Part shown: in pieces, positions 1 to 64,000 of the stretch
How the letters are laid out: the number at the start of each line of letters is the position of its first letter
Position numbering within the stretch: position 1 is the first letter of the stretch
From: Fibrobacterota bacterium
GTDB lineage: Bacteria > Fibrobacterota > Fibrobacteria > UBA11236
Length of the DNA stretch: 64,000 nt
Direction of reading: 5' to 3'
NCBI GenBank assembly: GCA_947482115.1
Contig: CANKII010000001.1
Location: forward strand, 577,840-641,839
Made by a program: the position numbers and the translations under genes
Notes under the pieces: generated by a model
What the model was told of the DNA's origin: nothing
The model's input: only the letters and a program-made list of their open reading frames with translations
Databases searched by the model: none

Positions 1-380
1 TGATAATCCTGAAGATTGGCCGATAGCGAAGCCGCGATGAACTCCAACGTGTCTTCCAGCTTATTCGGGGGCAACTTCAACGTACCGCCATCCTTGAGCA
101 AGCTGGAATAAAGTTGCAGTGTTGCCGTTTCTTCAGGCTTGTTCGGCAAATTCGGACGGGCGCACAACAAGGTGAGCTTCACGATGTCCAATGTGGAATC
201 GGGAACCAGATAAGCCACGGCTCCGTCTTTTAATTCCACGCGGTAGTCTTTGGGATAAGGCGGCTGATAAGACCATTGCGGAAAAACGATCTTCGAATAA
301 TGCGCAGGAATGGCGGGACCGGCGGGCTTTGCCGCCAAAGCTGCTGCAACGAAGGACAAGGCAAACAGAAGAGGTTTCAT
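1..380 (-). CDS. M16-family peptidase-like subunit (partial, N-terminal part; gene continues beyond the window start)
   Basis: Own translation of the minus strand from the ATG at 380..378: MKPLLFALSFVAAALAAKPAGPAIPAHYSKIVFPQW..., a signal-peptide-like N-terminus with no stop before the window edge. Its ATG overlaps the TGA of the upstream M16 gene (ATGA). M16 peptidases typically occur as adjacent pairs. The six-frame track lists only out-of-frame ORFs here. Confidence 0.5.
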   Translation of the reverse strand, partial: MKPLLFALSFVAAALAAKPAGPAIPAHYSKIVFPQWSYQPPYPKDYRVELKDGAVAYLVPDSTLDIVKLTLLCARPNLPNKPEETATLQLYSSLLKDGGTLKLPPNKLEDTLEFIAASLSANLQDY

Positions 381-1915
381 GGCTTACTCCCCTTGGGAAG
401 GAGAACCCCGACTGTTGCTGCATCACGCAGGAAGTATTTGGCGCAAACCTTCTGGACCTGTTCCGCACTGACTTTTTGCACGGCCTCCGGAAAGGTGTTG
501 ATGTTTTCCCAGCCGCCGCGCATTTCCCAATACGCCAGTTGCGTGGCAAGATTGTCGAGATTTTCCACGGCACGAATGCTGTTCGCAACCACTTGATTGC
601 GAGCGCGCTGCAATTCCCGTTCAGAGATGGGATGTTTGGCCATGTCGTCCAGCACTTCCCACACGGCCTTTTCCACCTTGTCTATTGCAGGAGCGCCATC
701 CAAATCCGCGCTAACCTGAAAATTTGAGGTGTATTTGGTAACATCATTTCCGGCCGAAGCGGAGATCGCCAGCTTCAACTCTTTCACGAGTTTCTGATAC
801 AGGCGACCGCTCTTTCCGGAGAGAACGCCTTCCACGACATCCAACGCATACAAGTCCTCGTTGGGAAACCCGGGCGTGTGAAAAAGAATGTCGAGCCGCG
901 GACGCGCATCGGCGCGATGCACGGTCAAGCGCTTTTCCCCGGCCTGTGGCGGCTCCTGCGTCACCACGGGAGGGAATTCCTCCCCGCGAGGAATTCCGTT
1001 GAAATAGCGTTTGATCTGGCTCATGGCCCAAGCCGTGTCCACATCTCCGGCCAGCACCAGAATGGCATTGTTGGGCTTGTAGTAACGGCGATAGTGATCC
1101 TCTGCCTCGCGCTGGGTCAGATATTTGATGTCGGAGGGATAACCAATGGTGGGAAAACGATAGGGATGCGCTTCGTAAAAAATGCCCATCAGACTTTCCC
1201 AATAGCGACCGGTAGGGCTGTCCTCGACACGCATGCGCCGTTCTTCCATCACCACATCGTGTTCCGGATAGAATTCGCGCAACACGGCATTTTTCATGCG
1301 GTCCGATTCCAACCACAGATAAAGTTCAACTTTATTTTTAGGAAGCGTCACAAAATAAGCCGTCATGAGGTCTGACGTAAACGCATTCAATTCCGTACCG
1401 CCGGCGCGTTCATAAGCGCCCCAGAGTTCTTCTTTGATCATGATTTTGCGCTGTTCGGCCAACAGAGAATCATAGCGCGACTTCCAACCGGCAGCCTTGA
1501 CTGAATCTTCGCGCACGGCTTCAAGACTATCCATCACCTTTTCAATTTTGGCTTCGAGAATCTGATCGCGTTTCGGATCGCTCGTTCCAATAGTCTTTGT
1601 GCCCTTGAACAGCAAATGCTCCAGCATGTGCGCAATGCCCGTGTGACCCGGCGCTTCATGCACCGAACCGGTCACATAAAACAAACGGCAGGACACGATG
1701 GGTGCGGTATGACTGGGATAAATGATGACCTTGAGGCCATTGTCCAATTGGGTATAAGCGGGATGAATGCCTTCGGCAGATGAAAGGCCGACAAAAATTG
1801 TCAGGGCGAGGCACCCTTCGACTACGCTCAGGGACCGTGCCTCGCCCTGACGCGAACCGGCGTTACGCCGGTTCAGGAACAATCGGCGCAGGTTCTGCAG
1901 GTGCATTGACCACAT
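377..1915 (-). CDS. M16 (pitrilysin/insulinase) family zinc peptidase, secreted
   Basis: 512-aa ORF with the inverted zinc-binding motif HxxEH (GIAHMLEHLLFKGT) and a hydrophobic signal-like segment after a long N-region. The exact start is uncertain: the ORF overlaps the upstream helicase by ~50 nt and contains hairpin element G. Confidence 0.8.
   Translation of the reverse strand: MWSMHLQNLRRLFLNRRNAGSRQGEARSLSVVEGCLALTIFVGLSSAEGIHPAYTQLDNGLKVIIYPSHTAPIVSCRLFYVTGSVHEAPGHTGIAHMLEHLLFKGTKTIGTSDPKRDQILEAKIEKVMDSLEAVREDSVKAAGWKSRYDSLLAEQRKIMIKEELWGAYERAGGTELNAFTSDLMTAYFVTLPKNKVELYLWLESDRMKNAVLREFYPEHDVVMEERRMRVEDSPTGRYWESLMGIFYEAHPYRFPTIGYPSDIKYLTQREAEDHYRRYYKPNNAILVLAGDVDTAWAMSQIKRYFNGIPRGEEFPPVVTQEPPQAGEKRLTVHRADARPRLDILFHTPGFPNEDLYALDVVEGVLSGKSGRLYQKLVKELKLAISASAGNDVTKYTSNFQVSADLDGAPAIDKVEKAVWEVLDDMAKHPISERELQRARNQVVANSIRAVENLDNLATQLAYWEMRGGWENINTFPEAVQKVSAEQVQKVCAKYFLRDAATVGVLLPKGSKP
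1800..1851. repeat. Hairpin element, type-2 core copy G: perfect 15-bp inverted repeat (gtcagggcgaggcac / gtgcctcgccctgac) around a 22-nt loop ccttcgactacgctcagggacc
   Basis: Read directly. The arms are exact reverse complements. The loop is the reverse complement of GGTCCCTGAGCGTAGTCGAAGG, which matches the type-2 core at 31449 and 61528 and resembles the type-1 core. It lies between the helicase stop (1863) and the peptidase hydrophobic core, in frame in the annotated peptidase N-terminus (RQGEARSLSVVEGCLALT). Confidence 0.7.
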
Positions 1916-3602
1916 AATCTTTCCACTCTTTCACTTCGTACGAATAACCCTGTTCGATCAGGAACAATTGCCGGTTCATCCCGAACTCCTGCTCTTTAGT
2001 GTCACGCGTGACGAGGGTATAAAAATGCGCCTTGGCTCCATTGATCTTGGGACGCAACACGCGACCTAGTCGCTGGGCTTCTTCCTGACGGCTGCCGAAA
2101 GCACCGGAAATTTGAATCAGCACATTGGCATCGGGAATGTCGACTGCAAAATTTCCCACCTTGGACACGATCAGGATTTGGATGATGCCTTCACGGAATT
2201 CCTGATAGATCCGTTCGCGTTCCCCGTTGGGCGTGGAACCGGTAATCATGGGTACGCCCAGAATTTCCTGAATCAGATCCAACTGGTTCAGATATTGACC
2301 GATGATCAGAATCCGATCACCGGGATGGCGGCGAATCAATTCCTTCACCACCGGAATCTTGTCCGGATTGGTGGAAGCCAGTACGGTTTTGTTTCGCAAG
2401 TCCGCAAGAGCATAGGTCACGCGTTCGCTGCCGCGCAGCGGAACCCGAATCTCCGTACAAACCGCAGTGGCGATCCAGCCCTGCCCTTCCAGAATTCTCC
2501 ATGGCACTTCAAATTTTTTGGGGCCGATGAGAGAGAAGACTTCCTTCTGCTTTCCATCCTCGCGAATCAAAGTCGCGGTCAAACCCAAACGGCGCGTAGC
2601 CTGCATGTCCGCGGAGATGCGGAACACCGGCGCAGGCAAAAGATGAACCTCGTCATAAATGATAAGGCCCCAGGCATTTTGTTCGAAGATTCCGAAATGC
2701 GGGAACTCTTCAGTCTTGCGTTTGCGATAGGTCAGGATTTGATAGGTCGCCACGGTCACCGGAGCAATGGTCTTCGAATCTCCGGTGTATTCTGAAATTT
2801 GATCCGGCCGAATGGTCGTCTTGTCGAGAATTTCTCGAATCCATTGACGCGCAGCCGTCACATTGGTAGTCAACACCAAGGTATGGCAACGACAACGCGC
2901 CATCACGGCCATTCCGATCACGGTTTTTCCCGCACCGCAAGGCAGAACAATGACACCCGAACCGCCCTTTTCCGATCCACCTGCATAAAAAACCCGTCCA
3001 GCGGCTTCCTGATAATCACGCAGCTTCATCGGACTGCCGGACAGCATGGTGTCGCGCATGTCGATTTCCAACGGAGTGCCGGCTACATAACCCGCAATAT
3101 CTTCAGCAGGAAACCCAATCTGTGTGAGGGCAACTTTGATGGGACCGCGTGAATGCGGACGAAGCAATGCCCTGCCGTTGACCGGAGGACGCTCCACATA
3201 TACGGCAATTTCCCGAACCTTGCAAACTTCTTCCAACAATTCCGCATTTTCGGATTCGAGAATCAAACCTTCCGAGTCACGGCTCAAACGCAACTGGCCA
3301 TAACGCTCCATGAAGGTTTCGATTTCATATACGACATTCGCGGGCAGCGCATAACGCGAATACTGGCGTAACACGTCCAGCACTTCCTTGGAACTGTGGC
3401 CGGCCGAAGCGGCGTTCCAGAGGGAGAGATGCGAAACAGCGTAAGTATGAACGTGTTCGGGACTTTTAATCAATTCGGTGAAAGGCGCAATGGCATCGCG
3501 AACCGCATCATGCTGCGGATGTGCCGCCTCGAGGAGGAGGGTCATGTCCCCCTGTACAATCAAGGGTTTTTCCACCGATGGATCCAAGTCGATTGATTGC
3601 AA
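1863..3602 (-). CDS. XPB/ERCC3 (Ssl2/Rad25)-like SF2 DNA helicase
   Basis: 579 aa. Walker A (LPCGAGKT), DEVH box (IIYDEVHLL), RED motif (LIREDGK) and a C-terminal helicase domain. Overall architecture resembles archaeal/bacterial XPB homologues. Confidence 0.75.
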   Translation of the reverse strand: MQSIDLDPSVEKPLIVQGDMTLLLEAAHPQHDAVRDAIAPFTELIKSPEHVHTYAVSHLSLWNAASAGHSSKEVLDVLRQYSRYALPANVVYEIETFMERYGQLRLSRDSEGLILESENAELLEEVCKVREIAVYVERPPVNGRALLRPHSRGPIKVALTQIGFPAEDIAGYVAGTPLEIDMRDTMLSGSPMKLRDYQEAAGRVFYAGGSEKGGSGVIVLPCGAGKTVIGMAVMARCRCHTLVLTTNVTAARQWIREILDKTTIRPDQISEYTGDSKTIAPVTVATYQILTYRKRKTEEFPHFGIFEQNAWGLIIYDEVHLLPAPVFRISADMQATRRLGLTATLIREDGKQKEVFSLIGPKKFEVPWRILEGQGWIATAVCTEIRVPLRGSERVTYALADLRNKTVLASTNPDKIPVVKELIRRHPGDRILIIGQYLNQLDLIQEILGVPMITGSTPNGERERIYQEFREGIIQILIVSKVGNFAVDIPDANVLIQISGAFGSRQEEAQRLGRVLRPKINGAKAHFYTLVTRDTKEQEFGMNRQLFLIEQGYSYEVKEWKDYVVNAPAEPAPIVPEPA

Positions 3603-3634
3603 ATTAGGCCTCGGAAAAGGGGTAAATTTAACTC

Positions 3635-4525
3635 CTAAGAGGGCGTTAAAACGCCATTGTCTTGCTTGAAAAAAGCCTGCTGTCGCGCCAAATGCGCCTT
3701 TTCGAATTCCTGTGCATCTTTCAATTCCTCTTCGGTCAAAACACCGGGTTCACCCGTCACTTCCAGAGCGGCTAGCATGGCTTTTGCCATCTCCAAAAAA
3801 CCTTCTTCGAATCCATTCTCAGGCAACGCGCGAATCTCACTCAACGACATGGCATGGCTTCGCAAGGAATCGAGATAAGCGGCACGTTGTTCTTCGTTGA
3901 GGCGGAGAATTTCCACCAGTCTTTCATGGTCCGGAGTCAAAGGAATGGAGCCATGTTGGAGAAAAGCTTCACGGGTCCTGCGCTGCGCCGAACCCACCAC
4001 CTTCCGTTCACCAAAAGCCAGTTCCGCCCGCGATGTGGATGCAAAACACGGCAGGGTGGATTGTTGGGTTATGGATTTTTTTGTTGAGGCGGACAGTCGG
4101 GGTAGCGCGGTCCCTGAGCCTGTCGAAGGGTGCGCCCCGACAACCGATAGACCAAATCCATTCAATGCCGCTGCCAACGCCCATCCGATCCGCTCATGCG
4201 AAACCGCCAGCGTCGAACACCATGCAGCCTCATCGCGTCGGGCAATCAGGGAATAAGTCAACTCTTCGGCATGCAATACCGCGCGCCCACCGGTGGGTCG
4301 CAACACAAAATCCCAACCGCGTTCTTGCAAGGCCGCCCTATCAAATTCTTCCGAAGGTTTCTGGAAATAGCCAAGGCTCACACACCAGGGTTCCCAACCG
4401 TAAAATCGCACCGTTGGCGGAGAGCGCTTCTCTTCCACCGCTTTCAGAACGGCTGCATCCACCGCCATGTTGAATGCTCCGCGATGTTTACCCGTGAATA
4501 AAATGCGCCACGGTTTTGCGTTCAT
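3635..4525 (-). CDS. Lipoate-protein ligase / octanoyltransferase family protein (BPL/LPL catalytic domain)
   Basis: 296 aa. The N-terminus (FTGKHRGAFNMAVDAAVLKAVEE...RFYGWEPWCVSLGYFQ) is typical of the LplA/LipM family. It carries an in-frame copy of hairpin element A encoding HPSTGSGTALPRL. Confidence 0.65.
   Translation of the reverse strand: MNAKPWRILFTGKHRGAFNMAVDAAVLKAVEEKRSPPTVRFYGWEPWCVSLGYFQKPSEEFDRAALQERGWDFVLRPTGGRAVLHAEELTYSLIARRDEAAWCSTLAVSHERIGWALAAALNGFGLSVVGAHPSTGSGTALPRLSASTKKSITQQSTLPCFASTSRAELAFGERKVVGSAQRRTREAFLQHGSIPLTPDHERLVEILRLNEEQRAAYLDSLRSHAMSLSEIRALPENGFEEGFLEMAKAMLAALEVTGEPGVLTEEELKDAQEFEKAHLARQQAFFKQDNGVLTPS
4096..4141. repeat. Hairpin element, type-1 core copy A (GGTCCCTGAGCCTGTCGAAGGG at 4109..4130) with imperfect flanking inverted repeats (gtcggggtagcgcg / tgcgccccgac)
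   Basis: Read directly. It lies inside the lipoate ligase CDS, in frame. Confidence 0.7.
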
Positions 4526-5289
4526 TCAAGACCGCCACCATGGGATTCCAGCGCATCCCGCGCCCCGGCCTGCTCCGCAATTTTCTTGGAAGTTCCGTTT
4601 CCACGGCCCCATTCCTCACCGCGCACTTTCACCGATACGACAAAATTCTTGCGGTGTTCCGGCCCGGATTCATCCGCTACTTCGTAGGATGGAACACCAT
4701 AACCTTGCGATTGCGTGAACTCCAACAACAGGCTTTTATAATTGGCGAGATCGGCATCGGACAAAACATCGTCCATGATGCGCATCAAAGTGCTGTGAAT
4801 CATGCGGCGCACCGACTCATACCCACCGTCGAGATACACGGCGCCCAACACGGCTTCATAGGCATCCGCGAGTATGTTCAGCCGCTGTCGTCCACCCGCT
4901 TTTTCCTCCGACTTACTGAGTAGGATATACGCCCCCAAATCCCATTGCGCCGCACACAGCCCCAATACTTTCGCACTGACCACCAGCGATTTCATCTGGG
5001 ACAATTCGCCTTCCTCGCAATCGGGATGATGGCGGAACAAATAATCGGTGACAATGGAATTCAACACTGCATCGCCCAAAAATTCCAGCCGTTCATTGGA
5101 CGAAGGACGGCGGGAAGCCTTGATGTTATTCACCCAGGAACGGTGCGATAATGCTTTTTCGAGATGACGGGGATCAAAGAACGTATAGCCCAATACTTTT
5201 TCCAACTGGGTCAAACGTGCTTGCTTGGAGGCTTCGCTGCGCCGTGGCTTGAACAAGCGCCACAACGAAGCGAAGAAATTATGCGTCAA
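4522..5289 (-). CDS. rnc: Ribonuclease III
   Basis: RNase III signature ERLEFLGDAVLNSIV, a second catalytic region (EAVLGAVYLDGG) and a C-terminal dsRBD. Confidence 0.9.
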   Translation of the reverse strand: MTHNFFASLWRLFKPRRSEASKQARLTQLEKVLGYTFFDPRHLEKALSHRSWVNNIKASRRPSSNERLEFLGDAVLNSIVTDYLFRHHPDCEEGELSQMKSLVVSAKVLGLCAAQWDLGAYILLSKSEEKAGGRQRLNILADAYEAVLGAVYLDGGYESVRRMIHSTLMRIMDDVLSDADLANYKSLLLEFTQSQGYGVPSYEVADESGPEHRKNFVVSVKVRGEEWGRGNGTSKKIAEQAGARDALESHGGGLE

Positions 5290-5305
5290 CAGGGGAAAGA
5301 AAAAA

Positions 5306-5545
5306 TCAGGACTTGGATTTTACGTAAGCGATGACATCGCTCACCTTCTTGAGCTTCTCGGCTTCTTCGTCCGGAATCTCAATGTCAAACTCATCTTCGA
5401 GGGCCATGACCAGTTCGACCTGATCAAGGGAGTCCGCACCCAAGTCTTCGGCAAAGGCCGCTTCCGGCTTTACTTTGTCCTCGGTGACACCCAGTTTTTC
5501 GACGATCACCTTGGTGATTTTTGGCAGCAGTTCATCAGACATCAC
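5306..5545 (-). CDS. acpP: Acyl carrier protein
   Basis: 79 aa with the phosphopantetheine-attachment motif [16 protein letters not shown], located in the fab cluster. Confidence 0.9.
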
Positions 5546-5657
5546 TGTCTCCTTAAAAGTGGAATTGAAGGGACAAACCCCTTATTTGGCTTAATATAAC
5601 AACGGGGCCCATTTACTTCGCACCATTTTTGCCTTTTTTGCGCATTTCAATCCGGCC

Positions 5658-6404
5658 TCAAATACCCATTCCGCCATCAATGGAAAGGACCTGGCCCGTG
5701 AGATAAGCCGATTCACGCGAGGCCAGATAGGCGGTCAAATCCGCGATCTCCCCCGCTCCACCCATACGGCCCATTGGGATGGATGCAAGGATTCCCGTTT
5801 TCTGAGCCTCGTTAAGTGCTTGAGTCATATCGGATTCGATGAATCCTGGCGCAATCGCGTTGCAGGTAATATTGCGGGAAGCCACTTCCTTGGCGCAGCT
5901 CTTGGTGAAACCAATAATACCCGCCTTGGACGCTGCGTAATTGGCCTGACCGGCCTGACCATGCACCCCGACAATGGAGGTGAGGTTGATGATACGTCCA
6001 TACTTTTGCCGGATCATGGTTTTCACTGCCGAGCGGCTGCACAGAAAAACAGAACGCAGATTGATGCGGATGACTTCATCGAAGTCTTCATCCTTCATGC
6101 GCATGAGCAAGCCATCTTTGGTGATGCCGGCATTGTTGACCAGAATTTCCAAGGAGGGAGTCAACTTTAACACGGCATCGAATAAAGCATTCACGGCTGC
6201 GGAATCTCCAATATCCGCCGCATGGGCATGAGTCGTTGATCCGGTTTCAGCGGCGATTTTCTTCGCGGCCTCCTGAATGGCTTCTGCATTACGCGCCACT
6301 AGATGCACCGTCGCGCCTTGTTGCGCGAGGCGCAAAGCGATGGCATATCCCAATCCACGGCTCGCGCCGGTCACCAATGCGGTTTGTCCTTTGAGGTCGA
6401 TCAT
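5658..6404 (-). CDS. fabG: 3-oxoacyl-[ACP] reductase (SDR family)
   Basis: TGASRGLGYAIA Rossmann motif and YxxxK catalytic motif; lies between fabD and acpP. Confidence 0.85.
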   Translation of the reverse strand: MIDLKGQTALVTGASRGLGYAIALRLAQQGATVHLVARNAEAIQEAAKKIAAETGSTTHAHAADIGDSAAVNALFDAVLKLTPSLEILVNNAGITKDGLLMRMKDEDFDEVIRINLRSVFLCSRSAVKTMIRQKYGRIINLTSIVGVHGQAGQANYAASKAGIIGFTKSCAKEVASRNITCNAIAPGFIESDMTQALNEAQKTGILASIPMGRMGGAGEIADLTAYLASRESAYLTGQVLSIDGGMGI

Positions 6405-7312
6405 GCCAAATCCTCCGGGTTCTCCACCGGTGTAATCTTCAAATCGCGGGAAATACCGCGAGCCAGTCCCATCAATACTTTTCCTGCGCCCACTTCAAGT
6501 CCTTCGACCACGCCCAGAGACATGGCTTGTTGAATCGATTCCACCCAGCGCACAGGAGAAGTGAGCTGTCGCAGCAGTCCGGTTCTCAACGTTTCCGGAT
6601 CACTTTCCGCTGCTGCATCCACATTGGTAATGACGGGAACCTTGGCACGAAACAGAGTCACGGCACCCAATCCTTTTCGCAAACCTTCCACGGCGAATTC
6701 CATCAACGGAGAATGGAAAGCGCCGCTCACCGGTAAACGAACCACTTTCTTCGCACCCATTTCGGCGCACAATTTTTCTGCAGCTTCGACTCCAGCGCTT
6801 TCTCCCGAAATAACAATTTGCGAAGGACTGTTGAAATTTGCCGCCACGACAATCCCTGATGCGGACGCTGCTTTCAGGGCTTCTTCCAGTTTCTCACGTT
6901 CCAAACCGAGAATGGCGGACATGGCTCCGGGTCTTGCTTCACCGGCTTTGGACATCAGCTCGCCGCGCAAACGCACGAGTCTCAATCCGTCGGCAAAAGA
7001 GAAAACACCCGCAGCGCAAAGCGCAGAATATTCTCCGAGGGAATGTCCGGCCACATAATTGAACTCCACGCCGCGTTCGCGAACCCATTCCATCGCCATC
7101 ATGGACACGGTGAACAAAGCGGGCTGGGTGTTTTCCGTGGCGGTCAGTTTTTCTTCAGGTCCATTCCACAGAATGTCGGACAAATCAAAACCCAACACCG
7201 AGTTGGCTTCATCGAGAATTTTTTTAGCTCCGGCATGGGACTCGGAAAGTTTTTTTCCCATTCCGAGATATTGGGAACCTTGACCGGGGAAAAGGAGAAT
7301 GCGATTGCTCAT
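6401..7312 (-). CDS. fabD: Malonyl-CoA:ACP transacylase
   Basis: GHSLGEYSAL active-site motif; 303 aa. Its start overlaps the fabH end region. Confidence 0.9.
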   Translation of the reverse strand: MSNRILLFPGQGSQYLGMGKKLSESHAGAKKILDEANSVLGFDLSDILWNGPEEKLTATENTQPALFTVSMMAMEWVRERGVEFNYVAGHSLGEYSALCAAGVFSFADGLRLVRLRGELMSKAGEARPGAMSAILGLEREKLEEALKAASASGIVVAANFNSPSQIVISGESAGVEAAEKLCAEMGAKKVVRLPVSGAFHSPLMEFAVEGLRKGLGAVTLFRAKVPVITNVDAAAESDPETLRTGLLRQLTSPVRWVESIQQAMSLGVVEGLEVGAGKVLMGLARGISRDLKITPVENPEDLA

Positions 7313-7332
7313 ATTTTACCTCCCGAGTTCTT

Positions 7333-8283
7333 TCACCATCTTACCAAATTACAACCCCAGGACATCCCGCCTCCCACCGCGGCCAATGCCACCAGCATTC
7401 CCGGCTTCAATCGCCCATCGCGTTCGGCTTCATAAAGCGCCAGCGGAATGGAGGCGGACGATGTGTTGCCATAGCGATTCACATTGATCATAACCTTCTC
7501 TTCAGGAAGATCGAGCTTCTCGGCAATGGCTGTCAGAATGCGAATGTTGGCCTGATGCATGACGAGTAAATCGACATCCTTGGGCAGAAGATTTTCCAAG
7601 GCGAGCGTATCCTTCACCACTTTGGACACTTCGGAAACCGCCAGCTTGAACACCTGCTTGCCATCCATGCGCATGGTGGCTTTGTCGGAAAGAATATTGT
7701 CCAGATAAAGAATTCCGGCCTGCCCGCCGTCGCTGCGCAACAAGGAGCGAATCACGCCGCGATCTTTCGGACCTTTGCTGATCAAGGCCGCAGCTCCCGC
7801 ATCGCCGAAGAGAATGCAGGTGTTGCGATCCGTCCAATCCACCACGCGGGACAATACTTCCGCACCGATGACCAGCACGTTGTCGCATTGACCGGAGTCG
7901 ATCAATAAGGATGCGAGATTGACTCCGTACACAAATCCCGCACAGGCGGCCGTAATGTCGAAGGCGAAGGCGTTCTTCGCGCCGATCTTTTCCTGAATGA
8001 AACACGCTGTGGCGGGAAATTGTTTGTCCGGAACTACCGAACCGGCGATGATGGCGCCGACTTGTTCGGGTTTGATGCCCGCCTTTTCCAAGGCACTTAA
8101 AGCCGCAGCCGCTCCGAGATCGGAAGCATGCAGACCACTGTCCTTGGGAAGAATATGCCGTTCTTTAATGCCGGTGCGGGTGGTAATCCACTCGTCGGAA
8201 GTTTCCACCATGCGCTCGAGTTCGGCGTTGGTGAGAATATTTTCCGGAACGCAAATCCCGAGGCCGCGGATAATCGCGCCCAT
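7333..8283 (-). CDS. fabH: 3-oxoacyl-[ACP] synthase III
   Basis: FabH-like sequence with the active-site Cys in AACAGF. The track ORF extends to 8457, but that 58-aa extension is low-complexity and overlaps plsX. The ATG at 8283 (MGAIIRGLGICVPEN) overlaps the plsX stop as TGATG and gives a typical ~316-aa FabH. Confidence 0.85.
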   Translation of the reverse strand: MGAIIRGLGICVPENILTNAELERMVETSDEWITTRTGIKERHILPKDSGLHASDLGAAAALSALEKAGIKPEQVGAIIAGSVVPDKQFPATACFIQEKIGAKNAFAFDITAACAGFVYGVNLASLLIDSGQCDNVLVIGAEVLSRVVDWTDRNTCILFGDAGAAALISKGPKDRGVIRSLLRSDGGQAGILYLDNILSDKATMRMDGKQVFKLAVSEVSKVVKDTLALENLLPKDVDLLVMHQANIRILTAIAEKLDLPEEKVMINVNRYGNTSSASIPLALYEAERDGRLKPGMLVALAAVGGGMSWGCNLVRW

Positions 8284-9245
8284 CAAGCCACCTGGGCGAG
8301 TTTGGCGGCGATTTTTTCGACAACGCCAGCTTCTGCCTGACGATAGGCCGCGTCCAATCCATTCTTGATGGCCTTGGCATCGGCACGACCGTGCGTAATC
8401 AATCCGGTGCCATTCAATCCCAGCAGCAAAGCCGCACCGAAATTGGAATAATCCCAATCGTGTTCAAATTGCTTGCCTGCGGGAGAATCAATGTTGCCGA
8501 ACAATTTGAGATGGTATTCGTGGAAGCCTTCCATCAGCTTCAACACGACATTGCCCGTGTAACCGGGAGTGACGACGACATCAACTTCGCCCTTGAGCAA
8601 ATCGCGGCCTTCGATATTCCCGATAAAATTAAGCGGAGCCTGCTTGAGCAATTGATGCGTTTCCTGCAAAGACTCGGGACCTTTTTTCTCTTCCTCACCC
8701 ATGTTCAGCAAGCCGACGGTAGGATTATTACGTCCGAGAACCGCTTCAGCGAATACAGAACCGCAAATACCGAAGCACACCAAGGTCTGCGGCTTTTCAT
8801 CCACGTTCGCACCGCAATCGAGCACGACGGTTTTTTTACCGAGCGATGGCATGACGCAAGCGATGGCGGGACGCGGAATTTGTCCCACGCGACCGAGAAT
8901 CATGAGACAGGCAGCCATCATGGCGCCGGAATTTCCGGCGGAGATGCTGGCTTGAACCTTGCCCATCTTTTGTAATTGCACACAGGCGACAAGACCGGAG
9001 TCCTGCTTTGTTTTGAGAACGACAGTGGGAGAGTCGTCCATGTTAACGATGCCGGGAGCATGGAAGACTTCAATGCCTTCACCCGACCAGCCGTATTTTT
9101 TTAAAAGGGAATCGACCGTGTCCTGAGGACCGGCGAGTACGATGCCGTAACGTCCCTGCGCTTCGCGGGCGGCGAGAACGGCACCTTCAACCACAGCTTC
9201 GGGGGCATTGTCCCCGCCCATGGCGTCTAATGCAACTTTAATCAT
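8283..9245 (-). CDS. plsX: Phosphate acyltransferase PlsX
   Basis: MIKVALDAMGGDNAPEAVVEGA... is a typical PlsX N-terminus; 320 aa. Confidence 0.9.
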   Translation of the reverse strand: MIKVALDAMGGDNAPEAVVEGAVLAAREAQGRYGIVLAGPQDTVDSLLKKYGWSGEGIEVFHAPGIVNMDDSPTVVLKTKQDSGLVACVQLQKMGKVQASISAGNSGAMMAACLMILGRVGQIPRPAIACVMPSLGKKTVVLDCGANVDEKPQTLVCFGICGSVFAEAVLGRNNPTVGLLNMGEEEKKGPESLQETHQLLKQAPLNFIGNIEGRDLLKGEVDVVVTPGYTGNVVLKLMEGFHEYHLKLFGNIDSPAGKQFEHDWDYSNFGAALLLGLNGTGLITHGRADAKAIKNGLDAAYRQAEAGVVEKIAAKLAQVA

Positions 9246-9263
9246 CGAATTGGAAAGAGGACT

Positions 9264-9443
9264 TTACTCCGCCGGCTGGCGGACCTCCACATTACCATAG
9301 AAACCACAGTTCGCACAAACGCGGTGACCCATTTTGATCTGGCCGCAATGCGAACATTTGGTGGTGGCCGGAACCGTCAACACCCAGTGGGTCTTGCGCT
9401 TGTCGCGACGCGTCGTCGAAGTTTTTCTTTTTGGAACTGCCAT
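9264..9443 (-). CDS. rpmF: 50S ribosomal protein L32
   Basis: Own translation from the minus-strand ATG at 9443: MAVPKRKTSTTRRDKRKTHWVLTVPATTKCSHCGQIKMGHRVCANCGFYGNVEVRQPAE (59 aa) with the L32 signature and CxxC...CxxC. It is missing from the six-frame track because it is under 60 aa. Confidence 0.8.
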   Translation of the reverse strand: MAVPKRKTSTTRRDKRKTHWVLTVPATTKCSHCGQIKMGHRVCANCGFYGNVEVRQPAE

Positions 9444-9464
9444 TTTTCACTCCCGATGGGTCTA

Positions 9465-10052
9465 TTACGACTCCGATTTTCCCCGCTTTTCCCCGGAAAC
9501 TTTCCCTTTTGGGGCTGGCTTCGCAGGAATTTCTTTCAAGGCCTTCAGCATGGCCCAACGGGGATCAACCCGATCCGTCTTCTTCTTTTCTTTGATTACC
9601 GGGGCCGGTCGGCCACATTTCACGCAGTTATTTTGCGCATCCAAGTCCGGAAGAGGGTGCAAATTATAGTTCAAAATGACCTGTTCCGCAATGATATGGT
9701 CGAGCGGAATATCGAAAACATCGGGGCCCAGCTTAACTTGGTAATCCTCAATGCCTTGGTCCTCGTCTTCGAGCCAATCGAGGCCTTTTTCCTTGCGTTT
9801 TCCAATCAAAAGATTGAATTGGGTCTCGAAAGGTTGGTCGAGTTTGTCGAGGCAACGGCCACAATCCAGGCTCAAAATCCCCCGGACTTCACCCCGCGCC
9901 AGATAGATCTCTTCAGCCAAAGGGGTCACATCCACATGCGCATGGACTTTTCCAATGGCTCCGGATTCCAAAAGCTCGGGTAACTCAGAAGCATTGGCTT
10001 CCAAGTCCAGCTCTACAGGTTCTTTACCAAGGGTGTCAAATGCGATATTCAC
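9465..10052 (-). CDS. yceD: YceD/DUF177 family protein (large-subunit accumulation protein), probable GTG start
   Basis: The C-terminal half of the ORF 9465..10358 has the DUF177 CxxC pattern (LDCGRCL...CVKCG) and the conserved position upstream of rpmF-plsX. The first ~100 aa of the ORF are low-complexity and overlap a plus-strand membrane-protein gene, so a GTG start at 10052 (VNIAFDTLGKEP) is proposed. The exact start is uncertain. Confidence 0.5.
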   Translation of the reverse strand: MNIAFDTLGKEPVELDLEANASELPELLESGAIGKVHAHVDVTPLAEEIYLARGEVRGILSLDCGRCLDKLDQPFETQFNLLIGKRKEKGLDWLEDEDQGIEDYQVKLGPDVFDIPLDHIIAEQVILNYNLHPLPDLDAQNNCVKCGRPAPVIKEKKKTDRVDPRWAMLKALKEIPAKPAPKGKVSGEKRGKSES

Positions 10053-10081
10053 GGGATGGGAAAAGGTAGTATTCAAGCCGT

Positions 10082-10555
10082 ATGTTGATGATTGGATTGA
10101 TTCTTGCAAGTATTGCCCTGTTTTTCGCCTCTGCGAAGGCCCATGGGCGTCAGCTTCGGTTGGAACGGGAATTTGAGGGGCATTATTCGGTTCAGTTTGG
10201 CGGAAAGAATCATCCGTGGGTCGATGCCCTCTGGCGCGCGGAACGATGGCGTTTTTGGTGTTTGCTGGCGGCTTGTGAAATTGCCCTGTTGGCTTTGAGT
10301 TTAAAACATCCTTTTTCATGGAAGTTGTTGCTCGTCGCGATGGGCTGGATTCCGGCATTCGCCTTTTCTATCACCGGTGGGTTGAGTCTTTTACGATTGA
10401 CGAAAGCGATTATTGCCCGCTCCCGATCTTCCACTTCCCACATTAACCTTCGCCCCGACTGGGCAGTGACGGCAATCATTACCAGTTCGCTTTGGTGGAT
10501 ACTGGTTTTAATTTTGGTCTTAGCTGCGACTATACTCTCGAAATTTCAGAATTAA
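10082..10555 (+). CDS. Small polytopic membrane protein (about 4 predicted TM helices), function unknown
   Basis: 157 aa, hydrophobic. Its stop TAA overlaps the ATG of the downstream GT2 gene (TAATG), which suggests translational coupling. Confidence 0.45.
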   Translation: MLMIGLILASIALFFASAKAHGRQLRLEREFEGHYSVQFGGKNHPWVDALWRAERWRFWCLLAACEIALLALSLKHPFSWKLLLVAMGWIPAFAFSITGGLSLLRLTKAIIARSRSSTSHINLRPDWAVTAIITSSLWWILVLILVLAATILSKFQN

Positions 10556-11706
10556 TGTTTCACCCCCTCTGTTTGCTTTTCACCTTCGCCAGCTTCATTT
10601 ATCTCCTGCTGGATATTCAATTGATTCGTGGCTTGCGTAAACTGAAGAAATCATCTGCAAACAAACCAAATCAATCCCCATCCATCACTGTTCTGATAGC
10701 CGCCCGCAACGAGGAAAAGAATCTCCCCCGTGTATTAAACGTCCTGTTGGCCCAGGACTATCCCGGAGATAAAACGCAAATCGTAGTGATCAATGATCGA
10801 TCTGAAGACGGCACGGAATCGGTGCTTCGCCGATACACCAATGAGAATCCCGGCAAGGTGGAATTTCTCAACATTCAAACTATTCCACCCAATATGAGTC
10901 CCAAGAAACATGCGCTGTTCAAAGGGCTCGAAATTGCAAAAGGCGAATGGATTGCGGTCACCGATGCCGATTGCATCATGGGCCCACAATGGCTTTCTTC
11001 AATGAGCAACGAGTTCTCCGAAGACACAGGAATGGTGTTGGGGTTTACAGGCTACGAAGAATCCCAGAAAGGTTTCAGCATGGGGCAAGGCGCGCAGGCA
11101 TTGGAGTTCGTGTCCTACGGCGTCGTCTCATCCGCCTTGATTGGTTTGGGATTTCCTGTCATTGCCAATGCCAACAACCTCGCCTATCGCCGCAAAGCCT
11201 TCAACGATGCTTCCGCATTGCGCCAGCACGGACACATAGTCAGCGGTGATGACGACTTTGTACTTCAGGAAATTCATGCCACGGGGAAATGGGCAATTCG
11301 CTATTCCTTAAATCCGCAAACTTTGATGCGCACCGCGCTTCCGGATTCCTGGGAACATTTCTGGGAACAGCGAAAACGTTGGGCCAGCAAATGCATGATG
11401 TACCGTCCACGGCAAATCGCATTTCTCGCTATGATTTTTGCGTTTTACGCCGCAGTTCCAATACTGCTGATCGCGGGTTTTTGGAATACGCAATGGGCTT
11501 GGCTCGGTTTGGGAGTTTTCCTTGCAAAAACCGTGGGAGATTTTGCGGTGACGAAACAGGGACTCAAAATTTTTGGACTCGGGAAATTGCTTCGGTTCTT
11601 CCCCCACACCGCTTTACTTCACATCCCGCTCATCGTCTGCGCCGTATTAGCCGGAACTTTTGGGGGATTTACATGGAAGGGACAAAAACTCTCCCGTCGA
11701 GCCTAG
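10555..11706 (+). CDS. Family-2 glycosyltransferase, membrane-integrated processive type (DxD and QxxRW motifs)
   Basis: N-terminal TM helix, then ITVLIAARNEEKNLPRVLN...QIVVINDRSEDGT (GT-A fold), DAD (VTDADCIM), Q-R-K-R-W (EQRKRWASK) and C-terminal TM helices. The start is taken at the internal ATG at 10555 rather than the track start at 10492. Confidence 0.75.
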   Translation: MFHPLCLLFTFASFIYLLLDIQLIRGLRKLKKSSANKPNQSPSITVLIAARNEEKNLPRVLNVLLAQDYPGDKTQIVVINDRSEDGTESVLRRYTNENPGKVEFLNIQTIPPNMSPKKHALFKGLEIAKGEWIAVTDADCIMGPQWLSSMSNEFSEDTGMVLGFTGYEESQKGFSMGQGAQALEFVSYGVVSSALIGLGFPVIANANNLAYRRKAFNDASALRQHGHIVSGDDDFVLQEIHATGKWAIRYSLNPQTLMRTALPDSWEHFWEQRKRWASKCMMYRPRQIAFLAMIFAFYAAVPILLIAGFWNTQWAWLGLGVFLAKTVGDFAVTKQGLKIFGLGKLLRFFPHTALLHIPLIVCAVLAGTFGGFTWKGQKLSRRA

Positions 11707-13562
11707 TAGTCGTCAACACCGGGCTCCAGCACTTCCTTGCGCTTCTTCCCGGTTTCCTCTTCGGTGGTATCTTCAACTGCAGCATCCGTTGAAGTGGATC
11801 CGCCTTCTGAAACAACCTTGCTGGAATCCCCGTTTGCCTTGGTGAATAACGAATCCATATCCGCTTTGGTGAAATTTGCGTAGACCATCTTGTCTCCGGC
11901 AATGCGGCCGTAAACCGTATTATGGTATTTCTTGTTCAAGGTGTAATAAGCAACTTTGGCCGAATCCAGACTGCCGTGTACCGGCGGCAGTTCATGCGCC
12001 TGACCCTCACGCAAAAAGGCCATGACGAAAAGCGCCTTTGGCGCAAATTGCGTCCGGGGATATTGCCCGTAAACCATCCGATAGGCGGGAACAACCTTTT
12101 TGGAAACATCCTCCCCGCCGAAACGCAGTTTTTCCGCTTCGAGAAAAAGGGTGTGCGCCCTGTCTTCGTCGGTTTGCACCGTCGGTTTTAAACCCAGATT
12201 TTTCTCCGCCTGTTTGGCCCATTCGGTATTGGGGAATTTTTCCAGCACATAGCGATAAAGCGAATCCCCCACGGGCTTGTTCTTCTTGAATTCCTCCTGA
12301 ATATAGGCCCGGGCATAGGCGGCGCGGATGGTATGGGTACTGTCGAGTGTGTTGCTGGCGACAATCTGGTTCAATCGTGCCAGCGCACTATCGACCTGCG
12401 AGAGATTGAAGAGGAACAATTCCGCAATCATGAAACTCGAGTAATGGGGTTGAACAGAATCCGGCTTGGCCTTCCGGAGTTCGGCAATGCGCGACAACGC
12501 ACGGGATTTCTCCGCGGCCAGAGCGCCGAACTCAAAACTTTGACCCACGGCTGCGGAGGAATCGAAGTAAACCTTGGCGGAGTCCTCCTGACGGAGCACT
12601 TCGAAATAATGATCCCCCAAGCGATAAAAGGCCTCGGCCGCAGGCGCCCCCCGGGGCTTCATGCGTGGAACCTGCCGGTAAAGATTTTCCGCTGCCTTCC
12701 AATCCCCCAAACCTTCCCTTCCCCGCCCCATCAACACCTTGATGTCCGGACGATAAGGCCCATACCCTTTCTGCTTGTATAGATGCTTCGCTTCATCAAT
12801 CCCGTCGGCAAACTGTTTCTCCCGGTATTTGCAAAGCAGCGCCAGCCGTTCATTGCGATACTTGAATTTGTCGGCGTAGATGTTGTGTTCCGGGGCCAGT
12901 GCATGTCCCCGAGCCCGCTCCCATTGGCCCAGATTAAACGAGAGCTTTGCAGCTTCCCAATGCACATCCGCCCGGACATCGTCGCTCAGGCCTTTCTGCT
13001 CCAAAAACTTTTCAAAATAAGTCAAACCCGCAGAAGCGGAATCCCCTTCCATTTCCATATGCGCCGCAAGCAACAGGGCTTCACGCAAAATTTCACCCGA
13101 GGGGTTTTTCTTCAGGACGATTTGCACCGCATCCCGTGCCTTGAGCATTTTTCCATCGAGATAAAAAGCCTTGGCGCGATGAATCTCCGCCAAAGGATTT
13201 TGCGGAGCCGTCGGATAATAACGCGCCAATTCCTCGTACTTCTCCACGGCCATTCCATAATCTTCCATCAGCAAATAACTCTCCCCCATCAGGAAAAGAG
13301 CCTTGGGCCCATAATCGGTGCGCTCCGGATAAAGCTCCAGCAACTTGGAACATTTGGCTATCGCGCGTTCAAACTTCAGCTTTTCTTCCGGCGTCACAAC
13401 CACCGAATCTTCCGGATCCTTGGCGAGGCGTTTTTCACGCATGCGAATGGCTTGATCGTAAGCTTTCTGCGCGTTGAAAAATGTGTTGAAATAAACACAG
13501 CCACCGAGCAGCAGTGACAACAGCATCAGACCGGGGAACAGGATTTTAAATCGGCGCGACAT
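11703..13562 (-). CDS. Tetratricopeptide-repeat lipoprotein (YbgF/BamD-like TPR protein)
   Basis: 619 aa. Signal peptide plus lipobox-like LLGGCVY; many TPR-like helical repeats; an acidic low-complexity C-terminal tail. Confidence 0.6.
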   Translation of the reverse strand: MSRRFKILFPGLMLLSLLLGGCVYFNTFFNAQKAYDQAIRMREKRLAKDPEDSVVVTPEEKLKFERAIAKCSKLLELYPERTDYGPKALFLMGESYLLMEDYGMAVEKYEELARYYPTAPQNPLAEIHRAKAFYLDGKMLKARDAVQIVLKKNPSGEILREALLLAAHMEMEGDSASAGLTYFEKFLEQKGLSDDVRADVHWEAAKLSFNLGQWERARGHALAPEHNIYADKFKYRNERLALLCKYREKQFADGIDEAKHLYKQKGYGPYRPDIKVLMGRGREGLGDWKAAENLYRQVPRMKPRGAPAAEAFYRLGDHYFEVLRQEDSAKVYFDSSAAVGQSFEFGALAAEKSRALSRIAELRKAKPDSVQPHYSSFMIAELFLFNLSQVDSALARLNQIVASNTLDSTHTIRAAYARAYIQEEFKKNKPVGDSLYRYVLEKFPNTEWAKQAEKNLGLKPTVQTDEDRAHTLFLEAEKLRFGGEDVSKKVVPAYRMVYGQYPRTQFAPKALFVMAFLREGQAHELPPVHGSLDSAKVAYYTLNKKYHNTVYGRIAGDKMVYANFTKADMDSLFTKANGDSSKVVSEGGSTSTDAAVEDTTEEETGKKRKEVLEPGVDDY

Positions 13563-13565
13563 TGG

Positions 13566-13613
13566 GAATAGTGTACGAAATTAGACCCGGCCTGTAAGGG
13601 CGACCCGGCGGGT
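13566..13613. repeat. REP-like GC-rich palindrome (ccggcctgtaagggcgaccc-ggc-gggtcgcccttacaggccgg), copy 1
   Basis: Read directly: ~20-bp perfect arms with a 3-nt centre. It lies between the carB stop and the start of the TPR gene. It shares the core GGGCGACCCGGCGGGTCGCCC with the palindrome at 20497. Confidence 0.7.
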
Positions 13614-13618
13614 CGCCC

Positions 13619-16600
13619 TTACAGGCCGGCGTGAAATTCCTGCAAGGAGCGGACTTCGAGTTCCCCGCGTTTCAGGGCGCGAATGGCTTCCAATGCCGCA
13701 CGTGCCGCAGACATGGTTGTCGTATAAGGAATCTGGGCAATGAGCGCAGCTTTACGAATCAAACCATCGTCTTCAATCGCAGCTTGTCCCAAAGGCGTGT
13801 TGATCAGCAAAGCGCATTCCTTGCTCTGAATCAAATCCACGATATGCGGAGAACCTTCGGAAACCTTGTTCAAGGCGCGACAGGAAATGTCGTGTTCACG
13901 CAACACCTTCGCCGTGCCTGAAGTCGCAAGCAATTCAAAGCCGAGTTCCTGTAAACCCTGCGCAATCGGGACAATATTTTTCTTATCGTGATTATTCACG
14001 GAGAGAAATACCTTCCCGTGACTGGGAAGGCTGTTCCCCGCTGCGATTTGCGCCTTGGCAAAGGCTCGTGAAAAATTCGAATCGATGCCCATCACCTCGC
14101 CGGTGGATTTCATCTCGGGGCTTAGCAAGGTATCGACACCGTGGAATTTTGCAAACGGGAATACGCTTTCCTTCACCGTGACATAATTGCCGATGCGGGC
14201 CTCGGTGAATCCCAATTCCTGCAAAGTTTTCCCGAGCATGGCCTTGGTCGCCAACTTGGTCAAAGGAACACCGAGTGTTTTGCTGACGAAAGGAACCGTG
14301 CGGCTGCCGCGTGGATTCACTTCCAGCACATAAACCACATCGTCCTTAATGGCATACTGGACATTCATCAATCCAATCACCTTAAGCTCTTTGGCCATGG
14401 CGATGGTTTGGCGGCGCATTTCTTCCAGTACCGATTCGGTAATGTCCTGCGGCGGCATGATGCAGGCGGAATCTCCGGAGTGAATACCGGCTTCTTCAAT
14501 GTGCTGCATGATTCCCGCCACCACTACGGTTTTCCCGTCGGAGATGGCGTCCACATCCACTTCCATCGCTTGATCGAGGAACTTGTCCACAAGCACAGGC
14601 CGCTCAGAAGAAGCCTCGACTGCAGTGGCCATGTAATGACGCAACTCGTCTTCAGAATACACGATAGCCATCGCACGTCCGCCAAGCACAAAAGAAGGAC
14701 GCAGTAAGACGGGATAGGTCAACCGGGCTGCAACGGCAACCGCTTCTTCGGTGTTCACAGCCAAACCATTGGGCGGTTGCTTGAGACCCAAACGATTGAC
14801 CAGTTCGGAGAACAACTTGCGATCTTCCGCGATGTCGATGGAAGAAGGCGAGGTTCCCAAAATGGGCGCATGAGCGGCCTCCAAAGCTTTCGCCAACTTC
14901 AACGGCGTTTGTCCGCCGAATTGCAGAATGACACCGTAGGGTTTTTCCAACTCGATGATGTTGAGAATATCTTCACGAGTCAACGGTTCGAAATAAAGTT
15001 TGTCCGAGGTATCGTAATCCGTACTTACCGTTTCGGGATTGGAGTTCACCATGATGGATTCGCAATCCTCTTCCTGTAATGCAAAGGACGCCTGACAACA
15101 GGCATAGTCGAACTCGATACCCTGACCGATGCGGTTCGGGCCACCACCAACGATGATCACCTTCTTGCGATTCGTAGGAACCGATTCATTTTCTTCATCG
15201 TACGTCGAATAATGATAAGGCGTGAACGCCTTGAACTCGGCGGCGCAGGTGTCGACCGTCTTGTACACCGGCATGATATTCAGCGCCTTGCGCTGTTGAC
15301 GCACATCCTCTTCCTTGGAACCGGATAAGTACGCCAGTTGCACGTCGGAATAGCCCCATTGCTTCGCTTTCCGCAAAGTTTCTTTGGGTAAAGATTTGAG
15401 CGACTTGCCCTTCAAGTCCGACGCTTCGAAACGAACCAGATCGAGAATGTGATTCAGGAACCACGGATCCATGCGGCACATGCCCTGAACCTTTTCCAGA
15501 CTCCAGCCCAATTCAAAGGCGCGCTTCACGGAGAAAACACGGTTGATGCCGGGATGTTTGAAGTCGAGATTCTTTTCGATTTGATCGTCGGGAATTTCTT
15601 TTTTCCCGTCGGCGCCCAAACCGTAGCGGTCGATTTCCAGCGAGCGCATGGCTTTCTGCAGGGACTCTTTGAAAGTGCGACCGATGGCCATGGCCTCGCC
15701 CACCGACTTCATCTGCGTGCCCAGAACCGATTCCGCCTGCGCAAACTTCTCGAAGGTAAAACGCGGAACCTTGGTCACGACATAATCGATGGTCGGTTCA
15801 AAACAGGCAGGCGTGACGCGGGTGATGTCGTTCTTCAATTCATCCAGCGTATAGCCAACCGCAAGTTTGGCGGCGATTTTGGCAATGGGAAAACCAGTAG
15901 CCTTGGACGCCAATGCCGAACTGCGCGACACACGCGGATTCATCTCAATGATGATCAAGCGGCCGTCTTTGGGATTCACGGCGAATTGCACGTTGGAACC
16001 GCCGGTCTCCACTCCGATTTCACGGATGCAGGCGATGGAGGCATCGCGCATGCGCTGGTATTCCTTGTCCGTCAGCGTTTGCGCCGGAGCCACGGTGATG
16101 GAATCACCGGTGTGAATGCCCATGGCGTCCACGTTTTCAATGGAACAGATGATGACGACATTGTCCTTGCGGTCGCGCATCACTTCCATCTCGAATTCTT
16201 TCCATCCCACCATCGATTCCTCGACGAGGATTTCGGAAATCGGACTCAATGACAAACCACTGCGCGCAATGCGTTCAAATTCTTCTTCGGAGTATGCAAA
16301 GCCTCCGCCTGCTCCACCCATGGTGAAAGCCGGACGGATGACCAACGGCAAACCGATTTCCTTCATGGCGATGCGCGCTTCGTCCATGGTTCGGGCGACA
16401 AAAGACCGCGCTGAATCAATGCCAATTTTCGTCATCGCATCTTTGAACAACTTGCGCGACTCGGCTTTTTTGATGGCTTCCAGATTCGCGCCGATCATTT
16501 CGACGCCGTACTTTTCCAGAATGCCGCGTTCGGCCAGTTCGACGGCCGTGTTCAATCCCGTTTGTCCGCCCAAAGTGGGCAACAAGGCATCGGGTCTTTC

Positions 16601-16840
16601 CTTGGCAATAATCTTCTCGCACATTTCCCACGTAATCGGCTCGATATAGGTCGCATCGGCCATCTGGGGATCGGTCATGATGGTGGCAGGATTCGAGTTG
16701 ATCAGAATGACCTTGTAGCCCTCTTCGCGCAGGGCCTTGCAGGCCTGAGTACCGGAATAATCGAACTCGCAGGCCTGCCCAATGACAATGGGCCCGCTTC
16801 CGATGAGCATGATTTTATGAAGGTCCTGGCGCTTGGGCAT
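13619..16840 (-). CDS. carB: Carbamoyl-phosphate synthase large subunit
   Basis: Two ATP-grasp halves, [21 protein letters not shown] near the N-terminus, and an MGS-like C-terminus. The start is placed at [14 protein letters not shown] (16840), not the track start at 16924. Confidence 0.9.
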
Positions 16841-16999
16841 GGATACGGGTCCGTTTGTGAAAAGATGGGAAAAAACCTGTGAAAAGGTAACAACGGCTGC
16901 ACGGTCTACGAATGCCCTGATCAATCCCTTTTGTCTCGGGAAATGCCGAGCGCATGCCTATTTTGAAGGTTGTATATCCAGCCAGAAAGACCTTAAAAG

Positions 17000-17479
17000 A
17001 TGACCGCACAAGAGTGGATTGGCCGCCTAAACCTTGTCCCCCATCCCGAAGGCGGGTTCTACAAGGAAGTTTACCGTTCAAGCTTTCCCGTGGTTCCACC
17101 CAGCGGCAAGGTTACGGGGGCTTGCACTTCCATTTATTACCTGCTTCAGGACAAAGACTTCTCAGGCTTTCATCGGCTTGCCTATCCTGAAATCTGGTAC
17201 TTCCAGGATGGTAACGCTTTGGACGTACATGCCATCGATCCTTCGGGAAAATATTCGGTGACAAGACTGGGTAAAGGCGTTGGAGAACATTTGTCACTGG
17301 TGGTGGAACCGGGTGTCTGGTTCGCGGCAGAACCTCCTGAAAAGAACGGGTTTGCCCTCGTTAGCTGCGCGGTTGCTCCGGCTTTTGACTTCGAATTATT
17401 TGAGATGGGCAAAAAAGAGGAACTGACGAAAAAGTGGCCTCATCATAAGGATATTCTCGAGAAGCTGTGCCGAATCTGA
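17000..17479 (+). CDS. Cupin-fold protein (DUF985-like)
   Basis: 159 aa. LVPHPEGGFYKEVYRS...YYLL resembles the conserved N-terminus of the DUF985 cupin family. Confidence 0.55.
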   Translation: MTAQEWIGRLNLVPHPEGGFYKEVYRSSFPVVPPSGKVTGACTSIYYLLQDKDFSGFHRLAYPEIWYFQDGNALDVHAIDPSGKYSVTRLGKGVGEHLSLVVEPGVWFAAEPPEKNGFALVSCAVAPAFDFELFEMGKKEELTKKWPHHKDILEKLCRI

Positions 17480-17490
17480 AATAGGATCGT

Positions 17491-18513
17491 TTATGGGGAA
17501 GTAAAAATGACCCCGTCATAACCCACCGCGACAAGTTTTCCGGTCCCTGAGCCTGTCGAAGGGCTTGTCCCCGCGACGGAATACAAGACGGATTTGGCAG
17601 CCAACGAATCGTTTGTCCAATGGACGCCATCATCTGAAACCAAAACCGTTCCTTCATAACCCACCGCAATAAATCGTCTGTTGTTCCACGTAATCGAGTT
17701 CAAGACGCCAAACGATCCCCGGGAAGCCCAGGTTACACCGTCCGGAGAAGCCAAAATATCTCCGTTGTTGCTTACAGCAACCAGTTGACTTCCACTCCAT
17801 GCGAGGGAGGAAAGGGCATTCGTGATGCCGGAACTTTGTTCCATCCACGTCACGCCATCTTGTGAAGTGAGAACCGTACCGTAGTAGCCCACTGCAATCA
17901 TCCGCGTTCCACTCCATGCCACGGAATACAAGTCTTCACCCCCTAAAACACCGTCACTTCCACCGTGAACCGGATCCTGCCGTCCCAATACCGGAAGCCG
18001 TTCGGTCCATGTAATTGCATCGGGAGATGTTAGTATGATCCCATCCCAGCCCACTGCCACAAAGAGTCCGGTCCCTGAGCCTGTCGAAGGGCCGGTCCAA
18101 ATAACCGAGTTTAAAATTGCCGATACTCCAGAATTCCGCTCTGTCCACACCACGCCATTCGGCGATGTTAAAACAATGCCGCCAGACCCCACAGCCACTA
18201 ACTGTCCGGGCCCTGAGCCTGTCGAAGGGCCTGTCCAAATCACAGAGTTCAAGGGATTTTCAGTTCCCGAAATTTGCTTTGTCCAGGTTGCTCCATCGGA
18301 CGACGTCAGAATAATTCCACTCGAACCGACGGCCACCCATTGATGATCCGCCCAAGTCACCGAATTCAATGCCTCGGTTGTTCCCGAGACCTGTTGTGTC
18401 CAAGACTTTCCCAAATTCACATTTTCATCATTGCCGGTCGAAGTCCTCATGCAATTCCAGAGAAACATCGGAATGATCAAAAAGGCTCCAATAAAAAGAT
18501 TCTTATTGCGCAT
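17491..18513 (-). CDS. Secreted BNR/Asp-box repeat protein (Ycf48-like beta-propeller)
   Basis: Signal peptide. Six or more S-x-D-G-x-T-W BNR motifs (TSSDGATWT, TSPNGVVWT, TSQDGVTWM, ASPDGVTWA, VSDDGVHWT). Three copies of PSTGSG(T/P)G are encoded by the hairpin-element core. Confidence 0.65.
   Translation of the reverse strand: MRNKNLFIGAFLIIPMFLWNCMRTSTGNDENVNLGKSWTQQVSGTTEALNSVTWADHQWVAVGSSGIILTSSDGATWTKQISGTENPLNSVIWTGPSTGSGPGQLVAVGSGGIVLTSPNGVVWTERNSGVSAILNSVIWTGPSTGSGTGLFVAVGWDGIILTSPDAITWTERLPVLGRQDPVHGGSDGVLGGEDLYSVAWSGTRMIAVGYYGTVLTSQDGVTWMEQSSGITNALSSLAWSGSQLVAVSNNGDILASPDGVTWASRGSFGVLNSITWNNRRFIAVGYEGTVLVSDDGVHWTNDSLAAKSVLYSVAGTSPSTGSGTGKLVAVGYDGVIFTSP
17542..17563. repeat. Hairpin element, type-1 core copy B (GGTCCCTGAGCCTGTCGAAGGG), flanked by gacaag/cttgtc
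   Basis: Read directly; inside the BNR gene, where it encodes PSTGSGT. Confidence 0.7.
18070..18091. repeat. Hairpin element, type-1 core copy C
   Basis: Read directly; inside the BNR gene (PSTGSGTG). Confidence 0.7.
18208..18229. repeat. Hairpin element, type-1 core copy D (GGGCCCTGAGCCTGTCGAAGGG)
   Basis: Read directly; inside the BNR gene, 141 bp from copy C (one protein-repeat period). Confidence 0.7.
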
Positions 18514-20494
18514 GCATCCACTCCGCAGCCTTTGAGCGCATCTCCCGAATCAATTCCGAGTCTTCCAGTAAATCCACGAACCGGAGCAGCCCAAATCCAC
18601 TTTGCCGTGTCCCGTCCAGACTTCCCGCACCGCGACGTTGAAGGTCCATCTCGGCAATGCGGAAACCATCTTCGGTGGACGCAAACTCGCGCAAACGTTC
18701 TTCGGTTTCCTCCGGCCACCCGTTAAGCGGTGCCAACAGAAAGCACCAGGCTTGCGATTGACCACGACCCGTGCGACCGCGCAACTGATGCAATTGCGCC
18801 AGCCCAAATCGATCCGCACTTTCGACCACCATCAGGTTCGCTCCCGGCACATCCACACCTACTTCAATTACAGTCGTAGCCACCAACGCATGGATTTCGC
18901 CCTTGCGGAATGATGACAAAATGCGTTCACGTTCCTGTGATGGGATTCGTCCATGCACGGCTTCAACGCGCCATTTGCCAACATTTCGTAACCGTTTGAC
19001 GGCGGAATCAATTGCTGCAATGCTTTCCGTTTCGTTGTCCATTTTATTCCCCCCCTCAAGAGGGGGGGATAAAGGGGGGGTGATTCTGGGAACAACCCAA
19101 TAAACCTGATTTCCATTTTGGGTTTCCCGAAAAAGAAACTCCAGCATTTCCTTTTCTTTTTCCGCAGGAACGCGTCGGGTTTTTACCGGCAAACGCCCAG
19201 CAGGTTTTTCCGCCAACGTCAACACATCCAAATCGCCATACAATGATTGTGCCAGCGTGCGCGGAATTGGTGTAGCGGAGAGATACAACACATGCGGTTC
19301 AATACCTTTGGCGGACAATGCTGCACGTTGTTCCACACCGAAGCGATGTTGTTCATCGATCAACACCAGCCGCAATTCTTTGAACACCACGCCGGATGAC
19401 AACAGCGAATGCGTGCCGACCACGAAGGGCAAGCTCCCATCCTTCAGTTTTTCAAGAATGCGAGTCCTCTCATCTGCGGGTGTCGAAGCCGACAACAATG
19501 CGGATTCAAAACCCGCTGCTTTCAATACTGCGGCGGTGGAACGGAAATGTTGCTCCACGAGAATTTCCGTGGGTGCCAGCAACACGGCCTGCGCTCCTGC
19601 AGCCATTACACGGATCGCTGCCAGCAAGGCCACGGCTGTTTTTCCCGAACCCACATCGCCGTGCAACAGGCCAAAGAATTGGCCCTGCGTTTCCAATGCG
19701 GTGTGAATGGATTGCAACACTTCTTCCTGACCTTTGGTCAGCGAAAAAGGCAAAGCGGAATGCGCAGCTTGTTCTGTTTCGGGATGCGCAGTGAAGACCC
19801 GACCCCGGTTTAATCGTTCCCGTCGTGCAACTTCGCGCTTCAAACTTAGCGGCCACAACTCACGAACCTTTATTTCACTAAAAGCCGTAGCGACCAAGTC
19901 CAACGACGTAGGCGCATGCAGAATTTTCAACGCTTCAATTTCGGACCGCAGCTGAAGGAAATTTTTCTCGTCCGGTGAAAGCGGATCGGAAAAAGAAAAC
20001 TGCTCCAGTGTTTCCAAAGCCAGTCGCCGCACCAACTTGTGATCGATGCGAGCTTCTTCCATTTCCTCGGTCATGGGATAAACGGGGAGCATGCCGCCGC
20101 GAGGTTCCTGATCCTCGTCAAGCTCCTCCCATTCGGGATGCGCGATTTGAAAGTCGTGGAAATAGGTCACAGGCCCGGCAACAGAGATTCGCTTTCCGGG
20201 TCGCAGGCGCTGTTTGAGAAAGTGGAGGCCGCGAAAGAAAACCAGTTCAATGCCACCCGTTTCATCGCGAACATGAACGACAAGCCTTGTTCCGATGCTG
20301 TCAGCTGATTCGATATGCGCGGGGAAAAAAGCATCCATCCCCTCTTTCAGGGAATCAATGGGAGTAATGCGCGTGCGGTCTACATACCGGCGCGGCAGAT
20401 AATAAACGAGATCGCGTAATGTGAGGAGGCCTGAGGCTTCGAAAGCCTTCAGGCGTTTGGGACCAACCCCGGTTAAGCGGGATAATTCGGACAT
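18503..20494 (-). CDS. recG: ATP-dependent DNA helicase RecG
   Basis: 663 aa. Wedge/OB N-terminal region, Walker A (GDVGSGKT), DEQH box (LIDEQHRFGV) and helicase C domain. It contains an in-frame G/C homopolymer insertion. Confidence 0.85.
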   Translation of the reverse strand: MSELSRLTGVGPKRLKAFEASGLLTLRDLVYYLPRRYVDRTRITPIDSLKEGMDAFFPAHIESADSIGTRLVVHVRDETGGIELVFFRGLHFLKQRLRPGKRISVAGPVTYFHDFQIAHPEWEELDEDQEPRGGMLPVYPMTEEMEEARIDHKLVRRLALETLEQFSFSDPLSPDEKNFLQLRSEIEALKILHAPTSLDLVATAFSEIKVRELWPLSLKREVARRERLNRGRVFTAHPETEQAAHSALPFSLTKGQEEVLQSIHTALETQGQFFGLLHGDVGSGKTAVALLAAIRVMAAGAQAVLLAPTEILVEQHFRSTAAVLKAAGFESALLSASTPADERTRILEKLKDGSLPFVVGTHSLLSSGVVFKELRLVLIDEQHRFGVEQRAALSAKGIEPHVLYLSATPIPRTLAQSLYGDLDVLTLAEKPAGRLPVKTRRVPAEKEKEMLEFLFRETQNGNQVYWVVPRITPPLSPPLEGGNKMDNETESIAAIDSAVKRLRNVGKWRVEAVHGRIPSQERERILSSFRKGEIHALVATTVIEVGVDVPGANLMVVESADRFGLAQLHQLRGRTGRGQSQAWCFLLAPLNGWPEETEERLREFASTEDGFRIAEMDLQRRGAGSLDGTRQSGFGLLRFVDLLEDSELIREMRSKAAEWMHAQ
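19049..19080. repeat. Homopolymer-rich hairpin-forming tract C7-TCAAGA-G7-ATAAA-G7 inside recG
   Basis: Read directly: ccccccctc (19049..19057) is the exact reverse complement of gaggggggg (19060..19068). Encodes PPLSPPLEGG in RecG. Confidence 0.8.
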
Positions 20495-20496
20495 GG

Positions 20497-20535
20497 CCGG
20501 TAGGGGCGACCCGGCGGGTCGCCCCTACCGGCCCC
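20497..20535. repeat. REP-like GC-rich palindrome (ggccggtaggggcgaccc-ggc-gggtcgcccctaccggcc), copy 2
   Basis: Read directly: 18-bp perfect arms. It sits between the rplS stop and the recG start. It has the same core as the 13566 copy, with two compensatory arm differences. Confidence 0.75.
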
Positions 20536-20540
20536 CACGA

Positions 20541-20897
20541 TTAGGCTTCACGTTCTTTGATGCGCGAGGCCTTACCGGTCAAGTCACGCATGTAGAATAT
20601 GCGCGCACGGCGAACCTTGCCGAGGCGGCTCACCTTGATTCCCGCGATGCGCGGTGAATGCAAGGGGAAAATACGTTCGACGGCAACGTTGCTGGACATT
20701 TTACGCACCGTAAAGGTTGCGGAAACTCCGGCACCGCGACGTTGAATCACAACACCCGTGAAAGTTTGCACGCGTTCTTTGCTGCCTTCGATGACCTTGA
20801 AGTCAACGCTGATGGTATCGCCCGCGCGGAATTCCGGAATGTCGGTGCGCTGGGCGGCGTCGTTGTGGATTTTGGCTACTGTAGGATGCATGATCAA
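20541..20897 (-). CDS. rplS: 50S ribosomal protein L19
   Basis: A conserved L19 sequence; lies downstream of trmD. Confidence 0.9.
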
Positions 20898-21610
20898 ATT
20901 TCCTTTTTCTTCTCTTCCGTAAGCTCTTTCTTTTCCAGCAGTTCCGGTCGATTCTTCCGAGTCAACCTGAGGCTTTCTTCAAGCCTCCAATTCCGGATGT
21001 TCTCGTGATGCCCTGATAGAAGCACTTCGGGAACAGACCGGCCTTCGAACTCCTGCGGCCTCGTATAAACCGGCCATCCCAACCGATTCGGGTCGTAGAA
21101 ACTATCCGTTTCCGCAGACTCCGAATCTCCCAAGACACCCGGTAAAAGGCGCGCCACTCCATCGATCAGGACCATGGCCGGAAGTTCGCCTCCCGATACC
21201 ACGTAATCGCCTATGCAGATTTCTTCGTCCACATAAACGTCGCTAATGCGCTGATCAATGCCTTTATAGTGGCCGCAAATGATAAGAATATTTTCGATTT
21301 CAGCCAATTCCCGCAGCCTTTCCTGCGTCAAAATACGGCCTTGGGCGCTCATTAGCAGCACCCGGGGCCGCACAGGAGCCAATTCCGTGTTTACCTCGTC
21401 TATGGCCGATTTCAGGGGTTCGGGCCGCAAAACCATGCCGGCTTCGCCGCCATACGGGGCATCATCCACCTGTCCGTGCTTGTTGATGGCATGATCGCGG
21501 AGTTGATGGGCTTTCAGAACCAGAGCCCCGGATTTTTGCGCCCGTCCCGGAATGCTGGTTTCCAGAACGTTGAACATTTCCGGAAACAAAGTGATGATGT
21601 CAATGCGCAT
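20894..21610 (-). CDS. trmD: tRNA (guanine37-N1)-methyltransferase
   Basis: [13 protein letters not shown] is a typical TrmD N-terminus; SPOUT fold; overlaps rimM and rplS. Confidence 0.9.
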
Positions 21611-22140
21611 CAGAACAAAATTCCCCGCAGCATGGACAAGTCCAGTTCCACAATTTTGGTTTCGACGTCGATCTTTTTGACGTATTGATCATTCCACGGA
21701 ACCGGGATTTCACCATGCGATGTTTTGAGCAACAGGAATTCCTGAACTCCGGTTTCCATCACTTCCAAAACCGTTCCGACTTCTTCGCCTTTTTCATCAA
21801 TGGCTTTCATGCCGGGAAGATCGGAGAAATAAACCATACCCTTCGGCAGTTCGAGTTTTTCTTCAGGGCCCACGCACAATTCCATACCGCTTAAATGCGC
21901 TGCGGCCTCAGGCGTTTTGATATCCTCGAATTTCAAATACCAGTAGCGATCATCCGCGCGTGTTGCGCGTACGGCGAGAGTTTCAACCTCTTCCCCATGC
22001 CGCTTGCGGCAATAAACTTGCTTGAGTTGCTTATGACGATCAAAGTCAAACGTTTCGGGTTTAACCTTGATTTCACCCAGCAAACCATAGGGTTTCTGGA
22101 TCACACCGACGAGAATCAATTCATTGGAAGTTTCAGACAT
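21610..22140 (-). CDS. rimM: 16S rRNA processing protein RimM
   Basis: LILVGVIQKPYGLLGEIKVKPETFDF (RimM N-terminal domain) plus a PRC barrel; lies in the trmD operon. Confidence 0.8.
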   Translation of the reverse strand: MSETSNELILVGVIQKPYGLLGEIKVKPETFDFDRHKQLKQVYCRKRHGEEVETLAVRATRADDRYWYLKFEDIKTPEAAAHLSGMELCVGPEEKLELPKGMVYFSDLPGMKAIDEKGEEVGTVLEVMETGVQEFLLLKTSHGEIPVPWNDQYVKKIDVETKIVELDLSMLRGILF

Positions 22141-22182
22141 TCTCCAAAGTTACCCGTTCCCATCGGAGTTTTCACGTAGGAT

Positions 22183-22770
22183 TCAGGTTATTTGTTTCCT
22201 ATGCGCTTTCTCGAATAAAAACACTGCAATAAACGCCCCAATCAATGCGGTAGCCATGTCGGTTTGCGTGTCCCACACATAACCCTGCGTGCCGAGAAAA
22301 GCATCCGCTCCCTGCCCCATCCACAGCGCCGCCAGCATTTCGAGAATCTCATACAATGCGCTGATGCCGCCGCAAACAAGAACCACGACAAAGGACATCA
22401 AAACTTTGTGCCCATCCCAATAGCGAACGCGCATGAAAATTTCCCGGATGGCAATGGCCGGAATGAATCCTTGCACAAAATGACCGAGCTTGTCGTAGTT
22501 GTTTCGAGTGCCGATTCCGAGGTTCTTTACCCACTCTCCGGCAGGCACAAGTGCGTAAGTGTAATGACCTCCCACGCACAATACACCGGCGTGAACGATG
22601 ATGAGGATTTGCAACAGCGGGGAAATTTTCCCTTTTCTTCCGAGATGCCAAACCAAAGGAAGAACAAAAATGACCGGAAAAACTTCCATCAACCATGTGG
22701 CCGCATCATGAGGTGAGATACGGGTGATTGCGAGTTCCAGAACCAAAATCGCCAGGGTATAGGGATACAT
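22183..22770 (-). CDS. Polytopic membrane protein, DUF2238/YjdF-like (tentative)
   Basis: Hydrophobic ORF. The track ORF starts at 22899, but that N-terminus overlaps the divergent nitroreductase gene, so an internal start MYPYTLAILVLELAI at 22770 is proposed. Confidence 0.4.
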   Translation of the reverse strand: MYPYTLAILVLELAITRISPHDAATWLMEVFPVIFVLPLVWHLGRKGKISPLLQILIIVHAGVLCVGGHYTYALVPAGEWVKNLGIGTRNNYDKLGHFVQGFIPAIAIREIFMRVRYWDGHKVLMSFVVVLVCGGISALYEILEMLAALWMGQGADAFLGTQGYVWDTQTDMATALIGAFIAVFLFEKAHRKQIT

Positions 22771-22849
22771 ACGCAATCCTCCATCTTGAAAATCTGCCAC
22801 TTTGACGATACGTACCTTATATAGGTAACCCGAATCCGGAGCATTTTGC

Positions 22850-23440
22850 ATGGAATATCCCGTTCCCATCGAATCTTTTCGCCAGTCCGAATACCCCATC
22901 GATCCACAGTTCCTGAAACGCTGGTCTCCACGGGCGATGAACGGGGCGAAAATAGATTTGCCTGTTTTGATGTCCCTGTTTGAAGCCGCGCGCTGGGCGC
23001 CTTCCTCTTCAAATCTTCAGCCATGGAATTTTATCTATGGCATCCGAGACACTCCCGCATTCGATGGATTGTTTCAAACCTTGGGCAAGGGGAATCAGGC
23101 TTGGTGTGTGAATGCAGGTGCATTGGTGCTTGCGGTTTCAAATACCCAACAAAACGGAAAACCCAACAAAGCCCATGCTTTTGACACCGGCTCCGCATGG
23201 ATGTCGCTGGCCTTGCAGGGTTCTTTATTAAATCTTGTGGTTCATGGCATGTTGGGATTTGATTTCATCAAAGCACATGAAACGGCAGCTTTGCCTATAG
23301 GCTATGAACCGCAAGCCATGATCGCCATCGGTCATCCTGCGCCTGTGACGCAACTCCCCGAGTCCTATAGGGAACGGGAAAAACCGAGCGACCGGAAAAA
23401 GATCGAAGAGTTTGTCTTCGAAGGAAAATGGCCGGGATAA
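22850..23440 (+). CDS. Nitroreductase-family oxidoreductase
   Basis: 196 aa. RWAPSSSNLQPWNF is a typical nitroreductase FMN-binding region. Confidence 0.75.
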   Translation: MEYPVPIESFRQSEYPIDPQFLKRWSPRAMNGAKIDLPVLMSLFEAARWAPSSSNLQPWNFIYGIRDTPAFDGLFQTLGKGNQAWCVNAGALVLAVSNTQQNGKPNKAHAFDTGSAWMSLALQGSLLNLVVHGMLGFDFIKAHETAALPIGYEPQAMIAIGHPAPVTQLPESYREREKPSDRKKIEEFVFEGKWPG

Positions 23441-23500
23441 ATCTGGGCAATAAAAAAGGCTGCGTGAGCAGCCTTTTTCTTCAAACATGAAATATCGGGA

Positions 23501-24049
23501 TTAAGCTTCGGGTGCGGCTTCCGCAGGAACTTCGGCAGCAGCAACCTTCGCGGCAGCTTCGGCTTCCTTCGCAGCGGCTTTGGCAGCTTCTTCAGCAACC
23601 TTTGCAGCAGCAGCTTCCTTGGCAGCTGTTTCAGCGGCGGCCTTCGCGGCAGCAGCTTCCTTGACGGCAGCTTCAGCAGCGTTCTTGGCAGCAGTTGCCT
23701 GCTCCGCCTTCACCACCTTGTGGATCTTGACCTTCTTGCTGAGAACAGCACGAGATTTGAGAGGAGCTTCGGCGGTTGCCTTGCCCTTCGCAATCAACTG
23801 TGCTTTTTCCATGATGCCGTGACGATGGAACAAGGACTTCACTGTGTCGCTCGGACGAGCGCCGTCTTTGATCCACTTCAAGGCGCTGGCCTCGTTCACC
23901 TTCACCGCAGGCGGGTTCAGGGTCGGATCATAGTGACCGATTTGTTCGAGAAATTTTCCCGTAGCCGCAGAGCGGGAATCCGCAACTGTGATGCGGTAAA
24001 AAGGCTTGTGAGTGTGGCCCATGCGAGCCAAGCGAATAACAACTGCCAA
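23501..24049 (-). CDS. rpsP: 30S ribosomal protein S16 with a long Ala/Lys/Glu-rich C-terminal tail
   Basis: The N-terminal ~90 aa are canonical S16 (MAVVIRLARMGHTHKPFYRI). The C-terminal ~80 aa are a low-complexity AAKEAAAAKA... tail. Confidence 0.85.
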   Translation of the reverse strand: MAVVIRLARMGHTHKPFYRITVADSRSAATGKFLEQIGHYDPTLNPPAVKVNEASALKWIKDGARPSDTVKSLFHRHGIMEKAQLIAKGKATAEAPLKSRAVLSKKVKIHKVVKAEQATAAKNAAEAAVKEAAAAKAAAETAAKEAAAAKVAEEAAKAAAKEAEAAAKVAAAEVPAEAAPEA

Positions 24050-24134
24050 GAGATGGCCTCCCTTTTTGGAGGGTTAAGGGTAGAAAAACATGCGGGAAAG
24101 TCAAAGGAATTTGGCTGAAAAAAGCCAATTGCTG

Positions 24135-25490
24135 CTAAAACTTCGGCATCCCGCCCCGTTGTTGCATCATGCGTTGAAGATTCTTCATGCCCCCGGCCTT
24201 GCCCGCCATCCCGGACATTTGCTTCATCATCTTCTGCATTTGCTCAAATTGGCGCAAAATCTGGTTCACTTCCTGCAAAGAAGTCCCGCTTCCGGCGGCA
24301 ATACGGAAACGGCGACGTCCGTCGATAATTTTGGGATTGACCCGCTCTTTTTGGGTCATGGAGGTCAGAATGGCCTCCACATGCTTGAACTGGTTCTCGT
24401 CAATTTTCGCGTCCGACAACTTCCCCATGCCAGGAATCATGGACATGATGTCGGCCATGGAACCCATTTTTTTGACCTGACGCAATTGATTCAGAAAGTC
24501 ATTCAGATCGAATTTGTTCTGCTTGAATTTTTTCTCAAGTTGCTTGGCTTCATCGGCGTTGTAAACTTCCTGCGCTTTTTCCACGAGCGTGAGCACGTCG
24601 CCCATGCCGAGAATGCGCGACGCCATGCGATCCGGATGGAACAATTCCAGCGCATCGAGTTTCTCGCCCGTACCGATATAACGGATGGGTTTACCCGTCA
24701 CTGACTTGATGGAAAGCGCCGCACCACCGCGCGCATCGCCATCCATTTTGGTGAGGATGACGCCGGTGAAATCGAGTCGATCGTTGAACGACTTGGCCAC
24801 GTTCACCGCTTCCTGACCAGTCATGGCATCGGCCACGAAGAATCGCTCCGAAGGTTTCACTGCGGATTGAATGCGTTCCAGTTCCATCATCAAGGCATCA
24901 TCGATTTGGAGGCGGCCAGCCGTGTCGAAAATGACGATGTCGCATCCCGCTTCCTTTGCGGCCTTACGTCCATTCTCCGCAATCTTTACGGGATCGCCGA
25001 TGCCCTCGTCGTAAACCGGAATATCGATTTGTTTGCCCAGAACCTTGAGCTGTTCAATGGCGGCAGGACGATACACGTCGCAAGCCACCAGCATGGGTTT
25101 GCGTTTCCACTTGTCGCGCAGATTCAAAGCCAGTTTGCCACAAGCCGTGGTTTTACCCGAACCCTGCAGACCCATCATCAAGACGCCGACTGGACTCGCA
25201 CCTTGATAGCGCGGTTCTTCCCCTTCACCTCCCAGCAAAAGAGCCATTTCGTCGTGCAGGATTTTGACGATCATCTGCCCCGGTGACACGGATTGTAGGA
25301 CTTCGGCTCCGAGAGCTTTGGTCTTTACCGAGGCAATGAACTCCTTGACCGTTTGGAAATGAACGTCGGCGGCGAGCAGGGCCACGCGAATCTCGCGCAG
25401 GGACTCGGAAACGTTTTCCTCGCTGATTTTATGCTGGCCGCGCAGTTTTTTGAAAACCGCGTCCAGTTTTCCGGTAAGCTGTTCAAACAT
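24135..25490 (-). CDS. ffh: Signal recognition particle protein Ffh
   Basis: SRP54 N, G (GLQGSGKTT) and M domains with a methionine-rich C-terminus. Confidence 0.9.
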   Translation of the reverse strand: MFEQLTGKLDAVFKKLRGQHKISEENVSESLREIRVALLAADVHFQTVKEFIASVKTKALGAEVLQSVSPGQMIVKILHDEMALLLGGEGEEPRYQGASPVGVLMMGLQGSGKTTACGKLALNLRDKWKRKPMLVACDVYRPAAIEQLKVLGKQIDIPVYDEGIGDPVKIAENGRKAAKEAGCDIVIFDTAGRLQIDDALMMELERIQSAVKPSERFFVADAMTGQEAVNVAKSFNDRLDFTGVILTKMDGDARGGAALSIKSVTGKPIRYIGTGEKLDALELFHPDRMASRILGMGDVLTLVEKAQEVYNADEAKQLEKKFKQNKFDLNDFLNQLRQVKKMGSMADIMSMIPGMGKLSDAKIDENQFKHVEAILTSMTQKERVNPKIIDGRRRFRIAAGSGTSLQEVNQILRQFEQMQKMMKQMSGMAGKAGGMKNLQRMMQQRGGMPKF

Positions 25491-25540
25491 GATGGGATGA
25501 CGAAATAGAAATTACCCGGATGAAATCCGAATAACCGGTT

Positions 25541-26134
25541 TCAGGTTTTCTTCACAAACAACAGCAGCGAAAGCACCAGTAAGGCGATGGCGGCGATCCA
25601 AGAGCCCATGATTCGCAGCCCGATTTGCTGCCATTTTTTTTTACCGAGTCCTTCGCCCAATCCCGTCACACAGACAAACACAAAATAAAGGGTCACGCCA
25701 GTGCCAAGATTCAGGGCGGCTTTTGATATTACGGTTTCCCCGGCAAAATCAAGTCCCATCAGCAGGCCGGTTAAAACCGCAAACAGACCCAGACTCCAAT
25801 AGGGAACCGTCCAATTCAACAGGATTAAAAAACCGAGCAGACCCGCTCCTAGCAGTAAAAAGGTTTCGGTGGAAAACCCGATGGAAAACGTGGCCAATCC
25901 TAAACCCACCGCCAACGACGACAGAAAGGCGGCCGTCGGCATCGAGCTGTCTTTTTTCGGATGCTGACTTAAAAGAATCCCCAGAGCAATCAAGATCAGC
26001 AGATGTGGAAGCGAAACAAAGGGATGCAAAAGCCCGTTGTAAAAGTCATTCAACCCCGGCACGGGAACATGAGCCGAAGCCCATTGCGGAGTCAGCAGCA
26101 AAAGGGCAACAATGCCGAAAAGTTTTTTTCTCAT
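25541..26134 (-). CDS. HupE/UreJ-like membrane protein (possible Ni/Co transporter), paralogue 1
   Basis: 197 aa. Signal peptide, conserved His residues (ASAHVP, HPFV), multiple TM segments. Its start overlaps the end of the adjacent paralogue. Confidence 0.45.
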   Translation of the reverse strand: MRKKLFGIVALLLLTPQWASAHVPVPGLNDFYNGLLHPFVSLPHLLILIALGILLSQHPKKDSSMPTAAFLSSLAVGLGLATFSIGFSTETFLLLGAGLLGFLILLNWTVPYWSLGLFAVLTGLLMGLDFAGETVISKAALNLGTGVTLYFVFVCVTGLGEGLGKKKWQQIGLRIMGSWIAAIALLVLSLLLFVKKT

Positions 26135-26733
26135 AACACGTGCGTCAGGAATCCCAATCCGATCAGGGAAACCACTCCGCCCAAAACGCGTATCGCAATT
26201 TTTCCAGATGGAAACCGATCCAGTAATCCGAAAGCGATTCCGGACAAGTGAAGCAGTCCCGTCGCCACTACAAATCCCAAACTATACGCAAGGGGATTCG
26301 CAGCGTTGGGAAGTTCGGTGCCATGCGCGTGGCCGTGAAAAATGGCGAAGATGCCGACAAGAACCGCTGCGATCCAAATGGGAGGCTTGGCTGCTGCAGC
26401 CACCATGATTCCGAGGACAATGGCGGACAGGGCGATGCCGATTTCCACTCCCGGAAGAGGCACGCCTGCAACCCCCAAAACCCCGCCGAAAGCCATCACC
26501 AATGGAAACACGACGGGCAAAAGCCAAATCGCCGGAGCCCCTAAAAAGGCGCCCCATAAGCCCACGGAAACCATGGCGACCACATGATCCAAACCTGAAA
26601 TCGGGTGTAAAAAACCGCTCGTAAAACCACCCGCGAGGCCTTGCCCGCTATGGGCTTCAGCCAAAACCACCATGGCCAATACCATCCAGACGATTTTTTG
26701 AACCTGTTTTACAGGGCTTTTTTCCATGTCCAT
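26131..26733 (-). CDS. HupE/UreJ family membrane protein, paralogue 2
   Basis: 200 aa. HPISGLDH and HGHAHG motifs and a glycine-rich TM helix are typical of HupE/UreJ. Confidence 0.6.
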
Positions 26734-26856
26734 CTTTCCAAAGCTTTCTTATTCCCAAGCTTTTTGCATCGATCCAGACGTGGAAAAAGTACAACAAAGT
26801 CCGGAGCCTTTGCTAATTTTCACCCCCTCACTTACTTCTTATCGAAAGGCCTTTCC

Positions 26857-27858
26857 ATGCTCAAGGTGTACACAAACAAGGACGGATCCGCAGCGGCCCT
26901 CAAGGGTAAAACAGTCGCCGTGATCGGTTATGGAAGCCAGGGACATGCTCAGGCCCAGAATCTGCGCGACAGCGGCGTGAAGGTCATCATTGGCCAGCGC
27001 AAGGGTTCCGCGAATTACAAACTGGCGGTGAAGCACGGCTTCAAACCCGTCAGCGCCGCCGAAGCTTCCGCCAAGGCCGATGTCATTCAAATCCTTTTGC
27101 CGGATGAAGTTCAAAAGGATGTGTATGAAAAAGAAATCAAGCCGAATCTCAAACCGGGTAAGTGCCTGATCTGGTCGCACGGTTTCAACATTCACTTCAA
27201 CATCATCAAGCCGCCGAAGGATGTCGATATCATCATGATCGCGCCCAAAGGTCCCGGTCACTTGGTGCGCAGCGAATTCCTTAAAGGTGGTGGTGTCCCC
27301 TGCCTCATCGCAATCAAGCAAAACGCCACCGGCAATGCCAAGGCCATTGCTTTGTCGCATGCACGCGGTGTGGGTGGTTTGCGCGCGGGTGCGATCGAAA
27401 CCACTTTCAAGGATGAAACTGAAACCGACTTGTTCGGCGAACAGTCCGTGCTGTGCGGCGGCCTCTCGGCACTCGTCAAGGCGGGTTTTGAAACCTTGAT
27501 CGAAGCAGGATATCCGGAAGAATTGGCTTACTTCGAATGCATGCATGAAGTCAAGCTGATTGTCGATCTGTTCTATCAGGGCGGTCTTTCCTACATGCGC
27601 TACTCCGTGTCGAACACGGCCGAGTATGGCGACATGGTCACAGGTCCCCGCATCGTCAACGCCAAGACCAAGCTGGAGATGAAAAAGGTTCTCAAGGAAA
27701 TCCAAAACGGCACCTTCGCCAAGAAGTTCCTCACGGAACTGCAGGGCGGTGGCAAAAAATTCCGCGCCTGGGAAGCCAAGGAAAAACAGCATCCGCTCGA
27801 AGTGGTCGGACGCCGTTTGCGCAAGAACATGAAGTGGATCGACTCGAAGGAGGTTTAA
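26857..27858 (+). CDS. ilvC: Ketol-acid reductoisomerase
   Basis: [41 protein letters not shown] is a canonical IlvC N-terminus. The start is at 26857 inside the longer track ORF. Confidence 0.9.
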
Positions 27859-27867
27859 CCTCTTTCC

Positions 27868-28464
27868 TTGAGGCTTGGGATGTTTCTCCGCGAGAAGGAA
27901 GATCGGCGCAATGCGTCGCTGCTGAACGCGGAGAACTCCCTGCTTCTGATCGTTGACTTTCAGGAAAAATTCATCGGTGCAGTTTCCGGCATGGAAGAAG
28001 TCGGGAAACGCATTGCAGTCTTGGCCAAAGCTGCCGCGCTGCTTCAAATCCCCATCATCGTTTCAGAACAGTATCCCAAAGGTCTGGGCCGCACTTTGTC
28101 AGAAATCCTGTCGGTGCTTCCGCAGGGAACCCCGGTGATTGAAAAACTTTCCTTCAGCGCGATGGATGTTCCGGAATGGGCCGAGGCGGTGCGTTCTTCC
28201 AAGCGCAATCAAATCATCCTCTGCGGAGTCGAGACTCACGTGTGCATTTTGCAAACTGCAATGGACTTGATCCAAAATTCGGATGGACAGGTTTATGTGG
28301 TGGAAGATGCTGTCGCTTCACGCAAGGTTTCCGACAAGGATGCTGCTTTGCGAAGGTTGGAAGCCAACGGCATTCAGGGTGTGACGGCGGAGATGGCCGT
28401 GTGCGAATGGCTGCGTCAGGCGGGCACGCCGAAGTTCAAAGAAATACAAGCGTTGATTAAATAG
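27868..28464 (+). CDS. Isochorismatase-family cysteine hydrolase
   Basis: LLLIVDFQEKF (catalytic Asp), a conserved Lys, and CGVETHVC (catalytic Cys). Confidence 0.65.
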   Translation: MRLGMFLREKEDRRNASLLNAENSLLLIVDFQEKFIGAVSGMEEVGKRIAVLAKAAALLQIPIIVSEQYPKGLGRTLSEILSVLPQGTPVIEKLSFSAMDVPEWAEAVRSSKRNQIILCGVETHVCILQTAMDLIQNSDGQVYVVEDAVASRKVSDKDAALRRLEANGIQGVTAEMAVCEWLRQAGTPKFKEIQALIK

Positions 28465-28467
28465 CCG

Positions 28468-28520
28468 CTCATCTCGATACGGGCTAAAGCCCGCCTCCGG
28501 CGGACGTATCGAGACAAAGC
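28468..28520. terminator. Convergent-gene hairpin: outer 9-bp stem ctcgatacg/cgtatcgag enclosing two nested small palindromes (gggctaaagccc, ccgcctccggcgg)
   Basis: Read directly; lies between the isochorismatase-family stop and the PPK2 stop (convergent genes). No clean U-tract. Confidence 0.4.
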
Positions 28521-28526
28521 GGCAGT

Positions 28527-29393
28527 TTATTTCTCCAACATTTTCCGAATCAACCGCAAATCTTTTTTCCGTTCCGGCCCCGCCTTGGGATGGGACATCT
28601 TCAATCCCTCCAGAGTTTCCAGAATCACCTTGGAGATCAACAGGCGTGCGTCGCCCTTGTTGTCCGCCGGAATCACATACCACGGTGCTTCGTCGGTGCT
28701 AGTGGCACTCAGGCATTCTTCGTAGGCCTTCATGTATTCTTTCCAGAATCCCCGCTCCTTGATGTCAGCCATGTCGATTTTCCAATTCTTCTCCGGCGTA
28801 TCCAACCGGTTCAAAAACCGCTTGCGCTGCTCCTCCTTGGAAAGATGCAGGAAGAATTTGATGACGCGTGTGCCGTTGCGGTGAAGATGCTTTTCCATAT
28901 CGAGTATGGAATCAAAACGCCCTTCCCATATTTCTTTTCCTGACGGGCCATCGGGAATTCTCTGGGCCTTCAGGATTTCTGGATGGACACGAACGATGAG
29001 CACTTCTTCATAATAGGAGCGATTGAAAATACCGATGCGGCCGCGTTCCGGGAGGCATAAGGTGGTGCGCCACAGGAAGTCGTGATCCAAATCCTCCGCG
29101 CTGGGATGCTTGAAGCTGAACACCTGACAGCCCTGCGGGTCCACGCCGGACATGACATGCTTGATGGCGCTGTCCTTGCCCGCCGCATCCATGGCCTGAA
29201 AAATCAGCAACAGCGAAAAACTGTTGGAGGCAAAAAGCAGCTCCTGCAATTTGCGGAGTTGCTCCACATGCCCGCGCAAAGCCGTCTGGTATTCGCCCTT
29301 GCTCTTGCAAAAGGGTTTGATTTGGGTCGGCCTCTTTTTGAGATCGACGGATTCACCTTCTCCCACGCGGAAATCACGGGTATGGATTTTCAT
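28527..29393 (-). CDS. Polyphosphate kinase 2 (PPK2) family protein
   Basis: Walker [11 protein letters not shown], lid and Walker B regions; 288 aa, typical of single-domain PPK2. Confidence 0.8.
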
Positions 29394-29433
29394 TGCTACA
29401 ATATAAGGCTTCCTGCGGATAAAATCCGCTTAA

Positions 29434-30552
<1,119 letters not shown>

Positions 30553-30588
30553 CCCGCCGCGCTTCGACAGGCTCAGCGACCGGCGTGT
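30553..30588. repeat. Hairpin element, type-1 core copy F, reverse orientation, diverged (cgcttcgacaggctcagcgacc), flanked by cgccgcgc / gcgaccggcg
   Basis: Read directly; immediately 3' of the leuB stop, in a convergent intergenic region. Confidence 0.6.
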
Positions 30589-30604
30589 CGTATCAAAACA
30601 AGAA

Positions 30605-30937
30605 CTATTTCTTCTTCGGCAACCCTGCTGCGTATTTCACACCGATTTCGATCCACTTTCCCAACGCTGCGTCCGTGGCCAATGCCTTGGGTCCCACCAA
30701 TATCCAGCCCTTCATGGGTTTTCCGGTGATGTCGAAGGGACGGACATGCGGTTTGGATAAAGCCTTGTCCCAATCTTCCGGGTCCATGCGGACAATCATT
30801 TCGTCACCGTATACGCCGACGGACATGTTGCCGTTGAGGAGAAAAGCCATTCCGCCGAACATTTTTTTGTCCACAAGGCCGGGTTGTTTTACGATGCGTT
30901 TGAGAATTCGTTCAGCAAGTTGTTGATCGTAGGCCAT
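30605..30937 (-). CDS. TfoX/Sxy N-terminal-domain-like protein
   Basis: 110 aa. The LVDKKMFGGMAFLLNGNM...VR pattern resembles the TfoX_N domain. Confidence 0.45.
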   Translation of the reverse strand: MAYDQQLAERILKRIVKQPGLVDKKMFGGMAFLLNGNMSVGVYGDEMIVRMDPEDWDKALSKPHVRPFDITGKPMKGWILVGPKALATDAALGKWIEIGVKYAAGLPKKK

Positions 30938-30963
30938 AATGATTTCAGGTTTGGCAGAAGCGT

Positions 30964-31257
30964 TTAATCACCTAAGTGATACCAATCCTCTTCTTTCAAA
31001 TTTGTCAAGAATCGATGAACATCATCTAAGGATCCATGCTGAAAAGCCCACTCAATATGCTCCTGTAACCTAAGCATTTTTAGCATCGCTGGTGTATCCC
31101 ACCAAGCTGCCAAAATTAAAGGCGACGAAGGTTCCCAACCATTTCCTTTTCTTTGCTTGTTTGGGAGCATCTCAAAAAGTTCACTCCATTTAATTGGCTG
31201 TGGACAAACGCGATTATTTAATCGCGCTTCAGCCAATGTTTCTTCTAATGTCGCCAT
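30964..31257 (-). CDS. Hypothetical protein (97 aa), markedly lower GC than its flanks
   Basis: ORF with no motif I recognise. Local composition is much more AT-rich than the neighbouring genes. Confidence 0.35.
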   Translation of the reverse strand: MATLEETLAEARLNNRVCPQPIKWSELFEMLPNKQRKGNGWEPSSPLILAAWWDTPAMLKMLRLQEHIEWAFQHGSLDDVHRFLTNLKEEDWYHLGD

Positions 31258-31264
31258 AAATAGA

Positions 31265-31423
31265 TCAAAACAAAGCGTAGATAAACGGCGCCAGATACGG
31301 CACCTGCGACGCCACCGCCAAAACCCCCATCAACAACAGCACAATAATGGTCGGCAGCAGCCACCAGACCTTACGGACGCGGAGGAATCCCCAAATATCA
31401 CCGAGTAAACTTTGTCGTGCCAT
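31265..31423 (-). CDS. Small hydrophobic peptide (52 aa) downstream of the carbamoyltransferase
   Basis: Own translation: MARQSLLGDIWGFLRVRKVWWLLPTIIVLLLMGVLAVASQVPYLAPFIYALF, one TM helix. It is below the track's 60-aa cut-off. It lies 54 nt downstream of the carbamoyltransferase on the same strand. Confidence 0.3.
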   Translation of the reverse strand: MARQSLLGDIWGFLRVRKVWWLLPTIIVLLLMGVLAVASQVPYLAPFIYALF

Positions 31424-31448
31424 AAGTACTCCAATCTAATTTTCGTCC

Positions 31449-31474
31449 GCTGGCTGAGCGTAGTCGAAGCCAGC
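31449..31474. repeat. Hairpin element, type-2 core copy H (gctggc-TGAGCGTAGTCGAA-gccagc)
   Basis: Read directly: perfect 6-bp arms. It lies immediately after the carbamoyltransferase stop codon. Confidence 0.65.
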
Positions 31475-31476
31475 AG

Positions 31477-33252
31477 TTAATCCTTCGCAACAGATTCCGA
31501 ATCCCACGTGTCCTTCATGTTTTCCCCGCGATGAATGATAAAATCCTCCATCACCAGACAATCGATTCCCGTTCCCATCATACAGCGATATGCCTGTTCC
31601 GGCGTGCAGACAATCGGTTCGCCGCGGATGTTGAACGAAGTGTTCACCAGCATCGGCACACCCGACAGTCCGCCGAAGGTCTTGATGAGATCATAATAAA
31701 GCGCATTGGTTTCCCGCCGTACCGTTTGCAGCCGTCCGCTGCCATCCACATGCGTCACCGCCGGAAGCTTCTCACGCCATTCCGGCCGCACCGGATAGAC
31801 CATCAGCATGAAATCCGTCGGCAATGGAACCGGATCATCGCATTCAAAGTATTTCGGCGCATCCTCGACACAAACAGACGGGGCGAAGGGACGGAAGATT
31901 TCACGATGCTTGACCTTGAGATTCAGAATGTCCCGCATGTTGGGATCACAGGGATTGGCCAGAATACTGCGTGCGCCCAGCGATCGTGGTCCCCATTCCA
32001 TTCGTCCCTGAAACCATCCCACCACTTTACCGGATTGAATCAGGTTTGCCGTTTCATCCAACAACTTTTCCCGCGATGGGAAGCGATGATGGACAATGTT
32101 TTGGCCGCGCAGAAAGGACTCGACTTCATCCGAAGAAAAGCTGGGGCCAAGATAAGGATGATGTAACGTGTGATTTGGAGAAGCAATTTGCCGGGGATTG
32201 TTGAATAAGGCATGATGTACATACAATGCCGTACCCATGCTGGAACCACCATCCCCTGCATTGGGCTGTATCCAGACATTTTGAAAATCCGTCTGCGAAA
32301 GAATCTTTCCATTACCAACGCTGTTCAATGCTACCCCACCGGATAATACCACGTTCGGACATTGGGTGGTTCGGTGCAATTGGCGCAGCATGGCAATCAC
32401 TGCTTCTTCGGTGATGATCTGGACTGCGGCGGCAATGTTCTCATGCCTCGAGGTCACCGGGTCCTCAGGCTTGCGAGGTGAACCACCAAGATGATCGCAC
32501 AACTTTTTCGAAGGCATCCGCTCGGCGAATTCATAATCGAAATAGCTCATGTCCAATTGAAAACTGCCGTCGGGTTTCAAATCGATTACTTGCTTCAACT
32601 TTGTGTAATACGGATTTGAAACAGGATTTTTGTCACCGTAAGCCGAAAGACCCATCACCTTGTACTCGGAATTATTGACGGAGAATCCCAGATACGCCGT
32701 GACCGTGGAATACAGCAAGCCAATGGAATGCGGAAAGCGGATTTCCTTGTGAAGTTCCAGCTGTGTTCCACGACCCATCCCCATTGCAGCCGTTGTCCAC
32801 TCCCCCACCCCGTCCACCGTCAACACAGCGGCTTCGTCAAAAGGACTCGGGTAAAAGGCTCCGGCCGCATGGGACAAATGATGTTCGAGAAAAAACACAT
32901 CGCCGCGATAACCGAGTTTCTTTTTGAACAACTTGCGGACACGCAATTTTTCCGTGAGCCACGAAGGCATGGCGCGTTGAAACACCATGAAGCTGCGGGG
33001 AAAATGCTGAACATGCTGCGTCAACAACCTCTCAAACTTGATCAGGGGTTTTTCATAAAAGGCGAGGGCATCCACTTCGCCAATATCAAGTCCGCCCTGC
33101 TTCAGGCAAAAAGCCACGGCATTTTCGGGAAAGGCGGGATCGTGTTTGCGCCGTGTGAAACGTTCCTCCTCGGCTGCGGCGACAATCCCACCATCCCGAA
33201 TCAAGGTCGCTGCGGCGTCGTGATAATGGCAACTGATGCCGAGAATATTCAT
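31477..33252 (-). CDS. Carbamoyltransferase (NodU/CmcH family)
   Basis: 591 aa. MNILGISCHYHDAAATLIRDGGIVAAAEEERFTRRKHD is a typical carbamoyltransferase N-terminus (ASKHA-fold, YrdC/Kae1-like). Confidence 0.85.
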   Translation of the reverse strand: MNILGISCHYHDAAATLIRDGGIVAAAEEERFTRRKHDPAFPENAVAFCLKQGGLDIGEVDALAFYEKPLIKFERLLTQHVQHFPRSFMVFQRAMPSWLTEKLRVRKLFKKKLGYRGDVFFLEHHLSHAAGAFYPSPFDEAAVLTVDGVGEWTTAAMGMGRGTQLELHKEIRFPHSIGLLYSTVTAYLGFSVNNSEYKVMGLSAYGDKNPVSNPYYTKLKQVIDLKPDGSFQLDMSYFDYEFAERMPSKKLCDHLGGSPRKPEDPVTSRHENIAAAVQIITEEAVIAMLRQLHRTTQCPNVVLSGGVALNSVGNGKILSQTDFQNVWIQPNAGDGGSSMGTALYVHHALFNNPRQIASPNHTLHHPYLGPSFSSDEVESFLRGQNIVHHRFPSREKLLDETANLIQSGKVVGWFQGRMEWGPRSLGARSILANPCDPNMRDILNLKVKHREIFRPFAPSVCVEDAPKYFECDDPVPLPTDFMLMVYPVRPEWREKLPAVTHVDGSGRLQTVRRETNALYYDLIKTFGGLSGVPMLVNTSFNIRGEPIVCTPEQAYRCMMGTGIDCLVMEDFIIHRGENMKDTWDSESVAKD

Positions 33253-33492
33253 GTCAGACTTTTAAAAGGGACGAAGCCACGAGTCCCGATCCTTGGGCGC
33301 TGGCGGGACGTCCAGCCAATAAGAATCCGGGGGTATTGTTTTGGATTTATTCCCAAGCCGGTAAAAAATCGAGGAGAGACCAACCCCCAGAAAATAGGCC
33401 ACCGTAAACAGGATGAAATTGCTGACGATCTGAAAAGGCTTGAGGACAATGCGCAAACCCTTGTCGATTCGATGGAGGATATTGCGAACTGG

Positions 33493-33514
33493 CCCTTCGA
33501 CAGGCTCAGGGACC
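33493..33514. repeat. Hairpin element, type-1 core copy E, reverse orientation (cccttcgacaggctcagggacc)
   Basis: Read directly; in the 344-bp divergent intergenic region between the carbamoyltransferase and ilvE. It is followed by the 10-bp palindrome ctgaattcag. Confidence 0.7.
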
Positions 33515-33595
33515 ACTGAATTCAGCATACGTTCAATTTACATCCCGGAGGATTTTACTAGATAGGAATGTGAACACCCATCCCTGAGAAGATTT

Positions 33596-34606
33596 ATGCA
33601 ACTCGACTGGAAAAACCTCGGTTTTCAATACCTTCCCACTCACGGTCAGGCGCAATGCGATTTTGCCGATGGGAAATGGGGTTCTCTGGAGTTCCAGACG
33701 AATCCCATGCTCAGTATGCATGTGGCCGCCAATTGCCTGCATTACGGTCAGGCCATTTTTGAAGGCCTGAAAGCTTTCCGCACCAAGGATGGCCGGGTAG
33801 TGATGTTCCGCCCGGACAAGAACGCCAGTCGCATGCGGGAATCCGCCGAACGGCTTTGCATGGAAGCCCCATCCGATGAGCTCTTTATAGAAGCCTGCAA
33901 AATGGCCGTGACTCGCAATATCGATTTTGTCCCACCTTATGGAACCGGTGCAAGCCTTTATCTCCGTCCGCTGCTCATCGGTACCGAAGCCACGGTGGGT
34001 ATTAAGGCTTCATCATCCTATACCTTCCTCGTGCTCGTAACGCCCGTGGGTCCTTATTACAAGGACGGTTTTCATCCCGTGGAAGCTTTGGTCATGCTGG
34101 ATTATGATCGCGCCGCGCCGAAAGGCACGGGCCGGGCCAAAACTGCGGGCAATTATGCCGCCAGTCTATTGCCGGGTTTGTTGGGAAAGAAAAAAGGCTT
34201 TCCCATCATCCTCTTTGCCGATCCCAAGGAAAACAAATATGTGGATGAATTCGGAACCTCCAACTTCATCGGCATTACAGCTGCCGGAGAGTACAAGACC
34301 CCTGACTCCTCATCCATCCTGCAAAGCGTGACCAACGAAAGCCTGCAACTCTTGGCAGCGGAAATGGGACTCAAAGTGGTGAAGGAACCCATTGCATTGG
34401 ATTCACTCGGTCAATTTTCCGAAGTGGGCGCATGCGGCACGGCAGCGGTGATTACACCGGTGCATGCCGTGCATTATGGGGAAAAAGTTTTCCGGTTTGG
34501 TGAAAAAGACAAAGCGGGCCAAACTCTGGCCCGCCTGTATAAAAACCTGCAAGCCATCCAGTACGGGGACTCTCCCGATACGCATGGATGGTTGGTAGAG
34601 GTTTAA
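33596..34606 (+). CDS. ilvE: Branched-chain amino acid aminotransferase (fold type IV)
   Basis: 336 aa. Typical class IV aminotransferase motifs (FEGLKAFR, GTGAAL-like region, catalytic Lys). Confidence 0.85.
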   Translation: MQLDWKNLGFQYLPTHGQAQCDFADGKWGSLEFQTNPMLSMHVAANCLHYGQAIFEGLKAFRTKDGRVVMFRPDKNASRMRESAERLCMEAPSDELFIEACKMAVTRNIDFVPPYGTGASLYLRPLLIGTEATVGIKASSSYTFLVLVTPVGPYYKDGFHPVEALVMLDYDRAAPKGTGRAKTAGNYAASLLPGLLGKKKGFPIILFADPKENKYVDEFGTSNFIGITAAGEYKTPDSSSILQSVTNESLQLLAAEMGLKVVKEPIALDSLGQFSEVGACGTAAVITPVHAVHYGEKVFRFGEKDKAGQTLARLYKNLQAIQYGDSPDTHGWLVEV

Positions 34607-34618
34607 CAAAAATGCAGC

Positions 34619-34654
34619 CCCGTAGGGGGCGCATTTTTGTTACGCCCCTTACGG
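34619..34654. terminator. Bidirectional terminator-like hairpin (cccgtagggggcg - catttttgtta - cgccccttacgg)
   Basis: Read directly; between the convergent ilvE and adhesin-gene stops. 12-bp arms with one mismatch and a T-rich loop. Confidence 0.45.
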
Positions 34655-37600
34655 ACCGGCGTTAACCACACCAATCTTGATGACAGCCGTTGTATTGCCA
34701 CCGGGGTTTTGCGCGGTGACCGTATAGTTTGTTGCCGGGGAAATCACCGAGGGCGTCCCCTGTATGTAACCCGTGGTTCCATCAAAAGTGATTCCGGTTG
34801 GAAGTGCCGGTAAAATGGAGTAATTCGTCACGATGCCTTGAACGGTGGGAACATTGGGAGGACTGATGGCGATATTGCGGCCATACGTGGGAATATCATC
34901 GATGTATGAAAGCTCGGTGGGAACTCCAACGATGGTAATGTTGATGATGGCTTGTACAGAACCCAACGGGTTGCTCGCTGTCACCGTGTAATCCGTGGCA
35001 AAGGATTGGTGTGTCGTCGGAGTTCCCGTCAGAACACCTGTCAAACTGTCTATAACCAGGCCAGTGGGAGGCGCAGGACTGACGGAATAATGGGTGATGA
35101 AGCCGGTAATCGAGGGAGGATTCGGAGTAATGGCCAGACCAAGGACGTAGGCCGCCGCGTCATCCGCATAGGAGAAATTGGAAGGTATGGCAAATACCCC
35201 GATGTTCACCACCGCTGTATCCGAACCTCCGGAACCGGTTGCAATAACCGAGAAATCGGCAGACAAAGATTGCAGCGTCGGAGTCCCGGAGATGACGCCG
35301 GTAAGAGTGTCCAACGACAAACCGGGTGGGAGCGGGGAAATAAGTGCATAGTGGGTTACATCCCCCCCAGTTGAAATCACGGAATCCGGAGTAATGGCCG
35401 AATCCTTTATATAAGCTGCGGGATTGTGAACGTATGCGATCATGGGGGCTATGAGAACCTGTAAAACACCGGAATCGCTTGTTGCCACACCGGCAATGTT
35501 GGTCACCACGCACTTGTAATAGCCCGAATCCGAACCCTGAACATTGACGAGCGTCAGCGTATCGAGATTGCCAACGCTGTCCACTCCGTTCTTGAGCCAC
35601 TTGTAGAAGAGCGGAGCCGTACCCGATGCAGTCACTCCAAATTTCGCCGTGGCTCCCTGAACAAGAGTCTGACTTACAATGGGCTGGGTGACAATGGACG
35701 CAGGCACATTCAACGACAAGGTCACGCTGTTGCTGGTAGTATCGCCAAGGGGGTTTGTCACAATGACTTTATAGGAGCCGGTATCCGCAGCCTGCACGTT
35801 CACCAAAGTCAGAGTGTCCAATGTGCCGACAGTATCGGTGTTGTTCTTCAACCAGACATAGGTAAGAGTGTCCATGCCCACGGCCATCACACCAAACTTC
35901 ACTGTGGATCCGGCATTCACCATCTGGCTGGCGGGTTGCGAGAGAATCACAGGCGCCAGATTCACAGTCAAAACCCCCGAGTCACTCGTTGCCACACCGG
36001 CAATGTTGGTCACCACGCACTTGTAATAACCCGAGTCCGAACCCTGAACATTGACCAAGGTTAGTGTATCCAGATTTCCAACACTATCCACCCCGTTCTT
36101 GAGCCATTTGTAGGAGAACGGGGCCGTACCCGAAGCCATTACGCCAAATTTCACGGTCGCAGTTTCATTTGCCACCTGGCTGGCGGGCTGCGAGGTCACA
36201 CTGGGAGCCACGTTCAACGCGAGGGTCACGCTTACACTTGACGTATCCCCGGCCACGTTATGAATCAGCACTTTGTACGAACCCGTATCCGCAGCCTGAA
36301 CATTGACCAGCGTCAATGTATCCGAAGAACCCACGGTGTCCGTATTATTCTTCAGCCAGACATAAGTCAACGGAGCCGTGCCCGTCGCCACCACCCCAAA
36401 TGTCGCCGTGGAGCCCGAGTTCACCATCTGGCTGGCGGGTTGCGAAGTAATCACCGGGACAAATTGCACATGCAAGGTGCCCGAATTGCTTGGTGCCACA
36501 CCGGCAACATTGGTGACAAAGCACTGATACGAACCCGAATCCGAGCCTTGAACATTGATCAGAGTCAATGTATCCGAAGAACCCACACTATCGGCGCCGT
36601 TGTGAATCCACTTATACGACAACGGATTGGTGCCTGTAGCCCCGATGCCAAATTTCACCGTGGAACCGGAATTCACCGTTTGAGATACGACCGGCTGGGA
36701 GGTTAGGCTGGGCAATATGTTCAACCCAAGGTTCGCACTAACACTGGAGGTGTCGCCGGCAATATTATGAACGAATACCTGGTAAGAGCCCGTGTCCGAA
36801 GCCTGAAAATTCAATATCGTGAGCGTATCCGTGAAAGCCACCGTGTCCGTATTGTTCTTCAGCCAGACATAAGTCAACGGAGCGGTGCCCGTCGCCACCA
36901 CACCAAATTTCACCGTGGAGCCTGCATTGGCCATCTGACTGGATGTCTGCGAGAGGATCACAGGAAGATAATGCACCACCAACGATCCGGGATTGCTGGG
37001 CGCAACACCTGCGATATTATTGACAAAGCACTGGTACGAACCCGAATCCGAACCCTGAACATTGACAAGGGTCAATGTGTCCAAATTACCCACGCTGTCC
37101 ACCCCGTTCTTCACCCACTTGTAATGAAGCGGAGCCGTACCGGTTGCGATGACACCCAGTTTCACCGTCACACCCGAATTCACGGTTTGGCTGGTGACAG
37201 GCTGCGAAGAAATGTTGGGCGCCACGTTCAGTCCCAGAGTCACGCTGACACTGGAAGTGTCTCCGGCGATGTTATGAACGAACACCCTGTAGGAACCCGT
37301 GTCCGCAGCCTGAAAATTCAATATCGTGAGTGTATCGGTGAAAGCTACCGTGTCCGTATTGTTCTTCAGCCAGACATAAGTCAACGGAGTCGTGCCCGTC
37401 ACCACCACGCCGAATTTGACTGTCGATCCCGCATTGGCCATCTGGCTTGAAGACTGGGACGTAATCACAGGGAGCGCATGCACGATCAAAATGCTGGAAT
37501 CACTCGTGGCAATGCCGGCAACATTCGTGACAATGCATTTGTAAGTGCCTGAATCTGAAAGTTGAACATTCGACAGGGTCAGGGTGTCCTGATTGCCCAC

Positions 37601-39058
37601 GCTGTCCACGCCATTCTTGAGCCATTTACGATGGAGCGGAGCCGTGCCCACCGACACAATGCCAATCTTAACGGTTGTTCCCGTCAGTACGGTCTGTGTG
37701 ACAACCGGTTGCGAAAGAATACCGGAGGGGACATTCAAGCCCAAAGTCACACTGTCGCTTATCAGATCACCAAGGGAATTGTGTATGAACACCTGGTAAG
37801 TACCGACATCCGAGACCTGCGCATTGGGCAGGGTCAGTGTATCCGATGTACCCACGGTGTCTGTATTGTCCTTGAGCCAGGTGTAGGTCACCGGAGCCGT
37901 TCCTGTGGCCACAACCACAAATTGCGCCGTGTCTCCTGTGTTTACCATCAAACTCACCGGCTGCGAGGTGATTTCGGGTGGAGTATGCACGATCAACACC
38001 CCGGAGTCACTAGCCGCTACACCGGCAACGTTCGTGACCACGCACCGGTAATATCCAGAATCGGCACCCACCACACTGGCAATCACCAGCGTATCCTGAT
38101 TTCCAACGCTGTCCGCGTCATCTTTAGTCCAGACGTAATGGAGTGGACCCGTGCCTGTCGCTACTACACCGAATGTCACCGAAGAATCCGCATTCACGGT
38201 TTGAGTGACAACAGGCTGGGAAGTGATCAAAGGCGCCACATTCAAACCCAGAGTCACACTGGTACTCACTGTGTCCCCGGCCACGTTGTGTACCAGTACC
38301 TTGTAAGAACCCGTATCTACCGCCTGGACATTGGATAAAGTCAGGGTATCGAGCAATCCCACGGTATCCGTATTATTTTTCACCCACTGATACGTTAATG
38401 GCGCAGTACCGGTGGCCTGCACGCCAAATTTCACCGTCGAACCTGTATTGGCCATTTGACTCACAGGTTGGGAGCTAATCACCGGTGGTTTGTTCAGGGA
38501 TAATGCAGCGTTGCTGCTCGTCGTATCTCCGATGAGATTGCTCACAACAACCGAATAAAAACCCGTGTCGGATACCTGGACGTTGAACAAAGTAAGCGTG
38601 TCCGTATTCCCTACACTGTCTATATCATTAAAGAGCCATTTATACGTCAATGGAGCCGTACCCGCAGCGACCACGCCAAATTTCACCGTCGAACCCGCAT
38701 TCACCATTTGGCTCATGGGATCGGAGACAATGGACGGCCTTTCATTCACTGTAATGTTTATCGTGTCCGTGGTGGAGCCGGAATCATTACTGGCCGTGAC
38801 CACGTAATCCGTGGCAACCGATGCCGATTCGGGAGCTCCTGAAATGACTCCGCTGACGGAATCCAGCACCAAGCCCGCAGGCAGGGCTGGCGCTACCGAG
38901 TAAAGAAAGACAGTATCCGTTACCGTGGGAGTGTCAGGTGTAATCGGCAAATTTACGGTGTAAACAACCGGGGTCGTGTAAGTGAGATCGGAGGGGGACT
39001 CAAATGCAAAGCTCGAAACAGCGAGCATCAAGAGGGCTGGCAAACCTATCTTTTTCAT
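34649..39058 (-). CDS. Giant secreted surface protein of ~13 tandem Ig-like (I-set-like, GxYxC) domains, with putative-Ig/cadherin-like domains at both ends
   Basis: 1469 aa. Signal peptide MKKIGLPALLMLAVSSFA. An ~90-aa repeating unit alternates between two subtypes (...TYVWLKNNTDTV...DTGSYKV... and ...HYKWVKNGVDSVGN...DSGSYQC...). Several units are near-identical at both protein and DNA level. Confidence 0.7.
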   Translation of the reverse strand: MKKIGLPALLMLAVSSFAFESPSDLTYTTPVVYTVNLPITPDTPTVTDTVFLYSVAPALPAGLVLDSVSGVISGAPESASVATDYVVTASNDSGSTTDTINITVNERPSIVSDPMSQMVNAGSTVKFGVVAAGTAPLTYKWLFNDIDSVGNTDTLTLFNVQVSDTGFYSVVVSNLIGDTTSSNAALSLNKPPVISSQPVSQMANTGSTVKFGVQATGTAPLTYQWVKNNTDTVGLLDTLTLSNVQAVDTGSYKVLVHNVAGDTVSTSVTLGLNVAPLITSQPVVTQTVNADSSVTFGVVATGTGPLHYVWTKDDADSVGNQDTLVIASVVGADSGYYRCVVTNVAGVAASDSGVLIVHTPPEITSQPVSLMVNTGDTAQFVVVATGTAPVTYTWLKDNTDTVGTSDTLTLPNAQVSDVGTYQVFIHNSLGDLISDSVTLGLNVPSGILSQPVVTQTVLTGTTVKIGIVSVGTAPLHRKWLKNGVDSVGNQDTLTLSNVQLSDSGTYKCIVTNVAGIATSDSSILIVHALPVITSQSSSQMANAGSTVKFGVVVTGTTPLTYVWLKNNTDTVAFTDTLTILNFQAADTGSYRVFVHNIAGDTSSVSVTLGLNVAPNISSQPVTSQTVNSGVTVKLGVIATGTAPLHYKWVKNGVDSVGNLDTLTLVNVQGSDSGSYQCFVNNIAGVAPSNPGSLVVHYLPVILSQTSSQMANAGSTVKFGVVATGTAPLTYVWLKNNTDTVAFTDTLTILNFQASDTGSYQVFVHNIAGDTSSVSANLGLNILPSLTSQPVVSQTVNSGSTVKFGIGATGTNPLSYKWIHNGADSVGSSDTLTLINVQGSDSGSYQCFVTNVAGVAPSNSGTLHVQFVPVITSQPASQMVNSGSTATFGVVATGTAPLTYVWLKNNTDTVGSSDTLTLVNVQAADTGSYKVLIHNVAGDTSSVSVTLALNVAPSVTSQPASQVANETATVKFGVMASGTAPFSYKWLKNGVDSVGNLDTLTLVNVQGSDSGYYKCVVTNIAGVATSDSGVLTVNLAPVILSQPASQMVNAGSTVKFGVMAVGMDTLTYVWLKNNTDTVGTLDTLTLVNVQAADTGSYKVIVTNPLGDTTSNSVTLSLNVPASIVTQPIVSQTLVQGATAKFGVTASGTAPLFYKWLKNGVDSVGNLDTLTLVNVQGSDSGYYKCVVTNIAGVATSDSGVLQVLIAPMIAYVHNPAAYIKDSAITPDSVISTGGDVTHYALISPLPPGLSLDTLTGVISGTPTLQSLSADFSVIATGSGGSDTAVVNIGVFAIPSNFSYADDAAAYVLGLAITPNPPSITGFITHYSVSPAPPTGLVIDSLTGVLTGTPTTHQSFATDYTVTASNPLGSVQAIINITIVGVPTELSYIDDIPTYGRNIAISPPNVPTVQGIVTNYSILPALPTGITFDGTTGYIQGTPSVISPATNYTVTAQNPGGNTTAVIKIGVVNAGP

Positions 39059-39320
39059 GAGGAATCCTTCCTTTTTCTTTAACCGTCGGAGTCTGGGCTT
39101 GATAGAAATGTTCGCAGACTAAGTTTTTATTTAATCAGGTTAAGACGTAAAAAAGTTTGGGGGACGTGACAGTAACATTGTGTTACAATAGTCCCCACAT
39201 ATAAAGCCATGTGATTTGTCTCACTTACATTGGACAAGGGATCCAGCTCTTTAGCTTGTATGAAACAAACAGAAACACGTTTTTTCGCGGGAAACAACCG
39301 CTTTTTTCCCCAATCAAAAA

Positions 39321-39419
39321 ATGATTACCTTGGATCCCATGAATTCAGACTGCCACCGCACCCGATTGAACGGGCTTATTGCGATTCGAATTATTACCCC
39401 GCTCGGGAGCGGCCTTTAA
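39321..39419 (+). CDS. Candidate Ile-rich leader peptide (MITLDPMNSDCHRTRLNGLIAIRIITPLGSGL) of a cimA attenuator
   Basis: Own translation: 32 aa with 5 Ile codons, 4 of them within 7 codons (LIAIRIIT). The stop lies inside the first hairpin, upstream of the antiterminator/terminator structures. Confidence 0.4.
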   Translation: MITLDPMNSDCHRTRLNGLIAIRIITPLGSGL

Positions 39420-39441
39420 GGGAATTTGCATCTCCCTAAAA

Positions 39442-39474
39442 AAGCCCGCTCCGACCAGAGCGGGCTTTTTTATT
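39442..39474 (+). terminator. Intrinsic terminator (aagcccgctc-cgacca-gagcgggctt + TTTTTTATT) 52 nt upstream of the cimA ATG; attenuator terminator
   Basis: Read directly: 10-bp GC-rich stem followed by a T-tract. The upstream segment gagcgg (39407..39412) can alternatively pair with ccgctc (39446..39451), which would form an antiterminator. Confidence 0.55.
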
Positions 39475-39525
39475 GGGGGGTAAAACAGAAACACGGAAAA
39501 TGGAAAACAAAAAAGGCGGGAAGCC

Positions 39526-41106
39526 ATGAAAAAGCAAGTCTTCATATACGACACCACTTTGCGGGACGGCAATCAAGCCAAGGGCCTTTCCCTTTCGCTG
39601 GAAGACAAGCTCACCATCGCGCGCAAGCTGGACGATTTCGGAGTCGACTATATCGAGGGTGGATGGCCCAATGCCACCAATCCCACCGACGTCGAATTCT
39701 TTGCCCGCGCCCGGAAGATGACCTGGAAGTACGCAAAGATTGCGGCATTCGGCAGCACCTGCCGTCCCAACGGAAAACCGGAGGAAGATGCGAGCTTGCG
39801 GCATTTGGTGGACACACAGGCTCCGGTGATCACTATTTTCGGCAAAAGCTGGGACTTGCATGTCACCGACGTGTTGCGTACGACGCTCGAGGAAAATCTC
39901 CGGATGATCCGCGACTCCGTGGCGTTCCTCAAAAAACACGCTTCCGAAGTGGTATACGATGCCGAACATTTCTTTGACGGCTACAAGGCCAATCCAGAAT
40001 ATGCCATGTCGACCTTACGTGCGGCAAAAGAAGGCGGTGCGGATTGTCTTGTGTTATGCGATACCAACGGTGGCATGGCCTTGTCGTGGGAACTCGAAGA
40101 AATCACCGCCTTGGTAAAACGAACTTTGGATGCACCGTTGGGAATCCATGTTCACAACGATACGGGCGTAGCCATCGCCAACAGCCTCGCTGCGGTACGC
40201 GCAGGTGCGACGCAAGTCCAGGGCGTATTCAACGGTTACGGCGAGCGCTGCGGTAACGCCAATCTCACCGTCATCGTTCCCGATTTGCAGCTTAAGATGG
40301 GCTACAAGGTGGTTACGGATGAACAACTGGGGAAACTGCGCAGCCTTAGCCTGAGCATCAGCGAAGTCGCCAATCTCACAGACGATATCCGTCAGCCGTA
40401 CGTGGGTGAAGCGGCCTTTGCCCACAAAGGCGGAGCGCATGTGGATGGAGTCATGAAAGTGGCCCGCAGTTTCGAGCACATCGATCCGGCATTGGTGGGA
40501 AATGCCCGCGACTTCATCGTGTCCAATCAAAGCGGCAGCAGTTTGATCTGGGACAAGATCCGCGCCATCGTTCCCGAAGTGGACAAGCGCAGCCCTGAAG
40601 TGGCCGCGATATTGGCCGAGGTAAAGCACAAAGAGGATTCCGGATATCACTTTGAAATCGCCGATGCGAGTTTTCAATTGCTGGCCCGCCGCCATCTGGG
40701 TTTGTTTCAAGATCGCTTTGAATTTCTTGGCTTCAAATCCACCGAGGAACGCAAAGAAGATGGAGGACTGCATTCGGAATTCAGCCTCAAGTTGAAAGTC
40801 GGAAATGAAGTCGAGGAAACCTCCGCTGTGGGAAATGGTCCGGTAGACGCGATGAACGCCGCCATGTTGAAAGGTTTGATCCGTTTCTTCCCGAACTTGA
40901 AATCCCTCGAATTAATCGACTTCAAGGTCCGGGTGTTGGACAACGCCAAAGGCACCGGGGCGACAGTTCGCGTCTGGACGCGCTATCTCGATCATGCGCA
41001 TCCGGAAATGGAACCTTACGGAACCATCGGTGTTTCCACCAACATCATCGAAGCGTCATGGCTGGCGTTGATGGACGGGATTCATTACAAGTTGATGCGG
41101 GGATAA
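39526..41106 (+). CDS. cimA: (R)-citramalate synthase (LeuA/CimA family, short 'LeuA_allo' type)
   Basis: 526 aa. IYDTTLRDGNQAKGLSLSLEDKLTIARKLDDFGVDYIEGGWP and a C-terminal LeuA-dimer-like regulatory domain. The length and the N-terminus fit CimA rather than LeuA. Confidence 0.75.
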   Translation: MKKQVFIYDTTLRDGNQAKGLSLSLEDKLTIARKLDDFGVDYIEGGWPNATNPTDVEFFARARKMTWKYAKIAAFGSTCRPNGKPEEDASLRHLVDTQAPVITIFGKSWDLHVTDVLRTTLEENLRMIRDSVAFLKKHASEVVYDAEHFFDGYKANPEYAMSTLRAAKEGGADCLVLCDTNGGMALSWELEEITALVKRTLDAPLGIHVHNDTGVAIANSLAAVRAGATQVQGVFNGYGERCGNANLTVIVPDLQLKMGYKVVTDEQLGKLRSLSLSISEVANLTDDIRQPYVGEAAFAHKGGAHVDGVMKVARSFEHIDPALVGNARDFIVSNQSGSSLIWDKIRAIVPEVDKRSPEVAAILAEVKHKEDSGYHFEIADASFQLLARRHLGLFQDRFEFLGFKSTEERKEDGGLHSEFSLKLKVGNEVEETSAVGNGPVDAMNAAMLKGLIRFFPNLKSLELIDFKVRVLDNAKGTGATVRVWTRYLDHAHPEMEPYGTIGVSTNIIEASWLALMDGIHYKLMRG

Positions 41107-41119
41107 AATCCCGCGCTCT

Positions 41120-42973
41120 TCAAGGCTGTGAAAATCGGAGTCTATCTAAATATTCCAGCGCACTGGGAAAACCCGGCTTGACTTTCAAAGCCTTGCGAAA
41201 CAGAATTTCTGCGGTTTTCATGTCGCCCAAGATGGCCCGATCCACTCCCTGATTCACATAAGACGTCGCATAATCCGCCTTGATTTCCCCAACGAAAAGA
41301 TGATTGCCATCCGGCAAAGGTCTGAAAGAAAATTCTTTCACGGGAAGAATGGCGACATTGGTGTCCCGGAAAAGACGCAGCACGAGACCCGAAGCGACAC
41401 CCTTATATCCTTCGGGTGAAACCTCCGGGGTGGCATAAACCGGCCGCTTCCCATAATTTGTTCCGATAAAACTTTGCGCAACTGAAATGAACCGGGATTT
41501 CAGAAGCATGCCGCTATTCAACCCGCGATCGAACGCATTCATTTCACGAATGGCGGTTTCCACTTCGGAACGCGAATTCTCAACCAGCCAGGGATAACGC
41601 TGCTCAAGCTGAGGAAAGTACCAGGCCGATTCCAAAAAGGATTTATCAATCACCGTCACATCGGGCCTCATTCCCTCCACCAACTGGAGATAATAAGCGG
41701 GCATGGTGAACTGCGGCCCCTGATCCGAAAAAATGATCGCTCCGGAATCCACGGAATCGAAAACATTTCTCACATAGTCCTCAACCGCATAATCACGGCT
41801 TTCGTCAATGGCACGGTAGTGGACACATAACGGGGAAAAAACCAGCATCAGACATAAAATCCGGGCAAACCGTAACAGCATCTTCCCGCGCATGATCTCC
41901 AGAGAGAAATAAATCCCGTATGCGATCCAAATTCCCGTCGTGACATAAGCCAACAGGTAATAGGAATCTATGTCGGTTATGCCATAATTACTGGAATAAG
42001 CCAGACAACAAAAAAAGAGCAGCGCCGAAAAAACCAGCATTCTTTTGAAGCGCCGGAAAAGCCCCACCAATCCAATAAATGCAAAGAACAGCGGAACATA
42101 TCCGAACTCTGACGGATAAGTTCTGAAAAAGTGCTGAAGGTGACCTTCAGCGGTATCGAATGAAGCAAACATGGCGGCATGATATTGTTTGCCGGTGACA
42201 TGCCACCAAAACTCCTGGAGGGTGACGGGATTGCCCCAATTCATCAAGGGATGTTGGGCGGCGCGCAACGGGAGATAGAGGTAAAGGGACAATCCGATGA
42301 GAAATGGAATCGCCGCCATCGCAATCTTGATCCATGAAGCGCGTGAAAAGCCCTGAGTCGCGAAGAAGAGGTAAAGAAACCCGGGGGCAAGCAGAATGGT
42401 CGTCATGTGATTGGTGAAACTCAATCCCAATATCAGGGCAAACAGATGCCATAACCGGTTTGAATGCGGATTTTCCAAAACCGAGCGGACAAAAAGCAGA
42501 ATCAACAGTGATAGAAAAAGGAGATGGAGGGGATAAACTTCAACCGAAAGCGCCTGGGACCAGAATGTACCGGAGAAGGCGAGAATTAATGCTGCAGATG
42601 CGGACGCGATTCTCGCGGAAGCTTCCCGAACGCTCCCTGCGACAGCGGATTTGTTTAAAAGCAGCCGCAGAAACAGCTGGTAAAAGAAAAAAACCGCAAT
42701 GGAACACAGAACCGCAGACATGAGGTTCAGCTTCCAAATGATTCGCCCCCCAATGGGAAGATGAGCGAACACCCAGCCCAAAAGAGTGAACAACGGATAA
42801 CCGGTGGGATGTGCAATACCCAATGTTGATGCAACCACCGCCAATTCCCCGCTGTCCATGGGCAGAACCGAGGGTGCAAGCGTGCTCAAATAGACGAGAA
42901 ATGCAACCAGCGAAAGGAGCAAGCCAACCCAAACGTCGCTTTGAAAAAATTTTAAGCGCTTTGGATCTCTCAT
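41120..42973 (-). CDS. DUF2723-type polytopic membrane protein (PMT/TMEM260-like GT-C glycosyltransferase fold) with a C-terminal TPR-like region
   Basis: 617 aa. About 11 TM helices in the N-terminal ~450 aa, a DUF2723-like N-terminus (LAPSVLPMDSGELA) and a soluble C-terminal domain. Confidence 0.55.
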   Translation of the reverse strand: MRDPKRLKFFQSDVWVGLLLSLVAFLVYLSTLAPSVLPMDSGELAVVASTLGIAHPTGYPLFTLLGWVFAHLPIGGRIIWKLNLMSAVLCSIAVFFFYQLFLRLLLNKSAVAGSVREASARIASASAALILAFSGTFWSQALSVEVYPLHLLFLSLLILLFVRSVLENPHSNRLWHLFALILGLSFTNHMTTILLAPGFLYLFFATQGFSRASWIKIAMAAIPFLIGLSLYLYLPLRAAQHPLMNWGNPVTLQEFWWHVTGKQYHAAMFASFDTAEGHLQHFFRTYPSEFGYVPLFFAFIGLVGLFRRFKRMLVFSALLFFCCLAYSSNYGITDIDSYYLLAYVTTGIWIAYGIYFSLEIMRGKMLLRFARILCLMLVFSPLCVHYRAIDESRDYAVEDYVRNVFDSVDSGAIIFSDQGPQFTMPAYYLQLVEGMRPDVTVIDKSFLESAWYFPQLEQRYPWLVENSRSEVETAIREMNAFDRGLNSGMLLKSRFISVAQSFIGTNYGKRPVYATPEVSPEGYKGVASGLVLRLFRDTNVAILPVKEFSFRPLPDGNHLFVGEIKADYATSYVNQGVDRAILGDMKTAEILFRKALKVKPGFPSALEYLDRLRFSQP

Positions 42974-43088
42974 ATTCAGAGAATCTTAACAAAACCGACT
43001 CGCCGCTTATATTGCTCTGGGAAAAAGAGCGGATTTTCAGAGCAATTTCAGAGCAGCCGTTCCCATTCGTGCGGGACTCCATTATTTT

Positions 43089-43928
43089 GTGGACACCATG
43101 AACACCGCGCCGGACATAGCCGGGTACACTGATTACCGGAAATATTTGCAGGACGCTTATGTCGCCCGTAAATCCTGGGACGGAAAATTTTCCCAACGAT
43201 TCATCAATCAAAAAATGGGAACCCGATCCTCCGGATGGTTTGCGGACGTCCTTGCCCGAAGGCAAAAACTCAAACCTCATCATGCAACCCAGATCGGCAC
43301 AATATTCAAGCTTGAATCCAGGGAGCGGGATTTTCTGAGGGTGCTCATTGAATTGGAGCAGGCCTCAACACCCGAAGAAAGAACCGCGGCGTATGACAAA
43401 TGGTTCAGTCTCAAGGGCATGCGCGAGGAAATAGTCTCGAAGGATCGTTTCAAATATTTTGAGCATTGGTACTATCCGGCCCTTCGCGAATTATTGACGC
43501 TAAAACCGTTTCAGGTAAATTACGCCGCCCTCTCCACATTGCTTTATCCCCCCATAAAACCCGCCCAGGCGAAGGAAGCCGTGGAGACCTTGATTCGGCT
43601 GGGACTTGTTTTTCCGGGAGCCCCTTCCCCCCTCCCCGTTCTCGTTAAGGACTCTTCAAGCAAAACAAATCACTGGCACAAGATCCTGAAATCGTACATG
43701 CAGCTTGCATTGCCCGCCCTGAAAAAATTTTCCAAGGAGGAGCGCAATTTCTCCTCTCTGACACTCACCTTTTCGCCGGAAGGATTGAAAAAGGCCGGTG
43801 ATGAAATTGCGGCCCTTCGCAGCAGACTTCTGATGCTGTCCGAGAAAGATCGGGATCGGGATCGGGTTTATCAATGCCTCTTTCAGGTCTTTCCACTGTC
43901 ATTACCGGTGGAGACCCAAGGTGATTGA
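43089..43928 (+). CDS. Hypothetical protein, TIGR02147-like (Fibrobacter-type paralogous family; possible HTH regulator)
   Basis: 279 aa. The N-terminal YTDYRKYLQDAY...FSQRF pattern matches my recollection of TIGR02147 members. The assignment is tentative. Confidence 0.35.
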   Translation: MDTMNTAPDIAGYTDYRKYLQDAYVARKSWDGKFSQRFINQKMGTRSSGWFADVLARRQKLKPHHATQIGTIFKLESRERDFLRVLIELEQASTPEERTAAYDKWFSLKGMREEIVSKDRFKYFEHWYYPALRELLTLKPFQVNYAALSTLLYPPIKPAQAKEAVETLIRLGLVFPGAPSPLPVLVKDSSSKTNHWHKILKSYMQLALPALKKFSKEERNFSSLTLTFSPEGLKKAGDEIAALRSRLLMLSEKDRDRDRVYQCLFQVFPLSLPVETQGD

Positions 43929-45234
43929 CCGGAAAAATATTTTCCAGGGCATCGCCTTGGCTGCGATGCTTTTGTTTTCCGCCTGCCAGTTTCTCAGCAA
44001 TGGCGGCACGGAAATCCCCAACGAGCTTACCGGTAACCTGTATCTTCAGGGTGGAATGCCATCGGCCTACACGGAAGTAATCCTGTATCCCGTGGATTAT
44101 GTTCCCGGAGATGCAGGCTCGATGGCGAAGCGAAGAATCACCCGAACAGACAGCACCGGCAGATTCCGCTTCAAAAACATCCCTGCAGGATGGTATAATG
44201 TATTCAGCCGTCAGGGTCTTCAAAATTCCATGGATAGCGTATTTGCCTTTTCCGATTCCATTACGCTTTCAAGTGGAACGCGGGAAATGCCACCCGACAC
44301 CTTGCGACATCCCGGCTCCCTGAGCGGCATCGTGCAACTGCGCGCGCAGGACGATCCCAGAACTGCAACGGTGCAATTGCTCGGAACCGATTATTCAGGT
44401 TCCGTCGATTCCAACGGGAGATTTCAGATTCCGCGCGTGGCGCAGGGCATTTACCCTGTACGGGTTATCACCACACTTCCGGATTATGCACCGGGTATTC
44501 AGCAGGTGACCGTACAGTCAGGCAGAAACGACACCTTGCCGGATATTCTCATCCTCAGCTATCCGAAGCATTTTACCATCAACAATTCCACCTCTGCTTT
44601 ATGGACTTTTGACATCCTCAGCAATACCGGTACGATTCAAGATGTCGTGAATGGCTTCCTCTTGACACCATCAAAACCGATGCCCTATGAAGCCACATCT
44701 TTTGGTTTCGCTGTGGCCATGAACGGGACGGGCCAGTACTTCGCCATTGAAAATCACCTGGAGTTGACAATCAGTGCCACGGGAAAGGTCACTTATGAAG
44801 CCCGCATTTATCTGGATCAATATCCGGCGGGTTCCTTTATGGAAGCGTCTTCAGTTATCAGCCTGAATCGGGACCTCAATCTCCAAATCAATTCGGATGG
44901 AAGCCTTCAAATCTGGACGAGGAAGCTGGATCTCACAGCAACCGCTTATGATTATATCCCGGTCAGCGCGCCGGGGGTCATTCCATTAAAACGCTGGGTG
45001 GATGTGGCGGTGGCTCTCGATCAAGGTGCGCATCAATGCTATGGCTATGTGGATGAAAAACCCGTTTCACTATCCGTGGGATTTGTGAATGCGGACCCCT
45101 TCGAGGTTTTAAAATCACGCCTGTTCGTCGGCAATGATTCCCTGAACAGTCAGCAATTCATCGGGAAGATCGACGAACTGAGGATTTCAACCAGCTTAGT
45201 CCTCGGAGCAGGCCTGCCCCTCGTCATTAAATGA
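43921..45234 (+). CDS. Secreted lipoprotein with two carboxypeptidase-regulatory-like beta-sandwich domains and a C-terminal LamG/concanavalin-A-like lectin domain
   Basis: Lipobox LLFSACQF. TDSTGRFRFKNIPAGWYNV and VDSNGRFQIPRVAQGIYPV are CarboxypepD_reg-like. The C-terminus has a ConA-like jellyroll signature (GKIDELRIS). Confidence 0.5.
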   Translation: MIDRKNIFQGIALAAMLLFSACQFLSNGGTEIPNELTGNLYLQGGMPSAYTEVILYPVDYVPGDAGSMAKRRITRTDSTGRFRFKNIPAGWYNVFSRQGLQNSMDSVFAFSDSITLSSGTREMPPDTLRHPGSLSGIVQLRAQDDPRTATVQLLGTDYSGSVDSNGRFQIPRVAQGIYPVRVITTLPDYAPGIQQVTVQSGRNDTLPDILILSYPKHFTINNSTSALWTFDILSNTGTIQDVVNGFLLTPSKPMPYEATSFGFAVAMNGTGQYFAIENHLELTISATGKVTYEARIYLDQYPAGSFMEASSVISLNRDLNLQINSDGSLQIWTRKLDLTATAYDYIPVSAPGVIPLKRWVDVAVALDQGAHQCYGYVDEKPVSLSVGFVNADPFEVLKSRLFVGNDSLNSQQFIGKIDELRISTSLVLGAGLPLVIK

Positions 45235-46110
45235 CCCATCGCAAATGGCCATGTAAATCCTGCCATTCTTCGCGGGCTGCAAATACACCTTCGACGGATT
45301 CGCAATAACCCCCTCCCCATCCACTTCCACATAACCACGCTCAAGTCGGTAGCTTTCACCGCTTTCAATTTCTGCGGAATCAAAGGGAACGAGCACATTG
45401 TTGGCCAGATGCCAAATATGAAGGGTAAAAGGTGTGTTGCCCGTGTTCAACATCCGTATCGTGTCTCCCCCCATATTCCAGTCTCTTACAGGCTCTGATG
45501 TAAAGGCTTTCATCCGTCCGAAATCCAATCCGTATTGGGACATGTCCACTTCCACCGCATCCGACCGGTAAAGTTTAAAGTCCAGGACTTTCGCAAACAC
45601 ATTGAATGAAACTTCCTGCGAAAGATTCAGAGTGTCTCCCTGTGCATCCGTGGTATTACCGGAAATATTGGCCTCCGCTGCATTATCCCCCATGGGAAGC
45701 AAACTGTCCGGCCCCAAACCATCCAAACGATTGCCGTGCACCACGTTCAGTGTGATGACTTGAAGTATCGGGGCATTTTTGGCGGGTTGCAAAACCTTGA
45801 TGGTGGACGGACTGAAGTAAAAATGCGGATTGTTCGTGGTCAAATGGATGTTGCGAATGTCCACGTCTCCCGTGTTTTTCAGAACAAAAAATCTTTGGAT
45901 GGAACTTTTCGCGTCGCCCAAATCAAATTCAAGGGCTTTCGAACCCGTATCCTGAACCGGAATTTTTTCAACAGCTTTTTTTGCGGATGCCAGAGAAGCA
46001 AACTGGAGATGACCGGGCCGGAGTCCGCCATTTGCATTGGTGAGACTGGCATCCTTGCTCATGCAAGCAACAAAAACCGACACCAGCCCAAAGGCAAAAC
46101 AACGTCTCAC
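45196..46110 (-). CDS. Lipoprotein of unknown function, paralogue A
   Basis: Lipobox VFVACMSK. Clear paralogy to the adjacent gene (LTTNNPxFYFSPSxI...LPMGxNxAxAxxSGxTxD). Confidence 0.5.
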   Translation of the reverse strand: MRRCFAFGLVSVFVACMSKDASLTNANGGLRPGHLQFASLASAKKAVEKIPVQDTGSKALEFDLGDAKSSIQRFFVLKNTGDVDIRNIHLTTNNPHFYFSPSTIKVLQPAKNAPILQVITLNVVHGNRLDGLGPDSLLPMGDNAAEANISGNTTDAQGDTLNLSQEVSFNVFAKVLDFKLYRSDAVEVDMSQYGLDFGRMKAFTSEPVRDWNMGGDTIRMLNTGNTPFTLHIWHLANNVLVPFDSAEIESGESYRLERGYVEVDGEGVIANPSKVYLQPAKNGRIYMAICDGSFNDEGQACSED

Positions 46111-46132
46111 ACAAATCCCTTCGAAAGTTTAA

Positions 46133-47074
46133 CTACCAGCCCGAGGGGTAAAAGATTCCGGTAAATTTACCATTAGTCGCAGAGTTGACGCTGGCCTGCA
46201 GCCACAACTTTTCGGATTTGGCGACAACACCATGCCCGTCGATTTGAATCAGCGGTGCGCCGGGTTTCCCGTCGAAGGATACCACCATGTTGCATCGTGG
46301 GGCGACCTCCATCGAATCTGCTGCAACCGCGATATAGTTGGCATCATTGTAAAAAGCCTTAACCTTGAAACTCGTGTTTCCAGAATTGAAAATCCTCAAT
46401 GTGGGGCTACTCAGGGGTTTTTTGCCCGTATAGAATCCGCGCACCGCATCGCCGGTAATGCCACCATACCCCCCGAAATTGAAATTGTTGCGTGACATGT
46501 CCACAAGCGACGAGTCAAACGAATAAAACTCTACATCAAAGATTTTCGCGTAAACCTTAAATTGAGCCAACTGGGAAATGGCGATCGAGTCGTGATGGCT
46601 ATCCGAGGTCGTTCCGGACACTGAAGCCGTCGCGATATTTGCGCCCATGGGCAGTTGAGACGCCGGGCCCACTCCGTTGATCTGGGTGCCGTGAATGACA
46701 CAGAGTTTGACCAGTTGCAGCAATGAGGATGTTTTAGCAGGTGCTAAGATGTCAATTTCCGAGGGACTGAAATAAAAATTAGGGTTGTTCGTGGTCAACT
46801 TGACATGCTTCACGTCGCAATCCCCGGTGTTTTGCAACAGGAAGTATTGCTGAATGGAACTGTTGGCCGTATCGAGGTCAAATGTGTACGTGGTTGAAGA
46901 ACCCACCGTCTTCAAAGAACTGGTGACCTTGGCCAACCCTTTCATGGAAACCAGTTGGATCTGTCCCGGTTGTGAATCACTTGAAATGGGTGCGGTAACG
47001 GAATCTTCCTTGTTCATGCAAGCAGTAAAGCCCAAGACCAGCGCCAAAATGAGAATCTGTTTCAACTGTTTCAT
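46133..47074 (-). CDS. Lipoprotein of unknown function, paralogue B
   Basis: Lipobox LGFTACMNK. Tandem paralogue of 45196..46110. Confidence 0.5.
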   Translation of the reverse strand: MKQLKQILILALVLGFTACMNKEDSVTAPISSDSQPGQIQLVSMKGLAKVTSSLKTVGSSTTYTFDLDTANSSIQQYFLLQNTGDCDVKHVKLTTNNPNFYFSPSEIDILAPAKTSSLLQLVKLCVIHGTQINGVGPASQLPMGANIATASVSGTTSDSHHDSIAISQLAQFKVYAKIFDVEFYSFDSSLVDMSRNNFNFGGYGGITGDAVRGFYTGKKPLSSPTLRIFNSGNTSFKVKAFYNDANYIAVAADSMEVAPRCNMVVSFDGKPGAPLIQIDGHGVVAKSEKLWLQASVNSATNGKFTGIFYPSGW

Positions 47075-47215
47075 AAGTAACCTCCGAGTTGGATACCCTT
47101 TAGTTTAGGAGCCGAAAAACCTCGCGTCAAGAGAAATCACAGTTTCGGACAAATAACCGCTCTGTAAATAAGAGCGTTACAGGGGAAATGTTTTTAAAAA
47201 GGCCGGATTTGCTTT

Positions 47216-49762
47216 TCAATCCAAAGTATCGTCCGAAACCCTGCCAAATCCGGAGGGGAATTTAATCGCTAAAAATCCCAGTACTCCAAACGCAATCCAT
47301 GTGATGTACAGCCAGACTTTGCGATAAGGATCCCACACGCCTTCGACTTCAATTGTATGCTCGCCAGCCGGAACTTTTAGAACAATTTCATAGGTAGCAC
47401 CGGGATAAAACGGAGTTTTTTGCCCGTCAATGCTTGTCTGGAGATAACTGTAATAGCTAGCTGCAAGCCGTACATAAGCTGGCTGGTTCAGTCGGATGCG
47501 ATAGTGATATTTCTTGGGATAGACTTTATAATCCAATAAATTCAAAACTGGACTTCCAGAAGCAGGTAATGATTCAAATGATGTGCCGGCTTGAACAAAG
47601 ATTCTTTTGGCAGTTGAATGCTCATAATCCAGATTCATGTCCGAAAAAAGTTGTTTTAATTCCGAGGGGTCTTCCTCATTTTTCCATGCATGAGACTCTA
47701 TACCTGAGCTGGCGATAACTGGAGTGTGATAGCGGAACCGCCCATCAATGTAAACGTCGTCTGTCTCAAGATCTTCCAACTTCGTGGTATCGAAAGTGTG
47801 AATTGGATCACCATGCAATACAACATCACGAAAATTGTTCAGGTAAAAATAATTGAGCGAGAAACTATCTGGAAACACATGTGGCTCTTTAAAATGGGTC
47901 ATTAACCAGCCGTAAAATGTTTGCCCAAAGATGGAACGTCGCGGACCTGTTTCTGGTTGGATTCCCAGTTCAGATGGCATCCCTATTCTTCTAACCATAG
48001 AGCCGGGTATTTGTCCGCTATAATCCCCCGCCTTTTCTTCTTCAATAAAAAAGTAATACGGAACATTTTCCCCTTTATCCAGATATCTTTTGCTTTCAGC
48101 TTTATAACGTTCCATGAAATTCCACTTGTCTTGAGTTGCGGCCTTGAAGGGAAACTGGAATGTTGTGGCTCCAACATCGAGCGCTAAAAAAACAAGCGGG
48201 ATAATACCCCAAAGATTTTGAAACCTTGGAAATTTTTCACTCGCCCACCGCCGCCAGATTAATATTCCGAAGCCGGAACCAGCCGACATAAAAAAAACCA
48301 AAAAGGCCTGATAGCGATGATCCGGAAAAATTCGTAGGAATGTGAGGCCAGGAACCCTAACCAGTTCGAAGTAGAAAAACACTACGACAATGCTTCCGAT
48401 GAGAAAAACGGAAATAAATTTCAAGGCATTCGAATCCAAATCAAATCTTCTTGATAGTCCAAACAGTCCTAAGAGGGCAAACAACAGTGGGACCAAACCC
48501 AAGTATCTGTTGAAAAAACTTGCCTTGGCAATTTTTTCGGCTTTGGAACCTTCCCCAATAAACCAGTGGCCATTGTACCATTGATACAGAACCTCGGGAC
48601 GTATCCTCATTTCAGGGTTAGCTTGAATGGCCTCAAAATTTCGGGCGGTATGATGTGCAGCAGATTCATTTTTTTGGACTATGGGCGCAGTGACCATTCC
48701 TGCTAGAATGAATATCTCAAGACCAAACGAAATTGCGAAAAGGATAAAAGATCTCTTTTTCTGAATACGGAGGGATCGGGTGGCTAGCCGGAAAAGGCAG
48801 TAAAGAGTGACAAGCCCCCAGACCATAGCCCCCCACACAAAGTGAGTGTAAACGATACCAGCCAGAGGAATTGCACACAAAAGAAAATAGCGTAACCGAA
48901 ATCTGCTTTCTGCCAATCCAAGTTCGAAAAAATAAAACGGCCACGGAAGGCATGCATATACGATGGATAATGGAAGTTGTCCAATACCGAAAACGTGATA
49001 AAAGTGCCAATAATTCAAGCAAAATGCGCAGCTCGAAAAAATCGCGGCATAGCGACTTCGCGTCAGTTTTTCGATCCAAAGAAACATCCCGATTCCAGAG
49101 GCTGTAAAAGCCACCCATAGAATTAATTTGACACCAAAATGCGAATTTGTGAGAAATGCCAAGACTCCAGCAAGAACTGAAAACAGGTTACCGATGTATT
49201 GCCTGCAATTCCATCCGGAATAGAACAAGGTGGAATAATTTGCGAAAGCACCCATTTTAAGAGAACGAGTAAATTCGTCAATACCCGCAACAAAAAATAT
49301 GTGATCAACAAAGAATGGAAACTCGCCTGGATGCAGAGAAAATCGGCAGAATGAAGCAAACAGAAATGAAAGACATAGGGCTTTTTTCCAAGTGCTATTA
49401 CCGATTATCTCCCATGTCCCTTCAAGCACTCGAAATCGAGCTTGCAAGTAAACCATGTATATGGGTATACCGATCAAAAGGACCGCTAAAAGTTCGTCTA
49501 AGCTGTCAAATCGAATGGGGGAATTTGGATTGGATAGGTAGGTAGTGAAGTCGGTAAAAGAACCAAATACAGTGTTTACTGCGAGAACCTGACTGAACTT
49601 CGTAAGCGTCACAAACTGAAAAACCCAAAGCAAAAAACACCAGCCTACGAGTGCCAATAAAAAGTGAAAACGACGATCCGATATGACTAGAATCTTTGAA
49701 CTTTCTGAGACTTGACTTTGGCTCAAAGCTCGCTGGATTTTAGTTCGCTTTTTACTTCCCAT
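47216..49762 (-). CDS. YfhO-like GT-C-fold polytopic membrane protein (probable envelope glycosyltransferase), lower GC
   Basis: 848 aa. About 13 N-terminal TM helices, a large extracytoplasmic C-terminal domain and a final C-terminal TM helix (VWLYITWIAFGVLGFLAIKF); this topology is characteristic of YfhO-family proteins. AT-richer than its surroundings. Confidence 0.45.
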   Translation of the reverse strand: MGSKKRTKIQRALSQSQVSESSKILVISDRRFHFLLALVGWCFLLWVFQFVTLTKFSQVLAVNTVFGSFTDFTTYLSNPNSPIRFDSLDELLAVLLIGIPIYMVYLQARFRVLEGTWEIIGNSTWKKALCLSFLFASFCRFSLHPGEFPFFVDHIFFVAGIDEFTRSLKMGAFANYSTLFYSGWNCRQYIGNLFSVLAGVLAFLTNSHFGVKLILWVAFTASGIGMFLWIEKLTRSRYAAIFSSCAFCLNYWHFYHVFGIGQLPLSIVYACLPWPFYFFELGLAESRFRLRYFLLCAIPLAGIVYTHFVWGAMVWGLVTLYCLFRLATRSLRIQKKRSFILFAISFGLEIFILAGMVTAPIVQKNESAAHHTARNFEAIQANPEMRIRPEVLYQWYNGHWFIGEGSKAEKIAKASFFNRYLGLVPLLFALLGLFGLSRRFDLDSNALKFISVFLIGSIVVVFFYFELVRVPGLTFLRIFPDHRYQAFLVFFMSAGSGFGILIWRRWASEKFPRFQNLWGIIPLVFLALDVGATTFQFPFKAATQDKWNFMERYKAESKRYLDKGENVPYYFFIEEEKAGDYSGQIPGSMVRRIGMPSELGIQPETGPRRSIFGQTFYGWLMTHFKEPHVFPDSFSLNYFYLNNFRDVVLHGDPIHTFDTTKLEDLETDDVYIDGRFRYHTPVIASSGIESHAWKNEEDPSELKQLFSDMNLDYEHSTAKRIFVQAGTSFESLPASGSPVLNLLDYKVYPKKYHYRIRLNQPAYVRLAASYYSYLQTSIDGQKTPFYPGATYEIVLKVPAGEHTIEVEGVWDPYRKVWLYITWIAFGVLGFLAIKFPSGFGRVSDDTLD

Positions 49763-49783
49763 AATTTGTTAATCCTAACAAAA

Positions 49784-52762
49784 TCACCGCCCCGAACCCC
49801 GAGTCAACAACGGCATAAGATACGGCTTCAACGTCACAAGTATGCTCACCGGCAACGCGCTGGTGAAACCATAATTTGCTGCCTTCGCCCCTTCCACATG
49901 CGCCGTCAACGTTCCAAAAAAACGATCGCCCAGATAGAACACAAAGGTTGCCGTGCGATTCACCACGCGTGACTCGACAAGCTCCCCTCCCCTGCCGAAG
50001 GTTTCAAACCGCTGATCTCCGGTCCCCGTTTTTCCGCCGAGCGGTAGAATCGTTCCATCAGGAAGTTTGAAGGCATCCCTGCCGCGCGCAGCCGTGCCAT
50101 TCTCCACCACGTCCAGCAGCGCCTCCTTTGTCACACGGCAAAGCTCCGGCGGCAACAGCGTATCCACCGGTGTTTCACCGGGTGCAAAAACAGTTTCATA
50201 CGGAGTTCCTGCAGCAAAATGCAAACGCTGCACCATGCCGGATGGGTAATGTTTTCCGTCGTTCAACAAAATCCCCACCAGCTCCGCAAGGGAGTTGGGC
50301 CGGTCTCCTGAAGCGCCAATGGAGGTTCCCAGCGAGGGAACGAGCGAATTGAACGGATAGCCCACGCGCTGCCACGCCCGGTGGATTTCCTCGAAGGCTT
50401 CCATCTCCTGAATGGCGCGAATGCGGGCATCCTGCCGGTCGTGATGATGTGTTTTGAAAAGCCACGAATATGTGTCGCGAACCGGCTGTTGCGAAGCCGC
50501 ATCCACTTCCTTCCAACTGGCATGATTATGCGATTTCAAATAACTCGCCAGCCACAATTCCAGCGGATGAACCCCGGCGACGAATCCATAATCCGCCAGA
50601 CTCCAATCCCTGTTGGAGTTTCGGGAATAAATATTCTCCAGACTGCCTGTGGGATGCAGGGAATCGCCCAGCGTATCCCGGATGAAACTCGCAAAAGATT
50701 TCGCCGAGTAATCCGGATAAAGATACCGGTACGCTGCCGCCTGACGCCGCAGACCGCGGCGACTCAAGCCTTGAAAGAAAACATCCAGCGCGGAATCCGA
50801 TGAAAGTCCCTTGTATTTGCGGAAGAACTTGGCCAGAAAAACCTTGCCTTCCTTGTCCGCAAACTTTTCCAGATAATGTTGCCGTTCCGGTGTGTCTCCG
50901 GAATCAAATACCATGGCTTTGGAAATTGGAGCATCGGCGATGTGAAAGTTCACAACATCCCGCATGAGCCGGACAAAAACCAGATTGATGGAATGACGCA
51001 GGGCGTCGCGCACGGTGAAGGAACGGTTGTTGTCCTCCGGATGAAAGTTCGCGAAAGTTTGTTCCCCTCCTCCCGTGAAAAAAGTCTCACGCGGATTCGC
51101 GGAGTATTTGCGTTCCATGCCGGCTTCGAGAAGGGCCGTCAGCGAAGTGTCCTTGGCCGTGGCCAAATCATTTGCAACCCAGCGGCTCAGGACATCCTGC
51201 GCATGAGCCGCCGTGTCTCTCAGCGCAGCGGGAGACAATCCCGCCCATTGATGATGGAGACCGGTGAGGATTTCCAGATAATGAACCAAGGTCCTCAGCT
51301 TGGCCGTCGATCCCAAATCCAGCTTCACCTGTTCATTGATATCAAGAGGTTGTTCGTAATTGTCCGCCTGAACGCGCAAAAGATTCCGCCCGGCGGATGT
51401 CTCGAACAAAGTGAAGCTGTAAATCACCTGATTGGGATCGCCCTTGTCCAAAAGGCGGAAGCCGCGAAGTCCCGCACTGTCGAGAAAACGAGTGTCGCTC
51501 AAACGCTTCAGGGTTTTCACCACCTGCGCCTGAACATTTCCGTCCAAAGTGGTGGAGGCCGTAAGATCCATCCGATCGAGATCGTAAAGCCTCTGTACTC
51601 CAAGAAGATGATTGAGCCGGTTGCGCACCGCATTGATGGCCTTGCGCCCGGTAAAGTCTGCGGGAATATCGTCATCTGATCGCAGCATCAATTTCGGTTT
51701 CGCCGCCAACGCTGCGTCACGCATCCCGGGCGACAGGATTCCTTCCTCAGCCAGTAAACGCACATAACTGTCGCCGATGGAATACAACGCTTCGGGACGC
51801 TGCAACAAATAATCCGAAGGACGCCGGTGGGCGATGAACAATTGCAAAGCCTTGCGGTATTCCAACCCGCGCCGGGCCATATCTTTTCCATGCAACGCGC
51901 TGTTCAACGTGTCTACGGGCGTGCTGTACCAAGCCGCAAGCCCGTCACCCAATCCGTTCACCTCGCCATATCCCGGAATCGCAGCAAGGGGAACCGTGTT
52001 CACATATTGCAGCAGGATGCGCTTGCGGGCCGTCAAAGTATTCTCTCCACCGAGATAGGCGCGCAAGGACGCGGAAAGCATTTGCCCGATTTTGTCGGTG
52101 CGCGTCGAAGTGCGTCCTTCACTGGAGTGGCGGTACTTTTCGATTTGAGTTGCAAGAGTGCTGCCCCCCGCAGCACCCGAGGGAAGCCCCAACTTTTTCT
52201 TCGTTTGTTCCGAGATCGCCTTTCCAAAACGAATCCATTCCACGGCGGGATTGGTGTAGGGATGCGCGGAGTCCAACAGATCCCGGTTCTCAATGAACAG
52301 GAGTGTGTTCGCTATTTCCGAAGGAATCGAATCAAAGTCCGGATAAATGCGCTGGGGGTACAGGGCCGAGTAAAGAACTTTTCCGCCGCGATCCAGGATG
52401 CGAAGCCCGGCCTGCATTTTTTCAGGATACGGCGCGGGCATTCCGGCGCTTGTCCAGCGCATCAACTCGGGAGAAAACCGGGTTTGCGATTCGATGTAAT
52501 ATCCCTGTTCGCGCAAAGTCGCCGCGAAAGCGGGAAGTTGCACATAACCCCGGCGCAAATCCTCAGGCCCTTTGAATGGGAAAACCACGTTGGAACTCAG
52601 GCCGTCTTCCAGTGAATAAGTCAACCTTTGCGCCCAGCGGGTGAACAGCCATGCCTGCACCCGGGAAGTTCGCGCTTCCCAAACGAGAATCGCAGCGAGC
52701 AACAGCAACAAAACGGCGATACCGGCGAGAAATATTTTCAGGAATTTCAGGAAGGGGGGCAT
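49784..52762 (-). CDS. Class A penicillin-binding protein (PBP1C-like; transglycosylase + transpeptidase)
   Basis: 992 aa. N-terminal TM anchor, a glycosyltransferase-51-like region (LLFIENRDLL) and transpeptidase motifs SxxK (GSTAKL), SxN (HSINL) and KTG (GGKTGTG). Confidence 0.7.
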   Translation of the reverse strand: MPPFLKFLKIFLAGIAVLLLLLAAILVWEARTSRVQAWLFTRWAQRLTYSLEDGLSSNVVFPFKGPEDLRRGYVQLPAFAATLREQGYYIESQTRFSPELMRWTSAGMPAPYPEKMQAGLRILDRGGKVLYSALYPQRIYPDFDSIPSEIANTLLFIENRDLLDSAHPYTNPAVEWIRFGKAISEQTKKKLGLPSGAAGGSTLATQIEKYRHSSEGRTSTRTDKIGQMLSASLRAYLGGENTLTARKRILLQYVNTVPLAAIPGYGEVNGLGDGLAAWYSTPVDTLNSALHGKDMARRGLEYRKALQLFIAHRRPSDYLLQRPEALYSIGDSYVRLLAEEGILSPGMRDAALAAKPKLMLRSDDDIPADFTGRKAINAVRNRLNHLLGVQRLYDLDRMDLTASTTLDGNVQAQVVKTLKRLSDTRFLDSAGLRGFRLLDKGDPNQVIYSFTLFETSAGRNLLRVQADNYEQPLDINEQVKLDLGSTAKLRTLVHYLEILTGLHHQWAGLSPAALRDTAAHAQDVLSRWVANDLATAKDTSLTALLEAGMERKYSANPRETFFTGGGEQTFANFHPEDNNRSFTVRDALRHSINLVFVRLMRDVVNFHIADAPISKAMVFDSGDTPERQHYLEKFADKEGKVFLAKFFRKYKGLSSDSALDVFFQGLSRRGLRRQAAAYRYLYPDYSAKSFASFIRDTLGDSLHPTGSLENIYSRNSNRDWSLADYGFVAGVHPLELWLASYLKSHNHASWKEVDAASQQPVRDTYSWLFKTHHHDRQDARIRAIQEMEAFEEIHRAWQRVGYPFNSLVPSLGTSIGASGDRPNSLAELVGILLNDGKHYPSGMVQRLHFAAGTPYETVFAPGETPVDTLLPPELCRVTKEALLDVVENGTAARGRDAFKLPDGTILPLGGKTGTGDQRFETFGRGGELVESRVVNRTATFVFYLGDRFFGTLTAHVEGAKAANYGFTSALPVSILVTLKPYLMPLLTRGSGR

Positions 52763-52812
52763 GTGGTTGCATATTTTAGCATTCTTCGCCGTTCACCCGC
52801 TGGATCGACCCC

Positions 52813-53361
52813 ATGCCCATCAAAACATCCGAAGACACCGAGGACATTCAAAGCCTGCCGGCAGGGGTCCGAATCATTTCCCTTCTGGCAGGTGTGATTC
52901 TGATGGTGCTAGGATGGAAATCGCTGGTGCCGGATTACCAGCTCTTTCACAAGCTCACCCACATGGATCAGGCATACCTGCCCACTCCGGGTAAAATCCT
53001 GCAGGTGAACATCCGCCGCGACACCGCCGCCACCGGGGATAAATGCTATCCCGATGTGCTGTTCGAATATTTCGTGGATGGGAAAAGCATTTGGGGCTGG
53101 AGGTTTTCCTACGAAGATGAACCCCGTCACCGGGCCTATTGGGAAAAACGCTTAAGCCGGTATCATGTGGGAGACACGGCCACGGCCTATGTCAATCCGA
53201 AGGATCCCAAGGATTCCTTCGTGGAAAAAAAGACCGACAGTTTGCTGCGACCTTTGCTGAAAATTCTTCTCGCCGCCGCATTCATGGCGTTCGGAGTATT
53301 CCTCTTCGCCATCCCAGTAATTGCTTTTTTCGGAATGCTGTTCCGATCCAGAAAATCTTAG
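52813..53361 (+). CDS. DUF3592-like membrane protein
   Basis: 182 aa. An N-terminal TM helix, a central beta-rich domain and a C-terminal TM helix, as in the DUF3592 architecture. Confidence 0.5.
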   Translation: MPIKTSEDTEDIQSLPAGVRIISLLAGVILMVLGWKSLVPDYQLFHKLTHMDQAYLPTPGKILQVNIRRDTAATGDKCYPDVLFEYFVDGKSIWGWRFSYEDEPRHRAYWEKRLSRYHVGDTATAYVNPKDPKDSFVEKKTDSLLRPLLKILLAAAFMAFGVFLFAIPVIAFFGMLFRSRKS

Positions 53362-53367
53362 CGTGAA

Positions 53368-54330
53368 TTAATGTCCGCCGGAAGCTTCGGTGGCCAGAAA
53401 ATGTTCCGCATCCAAAGCCGCCATGCAACCTGTTCCCGCTGAAGTAATCGCCTGACGATAGCGTTTGTCCTGCACATCTCCTGCGGCGAACACACCGGGA
53501 ACACTGGTCAATGTTGAATCTGGCTCGGTGAGGATGTATCCGCTTTCATCGGTTTTGATTTGACCTTCCAGAAACGCCGTGTTGGGCGTGTGACCAATGG
53601 CATAAAATAAACCTTTGGCTTCGAGGTCATAGGTGTGACCGGTCTTGAGGTTTTTCACCTTCACACCCTCGAGATATTTCTCTCCGAATACGTCTTCCAA
53701 CTGCGCATCCCAAACCATTTCCAACTTGGGATTTGTGAAGGCGCGTTGTTGCATGGCCTTGCTTGCCCGCAATTCATTACGGCGATGGACGAGATAAACC
53801 TTGGAGGCGAACTTGGTGAGATAGGTGGCCTCTTCCACGGCGGTGTCCCCGCCGCCAATCACGACGAGCGGTTGGTTGCGGAAAATGGGAAGCGCGCCAT
53901 CGCAAACCGCGCAGGCGGAAATTCCCTTCTGCCACAAATCATCCTCATGCGGGACGCGCATGCGCTTGGCCGTGGCACCGGTGGCAATGATGATTGTCTT
54001 GGCGAGGATCACATCCCCTTCTTCGGAATACACCTTGAACGGACGTTGCGACAAGTCGACTTTGGAAATGGTTTCCGTGCGGATGCGGGTGCCGCAATGG
54101 ATGGCCTGCTCGCGCATGTGATGCATCAATTCCGGACCGCCGATGGTTTTGAAACCGGGGAAGTTTTCGATTTCGGTGGTGGTCGTGAGCTGTCCTCCAG
54201 CGGCAACTCCTCCGGCCATGAATCCTTCATAGAGAAGCGGGTTCAGGTTGGCACGGGCGGCGTAAATGGCGGCGGTGTGTCCGCCGGGACCGGAACCGAT
54301 AATGACGACGTTTTCGACAGTGTTGTTCAT
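53368..54330 (-). CDS. trxB: Thioredoxin-disulfide reductase
   Basis: FAD motif [18 protein letters not shown], redox-active CAVCDG and an NADPH motif. Confidence 0.9.
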
Positions 54331-54385
54331 GAGTTTTTAATTCCGTGTTTTTTCAATGAATGGATTTTTCCACAATCTAGAAAAG

Positions 54386-54403
54386 GAGGGGGAAATGCCC
54401 CTC
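54386..54403 (-). terminator. Intrinsic terminator (gagggggaaatgcccctc) with flanking A/T tracts, downstream of the beta-propeller gene
   Basis: Read directly: 7-bp GC stem. On the minus strand it is followed by cttttctag, which is T-rich. Confidence 0.5.
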
Positions 54404-54441
54404 TATTTTACACATAGGTAAGTGATTTAACGAGGTTTGAG

Positions 54442-56007
54442 CTAGCGGGAAGGAGTCACATAAACGCCAGCAGCACGACTGGCATCAGAACTACGCCGTC
54501 CTGAAACTGTCTTTAGGGGAGCGGCATTTTTGAGTTGCCCATCCAAGGATACGTTTACAGCCATCGCTTGATTTTTCTTGTTCGTTTTTTGCGCAAGAAT
54601 GGGAACGGGATATCCCATGGCTATGGGGGAATCGTTCTGTATTCGATAAACACCATTGCTTGGGGTGGCCAAATAGAGTATTCCTTGAGAACTGGAAACC
54701 ATGTCTATCACCTGCCCGCCAACAATAGTTGTGACCTTGCGAATGCCTGAAGGTGGAGTAAATTCATAAAGCCCCGAGGCGCAGGCGATCCACACGGTAC
54801 TCCCACTTTTGGGAAGAAGGGATTGCACAGTGTCGCTTGGCAAGGCTGAATTATTCGTTCGATACGATAACCACGTTTGACCTGTATAAAGACGTAAGCC
54901 CTTGCCGGTGAACATGGAGGACGGAGCGTCCATTCCCACCCAAAGAGTGTCCACCTTGCCCGCCTTTAATCCCGTGACCTTGATTCCACTTAGAGTCGTG
55001 GAATCGCGCGTCATCCATGCGCCCGACTGGATATTGCGGCCCGCCAAACCGACCGGCGTTCCCGCCCAGGCAAAGGTTTGTGTGGCCGCAACCACAGAGA
55101 CAGTAGTATTCGAAAAAGGTGTCAAGTAACGCGCTTCAACCAAAGTATCCCTGAGAACATTGATCCGAACAATCCCCTGATTGCTTCCCATCCAAGTGAA
55201 TTGATTATTTTCGAAACCGCTGCAGGAATAATAAGTGCCTTTTGAACTGAATGTTTTTTTAGCCCAAAGGATTCCGTTGGGAGTACCCACAAGGGGTTGT
55301 CCGGAATAAGTTACGCACAGACATTGTGAGGAAGATATCCCACCACCATTGTAAAATGTCCAACTATTCGTTTGCCAAAAAGCCATTTCATCGCCGACTG
55401 CATTATTAGCATCGGGGCCTACAACCCAAATTTTTCCGCTACTGTCGATATCCATATGGCGAATATTTCTAATCGTGGGAGGGCCATAGGTGGGCTGAAT
55501 ATGGGCGCATTCCTCCAACGTCAACCCAGATTGCTTCGCCCATCGCGCCAGTCGCGGATCTTTGATCTCACGGATATAGGCATGGTTCTGTTTGCGGACA
55601 ATGTCTTCCGCAAAATCCTTGTGTCCCGAAACGATCACCAAATACCCCACCGCGCAAGGCACGCCTTCCGCATCAATGAAATACGGAACCAAACTGTCGG
55701 GATAATCCCTGTTTTTCGGAAACTCTCCGCGTACCCAATATTCATGCAAAGCATCCAACCTTTGCGCACGGGCTTTCTTCTGCTCCACAGTCAAACCCGT
55801 CGGAGTATGCAAACGCAAATCCGATTCGACCGCCTCCAAATGTTTTTGAATCCGGAATTGCTCCGGCTCGGCCAGATTCACCCGGGATTCGTAATAGGAC
55901 TTGGCGTGGGTGTATGGAATGAATTGGACCGGATCTTGGGATAAGGATGCCCAAGTTGCACCCATCAGAAATCCCCCGATAGAAACGATAGAGTTGAATA
56001 GGCGCAT
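54442..56007 (-). CDS. Secreted protein with an N-terminal domain of unknown function and C-terminal Reg_prop-like beta-propeller repeats
   Basis: Signal-peptide-like MRLFNSIVSIGGFLMGATWASL (start moved to 56007). The C-terminal half contains repeated GxxW/YxxT blades. Confidence 0.4.
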   Translation of the reverse strand: MRLFNSIVSIGGFLMGATWASLSQDPVQFIPYTHAKSYYESRVNLAEPEQFRIQKHLEAVESDLRLHTPTGLTVEQKKARAQRLDALHEYWVRGEFPKNRDYPDSLVPYFIDAEGVPCAVGYLVIVSGHKDFAEDIVRKQNHAYIREIKDPRLARWAKQSGLTLEECAHIQPTYGPPTIRNIRHMDIDSSGKIWVVGPDANNAVGDEMAFWQTNSWTFYNGGGISSSQCLCVTYSGQPLVGTPNGILWAKKTFSSKGTYYSCSGFENNQFTWMGSNQGIVRINVLRDTLVEARYLTPFSNTTVSVVAATQTFAWAGTPVGLAGRNIQSGAWMTRDSTTLSGIKVTGLKAGKVDTLWVGMDAPSSMFTGKGLRLYTGQTWLSYRTNNSALPSDTVQSLLPKSGSTVWIACASGLYEFTPPSGIRKVTTIVGGQVIDMVSSSQGILYLATPSNGVYRIQNDSPIAMGYPVPILAQKTNKKNQAMAVNVSLDGQLKNAAPLKTVSGRRSSDASRAAGVYVTPSR

Positions 56008-56136
56008 ATCTCCCCCTCCCCAAGTCATTATGAATATTACGCCTGTCTTGACGATTATGATCCATGAAAAACGAAAAAATCGTTCGTAAAATTCGAACAG
56101 TGAAATTCTGACCCTCTAGAGGGTTAAATTGAACCC

Positions 56137-56928
56137 ATGCCCAGCCGAAATCCCCCCATCGTCCTGTCCATTTCCGGTTCCGATCCCAGTGGCGGAGCGG
56201 GAATCGAGGCGGATCTCAAGACATTTCACCAACACGGTGTTTACGGCATGGCCATTCCCACCCTGTTGACCGCTCAAAATACAGTAGGTGTTCAGAACAT
56301 TCAATTTCTGAACCCGGATTTTCTGGAAGAACAATGGAATGCCATTTTTGCCGACCTGTGTCCCAACGCCATCAAGATTGGCGCATTGGGATCGCGTGAC
56401 ATGGTTTTGCGCATCGCCAAGCTGCTTTCCAAAAAAGAGGCCAAAGGAATTCCCATCGTGCTGGATCCGGTGATGGGCTCCACTTCGGGAATTCCCTTGC
56501 TGGAACCCAAAGCTGTTTCCATTTTAATCAATCACATCTTTCCTCTTTGCCGTGTGATTACACCGAACACACTCGAGTTTTCCAAACTGTGTGGAAAAGA
56601 AGTGACGGCGGACAAAGCAGCGGAATTGTTGAAAGTCTTTGGCAAAGACAAACCCTATGCCATTCTTCTTAAAGGCGGGCATTTCACAGGCTCACAAAGC
56701 ATCGACCTGCTTTGGAGTCAAAATCGCATAACTCCATTCAAAAGTTCGCGACTGAACTTGAACGCACATGGCACCGGCTGCGTGCTGGCCTCCTCCATTG
56801 CTGCAAACCTTGCTCTGGGCCAATCCATTCCGACGGCATGCCGCAATGCCAAAGCCTTTGTCCATGAAGCCCTGACCTCGGCTCCGAAATTGGGAAAAGG
56901 ACAAAGAGTCCTGAATTTATGGGTCTAG
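56137..56928 (+). CDS. thiD: Hydroxymethylpyrimidine / phosphomethylpyrimidine kinase
   Basis: VLSISGSDPSGGAGIEADLKTF is a canonical ThiD N-terminus; ribokinase-like fold. Confidence 0.85.
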   Translation: MPSRNPPIVLSISGSDPSGGAGIEADLKTFHQHGVYGMAIPTLLTAQNTVGVQNIQFLNPDFLEEQWNAIFADLCPNAIKIGALGSRDMVLRIAKLLSKKEAKGIPIVLDPVMGSTSGIPLLEPKAVSILINHIFPLCRVITPNTLEFSKLCGKEVTADKAAELLKVFGKDKPYAILLKGGHFTGSQSIDLLWSQNRITPFKSSRLNLNAHGTGCVLASSIAANLALGQSIPTACRNAKAFVHEALTSAPKLGKGQRVLNLWV

Positions 56929-56987
56929 AGCAGACTGTTAACACGTAGATTTGAGTCTGATTATTTTATTCCCGGTTCATCCAAGGT

Positions 56988-57581
56988 TTGCCCATGAACA
57001 CCCAAGACATCCTCAAGAAATTTTTCCCCAGTGGATTTGACACACTGACTGAAAAGGAAAAACGGGTCGTTCGGCATATCTCCGAAAAGAAGCAAATCAG
57101 CCGAAACACCAACCAGGATTTCTCCGGTGAACTGACCTTCGGACAAAGACTCGCGGATCGCGTCGCATCTTTCGGCGGCTCGTGGACTTTTATTCTTTTG
57201 TTTCTGGGAACCCTGCTTTGTTGGGTCGCGCTCAACACCTTCGTATTGGCCAGACACGATTCCCAATTCGACCCCTATCCCTACATTCTCCTGAATTTGA
57301 TTCTGTCCATGCTGGCCTCTTTGCAGGCCCCCGTGATCATGATGTCGCAAAACCGGCAGGCGGCCAAGGATCGGCTCGATGCGGCCCATGATTATGAAGT
57401 GAACCTGAAGGCCGAACTGGAAATCATGGGACTGCATGAAAAGATGGACGCCCTTCGTGAACGCCAGTGGCAGGAACTGATTTTGATGCAGCAAAAACAA
57501 ATCGAACTGCTTACCCAACTACTCGACGACAAAATGCAATCGGAACAGGGTTCCTCAAGAGGCTCTTCAGAGAATGCCTGA
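56988..57581 (+). CDS. DUF1003 family membrane protein
   Basis: 197 aa. Two TM helices followed by a coiled-coil tail. The QAPVIMMSQNRQAAKDR segment is typical of DUF1003. Confidence 0.55.
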   Translation: MPMNTQDILKKFFPSGFDTLTEKEKRVVRHISEKKQISRNTNQDFSGELTFGQRLADRVASFGGSWTFILLFLGTLLCWVALNTFVLARHDSQFDPYPYILLNLILSMLASLQAPVIMMSQNRQAAKDRLDAAHDYEVNLKAELEIMGLHEKMDALRERQWQELILMQQKQIELLTQLLDDKMQSEQGSSRGSSENA

Positions 57582-58512
57582 AACGGAACAAAACCCTTCG
57601 GGGGATTTCGCTCCACGTATTGCCGGCTATTTCGGCGTTCTGATCATTCTCGGATTCGCAATCTGGTTTGCAACCCTTCTCATCCATGAAGCCTACCGCT
57701 ACGACCGCATCCTTCGGGTTCAATTTCCGGAATTGGGAACCTTGATTGTCGAAGATCCCGTGGTTCGAAACGGAGTTCCGATCGGCCGCGTCAAAAGCCT
57801 CACCCTCCAAAACGGACAGGCTTTGGCTGAACTGGAATTATTCCATCGCGATTTCATTCCGGCTGATTCCCGTTTCATCAACTTCAACCATTCCCTCATG
57901 GGCGCGCGAATGGTGGTGCTCCTGCCCGGAAGTTCAAAAAACCCCCTCGACGAAGCGACTATTCAAACGGGATTTTTCGCCGATGGCGTGGCGGAATCTC
58001 TCCGTCGCGTAAATGATCTTCTTGCGACTGTCGCGACCATCCGCGCTCAAATCGACCAACTCACCAGCGGTCCCAATGCCGCCATCTCCCCCGCCCTGTT
58101 GAACCACTTGAACGACAATGCCCTGCAATTAAATAGGCTGGCTTTGAAAGTGGACCAAGGTGGAAAATCCCTCCGGGCGGGGCTGGAAAGCTGGGTTCAT
58201 GCGGAGTACGCTTTGCAAAAAGGATTGACAACCGTTCATTCCGGCATGGACTCCTCGGAAAAGCAAATCACCACCTTTCTGAACTCTGCAAACGCCGCCG
58301 AACAACAGGTGGACATGCTCTTGAGTTCCGCAGAAAAACTTCTTGTGGGCGTTCAGGATTCCACCGGCATAACCCATTCCCTGCTGAACGATCCCAAGGT
58401 GTATGACAACATCAAGACATCGTTGGTCGTTCTTGACAGCGCCCTGCGCATCCTTCAGGGAGATGGTTTGCATCATGTGGTAGGCTGGAAAAACATCCAC
58501 TTCTTCAAATGA
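57574..58512 (+). CDS. MCE/MlaD-domain membrane-anchored protein
   Basis: N-terminal TM anchor, an MCE-like beta-barrel region (TLIVEDPVVRNGVPIGRVKSL) and a helical C-terminus. It overlaps the upstream gene by 8 nt. Confidence 0.5.
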   Translation: MPETEQNPSGDFAPRIAGYFGVLIILGFAIWFATLLIHEAYRYDRILRVQFPELGTLIVEDPVVRNGVPIGRVKSLTLQNGQALAELELFHRDFIPADSRFINFNHSLMGARMVVLLPGSSKNPLDEATIQTGFFADGVAESLRRVNDLLATVATIRAQIDQLTSGPNAAISPALLNHLNDNALQLNRLALKVDQGGKSLRAGLESWVHAEYALQKGLTTVHSGMDSSEKQITTFLNSANAAEQQVDMLLSSAEKLLVGVQDSTGITHSLLNDPKVYDNIKTSLVVLDSALRILQGDGLHHVVGWKNIHFFK

Positions 58513-58516
58513 TCCC

Positions 58517-59545
58517 ATGCTAAAGTCTTTATCCAGCCTTGTTTTCATCGCACTGTGCGTTCTGACCTGCAGTCCGTCCTCTTCCATCACATCCCCGTTT
58601 CAAAATCCCGCGCAGGGAGATACGGATTATGCGATCCAAGGCGAATACCTTGGAACCAATGTCGCCACGGGATTGGCGATGGGCGCTCAGGTGATGGCTC
58701 AGGGACAGGGAACCTTTGCGCTTTTACTGCTCGATGGTGGATTACCTGGGCAGGGTTGGAATGGAAACGGAAGAAAAAGCTTTTCGGGAAACCGGCAGGG
58801 AAATTCGGCAATCTTTGTCCAAAGCAGCTTCAATCTATCCGTTGGAGTTACGGGTGATTCCCTGACAGGAACCAATGAGTTGGGACAGACTTTACGACTC
58901 GTCAAAGTTCACCGCCAAAGTCCCACGTTAAATCAGACGCCGCCTGCCGAAGCCACCGTACTTTTTGACGGAACCTCCGTCGCCGCATGGGCCGACGCCG
59001 TGCTGGATTCCAATCACATCATGTTTGTCAACATCGGTTCCAGTGGAGCCACGACATTGCAGTCGTTTACCGACTTCACTTTGCATCTGGAATTTCGTCT
59101 GCCCTTCGAACCGGACGCATCAGGACAGGGACGCGGGAATAGCGGCATCTATTTGCAAAAGCGGTATGAGTTGCAGATTCTCGACAGCTTCGGTCAAAGT
59201 CTGCCCTACCTGTTTGCCGCAGATACGATTGAACCCAAGCGCCAATGCGGAGCGTTCTATGAACAAAGCGCACCGCTGGTCAACATGGCCTTTCCTCCTT
59301 TGACCTGGCAAACCTACGACATCCAGTTCACGTCGGCGCGATGGGATTCCACGGGACACAAAATTCAAAATGCCAAGGTCACCGTTCAACAGAACGGAGT
59401 GGTGATCCATCAGGATCGTATCCTGTCAAATTCCACATTGGCAGGCAGCCCGGAATCTTCCAGTCCAAGTCCGCATCTTTTGCAATACCACGGCCATGAA
59501 ATTGCATTCCGGAACATCTGGATTACTAGGTTTTCCCCACCATGA
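58517..59545 (+). CDS. Secreted DUF1080 (3-keto-disaccharide hydrolase-like / LamG-like jellyroll) protein
   Basis: Signal peptide. The GNSGIYLQKRYELQILDSFG core is typical of DUF1080, as is the C-terminal ...EIAFRNIWI. Confidence 0.6.
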   Translation: MLKSLSSLVFIALCVLTCSPSSSITSPFQNPAQGDTDYAIQGEYLGTNVATGLAMGAQVMAQGQGTFALLLLDGGLPGQGWNGNGRKSFSGNRQGNSAIFVQSSFNLSVGVTGDSLTGTNELGQTLRLVKVHRQSPTLNQTPPAEATVLFDGTSVAAWADAVLDSNHIMFVNIGSSGATTLQSFTDFTLHLEFRLPFEPDASGQGRGNSGIYLQKRYELQILDSFGQSLPYLFAADTIEPKRQCGAFYEQSAPLVNMAFPPLTWQTYDIQFTSARWDSTGHKIQNAKVTVQQNGVVIHQDRILSNSTLAGSPESSSPSPHLLQYHGHEIAFRNIWITRFSPP

Positions 59546-60012
59546 CGGAAACCCTGCAAGAGGACATTCGTAAAATCCTGGATCGCCAGGGAACCATGGA
59601 CCCGACTTTCAATTCCATCGCCTGTAAAATTGTTGAAGAGTTCGACGCCAAAATCGGTGTCATTTATACTCTCGACGCGGGCACAGGCATGTTGAAACTC
59701 CGCTGTCATTGCGGGATCGAAAAGGAAGCCGCCGGGAAACTTCGCTTCCTGTGCATGGGCAAGGACATTCCCGGCCAGGTCGCCGCCACACGGAAAGCCA
59801 TTCAAGGCTGCCATCAAAGCGAATCCGGAGTGAAATCTTCCGGTCCCGAGTTTGAAGTCTTTACGGCAGGAACGCTTTTCGTCCCCATGCTCCATGAAAA
59901 CGCCATGATGGGAGTGCTCGGCATCGGCAAGGGGTTTCACCGTGAATACGCCCCCGATGAAATCGCCTCCCTCACCTCAATCGCCCATCTCATCGCCGCT
60001 TATCTGAAATAA
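59542..60012 (+). CDS. GAF-domain protein
   Basis: 156 aa. GAF-like pattern (VIYTLDAGTGMLKLR...AMMGVLGIG...APDEIASLTSIAHLIAAYL). Its start overlaps the upstream stop. Confidence 0.55.
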   Translation: MTETLQEDIRKILDRQGTMDPTFNSIACKIVEEFDAKIGVIYTLDAGTGMLKLRCHCGIEKEAAGKLRFLCMGKDIPGQVAATRKAIQGCHQSESGVKSSGPEFEVFTAGTLFVPMLHENAMMGVLGIGKGFHREYAPDEIASLTSIAHLIAAYLK

Positions 60013-60027
60013 AGTGAAATAGCCGCC

Positions 60028-61491
60028 ATGTTCTCCTTGTGGGATTGGATTGTGGTCGCCGTTTATTTCGCTGCCATGGCTGGCATCGGCGCGTACTTCT
60101 CCAGAAAAAACCGCAACTTCAAAGATTTCATGTTTGGCGGCGGCAACATGCCGTGGTTTGCCGTGGGTATTTCCCTCATCGCCACCTCCGTCAGCGCCAA
60201 TACCTTCCTGGGCAATCCCGCCGACTCATATGCCAACGACATGCGGCTGTTGATGTTGAATTTCGGTTCCCTCGCCGCCATCGTCATAGTGGGAACTTTT
60301 TTCATTCCCCGCTATCGTGCCAGTGGAATCAAATCCGCCTACGAGCTTTTGGAAATCCGGTTTTCAAAACCCGTGCGAACACTCGCAGCCTCGCTTTATT
60401 CCTGTCATTTACTATTACGGATGGGAATGCTGATTTATGCTCCTTCGCTGGTGCTGATGAAAATCACCGGAGTTCCCTTCTGGGCGGCGGCTATCAGCAT
60501 GGGGCTCTTCGCCATGCTCTACACTTCGCTCGGTGGAATTAAAGCCGCGACCACCACAGACATCATCCAATTCTGCATCTTCTTCGGCGGCGGACTACTG
60601 TGCATTTATTTCTGTGCCAAGGGTGTGGGTTCTTTCGGAAAGACATGGGAACTGGCTCAAGCTGCAGGGAAAACACGCTGGTTGGATTTCACTTTTAATC
60701 CTGCAAGTGAACGGAATTTTTTCTCCGCGGCCATCGTGTACATCGTTTTCGAAGTCGCCATTCGGGGTTGCGATCAACAATTCGTACAGCGATACCTTTC
60801 CACCAAAAGCGTGCGCACGGCGAATTACTCCTCCATCACCTCTTCCCTATTGGGAATTTGTGTGGGCATCGTATTCTTTACGGTCGGCGCATTTCTCTAT
60901 GTGTATTTCCAAGTGGCGCATGTCGAAGCATTGCCGGTCACCAAAGTCAACGAGGTCCTCCCATATTTCATCATCCACGTTTTGCCACCGGGGGTGAAAG
61001 GCTTACTCGTTGCGGCTATCATGGCGGCGGACATGGGCGCTTTGAGCTCCGTATTAACCGCTTTGTCCAACACCACCGTTGTAGACTTGCTGCCACGCAC
61101 TCCCGGTGATGGCGAAATCAATCTCAGGAACGCCCGCAAGTGGGTTTTACTTTGGGGATTGCTGGGAATGGCCGCTTCGTTCGTTTGCGCCCTGGGAAAT
61201 ATCTCCATCCTATCCAAAGCATTGTTTTTCACATCACTGTTCAGTGGCCCATTACTCGGATTATTCTTGATGGCCTTCTTCCGGCCCAAACTTCATCCTA
61301 CCGCAGTCATTGTCGCAACCTTCGGCGGCATGGCCGTGCTGATGTTGTTTCTAAAAATCCCGGTATTGCCCGCAGGTTTGTGGAAACCTGTCTACGAAGT
61401 CTCATGGCCGTGGAATCCGTTGATTTCCATGACGGCGTCAATCACGATGGCACATGTGTTGAATTTGTTTTTTCGAAATCGACCCCGCTGA
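60028..61491 (+). CDS. Sodium:solute symporter (SSS family)
   Basis: 487 aa. 13-14 TM helices, an N-terminal SSF signature (GGGNMPWFAVGISLIATSVSANTFLG) and a GxxxG-rich core. Confidence 0.8.
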   Translation: MFSLWDWIVVAVYFAAMAGIGAYFSRKNRNFKDFMFGGGNMPWFAVGISLIATSVSANTFLGNPADSYANDMRLLMLNFGSLAAIVIVGTFFIPRYRASGIKSAYELLEIRFSKPVRTLAASLYSCHLLLRMGMLIYAPSLVLMKITGVPFWAAAISMGLFAMLYTSLGGIKAATTTDIIQFCIFFGGGLLCIYFCAKGVGSFGKTWELAQAAGKTRWLDFTFNPASERNFFSAAIVYIVFEVAIRGCDQQFVQRYLSTKSVRTANYSSITSSLLGICVGIVFFTVGAFLYVYFQVAHVEALPVTKVNEVLPYFIIHVLPPGVKGLLVAAIMAADMGALSSVLTALSNTTVVDLLPRTPGDGEINLRNARKWVLLWGLLGMAASFVCALGNISILSKALFFTSLFSGPLLGLFLMAFFRPKLHPTAVIVATFGGMAVLMLFLKIPVLPAGLWKPVYEVSWPWNPLISMTASITMAHVLNLFFRNRPR

Positions 61492-61515
61492 CTTCGACTC
61501 CGCTCAGTCAGCGGG
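61483..61515 (+). terminator. Hairpin overlapping the SSS-gene stop (ccccgctgact - tcgactccgctc - agtcagcggg)
   Basis: Read directly: 10-bp perfect arms in a convergent intergenic region. Followed by the T-containing ctgtttccc. Confidence 0.4.
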
Positions 61516-61527
61516 ACACTGTTTCCC

Positions 61528-61555
61528 GATCGTTGAGCGTAGTCGAAACGACCGG
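61528..61555. repeat. Hairpin element, type-2 core copy I (cgatcgt-TGAGCGTAGTCGAA-acgaccg)
   Basis: Read directly: arms complementary with one mismatch. It lies between the convergent SSS and DUF445 genes. Confidence 0.6.
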
Positions 61556-61575
61556 ATGCCCCTACCGTCGTTCGG

Positions 61576-62199
61576 TTACCGGTGTAAATACACCACATTG
61601 ACCACGGCTTGAATCACGCCGATGATCAAACCCAAAACGCCACCAATCAAGGCGATCTCGCCGAATTCCCGTTTCCCGATTTCCTCGATGATGTCATTCA
61701 ATTCTTCCACCTTGAACGCCAGAATATTACGACGAATGGTTTCCCGCAAATCGATTTTGTGTTCCAGCGTTTCGACAAGATTTTTTAAGAACCCTTCACT
61801 CTCTTCGGAGAATGCCTCCGCAATGCGATCGCGAATGCCATGCAATTTCTCCGGACTGACGAAGGCTTTGATCAATGGCATCGAGTCCAATATGCCGCCC
61901 AGTTTCTCCTCCCACTTTTCCACCAATAATTTCCGCATCGCTTCTTTGGGATCGACCTGGGAAAGGAAATTGAGAATGTCCTGCTCGGTGAGAAACTGTT
62001 TCGCGATGGCATCGGAAATCTTATCCGCAAGCTCGGCCTGACGTCGTGGCAGCAATCCCTGTATCTTGAATCCGAATACGTTGATGGGCCGCACCGGCTT
62101 CATCAGCAGTTTCACCGCCAGCCAGTTGGTGAAATAACCATGCGCTCCTGCAAGCACCATTGGAAGCAAAACAAGAGTCAATATGTGATCGATTCGCAT
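61576..62199 (-). CDS. DUF445 family membrane protein
   Basis: 207 aa. An N-terminal TM helix and the conserved GYFTNWLAVKLLMKP segment. Confidence 0.5.
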   Translation of the reverse strand: MRIDHILTLVLLPMVLAGAHGYFTNWLAVKLLMKPVRPINVFGFKIQGLLPRRQAELADKISDAIAKQFLTEQDILNFLSQVDPKEAMRKLLVEKWEEKLGGILDSMPLIKAFVSPEKLHGIRDRIAEAFSEESEGFLKNLVETLEHKIDLRETIRRNILAFKVEELNDIIEEIGKREFGEIALIGGVLGLIIGVIQAVVNVVYLHR

Positions 62200-62446
62200 T
62201 GCGTAATATCCTTCGACTCAAGGTTAATGCGTAATATAGCCCGTATTCGCCAATAACCTGTCTATTTGAAATGATGGCAATGTTTATTACTATTGCAACC
62301 CAGATCAGAGCACTCTCCCGATTTCCTCGACTTTCGCGAACCGCGTTTTTCCCCGCTTCGTTGACATCCTTGGATACCGGGCGGCCGCAACAGGGGAAGT
62401 ACCCCGCGACCGACGGAGACCAGATTCCACCCGGCAACCCAAGGAG

Positions 62447-63949
62447 TTGTTTGCCATGCATTTTAAAGAATTAAACCTTATTGAACCGATTCTCGCAGCC
62501 TTGAAAACAAAGGGCTACGAAGTACCCACCCCCATCCAGGCCGCCGCCATTCCGCCCATTTTACTGGGCCGCGATGTGCTCGGTTGCGCACAAACGGGAA
62601 CGGGTAAAACCGCTGCGTTCGCGCTTCCGGTGCTGCAAAACATCACACAGAAACAAGGAACAAAACAGGGTGCAATACGCGTTCTGGTTCTCTCACCCAC
62701 CCGCGAACTTGCCGTGCAAATCGGCGAAAGTTTCGCCGCCTATAGCAAGGGTTTGAAAGTTCGCGGCACCACGGTTTTCGGCGGTGTCAGTGACATGCCG
62801 CAAAAACAGAAATTGCGTCAGGGTGTGGACATTCTCGTCGCAACTCCCGGTCGTTTGATGGATCTTCACGCACAGCGGGCTTTGTCCCTTGACAAGGTTG
62901 AGATCCTTGTGTTGGACGAAGCGGATCGCATGATGGACATGGGATTCATTCACGACGTGCGCAAAATCGCCGCATTGATTCCTGCGCAGAGACAGACGTT
63001 GTTTTTTTCCGCCACCATGCCTCCGGAAATCCGCTCGCTCGCCAAGAGCCTGCTGCGCGATCCCGTGAATGTCGAAGTGGCTCCCGTTTCCGCCGCCGCG
63101 AATAACATTGAACAGGCCGTTTATATGGTATCGCGCAACAGCAAGCCGTCTTTGCTGCGGCATCTGTTGTCCGACACGTCCATCCGTCGCGCATTGGTGT
63201 TCACACGCACCAAACACGGTGCGGATCGCGTTTGCAAAACCTTGGAGCGCTACCGCATTTTCGCCGAAGCATTGCATGGCAACAAAACGCAGGGAGCGCG
63301 TCAGCGTGCCCTGTCGAACTTCAAAAGTGGACAGACCCGCATTCTCGTCGCCACCGACATCGCCTCGCGCGGCATTGACGTGACGGACATCTCCCACGTT
63401 TTCAATTTCGATTTGCCGGAAGTTCCGGAAACCTATGTGCATCGCATCGGCCGCACGGCCCGTGCAGGCGCATCGGGCATTGCCTATGCCTTCTGTGATT
63501 CCGAAGAGCGTTCGTATCTTCGCGGCATTGAGCGGCTTATTCGCCAGCAGTTGAAGATTGTGCCCCTGCCCGTCCTGGAAGAAACTTTGGCTCCGATTCC
63601 GCAATCCGAACCCGGAACCATGCGTCCACGCTCCGCAGCTCCGTCTCATCGCCCCGCATCTTCGGGACCGGGACGTCGCGAACCGGTGCGTGCGTACGGT
63701 CATGGTGGCGGACACGGTGGTGGTGGTTCCCGTCCGCGTTCCGAAGGCGCTGCACGTCCCCAACGGACTTACAGCAATGCTGCCGGTGGTTCTTCGCGTC
63801 CGCGTTTTGAAAGCGATTCGAATTCTGATTCCCAACGCCCGCAATCAAGGGATGGAGAAACCGTAGGTTCACAAGGCCAAGGTTCGCAGCATGGACGGAA
63901 GCCTTTCTGGCAGAAATCGCGTCCTACCGCCGGAAAACGCTACTCTTAA
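62447..63949 (+). CDS. DEAD-box ATP-dependent RNA helicase (RhlE/DeaD-like) with an Arg/Gly/Ser-rich C-terminal tail
   Basis: Q motif (FKELNLIEPILAAL...TPIQ), Walker A AQTGTGKT, DEAD box (VLDEADRM), SAT and HRIGRTARAG. Preceded by an ~245-nt leader. Confidence 0.9.
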   Translation: MFAMHFKELNLIEPILAALKTKGYEVPTPIQAAAIPPILLGRDVLGCAQTGTGKTAAFALPVLQNITQKQGTKQGAIRVLVLSPTRELAVQIGESFAAYSKGLKVRGTTVFGGVSDMPQKQKLRQGVDILVATPGRLMDLHAQRALSLDKVEILVLDEADRMMDMGFIHDVRKIAALIPAQRQTLFFSATMPPEIRSLAKSLLRDPVNVEVAPVSAAANNIEQAVYMVSRNSKPSLLRHLLSDTSIRRALVFTRTKHGADRVCKTLERYRIFAEALHGNKTQGARQRALSNFKSGQTRILVATDIASRGIDVTDISHVFNFDLPEVPETYVHRIGRTARAGASGIAYAFCDSEERSYLRGIERLIRQQLKIVPLPVLEETLAPIPQSEPGTMRPRSAAPSHRPASSGPGRREPVRAYGHGGGHGGGGSRPRSEGAARPQRTYSNAAGGSSRPRFESDSNSDSQRPQSRDGETVGSQGQGSQHGRKPFWQKSRPTAGKRYS

Positions 63950-64000
63950 TTTCAATTCCACCTACGATTTACTTGAACGTGACCGGGGGTGGAATTAGCT

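What the first reader, a model, noticed from the sequence alone, without database searches (positions are those of the whole stretch)
1800..61555. Dispersed hairpin-element family: conserved 17-22-nt loop, variable compensatory stems, at least 9 copies, both strands, genic and intergenic
Nine loci carry the core CTGAGC-(CTG|GTAG)-TCGAAG, usually extended to GGTCCCTGAGCCTGTCGAAGGG. Type-1 copies are at 4109, 17542, 18070, 18208 and, in reverse, at 30560 and 33493. Type-2 copies (CTGAGCGTAGTCGAAG) are at 31455, 61535 and, in reverse, at 1815. In most copies the core sits between inverted repeats whose sequence differs from copy to copy: a perfect 15-bp pair at 1800/1837, gctggc/gccagc at 31449, cgatcgt/acgaccg at 61528, cgccgcgc/gcgaccggcg at 30553, gtcgggg.gcgcg/tgcgccccgac at 4096, and gacaag/cttgtc at 17532. 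The result is a stem-loop whose LOOP is conserved while the STEM is idiosyncratic, which is the reverse of classical REP elements. Several copies lie just 3' of stop codons (leuB, carbamoyltransferase, SSS transporter). The rest are in frame inside ORFs. This points to a structured RNA or ssDNA motif recognised through its loop, for example a protein-binding hairpin or the footprint of a miniature mobile element. I do not recognise it as a described element.
Basis: seen in the sequence. Interest (0 to 1): 0.8.

Follow-up and report, generated by a model that had tools for sequence, protein, structure and literature searches.

The report
Tiny dispersed hairpin repeat, REP-like
The window holds ten copies of a 21-23-base hairpin-forming DNA repeat that has been copied into gene ends, into another repeat's hairpin tip and, in frame, into several protein genes; the same sequence occurs in many bacterial phyla and seems never to have been catalogued.

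Summary
Chance expectation is 0.05. The three pairs next to the core covary strongly in 111 copies that were not selected on their flanks. The long "idiosyncratic stems" are not part of the unit; at 1800-1851 they are the arms of a GTAG-type REP with the module at its tip. Five copies are exact 21-nt (7-aa) in-frame insertions in real genes, and the nearest orthologues lack them. One intergenic copy is identical in relatives. Elsewhere the module is nested in its own loop, in tandem arrays of period 21-23 nt, and in head-to-head pairs. The exact 22-mer occurs in Bacteroidota, Actinomycetota, Spirochaetota, Fibrobacterota, Chloroflexota, Pseudomonadota and Cyanobacteriota. It was not found in E. 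coli, cultured phages or Rfam. No transposase lies nearby. Best reading: a non-autonomous, REP-like miniature mobile DNA hairpin, probably handled by an enzyme that recognises folded single-stranded DNA, with some copies retained after stop codons. It is a new variant of a known kind, and the mobilising mechanism is unknown.

The parts
1800..1851 (-). Copy 1 (GTAG middle; core 1817-1830). The 22-nt module sits at the exact centre of a perfect 15+15-bp palindrome, GTCAGGGCGAGGCAC/GTGCCTCGCCCTGAC. It lies 12 nt after the XPB-helicase stop and is followed by a T-run.
   Evidence: DNA fold -20.6 kcal/mol, z = -5.8. The arms resemble the window's GTAG-type REPs. At the orthologous junction, L244 has a REP-like palindrome with the module inverted, and L245 has a plain REP without it.
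4096..4140 (+). Copy 2 (CTG; 22-mer 4109-4130). It lies inside the LplA-type lipoate ligase gene (3635-4525, -), antisense, and is read as PSTGSGT in a hypervariable surface loop.
   Evidence: In alignment A1 the closest orthologue, P0002 (82% identity), is exactly 7 aa shorter here but keeps VVGAH, which is one 'arm' of the hairpin.
17530..17569 (+). Copy 3 (CTG; 22-mer 17542-17563), in the last blade of the 340-aa beta-propeller-like repeat protein (17491-18513, -). Read as PSTGSGT.
   Evidence: The orthologue P0121 lacks these 7 codons.
18070..18091 (+). Copy 4 (CTG), in another blade of the same protein. Read as PSTGSGT.
   Evidence: Blades with the module are 46 aa and blades without it are 39 aa.
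18208..18229 (+). Copy 5 (CTG; tag GGG instead of GGT), in the adjacent blade. Read as PSTGSGP.
30553..30586 (-). Copy 6 (CTG; inner stem cgc/gcg, a compensatory variant of ccc/ggg; outer arm cgccg/cggcg). It starts 1 nt after the leuB stop, in the gap between the convergent leuB and TfoX_N genes.
31449..31474 (+). Copy 7 (GTAG; stem gctggc/gccagc). It lies 2 nt after the carbamoyltransferase stop (gene on the - strand, so antisense) and before a small DUF5989-type gene.
   Evidence: All 26 nt are identical at the orthologous site in L250/L251 (carbamoyltransferase 78% aa identity) although the flanks differ. L249 has a decayed version.
33493..33514 (-). Copy 8 (CTG), in the N-terminus of an 88-aa membrane-protein ORF (33262-33528, -). 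Sense orientation, read as VPEPVEG.
   Evidence: The orthologous ORFs in L249/L250/L251 are 82-83 aa and lack exactly these 7 residues.
61484..61515 (-). Copy 9 (GGAG; 10-bp stem cccgctgact/agtcagcggg counting the C-G and T-A closing pairs).
   Evidence: (z = -4.1).
61528..61553 (+). Copy 10 (GTAG; closing pair T-A instead of C-G; stem cgatcgt/acgaccg). It pairs with copy 9 as an inverted doublet between the convergent SSS and DUF445 genes.

Best explanation
These are copies of a very small (21-23 nt), non-autonomous, REP-like DNA repeat.

The unit is an unpaired 5' tag (GGT here; GTT, GCT or TGT elsewhere), a 3-bp stem of free but complementary sequence, and an invariant apical module TGAGC-N3/4-TCGAA. 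On one DNA strand the apical module can continue the helix by T-A, two sheared G.A pairs and G-C around a 5-6-nt loop.

Shown:
- The unit has been added to new sites in this lineage: five exact 21-nt in-frame insertions in genes, and one at the tip of a REP hairpin.
- In other genomes it is nested in its own apical loop and stacked in tandem with a period of 21-23 nt.
- It is found across phyla.

Inferred:
- It is copied as folded single-stranded DNA.
- It is mobilised in trans by an enzyme that reads the tag plus the irregular apical part, as HUH/Y1 transposases (RAYT/TnpA-REP, IS200/IS605 TnpA) read REPs and IS ends.
- Exposed single-stranded places such as hairpin tips are favoured targets.

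Selection then filters the copies. In genes, only 21-nt versions in a harmless frame survive (PSTGSG in five of six cases). Between genes, copies sit just after stop codons. At least one of these (31449-31474) has been kept unchanged in relatives, probably as an RNA 3'-end or intercistronic hairpin.
For: Repeat and structure:
- 10 copies against 0.05 expected.
- In 111 copies not selected on their flanks, the three pairs next to the core are paired in about 89% of sequences, with 28-47 double changes each. 0 of 500 shuffles reach the observed score, and slid controls fall to about 40%.
- Positions further out are not conserved as pairs.
- The 5' flank is conserved and the 3' flank is not.

Insertion:
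- 7-aa gaps lie exactly at the module in the nearest orthologues of LplA, the propeller protein (three sites) and the small membrane protein.
- An 11th copy lies in prolyl-tRNA synthetase just outside the window and is again read as PSTGSG.
- At the XPB/M16 junction one relative has a REP without the module, while the window and another relative have a REP with the module at the apex, in opposite orientations.
- 17 nested copies were found, inserted on either side of the loop triplet.
- Tandem arrays have periods of 21 and 23 nt.

Spread:
- The exact 22-mer occurs in at least 120 stretches from 8 or more phyla.
- It is on sphingomonad, Microbacterium, Comamonas and Dolichospermum plasmids.

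Analogy:
- TnpA-REP recognises folded ssDNA REPs through a 5' tetranucleotide plus loop and mismatch features, and REP units can be as short as 23 nt (PMC8266576).
- Intragenic 7-9-aa REP insertions and REPs sitting inside other palindromes are documented (PMC3733652).
Against: - No transposase or RAYT-like gene was found next to any copy, in the window, or in about 240 loci, so the mobilising enzyme is pure inference.
- No gain or loss was seen between near-identical strains.
- RAYT-REP pairs are normally lineage-specific, whereas this sequence is the same in 40% GC and 70% GC phyla. That fits poorly with a vertically inherited domesticated transposase.
- No target-site duplication or fixed target sequence could be defined.
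- The three propeller insertions could stem from one event spread by conversion between blades.
- The perfect conservation of copy 7 in relatives shows that at least some copies behave like functional elements rather than parasites.
Confidence: 0.6

Rival explanations
1. It is a functional structured RNA (or ssDNA) motif recognised through its conserved apical part by a widely conserved protein, for example to define or protect mRNA 3' ends. Copies are kept by selection rather than spread by transposition.
For: - Five of six intergenic copies lie within about 30 nt of a stop codon.
- Copy 7 is 26/26 identical in relatives whose flanking bases differ.
- A related head-to-head pair underlies an RNA-seq-derived Rfam family, AaHKsRNA41. 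The partial match has E = 4.7e-6 and 33 bits against a gathering score of 97.
- REPs are thought to act as RNA elements (PMC3733652).
Against: - Orientation relative to transcription is mixed. Five window copies are antisense to the adjacent or host gene (copy 7 and the CDS copies 2-5), as is the copy in prolyl-tRNA synthetase outside the window.
- The orthologous XPB/M16 site carries the module in opposite orientations. The complement cannot form the G.A pairs.
- Five copies are recent insertions inside coding sequence.
- Only one copy has a T-run, and none meets the terminator scan.
- There is no Rfam match.
- Nested and tandem copies have no obvious RNA rationale.
Confidence: 0.15
2. No dedicated enzyme is involved. 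The module spreads and is homogenised by replication template switching or gene conversion between hairpins (quasi-palindrome correction). This would also 'grow' complementary arms around a seeded hairpin.
For: - The perfect 15+15 palindrome has no loop of its own around copy 1.
- In LplA one arm is conserved coding sequence (VVGAH), while the complementary arm lies in an unconstrained loop with no net length change beyond 21 nt.
- Symmetric partial duplications such as CCCTGAGC-CCTGAGC...TCGAAGGG-TCGAAGGG occur.
Against: - It cannot explain the first arrival of an identical 22-mer in unrelated phyla.
- It cannot explain clean 21-nt insertions at coding sites that have no palindrome in the orthologue.
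- Extended flank complementarity is only weakly enriched overall (perfect runs of 6 bp or more: 11 observed against 2.9 expected among 441 copies).
Confidence: 0.1
3. The 21-22 nt are the excision footprint of a larger transposon (its terminal nucleotides plus a duplicated target).
For: The size is small and constant, and coding insertions are clean.
Against: - The two halves (GGTCCCTGAGC and TCGAAGGG) are not inverted copies of each other beyond 3 bp.
- No full-length element bounded by them was seen in about 2 Mb of loci.
- The middle varies (CTG, TTG, CCG, GTAG, GAAG) while the halves stay fixed.
- Tandem and nested units are not expected of footprints.
Confidence: 0.04
4. It is a conserved protein motif or a chance oligomer.
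For: Four window copies (and a fifth in prolyl-tRNA synthetase just outside the window) are translated as PSTGSG in real proteins.
Against: - Orthologues lack the residues.
- Five of the ten copies are intergenic.
- One coding copy uses another strand and frame (VPEPVEG).
- 0 of 100 shuffles reach the observed count.
Confidence: 0.01

Closest known systems
REP/BIME elements mobilised by RAYT (TnpA-REP), GTAG-tagged superfamily
   Same: - A 20-40-nt hairpin unit with an unpaired 5' tag.
- High copy number.
- Occurs as singles, head-to-head pairs and clusters.
- Lies just downstream of ORFs, often between convergent genes.
- Occasional 7-9-aa in-frame intragenic copies.
- The enzyme recognises folded ssDNA through the tag plus loop or mismatch features (PMC3733652; PMC8266576).
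   Different: - The tag is GGT/GTT, not GTAG.
- The conserved part is apical, and only 3 bp of stem are free to vary.
- The same sequence is shared across phyla instead of being lineage-specific.
- No RAYT was found nearby.
- True GTAG REPs coexist in the window (13587-13629, 20495-20533), and one REP-like hairpin hosts the module.
CGTC-tagged REP superfamily (Di Nocera et al. 2013, PMC3733652)
   Same: - An unpaired C-G-x-T-C-like 5' tag in many copies (for example cCGTCatccTGAGC...ggat).
- No dedicated transposase known.
- A similar host range: sphingomonads, Bacteroidetes, Spirochaetes.
- Head-to-head dimers.
- Intragenic copies.
   Different: - The defining text says stems are 8-9 bp beginning A-T/T-A, loops are 4-5 nt, and there is a CCA tail. 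The window copies and the Sphingobium copies (CCGTTCGCCC-core-GGGC) do not fit.
- The peptides encoded by CGTC-1/-3/-4 (VIPAKAGI, VIAGLDPAIH, VIPWLDHGI) are unrelated to PSTGSG/VPEPVEG.
- The CGTC-2 consensus is in a figure that was not available to me.
Small dispersed repeats (SDR) of Nostocaceae (Elhai et al. 2008, Genome Res 18:1484)
   Same: - 21-27-nt units, hairpin-forming.
- Judged mobile from filled and empty orthologous sites.
- Tandem copies.
- Insertion into a palindrome (HIP1) has been reported.
- Basis: my memory of the paper plus the citing statements.
   Different: - SDRs are described only in Nostocaceae, whereas this module is pan-bacterial.
- Sequence relatedness could not be tested because the paper is not held.
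- One copy of this module lies on a Dolichospermum plasmid.
Rickettsia palindromic elements (RPE)
   Same: Palindromic repeats inserted in frame into functional protein genes, in surface loops (PMC3733652).
   Different: RPEs are roughly 100-150 bp (from my own knowledge), confined to Rickettsia, and add tens of residues. This module adds exactly 7.
Rfam RF02901 AaHKsRNA41 (Aggregatibacter sRNA 41)
   Same: Its consensus contains CUGAgCUUGcCGAAG ... gUUCGgCAAGcUCAg, which is a head-to-head pair of a near-identical module.
   Different: It is a 187-nt, species-specific sRNA model. The window copies do not match it, and the L083 match is far below the gathering score.

Membership tests
REP (GTAG-tagged, RAYT-associated) | Short (20-40 nt) palindromic unit in high copy number | tested here: met
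   10 copies in 64 kb. The stem covaries.
REP (GTAG-tagged, RAYT-associated) | Unpaired terminal GTAG (GTRG) tetranucleotide | tested here: not met
   The 5' flank profile gives C-G-[G/T/C]-T before the stem. The window copies have (C)GGT.
REP (GTAG-tagged, RAYT-associated) | A RAYT/TnpA-REP gene in the genome, typically flanked by the REPs | tested here: inconclusive
   None was found in the window or in about 240 element-bearing loci. The rest of the source genome could not be read.
REP (GTAG-tagged, RAYT-associated) | Extragenic, downstream of ORFs, forming head-to-head or tail-to-tail dimers | tested here: met
   5 of 6 intergenic copies lie within about 30 nt of a stop codon. There is an inverted doublet at 61484-61553 and head-to-head dimers in Sphingobium.
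CGTC-tagged REP superfamily | Terminal CGTC (TGTC/CCTC) tag | tested here: inconclusive
   Some copies elsewhere carry CGTC or TGTC. The window copies carry CGGTC.
CGTC-tagged REP superfamily | 8-9-bp stem beginning A-T, T-A; 4-5-nt loop; CCA tail | tested here: not met
   The stem next to the tag is CCC/CGC/GGC in the window. There is no conserved 3' tail.
Small dispersed repeats (SDR) | 21-27-nt unit with filled and empty orthologous sites | tested here: met
   21-nt insertions are absent from orthologues. Tandem period is 21-23 nt.
Small dispersed repeats (SDR) | Sequence identity with SDR1-8 | not testable with these tools
   The paper and its sequences are not held.
MITE | Terminal inverted repeats of 15-30 bp and a target-site duplication | tested here: not met
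   Only 3 bp are complementary within the unit. No duplication was seen at coding insertions.
Intrinsic terminator | G+C-rich hairpin with a small loop, followed by a T/U-run | tested here: not met
   Only copy 1 is followed by a T-run. No element hairpin is called by the scan.
Any Rfam family | Match at the gathering score | tested here: not met
   0 matches in the window. Only chance-level hits appear at E <= 10.

The most novel reading that the evidence does not exclude
A pan-bacterial, self-contained mobile module of only 21-23 nt, which would be among the smallest mobile DNA known. It inserts into exposed single-stranded spots (tips of REPs, its own loop, tolerant protein loops). It is moved by something other than a lineage-specific RAYT: either a horizontally travelling HUH-type enzyme or a near-universal host activity. 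That would explain why the same 22-mer is found from 40% GC Bacteroidales to 70% GC Actinomycetota.
Probability: 0.3. Interest if true: 0.8.

Novelty: new variant of a known kind. Interest (0 to 1): 0.6.

Why it matters
If confirmed, this would be a named, cross-phylum family of ultra-short mobile hairpins.

- It leaves 7-residue inserts in essential enzymes (a lipoate ligase, and a prolyl-tRNA synthetase gene just outside the window).
- It decorates gene ends.
- It invades other repeats.
- It causes gene callers to mis-extend ORFs and seeds spurious 'hypothetical proteins'.

It offers a clean system for asking how REP-like DNA spreads when no dedicated transposase is evident, which is the open question Di Nocera et al. 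raised for CGTC repeats.

It also has practical value as an annotation mask and as a marker of recent lineage-specific insertions.

Tried and rejected
- Rfam at gathering and permissive thresholds: nothing relevant except a sub-threshold match to AaHKsRNA41 in a viral-collection locus.
- Full-text searches for the DNA core in six spellings and for six translated peptides: only unrelated primers.
- Guilt by association: all-against-all clustering of 9,158 ORFs from about 240 loci found no recurrent neighbour family. Pfam on element-dense loci gave housekeeping genes only. A Pfam scan of 43 window ORFs gave housekeeping families among the 25 listed of 81 matched. A RAYT/IS200 motif regex gave 0 hits.
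- Strain-level polymorphism: contigs from other samples are 99.9-100% identical and carry the same copies.
- E. coli (5,426 genomes) and cultured phages: no match.
- A general test for long flanking inverted repeats across 441 copies: only weak enrichment. So 'variable long stems' is not a family property.
- The terminator hypothesis.
- Ideas considered from memory and dropped for lack of fit: hammerhead core, k-turn, lambda boxB, SRP/sarcin-ricin loops, attC, dif/Xer, RCR nick site/IS91 target CTTG, DnaG CTG priming signal, -35 promoter box.
- The DNA of the closest LplA orthologues (P0002, P0004) could not be fetched.

Full report
**1. Is it there?**

Yes. CTGAGC-N3/4-TCGAAG occurs 9 times in the window against 0.05 expected. 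The extended 22-mer GGTCCCTGAGCCTGTCGAAGGG occurs 6 times at up to 2 mismatches against 0 expected.

Reading the flanks gives two corrections:
Its C-G closing pair has become T-A.
- The ninth exact match is an unlisted copy at 61492-61507 (-), with GGAG in the middle.

A covariance model built from unrelated copies and run with filters off finds exactly these ten at E <= 0.03, then nothing until E ~ 1. An eleventh copy lies 6.8 kb past the right end of the window in the same genome.

**2. Anatomy**

The truly invariant part is TGAGC-(CTG | GTAG | GGAG)-TCGAA. It is flanked directly by complementary triplets: ccc/ggg, cgc/gcg, ggc/gcc, gac/gtc, cgt/acg.

I tested the stem on 111 distinct copies, 105 from other loci that were not selected on their flanks plus the six window copies with a 3-nt middle (alignment A4). 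The result:
- The three pairs next to the core are standard pairs in about 89% of sequences, with 28, 47 and 30 double (compensatory) changes.
- 0 of 500 shuffles reach the observed pairing or covariation.
- Sliding the partner by 1-3 columns drops pairing from 77% to 37-58%.
- The next three positions outward pair only at about 50%.

So the family helix is 3 bp long. The 5' flank carries a conserved unpaired tag (C-G-[G/T/C]-T; GGT in the window), while the 3' flank beyond +3 is not conserved.

The 13-14-nt 'loop' can extend the helix on one strand by T-A, G.A, A.G and G-C, leaving a 5-6-nt loop. This is my inference from the sequence; nearest-neighbour folding treats it as an open 11-12-nt loop. 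The middle is variable across the family: CTG 227, TTG 107, CCG 22, TCG 14, GTAG 9, GAAG 8, GGAG 7.

**3. Where the long 'idiosyncratic stems' come from**

Across 441 copies, long flank complementarity is only weakly enriched, so it is not a property of the unit.

At 1800-1851 the arms form a perfect 15+15-bp palindrome with no loop of its own. Their sequence (GTCAGGGCGA...) resembles two intact GTAG-type REPs in the window, at 13587-13629 and 20495-20533 (GGTAGGGGCGACCC-GGC-GGGTCGCCCCTACC).

The same XPB-helicase/M16-peptidase junction in two relatives shows:
- L245: a plain REP-like hairpin (GGGCGGACG-GC-CGTCCGCCC) without the module.
- L244: a REP-like palindrome (CATAGGGGCGATTCG...CGAATTGCCTCTATG) with the module at its apex, in the opposite orientation and with GGAG.

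Hence the module sits inside a host hairpin.

In LplA, one 'arm' encodes the conserved VVGAH, which the module-free orthologue also has.

**4. Evidence that the unit is added to new sites**

(a) The LplA-type ligase (3635-4525, -; Pfam) reads ...VVGAH-PSTGSGT-ALPRL... in a hypervariable loop. The closest orthologue, P0002 (82% identity), is exactly 7 residues shorter there.

(b) The 340-aa propeller-like protein (17491-18513, -) has 46-aa blades with PSTGSG(T/P) and 39-aa blades without it. Its nearest orthologue, P0121 (57% identity, same unusual middle segment), lacks all three 7-codon blocks. The codon alignment shows clean 21-nt gaps.

(c) The 88-aa membrane-protein ORF upstream of the carbamoyltransferase reads MLNSV-VPEPVEG-PVRN.... 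Its orthologues in three loci are 82-83 aa and lack those 7 residues.

(d) The copy in prolyl-tRNA synthetase outside the window is again read as PSTGSG.

Five of the six coding copies use the same strand and frame, which gives a Gly/Ser/Thr/Pro linker. The 22-nt (4-nt middle) variants are never in genes. Both facts are what selection on random insertions would leave.

(e) In other genomes I found:
- 17 nested copies, with the guest inserted on either side of the host's loop triplet.
- Tandem arrays of period 21 nt (L115) and 23 nt (L225).
- Head-to-head pairs.

**5. Not all copies are young**

The hairpin at 31449-31474 lies between the carbamoyltransferase stop and a small DUF5989-type gene. 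It is 26/26 identical, in the same place and orientation, in L250/L251 (carbamoyltransferase 78% aa identity), although the surrounding intergenic bases differ. L249 has a decayed version.

Near-identical strains (99.9-100%) carry the same copies.

**6. Distribution**

The source is an uncultured bacterium recovered in several metagenome assemblies (for example the ENA contig k141_1216627, 985 kb). Its best named relatives are Fibrobacterota MAGs.

The hosts include Bacteroidota, Actinomycetota (Microbacterium, Plantibacter), Spirochaetota (Treponema), Fibrobacter succinogenes, Chloroflexota, Pseudomonadota, Binatia, Thermodesulfobacteriota and Lachnospiraceae.

It also occurs on plasmids and chromids of sphingomonads, Microbacterium, Comamonas, Variovorax and Dolichospermum, never under an annotated feature.

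It was not found in 5,426 E. coli genomes or in cultured phage genomes. The hits in the viral-contig collection are therefore probably host or prophage-flank DNA.

**7. What it is not**

- It matches no Rfam family. A sub-threshold match shows that Rfam's Aggregatibacter sRNA 41 is built on a head-to-head pair of a near-identical module.
- It does not fit the terminator consensus.
- It is not a protein motif, because orthologues lack it.
- It is not chance.
- By their textual definitions and encoded peptides, it does not fit the GTAG or CGTC-1/-3/-4 REP families of Di Nocera et al.. I could not see the CGTC-2 consensus.

No transposase-like neighbour was found.

**8. How it most likely works**

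Shown:
- A 21-23-nt hairpin unit with a covarying 3-bp stem and a fixed apical part.
- Lineage-specific additions of exactly that unit.
- Residence at hairpin tips, in its own loop, in tandem, and after stop codons.
- Cross-phylum identity.

Inferred: it is a non-autonomous REP-like element handled as folded single-stranded DNA by a trans-acting enzyme that reads the 5' tag plus the irregular apical region. This is the logic established for TnpA-REP and IS200/IS605 transposases, which contact loops and mismatches and use a 5' tetranucleotide. REP units as short as 23 nt exist (PMC8266576). Hairpin tips would be favoured simply because they are single-stranded.

Some copies have since been kept by selection at gene ends.

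I put about 0.6 on 'REP-like miniature mobile DNA'. Within that, I put perhaps half on an HUH-type enzyme as the mobiliser. The cross-phylum identity and the absence of any nearby enzyme remain unexplained.

**9. Novelty**

The kind of element is known: REP, SDR and RPE-type small palindromic repeats, including intragenic in-frame copies and REPs inside palindromes.

This family differs in four ways:
- It is tiny and modular.
- What it conserves is the apical structure rather than the stem.
- It is shared across phyla.
- It is absent from Rfam and from the searchable literature.

I therefore rate it a new variant of a known kind, with interest 0.6.

Noticed in passing
window 13587-13629 and 20495-20533: Two classical GTAG-tagged REPs with perfect 20-bp and 18-bp stems and a GGC loop (e.g. 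GGCCGGTAGGGGCGACCC-GGC-GGGTCGCCCCTACCGGCC). One overlaps the stop of the carbamoyl-phosphate synthase gene and the other sits between RecG and the next gene. This genome therefore carries a second, conventional REP family, which implies a RAYT somewhere in the genome.
   Followed up: partly
LplA orthologues P0004, P0007, P0040 (alignment A1 columns ~140-180); L244 8540-8640: In relatives, the same hypervariable LplA loop carries VGAIHELPLR or VGAIRESPQ. This looks like the translation of a GGGGCGATTCG...CGAATCGCCCC REP-type palindrome. The loop therefore appears to have accepted different hairpin repeats independently in different lineages.
   Followed up: partly
window 377-1915 (-) / L121 12554-14092: Gene callers extend the M16 peptidase ORF upstream through the hairpin repeat so that it overlaps the XPB helicase gene (N-terminus ...SRQGEARSLSVVEGCLALTIF...). 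Orthologues start about 30 residues later with a signal-peptide-like sequence. The repeat is likely causing a start-codon misannotation.
   Followed up: partly
L083 5400-5800 (viral-contig collection): Three 70-nt tandem units, each a head-to-head pair of the module, give a sub-threshold match (33 bits, E = 4.7e-6) to Rfam RF02901 AaHKsRNA41. This suggests that the Rfam 'sRNA' is a transcribed repeat dimer.
   Followed up: partly
window 23583-23694: A 42-nt tandem repeat (2.7 copies, 74% matches) of GCAGC-rich sequence lies inside ORF 23501-24049 (-). It presumably encodes an Ala/Lys-rich repeat protein.
   Followed up: no
window 23453-23478 and 39437-39472: Two textbook bidirectional terminator-like hairpins flanked by A-runs and T-runs: aaaaaggctgc-GTGA-gcagccttttt and taaaaaagcccgctc-CGACCA-gagcgggctttttta. 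They are unrelated to the repeat family.
   Followed up: no
L252 20766-20830 (6.8 kb right of the window): The copy inside prolyl-tRNA synthetase looks like a module nested in a decayed outer copy (ttgcttgccc-core-ggg-TCGAGGG). The same arrangement is seen in an unrelated genome (L225). The insert may therefore be longer than 7 aa.
   Followed up: no

Follow-up and report, generated by a model that had tools for sequence, protein, structure and literature searches.

A nested repeat hairpin at a helicase/peptidase junction of a Fibrobacterota bacterium, most likely translated within a long signal peptide

The hairpin at the helicase/peptidase junction

In the 64-kb stretch of DNA analyzed here (the window), the gene for an XPB/Rad25-like helicase is followed on the minus strand by the gene for an M16 (pitrilysin-family) peptidase, and a hairpin lies at their junction (Table 1). 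The two arms, GTCAGGGCGAGGCAC (1800-1814) and GTGCCTCGCCCTGAC (1837-1851), were complementary at 15/15 positions and were separated by a 22-nt loop. By our own calculation, perfect inverted repeats of 15 bp spaced by at most 60 nt are expected about 0.004 times per 64 kb. When folded as mRNA-sense RNA, the 52-nt hairpin reached -34.5 kcal/mol (z = -5.3; 0 of 200 shuffles were as good), and a z of -5.8 was obtained for the RNA fold of the 111-nt region around it. The hairpin, with 300 nt of the junction around it, was unchanged in six independently assembled contigs (L001-L006). Given the exact arms, the low chance expectation, the fold and the agreement of the assemblies, the perfect 15-bp-stem hairpin of the original prediction is real. 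It starts 11 nt past the helicase stop codon (12 nt had been given), and the peptidase frame opening at 1915 overlaps the helicase by 53 nt, close to the 50 nt given before. As had also been stated, it lies inside the first 40 or so codons of the peptidase, of which it occupies codons 22-39 (R22-T39); the frame is kept and no stop codon is introduced.

At the center of this hairpin is a mini-element of 24 nt, in which a covarying stem of 4 bp closes an invariant 12-nt loop (TCGACTNCGCTC) and is followed on the 3' side by an ACC tail. When this core (1814-1837) was taken out, a perfect palindrome remained, with GTCAGGGCGAGGCA directly joined to TGCCTCGCCCTGAC. Two REP-like perfect palindromes without a core were found elsewhere in the window, and the hairpin arm with its flank (TGTCAGGGCGA) was alike at 10/11 positions to TGTAAGGGCGA of the one at 13587-13629. 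The outer palindromes begin with GTCA, GTAA or GTAG. The hairpin is a nested repeat, with the mini-element at the dyad of a REP-like palindrome, and not a purpose-built terminator. The second palindrome, across the helicase stop codon (1854-1874), looks from its letters like an inverted copy of the final helicase codons and is missing from the relative L007.

A search of the whole 64-kb window against Rfam gave no match at the gathering threshold, and only chance-level matches (E > 1) were returned for 1700-2000 with E up to 10. A hammerhead core (CUGAGCG does not fit CUGANGA) and a tRNA T-arm (no G53-C61 pair flanks TTCGACT) were rejected by inspection.

Table 1. Features of the junction and repeat copies in the window
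Feature	Position	Strand	Remarks
M16 (pitrilysin-family) peptidase ORF	377..1915	-	PF00675, PF05193
Predicted 47-codon signal peptide	1775..1915	-	n-region, codons 1-34; h-region CLALTIFVGL, codons 35-44 (1784-1813); S-S-A c-region
AAUUUUUGU on the mRNA	1791..1799	-	directly follows the stem; includes a U5 run
Outer hairpin arm GTCAGGGCGAGGCAC	1800..1814		left half of REP-like palindrome
24-nt mini-hairpin core CCCT-TCGACTACGCTC-AGGG-ACC-G	1814..1837	+	closing stem 1814-1817 with 1830-1833; invariant loop 1818-1829; ACC tail 1834-1836
Outer hairpin arm GTGCCTCGCCCTGAC	1837..1851		
Second palindrome, 10 bp, GAACCGGCGT-t-ACGCCGGTTC	1854..1874		across the helicase stop codon; -14.9 kcal/mol
XPB/Rad25-like helicase ORF	1863..3602	-	stop TAA 1865-1863; Pfam ERCC3_RAD25_C, ResIII, Helicase_C
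Type-1 core CCCTTCGACAGGCTCAGGGACC	4114..4127	-	in frame, LplA-like ORF 3635-4525; arms GTCGGGGCGC/GCGC..CCCCGAC
REP-like perfect palindrome CCGGCCTGTAAGGGCGACCCG-g-CGGGTCGCCCTTACAGGCCGG	13587..13629		21-bp arms, no core
Three type-1 cores	17547-17560, 18075-18088, 18213-18226	-	in frame, ORF 17491-18513
REP-like perfect palindrome GGCCGGTAGGGGCGACCCG-g-CGGGTCGCCCCTACCGGCC	20495..20533		19-bp arms, no core
Type-1 loop, closing stem CGCT/AGCG, ACC tail	30563..30576	+	11 nt past stop of ORF 29461-30552
Type-2 core between 7-bp arms GCTGGCT/AGCCAGC	31454..31468	-	about 3 nt past stop of ORF 31477-33252
Type-1 core	33496..33509	+	intergenic, upstream of ORF 33596-34606
Inverted type-2 pair	61484..61560	61493-61507 on +, 61533-61547 on -	between convergent genes

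Start codon and predicted signal peptide of the peptidase

The canonical in-frame starts of the peptidase were limited to ATG 1915-1913, ATG 1906-1904 and TTG 1882-1880, all of which lie upstream of the hairpin. None was found between 1880 and 1748; the next one, TTG 1747, is past the SSA/EG cleavage motif, and just CTG 1804 and ATT 1798 are in frame between the hairpin and that motif. The start ATGTGGTCA(ATG), which overlaps the helicase end, recurs as MWS(M) in the relatives P0003, P0009, P0018 and L008, where the in-frame evidence was partly ascertained via gene calls running through the inserts. In the hairpin-free L208, the same start is the sole possible one; it directly heads a normal 20-aa signal peptide, with a helicase overlap of 17 nt. 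GGAGG is located 6-7 nt upstream of the start in L008 and L208, and the SD-like motif before 1915 in the window is weak (GGAAAG), which counts against a start at that position. TATGTGGTCAA was unchanging at wobble positions, and the codons upstream of it varied. The sister lineage L007 has a different, downstream ATG as peptidase start, so start sites shift within the clade. From these comparisons, initiation would be placed at 1915 or 1906, and a near-cognate codon may also be used.

By sequence criteria, the N-terminus of the peptidase has the charge, the h-region (7-15 residues) and the -3/-1 residues of a Sec-type signal peptide. Residues 1-34 contain six Arg versus two Glu (E25 and E33, in the n-region), the sole hydrophobic segment is C35-L44 (Kyte-Doolittle 2.6), and cleavage is predicted before E48, where the SSA/EG motif aligns with A-x-A followed by E/G-I-(H/K) in the homologues. 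At 47 residues, the predicted signal peptide is longer than the typical 18-30, and the pre-domain length of 56 aa, relative to a median of 34 in 108 homologues, stands at the 87th percentile. The homologue N-termini that were inspected had signal-peptide-like leaders. A lipoprotein signal was rejected by inspection, as VEGC does not form a lipobox and is not preceded by an h-region. The peptidase is presumably exported.

The hydrophobic segment begins inside the 3' arm of the hairpin, which on the minus strand encodes G-C-L-A-L-T. The hairpin had been placed before the hydrophobic core; this did not wholly hold, as the first residues of the core are already encoded by the 3' arm. Because the start is common to relatives, no canonical start lies between the hairpin and the cleavage site, and the hydrophobic segment begins in the 3' arm, translation of the hairpin is most likely, within the unusually long signal peptide of the peptidase, and a role as a terminator between the genes is the less likely reading. 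Points against translation are the great length of the predicted signal peptide, E25 and E33 in its n-region, and the expectation that a hairpin of -34 kcal/mol within an ORF should slow the ribosomes. The original prediction had left a choice between a hairpin translated in an unusually long n-region and a non-canonical start with an intercistronic terminator or processing site. The former is favored by the canonical starts being all upstream, by the recurrence of the start in relatives and by the in-frame translation of other copies; the latter found little support, given the 22-nt loop, the T-run in the element-free L007 and the inverted core in L008. Clear translation from 1915 through the element, together with the same N-terminal extension in orthologues, had been named as refuting evidence. 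Only half of this holds: the start codon is common to orthologues, but the extension differs, each lineage having another insert or none.

The orthologous junctions were compared as well. Those of L007 (peptidase 88% identical), L208 and L223 are without the hairpin, and the L007 junction has a T-run (ACATTTTTAC), comparable to AAUUUUUGU of the window, despite having no element. In L008 (82% identical), a core is present at the same junction in the opposite orientation and in a different REP-like stem; the two non-Watson-Crick positions of this stem are G-T on the coding strand and would thus be G-U pairs in the mRNA. The L209 junction has a palindrome without a core, and that of P0003, judged from the protein sequence, probably carries a strong hairpin. 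A metagenome contig search with the peptidase returned relatives at ≤58% identity only, which were uninformative on the junction.

The core element in the window and across phyla

The 64-kb window contained about ten copies of the core, of two loop types, and four of these lie in frame within genuine ORFs. The type-2 core TTCGACTNCGCTCAG recurs at 31454, 61493 and 61533 (5 matches versus 0.42 expected), which establishes the "element loop" of the original prediction as real, and the other loop type, TTCGACAGGCTCAG, occurs six times. Intergenic copies were located at gene 3' ends (31454, 61493 and 30563). The core at 61493-61507 belongs to a hairpin (10-bp stem) which overlaps a stop codon, and the pair at 61484-61560 is arranged like a REPIN doublet. 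Within ORFs, the core at 4114-4127 is translated as HPSTGSGTA, and the corresponding loop of the LplA-like protein is 9 aa longer than in L008. Of the roughly seven internal repeats of ORF 17491-18513, three contain a core, read as GPSTGSG(T/P)G, and each of these is 7 codons longer than the repeats without one.

Beyond the window, the exact 22-mer was found in at least 119 stretches (152 matches, versus about 0.3 expected), from Bacteroidota, Cyanobacteria, Spirochaetota, Desulfobacterota, Fibrobacterota and other phyla, and isolate genomes from several genera also had the same core. Covariation was seen in the 4-bp stem that closes the invariant loop, with 93.9% of the cells paired as compared with 63.7% in shuffles; double-change stem cells numbered 74 versus 20.5, a value that 0 of 500 shuffles reached, and the ACC tail was kept across copies. 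Stem mismatches over the whole family (11 G-T versus 5 A-C) were not decisive. No bias was observed in the orientation of the core relative to transcription (25 sense, 27 antisense). The intergenic copies included 22 in convergent versus 7 in divergent regions, and about three-quarters of the core copies were outside long ORFs by a crude ORF call. The core is stop-free in five of the six frames. The idea that the loop always lies between long locus-specific arms was rejected, since flanking arms of ≥6 bp were found in only 6-10% of the cross-phylum cores; long outer stems are a local feature.

No transposase for the element was found in the 64-kb window, no convincing direct repeat flanked the core in the target-site duplication test, and the six assemblies compared for strain polymorphism were 99.98-100% identical with no indels. 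Because no transposase, target-site duplication or recent insertion polymorphism was found, we infer mobility from between-species differences only. Viral contigs gave only 11 matches and thus no sign of phage carriage. Full-text literature searches with the core (both orientations, three variants), the type-1 sequence and related variants, and the encoded peptides gave no relevant match, and the supplements of PMC3733652 contained no strings matching the core.

Interpretation of the hairpin and comparison with known systems

A GC-rich 15-bp stem located 11 nt past the helicase stop, with AAUUUUUGU next on the mRNA, has the look of an intercistronic intrinsic terminator or attenuator, or of an RNase processing site, with the peptidase starting from a non-canonical codon after the hairpin. 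Family copies right after the stops at 31454, 61493 and 30563 point the same way, as do some cross-phylum cores that form the loop of terminator-like hairpins (AAAAAAGCCC...GGGCTTTTTT in L012; GGGGCC...GGCCCC followed by TTTT in L077). However, CTG 1804 or ATT 1798 would leave at most 10 leader residues, too short for a signal peptide, and the homologue N-termini inspected have signal-peptide-like leaders. The 22-nt loop is outside the usual geometry (a short loop of about 3-8 nt); the terminator scan flagged only a 6-bp sub-stem, and the terminator-like matches in the region did not exceed the shuffles (9 versus 7.1). Moreover, the T-run pre-exists at the junction of the element-free L007, the core is inverted in L008 and the family is without strand bias relative to transcription, the start ATGTGGTCA is common to relatives, and the hairpin, preceded by all canonical starts of the downstream ORF, would not lie outside translated sequence. 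A terminator or processing site is thus quite unlikely. That the hairpin is an artefact of assembly or sequencing, for example a chimeric junction or a fold-back, is extremely improbable: fold-back can create perfect palindromes and the source is a metagenome-assembled genome, but six contigs obtained from different samples and with different assemblers agree exactly at the junction, the reading frame is unbroken, and isolate genomes from several genera contain the same core.

The hairpin might be translated and also kept for a cis-acting RNA function of the REP type, namely stalling at the helicase stop with lower output, protection of the mRNA 3' end or a tuned coupling into the peptidase. 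REPs lying no more than about 15 nt from a stop codon reportedly down-regulate the upstream gene; here, 11 nt separate the base of the hairpin from the helicase stop, and the stop is itself contained in a second hairpin. A strong hairpin is found at the same junction in at least three lineages (the window, L008 and L209) and probably in P0003, and the non-Watson-Crick positions of L008 would be G-U in the mRNA. On the other hand, the L007, L208 and L223 junctions have none, so the hairpin is dispensable; the hairpins of the different lineages are unrelated in sequence and orientation, and neither the mismatch counts (11 G-T versus 5 A-C) nor the strand orientation give a clear RNA-level signal. 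We regard such a retained function as somewhat unlikely.

Taken as a whole, the hairpin is, with moderate confidence, selfish or neutral nested repeat DNA that was inserted in, and is translated within, the peptidase signal peptide. An element of the outer, REP-like palindrome kind (TGTCAGGGCGAGGCA joined to TGCCTCGCCCTGACA), with the tagged mini-hairpin at its dyad, would have been inserted just 3' of the helicase stop codon. The peptidase of this clade would initiate at ATGTGGTCA(ATG) within the final codons of the helicase, and the insertion would therefore fall in the signal-peptide coding region. Ribosomes from 1915, 1906 or 1882 would unwind and translate the hairpin (R22-T39), and its 3' arm would have been co-opted for the first residues of the hydrophobic core. 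Mobility would take place at the DNA level via a trans-acting enzyme recognizing hairpins. By analogy with REPs, the hairpin might also have side effects on expression: ribosomes might stall at the helicase stop, the helicase mRNA might be protected at its 3' end, or the peptidase might be translated more slowly.

Among known systems, the closest comparison is with tagged REPs, which form the GTAG/CGTC stem-loop super-families and with which RPE-4 and RPE-6 have been equated (as CGTC REPs; Di Nocera et al. 2013, PMC3733652), and with REPINs (Bertels and Rainey 2011, PMC3116915). The element shares with them short (20-40 bp) dispersed stem-loops in which the stem covaries and one end bears a conserved, unpaired tag; placement mostly extragenic, downstream of genes and between convergent genes; occurrence as singles, inverted pairs and tandem clusters; and copies that are at times intragenic and translated, or nested in other palindromes. 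It differs in three features of the core: instead of GTAG/CGTC, the tag reads ACC(G), or CGGT on the opposite strand; the stem has only 4 bp; and the 12-nt loop does not vary between phyla, whereas most REP families are specific to a lineage. In addition, the outer palindrome starts with GTCA/GTAA and not with a clean GTAG. With a core tag of ACC(G) and outer palindromes beginning GTCA, GTAA or GTAG, only the outer element is GTAG-like.

Like Rho-independent terminators, the hairpin has a GC-rich stem followed by a U-run immediately 3' of a stop codon, but its loop is 22 nt, it is inside the downstream ORF, and the core occurs in both orientations and within ORFs. Rickettsia palindromic elements (RPE) are reportedly inserted in frame in protein genes; RPE-1 is 100-150 bp long and confined to Rickettsia. 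The present element likewise forms in-frame palindromic repeats in protein genes, tolerated in loops or termini and adding residues, and its in-frame insertions are absent from orthologues (the LplA-like loop, the internal repeats and the empty L007/L208 junction). Unlike RPE, it comprises 24 nt plus a 28-nt palindrome (52 nt in total, outside the RPE length), is found in Fibrobacterota and would be part of a signal peptide. Small dispersed repeats (SDR) of 21-27 nt are reportedly also mobile-looking units far below MITE size, often nested in other repeats and non-coding; they have been described within heterocystous cyanobacteria, whereas the core spans many phyla. DNA uptake sequences (USS/DUS) are lineage-specific and without structural covariation. 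They resemble the element in that short words occur at high density, both in tolerated frames of coding regions and in inverted pairs that make up terminator-like hairpins, but the core spans phyla and its stem covaries.

Start-codon calls are unreliable where gene junctions contain hairpin repeats. In the present case the comparative evidence favors the long overlapping start, so annotation should treat the repeat as translated and leave the ORF untrimmed. The junction would be a concrete case of a repeat element supplying residues to the hydrophobic core of a signal peptide, and two further proteins of the window gain flexible PSTGSGT loops from the same element, an RPE-like phenomenon outside Rickettsia. 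As a tentative proposal that is still on the doubtful side, N4-TCGACTNCGCTC-N4'-ACC might be an undescribed pan-bacterial, ultra-small (about 24 nt) mobile hairpin, with a loop identical in at least 10 phyla and recognized by a conserved single-stranded DNA/RNA-binding enzyme, with a preference for palindrome dyads and gene 3' ends, and short and stop-free enough for uptake into proteins. Identity over 22 non-coding nucleotides between phyla as far apart as Bacteroidota and Cyanobacteria, together with a covarying stem and with no Rfam family or match in the literature searched, points to an unrecognized trans-acting partner or mobility mechanism, and such a partner could be sought by phylogenetic profiling.

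The hairpin at the helicase/peptidase junction

The perfect 15-bp stem originally predicted at the junction of the XPB/Rad25-like helicase and M16 peptidase genes was borne out, the two arms being exact reverse complements separated by a 22-nt loop. By our own calculation, ∼0.004 perfect inverted repeats of 15 bp within 60 nt would be expected in 64 kb, and the mRNA-sense RNA fold of the hairpin reached −34.5 kcal/mol (z −5.3), with 0 of 200 shuffles equally good. The junction sequence was unchanged across six contigs of independent assembly, and an artefact was therefore dismissed. The hairpin begins 11 nt past the helicase stop and occupies codons 22–39 of the peptidase, in agreement with the predicted ∼12 nt and first ∼40 codons; the overlap of the start at 1915 with the helicase, predicted as ∼50 nt, was measured as 53 nt.

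Features of the window and of related loci
Feature	Position	Strand	Remarks
M16 peptidase ORF	377-1915	minus	
Outer hairpin arm GTCAGGGCGAGGCAC	1800-1814		exact reverse complement of 1837-1851
Outer hairpin arm GTGCCTCGCCCTGAC	1837-1851		exact reverse complement of 1800-1814
10-bp palindrome GAACCGGCGT-t-ACGCCGGTTC	1854-1874		spans helicase stop codon
Helicase ORF	1863-3602	minus	ERCC3_RAD25_C, ResIII, Helicase_C matches; stop TAA 1865-1863
Type-1 core between GTCGGGGCGC/GCGC..CCCCGAC arms	4100-4145	minus	
REP-like perfect palindrome, 21-bp arms (..GTAAGGGCGACCCG-g-CGGGTCGCCCTTAC..)	13587-13629		gene boundary; GTAG-type
REP-like perfect palindrome, 19-bp arms (..GTAGGGGCGACCCG-g-..)	20495-20533		gene boundary; GTAG-type; abuts ATG of ORF 18503-20494
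Terminator-like hairpin, classical, bidirectional, TAACAAAAATGC-...-GCATTTTTGTTA	34604-34642		
Terminator-like hairpin, classical, bidirectional, TAAAAAAGCCCGCTC-cgacca-GAGCGGGCTTTTTTA	39437-39472		
Inverted pair of type-2 cores, 25 nt apart	61484-61560		between convergent genes; mutual pairing −33 to −38 kcal/mol
Direct tandem core arrays	L025 5801-5991; L039 356-452; L047 1038-1115; L055 4262-4306; L073 5758-5825		
Bacteroidales MITE-like element, ..gaaaactcgacaac-core-ggcgacttcattcaa..	L041 (e.g. 6791-6986), L058, L076, L108, L120, L122		

Excision of the 24-nt unit CCCTTCGACTACGCTCAGGGACCG leaves a perfect palindrome (GTCAGGGCGAGGCA/TGCCTCGCCCTGAC), so the hairpin is a small element seated on the dyad of a palindrome of REP-like type. 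The outer stem and flank (TGTCAGGGCGA) match the core-less palindrome at 13587-13629 (TGTAAGGGCGA) at 10 of 11 positions, and the outer stem is also similar to the palindrome at 20495-20533. REPs nested within other palindromes have already been described (PMC3733652).

The helicase C-terminus is ∼13 residues longer (APAEPAPIVPEPA) in the window (1866-1904) and in the sister lineage L007 than in the relatives L008, L208 and L209 (..DYVVNG-stop), so the stop codon has moved within the clade. The palindrome spanning this stop resembles an inverted duplication of the final helicase codons (GAACCGGCG, TAA, CGCCGGTTC); its right half is missing in L007.

Peptidase start and probable translation of the hairpin

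The canonical in-frame starts of the peptidase are ATG 1915, ATG 1906 and TTG 1882, and the next, TTG 1747, lies at L57. Within residues 1–60 the sole hydrophobic stretch is C35-L44 (CLALTIFVGL); the S-S-A/E-G-I-H after it lines up with A-x-A/(E/G)-I-(K/H), the corresponding junction in homologues. The hairpin had been placed before this hydrophobic core, but its 3′ arm codes for G-C-L-A-L-T and overlaps it. Any start yielding a signal peptide thus lies upstream of the hairpin, and ribosomes would have to read through it. The window's peptidase has a long leader, with a pre-domain length of 56 residues vs a median of 34.

In L208, where the helicase ends in ...DYVVNG-TAG, the peptidase starts at ATGTGGTCAATGGCTAGG..., yielding MWSMARPWFFLLFCFTAVHA/EIK; the two genes overlap by 17 nt, the hairpin is absent and alternative starts are impossible. 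In L209 the same MWSM start precedes two hairpins, one of them the REP-like palindrome GGGCGGACGG/CCGTCCGCCC; the h-region comes after these, the frame being kept throughout, and downstream of that palindrome no canonical start was found. The frame of L008 is open from ATGTGGTCA through its own hairpin, with an internal ATG also present, and the sequence MWSMVDVMHVGARCRRGASRCAPT... of the homologous peptidase P0003 is probably a translated palindrome. L008 and L208 have GGAGG 6–7 nt upstream of the ATG; the window's counterpart is weaker (GGAAAG). Wobble positions of TATGTGGTCAA are invariant in four lineages, whereas adjacent helicase codons vary. In L007 this ATG is lost (EYIVN), and a new one, in frame and past the helicase stop, serves as the start; the more distant relatives L222 and L223 show different arrangements. 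At another related locus (L210 1150-1270), a long inverted repeat of another kind brackets the peptidase start (GTACCCAGTACCCAGTACCCGGT ... ACCGGGTACTGGGTACTGGGTAC), its 3′ arm being translated (AWYRVLGTGY) immediately before the h-region.

Occupancy of the junction is variable. L007, whose peptidase is 88% identical, and L208 have an empty junction, and L209 has a palindrome that lacks the core. L008 (82% identical) holds the core CCTTCGACTCCGCTCAGGGACC, oppositely oriented with respect to the genes; its stem is a different one (ATAGGGGCGATTCG/CGAATTGCCTCTAT) and includes two coding-strand G-T pairs. These differences do not match a conserved regulatory hairpin and are compatible with a permissive site subject to repeated insertion or turnover.

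We consider it fairly probable that a repeat hairpin was inserted in the n-region of the peptidase signal peptide and is translated in frame. The clade's peptidase would initiate within the final helicase codons, so that repeat hairpins homing to the region just past the helicase stop would fall in an insertion-tolerant n-region; survivors would be limited to in-frame, stop-free inserts, and in the window the 3′ arm would have come to encode the start of the h-region. Of the two alternatives in the original prediction, the translated long n-region is favoured, in keeping with the upstream-only starts and the starts of relatives, while a terminator combined with a non-canonical peptidase start is improbable: all signal-peptide-yielding starts lie upstream of the hairpin, occupancy varies among relatives, the loop measures 22 nt, the element-free junction of L007 already has a T-run, and terminator-like matches in this region do not exceed the number in shuffles. 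Secondary cis effects (stalling of ribosomes that reach the helicase stop, shielding of the 3′-end of the helicase mRNA or slower peptidase translation), plausible from the REP analogy, may possibly contribute, although we regard them as rather unlikely.

Distribution of the core in the window and across phyla

The type-2 loop core TTCGACT[A/C]CGCTCAG was found at 1817, 31454, 61493 and 61533, and the type-1 loop CCCTTCGACAGGCTCAGGGACC at 4114, 17547, 18075, 18213, 30563 and 33496. The inverted pair has a geometry like that of a REPIN doublet, and the first of its hairpins overlaps the stop (TGA) of ORF 60028-61491. The two terminator-like hairpins in the table illustrate ordinary terminators of this genome. 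Only one of the six frames of the core contains a stop codon, and translated copies occur elsewhere in the window. The copy at 4114 is in frame in an LplA-like lipoate-protein ligase ORF, 3635-4525 (..GAHPSTGSGTALPRL..; HPSTGSGTA), in a loop to which that of the L008 orthologue is unrelated and 9 residues shorter. In ORF 17491-18513 (minus), a secreted, beta-propeller-like repeat protein with only sub-threshold Pfam matches, three of ∼7 internal repeats contain an in-frame type-1 core that reads GPSTGSG(T/P)G, each adding 7 codons relative to uninterrupted repeats.

When 596 Gb were searched on both strands for the exact pattern CCTTCGACTNCGCTCAGGGACC (a 22-mer with 21 specified bases), it was found in at least 119 stretches (genome_contigs loci L009-L127) vs ∼0.3 chance matches expected. 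Among the matches listed were Bacteroidota (including isolates of Cognataquiflexum, Algoriphagus, Arenibacter and Flavobacterium), Cyanobacteria (Nodosilinea, Prochloron), Treponema and other Spirochaetota, Desulfobacterota, Geobacterales, Desulfobulbaceae, Fibrobacterota, Patescibacteria, Cloacimonadota (Cloacimonadales), Gammaproteobacteria and others; cores among them were single, in direct tandem arrays (periods 23, 25, 27 and 28 nt, spacers varying by genome) or in head-to-head and tail-to-tail pairs. In Bacteroidales, a palindromic, MITE-like element of ∼200 bp has the core, with conserved flanks, in each of its two inverted arms (∼75 nt). Variant copies at the same loci retain the loop TCGACTNCGCTC, with the 4-bp closing stem altered complementarily (CCCT/AGGG, TGGT/ACCA, CGCT/AGCG, GGCT/AGCC, CATT/AATG, CCCC/GGGG). 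Across 66 distinct sequences, 93.9% of closing-stem cells were paired vs 63.7% in shuffles (21–58% in slid controls), and double-change cells numbered 74 vs 20.5 expected (0 of 500 shuffles as high). Conservation extends to the ACC tail on the 3′ side: of the 66 sequences, 57 have its A, 51 its first C and 63 its second C. Flanking arms of at least 6 bp accompany just 6–10% of cross-phylum cores vs 1.4% in controls; long extra arms as at 1800-1851 are a minority.

In co-directional intergenic regions, 25 cores were sense and 27 antisense; 22 lay in convergent and 7 in divergent regions. These counts are compatible with a DNA-level repeat purged from promoter regions, and lend no support to a strand-specific RNA function; the mismatches (G-T 11 vs A-C 5) do not tip the balance either way. 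No target-site duplication was evident at the core, and viral contigs yielded only 11 matches among 2.9 million. By analogy with REPs, a hairpin-recognising HUH/RAYT-type enzyme would be a candidate mobiliser.

Relation to known repeats and significance

Tagged REPs/REPINs, RPEs and the SDRs of Elhai, reportedly 21–27 nt long, are the closest known kinds. RPEs resemble the core family in their in-frame insertion within genes. Tagged REPs/REPINs share with it stem-loop repeats, covarying stems, an unpaired tag, a gene 3′-end preference, dimers, clusters, intragenic copies and nesting in palindromes (PMC3733652, PMC3116915). However, a 4-bp stem and a loop invariant across phyla are atypical of REPs, and the flank of the core is ACC(G) rather than the defining GTAG or CGTC tag, so it does not belong to those families. 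No Rfam family matched, and the core was not found in the published literature as far as searchable.

The hairpin at 1800-1851 is well explained as a repeat hairpin, and its main consequence is for annotation and signal-peptide evolution. The core family is more surprising than the single hairpin and merits separate study.

Follow-up and report, generated by a model that had tools for sequence, protein, structure and literature searches.

A 46-nt segment inside an LplA/LipM-family gene of a Fibrobacterota bacterium most probably belongs to a family of REP-like hairpin repeats dispersed through the genome; it is translated in passing and is probably neutral, and we put the probability of this reading at roughly three in four. 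The segment occupies positions 4096-4141 of the window, by which we mean the whole 64-kb stretch of DNA that was analysed (64,000 nt).

Anatomy of the composite hairpin

The segment reads GTCGGGG(ta)GCGC, followed by a 22-nt core and by (t)GCGCCCCGAC. Its outer arms are GTCGGGG (4096-4102) and CCCCGAC (4135-4141), and inner pairing is formed by GCGC at 4105-4108 with GCGC at 4132-4135. The features of the locus are as follows.

3635-4525, minus strand: LplA/LipB/LipM-family gene, 296 aa, with K175 and a P159-C160-F161 motif
4096-4141, minus strand: composite hairpin inside the LplA/LipM-family ORF, encoding V129-G-A-H-P-S-T-G-S-G-T-A-L-P-R143
4096-4108: left outer arm GTCGGGGTAGCGC; read along the coding strand, the first letters of the element are GTCGGGGCGCAC
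4109-4130, plus strand: "type-1" core GGTCCCTGAGCCTGTCGAAGGG, 22 nt, with a 4-bp stem CCCT/AGGG and an 11-nt loop GAGCCTGTCGA
4109-4129, minus strand: 21-nt unit CCT TCG ACA GGC TCA GGG ACC, encoding PSTGSGT, residues 133-139
4131-4141: right outer arm TGCGCCCCGAC, assigned from sequence and fold

The coding-strand start of the element, GTCGGGGCGCAC, resembles in its letters a REP stem of the GTAG class. The element itself starts with GTCG, and GTAG is found at 4102-4105 within the left arm. The predicted fold has an energy of -23.8 kcal/mol on the mRNA strand and -25.5 kcal/mol on the plus strand. Relative to its own composition, this stability is unexceptional (z = -1.2 for the mRNA strand and -1.4 for the plus strand), and core-only copies likewise show no exceptional thermodynamic stability (z of about 0).

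The host gene

The host protein matches the Pfam families LplA-B_cat and BPL_LplA_LipB (2.9e-30 and 1.5e-13, respectively), and its fold is similar to LplA structures (Foldseek hits 3r07 and 2art, E values of 1e-17 to 1e-16, TM score of 0.8). In an alignment of 114 sequences, the catalytic Lys, K175, is invariant, and P159, C160 and F161 are each at least 90% conserved. We take the Cys residue of the PCF motif to be typical of LipM-type octanoyltransferases; these LipM features, together with the acpP neighbourhood, suggest that the host enzyme is presumably an octanoyltransferase and not a ligase. The gene closes a plsX-fabH-fabD-fabG-acpP-rnc cluster, with a 4-nt overlap at the rnc stop; the gene order acpP-rnc-lplA-helicase is common to the orthologous loci L138 and L139. 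A single search of genome contigs with the host protein returned only Gemmatimonadota homologues, at 35-40% identity.

The insertion seen against homologues

The ORF at 3635-4525 (minus strand) is open over 296 aa and reads ...GFGLSVVGAH-PSTGSGT-ALPRLSAS... across the hairpin. The original prediction that the core and its flanking inverted repeats lie in frame within this ORF is thus confirmed, and the coordinates are exact. None of the 119 retrieved LplA-family homologues contains PSTGSGT, nor was the core peptide found in them in any frame or at any distance. The proposal that the segment is specific to this lineage stands accordingly, since none of the 119 homologues, distant orthologues included, carries a homologous segment of the same length. 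In size, the element falls short of the 13-15 aa or so that it was thought to add: compared with the closest homologue, it contributes a net 7 aa (21 nt).

This closest homologue, P0002, is 80% identical to the host protein. The two match through VVGAH, the peptide of the left arm, which is common to both, and again from QSTLPCF; in between, P0002 is 7 residues shorter. Because the loops between the shared flanks (22 aa in the host protein versus 15 aa in P0002) cannot be aligned, we infer a clean 21-nt insertion in the lplA-family gene, from the P0002 length difference and the propeller case described below, rather than see it directly. Among the homologues, the loop in its basal form spans 17-19 conserved aa (..DRGYPVEKPQALRAMTPCF), while in the clade around the host protein the loops are expanded and hypervariable. 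An AlphaFold model of the host protein (pLDDT of 91.6, pTM of 0.90) has low confidence only at residues ~131-160 (57, 56 and 67), and the PSTGSGT site lies within this sole low-confidence stretch. On the predicted structure, the insert falls in a loop, which is hypervariable among relatives.

At the same place, the DNA of three orthologues carries other palindromes (GTAGGGGCAATTCATGAATTGCCCCTAC in L138, CCTGTAGGGGCGAT..ATCACCACAGG in L139, and GGGTCGGACGGCCGTCCGCCC in L003), and related loops in other orthologues carry V-G-A...P-L-R/Q palindromes. Because VVGAH is common to P0002 and such loops occur in the orthologues, the outer stem looks like an older, REP-type palindrome, in which the core may have become nested or from which it may have been lost.

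Other copies in the window and the size of the unit

Six matches to the core were found in the window with up to 3 mismatches, versus 0.00 expected (100 shuffles). They start at 4109, 17542, 18070 and 18208 on the plus strand and at 30560 and 33493 on the minus strand, and a seventh copy is a variant at 1815-1836. In addition to the lplA element, the following features were identified.

1800-1851: second composite hairpin, with a 15-bp perfect stem GTCAGGGCGAGGCAC/GTGCCTCGCCCTGAC and the variant core CCTTCGACTACGCTCAGGGACC (1815-1836) as its apex
13572-13644: intergenic GTAG-class palindrome with core GTAAGGGCGACCCGGCGGGTCGCCCTTAC, at the carB/TPR-gene junction
17542-17563, plus strand: core copy within the beta-propeller-like ORF 17491-18513 (minus strand), where it lies in the last blade and encodes PSTGSGT
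18070-18091, plus strand: core copy in the propeller ORF 17491-18513 (minus strand), encoding PSTGSGT
18208-18229, plus strand: core copy with 1 mismatch in the propeller ORF 17491-18513 (minus strand), encoding PSTGSGP
20495-20533: intergenic GTAG-class palindrome, GGCCGGTAGGGGCGACCCG-G-CGGGTCGCCCCTACCGGCC
30560-30581, minus strand: intergenic core copy between the convergent leuB (29461-30552, plus strand) and TfoX_N (30605-30937, minus strand) genes
33493-33514, minus strand: intergenic core copy between the divergent carbamoyltransferase (31477-33252, minus strand) and class IV aminotransferase (33596-34606, plus strand) genes

In total, seven copies of the core and four GTAG-like palindromes were counted in the window. 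The palindromes other than the lplA element start with GTAG (at 20500), GTAA (at 13594) and GTCA (at 1800), and bare cores are untagged. The 20495-20533 palindrome belongs to one stem family with the outer arms of the two composite elements. The lplA core is identical at 22 of 22 positions to three other copies in the window. At 30560, the two mismatches are a compensatory pair, CGCT/AGCG replacing CCCT/AGGG. Every core copy in the window is single, with no inverted doublets, and neither a transposase nor a RAYT was found among the 40 ORFs scanned.

The second composite hairpin (-36 kcal/mol, z = -5.3 to -6.7) is built exactly like the lplA element, as a stem with the core at its apex. It lies at a helicase/M16 junction and is kept at the orthologous L139 site, 12581-12634, where the stem has diverged yet is still paired and the apex is conserved; with respect to transcription, this apex has the reverse orientation. 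In L139, the position orthologous to the carB/TPR-gene junction is occupied by a different GTAG palindrome.

Four of the seven core copies lie in ORFs, and three of these share one gene. All four genic copies encode a 7-aa peptide, PSTGSG(T/P). The earlier statement that the peptide is PSTGSGT in every case holds up to its last residue, one copy reading PSTGSGP. Since three of the four copies sit in blades of a single protein, they count as only about two independent instances. The propeller gene has an orthologue, P0121, which is 53% identical and colinear and lacks all three PSTGSG segments. A codon alignment of the two genes shows three gaps, each of exactly 21 nt, and in the propeller model a loop joining two strands grows from 4 to 11 residues through the inserts. 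Because each gap is exactly 21 nt, the unit gained or lost is, as judged from this alignment, 21 nt (GGTCCCTGAGCCTGTCGAAGG), and the reading frame is kept. A unit that is a multiple of three and stop-free in five of the six reading frames would almost never break a gene on insertion.

The repeat family beyond this genome

The 19-nt heart of the core is present in at least 120 viral contigs (IMG/VR), and at least 120 metagenome contigs carry the core in its full 22 nt; the GC contents of the carrier contigs range from 33 to 73%. With a related 32-nt query, ATCCGTTCGCCCTGAGCCTGTCGAAGGGCCGC, matches of at least 95% identity were found in proteobacterial replicons, those of Sphingobium, Novosphingobium, Comamonas, Polaromonas, Moraxella and Methylotuvimicrobium. 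Nearly unchanged, 19-22 nt recur in at least two phyla. The 11-nt loop is conserved across unrelated copies, and the adjoining stem covaries: at three stem positions, Watson-Crick pairs were found in 55, 47 and 33 of 68 copies, versus 27.7, 24.5 and 20.4 after permutation, and the observed value was reached in none of 5,000 permutations. Long flanking inverted repeats were rejected as a general feature of the core, given that extensions of at least 6 bp occur in 4 of 267 copies versus 1.9 in controls; where the stems are long, at 4096-4141 and 1800-1851, the elements are local composites. In other genomes (L103 and L030), the motif does occur as inverted doublets.

For the frame statistics, a copy was assigned to an ORF by a crude criterion, under which the longest ORF had to span 150 codons or more and be 1.5 or more times as long as the second longest; this yielded 147 ORF-embedded copies. 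These use all five stop-free frames: PSTGSG in 54 copies, PEPVEG in 43, LRQAQG in 27, PFDRLR in 12 and LSLSKG in 11 (chi-square p = 6e-10), so that PSTGSG is the commonest, at 37%. They show no orientation bias (93:54 versus the 3:2 expected from open frames, p = 0.45). A constraint on orientation and frame, which had been proposed from the genic copies in the window, is not borne out by these counts. Nor, by this crude assignment, is the core depleted from ORFs, with 54% of copies lying in a dominant ORF versus 57% of random positions (p = 0.44).

No target-site duplication was consistent across copies. At the Rfam gathering threshold, there were no matches in the window or in eight motif-bearing loci, where only generic long-hairpin miRNA models appeared below threshold. 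A CRISPR array was dropped on anatomy, there being no spacers, and a tRNA or rRNA fragment and an uptake sequence were dropped as well, as the core is not known to resemble such sequences and is spread across phyla. In the papers searched, neither the 12-mers nor the six peptide signatures occur in a relevant context. The family does not seem to have been described previously, though gene-embedded repeats are already known.

Origin of the segment

The reading that we prefer supposes that the repeat reached the lplA-family site at the DNA level and is simply translated there. A GTAG-type palindrome would have come first, in a loop that is long and disordered and ends a short way before the catalytic-Cys motif (PCF), and the 21-nt unit would then have settled at the apex of this older palindrome; we infer this order, palindrome first and core second. 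The unit would add PSTGSGT, a flexible Pro/Ser/Thr/Gly peptide that is most likely neutral for the enzyme. Candidates for its mobilization are a trans-acting enzyme of the HUH/Y1 type, acting on single-stranded DNA, and templated copying at hairpins; no HUH/Y1-type enzyme was seen among the 40 ORFs scanned. The description as a neutral passenger may not hold for every copy, as the conserved apex and covarying stem at an orthologous intergenic site in a relative suggest that some core copies are under selection.

Alternatively, the hairpin may be kept for a cis role at the RNA or DNA level, as a processing or stability element, an RNase III site or a translational pause between the enzyme halves. 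Such a role would fit several observations: (i) among copies, covariation is seen in the stem around the conserved loop, and the intergenic copy at 30560 has a compensatory pair; (ii) the composite at the helicase/M16 junction is kept at its orthologous L139 site with a paired stem and a conserved apex; (iii) the lplA-family gene overlaps by 4 nt the gene just upstream, rnc, which encodes RNase III; and (iv) the orthologues retain some palindrome in the lplA loop. We nevertheless consider a cis role for the lplA copy unlikely, given that its folding is unexceptional (z = -1.2), that P0002 lacks the core and that the apex at the L139 site is inverted relative to transcription. Furthermore, the lack of orientation bias of ORF-embedded copies with respect to the coding strand (93:54 versus 3:2, p = 0.45) argues against a strand-specific RNA role.

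An ancestral core, lost from P0002 and other relatives (possibly by precise excision), would account for the VVGAH that P0002 retains and for the difference of exactly 7 aa, and composites of a stem with a core apex can be old, as illustrated by the pair at 1800-1851 of the window and 12581-12634 of L139. However, the core peptide occurs in 0 of 119 homologues in any frame, and the 22/22 identity of the lplA core with three window copies indicates a recent origin, which makes this scenario very unlikely. Protein-level selection of PSTGSGT, for a flexible linker or an extended loop of advantage to both the enzyme and the propeller, with its recurrence a convergent or duplicated protein feature and not a DNA repeat, would not be expected to conserve the DNA, yet the copies agree in all 21-22 nucleotides, synonymous sites among them; identical copies are also intergenic, in both orientations, and the 19-mer is translated in four other frames elsewhere. 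No homologous loops were seen that encode PSTGSGT-like peptides by different codons. We regard such selection as highly improbable, even though the peptide is rich in Pro, Ser, Thr and Gly and always lies in loops, PSTGSG is the commonest frame among ORF-embedded copies, and WTG-PSTGSGA-GQ stands at the same position in one blade of P0238, a propeller homologue that is unrelated. The chance that the segment is an assembly or sequencing artefact is negligible: nothing was found in its favour, NCBI, ENA and Logan assemblies carry the identical host protein on 27 contigs of up to 1.75 Mb, its frame is unbroken and the model is confident on either side of the segment.

Wider significance

The lplA insertion itself is probably harmless and ordinary for a repeat-rich genome. 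What is notable is the family, with 19-22 nt nearly unchanged across 33-73% GC, its loop/stem pattern, its frame-preserving length and its lack of depletion from ORFs; it offers a tractable case of how tiny repeats without coding capacity move and of how protein loops are lengthened. For annotation, PSTGSG, PEPVEG, LRQAQG, PFDRLR and LSLSKG in proteins mark repeat-derived sequence and not homology. A broader proposal, which we regard as rather unlikely, is that the 21-nt unit belongs to a pan-bacterial class of coding-compatible micro-elements, crossing phyla and residing in ORFs as readily as in spacers; the features of the class would be the conserved 11-nt loop GAGCCTGTCGA, a free covarying stem, a multiple-of-three length and a stop in one of the six frames. 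HUH-type single-strand DNA nucleases act on substrates of this geometry, with a loop that is conserved and a GC-rich stem that varies, and by analogy the conserved loop could be the recognition or nicking site of a putative, widely distributed enzyme. If this were true, a defined mechanism acting time and again would be lengthening protein loops in many bacteria.

Comparison with known systems

MITEs have terminal inverted repeats and a target-site duplication and are 50-500 bp long, whereas the present element is far smaller and no consistent duplication flanks the core copies. The small dispersed repeats (SDRs) of Nostoc and related cyanobacteria, reportedly described by Elhai et al. in 2008, are said to be 21-27 nt long and to stand out as separate inserts where the surrounding sequence is conserved, at times inside other repeats. 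By this description, they are alike in size (about 21-27 nt), in hairpin capability and in discrete insertion, but they would be other sequences and restricted to cyanobacteria.

REPINs are extragenic doublets of inverted REPs, and the single-copy RAYT gene is flanked by REPs (Bertels and Rainey 2011, PMC3116915). Both they and the present family are short, hairpin-forming repeats that multiply in a genome without coding capacity of their own; however, the window cores are single, 4/7 lie in ORFs and no transposase is found among the 40 ORFs scanned.

Rickettsia palindromic elements (RPEs) are rickettsial and about 100-150 bp long (PMC10969869); they form ten families and carry a conserved peptide that runs to tens of residues. 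As in RPEs, a palindrome lies in frame in unrelated housekeeping genes at positions tolerated by the protein (PMC10969869); here, the 296-aa ORF is intact and the insert lies in the only low-pLDDT loop. The resemblance to RPEs noted in the original prediction is therefore sound as an analogy, but RPEs of about 150 bp in a rickettsial host are set apart by size and host from a 46-nt hairpin with a 21-nt (7-aa) net unit in Fibrobacterota. In keeping with this host, the best named matches of LeuB are Fibrobacteria MAGs, at 83-85%. By analogy, the lplA element would work like RPEs and intragenic REPs, and it is not an RPE.

GTAG/CGTC REPs are likewise short, dispersed stem-loops, often located between convergent or co-directional genes and sometimes wholly in frame in ORFs. 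They are mainly extragenic and downstream of ORFs, whereas the core lies in ORFs in 4/7 cases here and in 54% elsewhere. The core also differs in having a conserved 11-nt loop, a covarying stem and no evident terminal GTAG/CGTC tag, in being nearly identical across very different genomes, and in that no RAYT was seen in the window; its peptide signatures are absent from the supplementary tables of PMC3733652. The likeness to GTAG-class stems concerns the outer arms (GTCGGGGCGC...) and the palindromes at 13594 and 20500 (GTAGGGGCG...). A closer precedent than RPEs appears to be provided, by analogy, by the single intragenic REPs of Opitutus terrae and other species, which encode 7-8 aa, with the peptides GTGVPPV, PGSASPA and VGPALAAG in O. 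terrae (Di Nocera, De Gregorio and Rocco 2013, PMC3733652): an intragenic single unit adds 7-8 residues there and 7 aa here, at four genic sites.

A palindromic hairpin in frame in the lplA gene

The hairpin predicted at 4096-4141 lies at exactly these coordinates and consists of inverted arms around the 22-nt type-1 core (GTCGGGG-TA-GCGC-GGTCCCTGAGCCTGTCGAAGGG-T-GCGC-CCCGAC). As was also predicted, the ORF that contains it (lplA ORF, 3635-4525, minus strand) stays open, over 296 aa; its coding strand reads GTC GGG GCG CAC CCT TCG ACA GGC TCA GGG ACC GCG CTA CCC CGA C across the element, giving V129 G A H P S T G S G T A L P R143. At up to three mismatches the core matches the window six times, against 0.00 expected from shuffles, and there is a seventh, variant copy. 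The exact coordinates, the open ORF, and the repeated core copies thus confirm the observation.

Copies of the core in the window
1800-1851, variant core (CCTTCGACTACGCTCAGGGACC) capping a perfect stem of 15 bp
4096-4141, core with inverted arms within the lplA ORF (minus strand)
17491-18513 (minus strand), ORF with three copies encoding PSTGSGP/T
30560, spacer with convergent genes on either side
33493, spacer with divergent genes on either side

The two mismatches of the copy at 30560 form a compensatory pair (CCCT/AGGG to CGCT/AGCG). The lplA hairpin has a predicted energy of -23.8 kcal/mol, unexceptional for its composition (z = -1.2), and bare cores fold with z near 0; the 1800-1851 element is predicted to be highly stable (-36 kcal/mol, z < -5).

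The host protein matches the Pfam families LplA-B_cat (2.9e-30) and BPL_LplA_LipB (1.5e-13), and its high-confidence model (pLDDT 91.6, pTM 0.90) superposes on lipoate-protein ligase structures, e.g., Thermoplasma LplA (E 1e-17 to 1e-16). Across 114 family members K175 never varies, and conservation of P159-C160-F161 is 90% or higher; this Pro-Cys-Phe motif is located 15 residues ahead of the invariant Lys. The database protein (P0001) lacks the N-terminal 19 residues; this stretch can be aligned to homologues and forms a strand in the model, which makes the 296-aa ORF the better gene model. The ORF overlaps the rnc stop by 4 nt and ends a plsX-fabH-fabD-fabG-acpP-rnc cluster (reaching about 9245), after which come XPB-type helicase and M16 peptidase genes, in an order kept in two relatives (loci L138 and L139). 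The Cys-Lys arrangement and the place beside acpP suggest what we take to be a putative LipM-type octanoyltransferase (octanoyl-ACP transferase), not a ligase. No transposase was found among the 40 window ORFs scanned, and the window is ordinary core chromosome. For LeuB, the closest relatives that carry a name, at 83-85% identity, come from Fibrobacteria/Fibrobacterota MAGs.

A 21-nt unit that comes and goes

The product of the ORF at 17491-18513 has seven propeller-like blade repeats (LNSVxWxG..VAVGxxGxILTSxDGxxW) and is a lipoprotein candidate of seven-bladed, propeller-like type. PSTGSG(T/P) is present at the equivalent loop of three of the seven blades and missing from the other four. The best homologue (P0121; 53% identical and colinear across 316 aa) is without all three segments, and the codon alignment with its DNA (L362) has three gaps, each of exactly seven codons, CCT TCG ACA GGC TCA GGG (A/C)CC. 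In a further homologue, P0238, WTG-PSTGSGA-GQLVAVG appears in a single blade, at the same position within the blade. According to an AlphaFold model (pLDDT 87.2), a loop between strands grows from 4 to 11 residues with each insert, and confidence drops locally. By the seven-codon gaps, the variable unit measures 21 nt, which is divisible by three; 21 nt is also the excess of the lplA loop over that of its closest homologue. Five of the six core frames are open, the only stop being in the CCC TGA frame.

Elsewhere in the window, a 1469-aa ORF (34649-39058, minus strand) encodes 13 Ig_3/I-set-like domains, and its DNA contains tandem repeats of 507 and 252 nt with 61-85% identity. The ribosomal protein S16 gene (23501-24049, minus strand) has a long repetitive tail beyond the S16 domain: the Pfam match is limited to residues 9-67 of 182, and the tail consists of GCAGC-rich short repeats (23514-23710).

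The lplA loop as a palindrome site

On whether the segment is an insertion specific to this lineage, the alignment shows that neither PSTGSG nor the peptides of other core frames occur in any of 119 homologues of the lplA ORF (E < 1e-42). The closest one, P0002 (80% identical), agrees with the query through ...GFGLSVVGAH and again from QSTLPCFASTSR... onward; between these flanks it has 15 residues and the query 22, a net difference of seven, and the two stretches are unalignable. A short conserved loop (..DRGYPVEKPQALRAMTPCF, 17-19 aa) is common to distant homologues and a few nearer ones; the loops in the query's clade are 20-53 aa long and without conservation. Peptide signatures of palindromic repeats are present in at least 15 further homologues, and the palindromes are borne out in the DNA of three orthologue loops.

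Palindrome signatures in the loops of lplA-ORF homologues
VGAIHELPLR, P0004 and P0040
VGAIRELPLQ, P0023
VGAIRESPQ, P0007
VGANNHLPLQ, P0026; close variants in P0037, P0039, and P0044
MSNEYAPLR, P0016 and P0025; MSDEFAPLR, P0027; GVNDYAPLR, P0017
VGTRHAVSLQ, P0029

Palindromes in the DNA of orthologue loops
L138 2370-2403, perfect 28-nt palindrome GTAGGGGCAATTCATGAATTGCCCCTAC
L139 10382-10412, CCTGTAGGGGCGAT..ATCACCACAGG
L003, loop region, GGGTCGGACGGCCGTCCGCCC

Residues ~131-160 are the sole low-confidence part of the protein model, and the insert falls in this loop. The low confidence and the varied palindromes together point to a permissive, disordered site that has repeatedly hosted palindromes; the lplA loop either has accepted palindromes time and again or has long held one, and the core, judged from the sequences compared, is specific to the window's lineage. 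Since the left arm VVGAH is common to the query and P0002 and the V-G-A...P-L-R/Q pattern recurs among relatives, the outer stem looks like an older GTAG-type palindrome.

Long-lived palindrome sites at other junctions

The 1800-1851 hairpin occupies the helicase/M16 junction and has an equivalent in L139 (12581-12634; ATAGGGGCGATTCG-CCCTTCGACTCCGCTCAGGGACC-ACGAATTGCCTCTAT), in which the outer stem has diverged yet is still paired and the conserved apex (GGTCCCTGAGCG[T/G]AGTCGAAGG) is reversed with respect to the genes on either side. GTAG-class palindromes (GTAGGGGCGACCCG-G-CGGGTCGCCCCTAC and a GTAA variant) occur in the spacers at 13572-13644 and 20495-20533, just 3' of the carB stop and of the rplS stop, the latter upstream of recG. 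At the carB/TPR junction, the window and L139 (1198-1240) have different GTAG-type palindromes in the orthologous place. Both junctions indicate that palindrome sites are long-lived, their sequences turning over while symmetry is maintained, which fits an old palindrome in the lplA loop.

In its longest form, the M16-peptidase ORF (377-1915, minus strand) begins on the upstream side of the 1800-1851 hairpin and continues across it (...GEARSLSVVEGCLALTIFVGLSSAEG...). There is no in-frame ATG, GTG, or TTG between the hairpin and the conserved mature M16 region, so some of the signal peptide may be encoded by the right arm; the M16 start codon of L139 is at the 3' foot of the hairpin. Directly adjoining this composite element, a perfect 9-bp hairpin (1854-1874; GAACCGGCG-TTA-CGCCGGTTC) has the helicase stop (TAA, minus strand) for its loop.

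The repeat family is widely dispersed

The 19-mer CCCTGAGCCTGTCGAAGGG was found in at least 120 IMG/VR contigs and the 22-mer core in at least 120 JGI metagenome contigs, the carriers having unrelated flanks and GC contents of 33 to 73%. The common 32-nt form ATCCGTTCGCCCTGAGCCTGTCGAAGGGCCGC, used as query against plasmids and megaplasmids, gave matches of at least 95% identity in a number of proteobacterial genera.

Carriers of the 32-nt form
Sphingobium, up to 22 places per replicon
Novosphingobium
Sphingomonas
Comamonas, 12-15 places per replicon
Polaromonas, Moraxella osloensis, and Methylotuvimicrobium

In sphingomonads, the 19-mer makes up the left portion of an element of ~110 nt with inverted termini (CCCGTTCG...CGAACGG), seen on the Sphingobium sp. 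TomTYG74 megaplasmid (L363, 19995-20103) with convergent genes on either side; the window's 21-nt unit may represent a single arm of a longer element of this kind.

Among 68 copies picked by loop pattern only (TGAGCCTGTCGAAG), Watson-Crick pairing at the three positions beyond the closing pairs is seen in 55, 47, and 33 copies, against 27.7, 24.5, and 20.4 on permutation; none of 5000 permutations reached the observed counts, and C-G, G-C, T-A, and A-T all occur. This covariation identifies the element as a hairpin whose 11-nt loop is conserved and whose stem is free to covary. On a survey of copies, long inverted repeats at the flanks were rejected as a general feature of the core.

Origin of the segment

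The original interpretation is essentially right, and we give a probability of about 0.75 to the lplA segment having arisen at the DNA level as one copy of a dispersed REP-like hairpin repeat, whose translation extends a disordered loop by seven flexible residues with no consequence for the enzyme. The repeat might have been mobilised in trans by a HUH/Y1 enzyme specific for ssDNA, the route proposed for REPs/REPINs, or might have spread through templated copying or gene conversion at hairpins; neither target duplication nor a consistent tag was seen at the window copies. We infer that the core was added later at the stem apex or was lost from P0002, the second course being the rival view of an ancestral core. 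An artefact would be a further rival; the feature is real.

Two other rivals assign the segment a function, either a cis-acting RNA or DNA role of the hairpin or selection at the protein level. Given the persistence of palindrome sites, neutrality should not be assumed for every copy. The share of the 272 copies that fall within a dominant long ORF of their contig is 54%, compared with 57% for positions drawn at random from these contigs (p = 0.44). The 147 ORF-embedded copies use all five open frames, unevenly (PSTGSG 54, PEPVEG 43, LRQAQG 27, PFDRLR 12, LSLSKG 11; chi-square p = 6e-10), and this preference for Gly/Ser/Thr/Pro-rich frames fits a selective filter on peptide tolerance. Their orientation (93:54) fits three versus two open frames (p = 0.45), and this absence of a strand preference speaks against genic copies having a strand-specific role as RNA.

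Comparison with known systems

The suggested resemblance to Rickettsia palindromic elements (RPEs) stands as to how the element works and fails as to identity: RPEs are ~150 bp and rickettsial (PMC10969869), and the element is not an RPE. The closest precedent is the intragenic GTAG/CGTC-tagged REPs of Di Nocera et al. (PMC3733652), who listed ~70 REPs lying in frame in genes of Opitutus terrae; a single unit encodes 7-8 aa, and some are in 2-oxoacid dehydrogenase E2 subunits. The core sequence and its peptide signatures are absent from the tables of that paper, from Rfam, and from the searchable literature. In-frame repeats of this sort are a known phenomenon; this family of repeats seems not to have been described. 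Unlike the GTAG/CGTC-tagged REPs, the core has a conserved loop and a variable stem, is without an evident tag, is near-identical across phyla, and is not depleted from ORFs.
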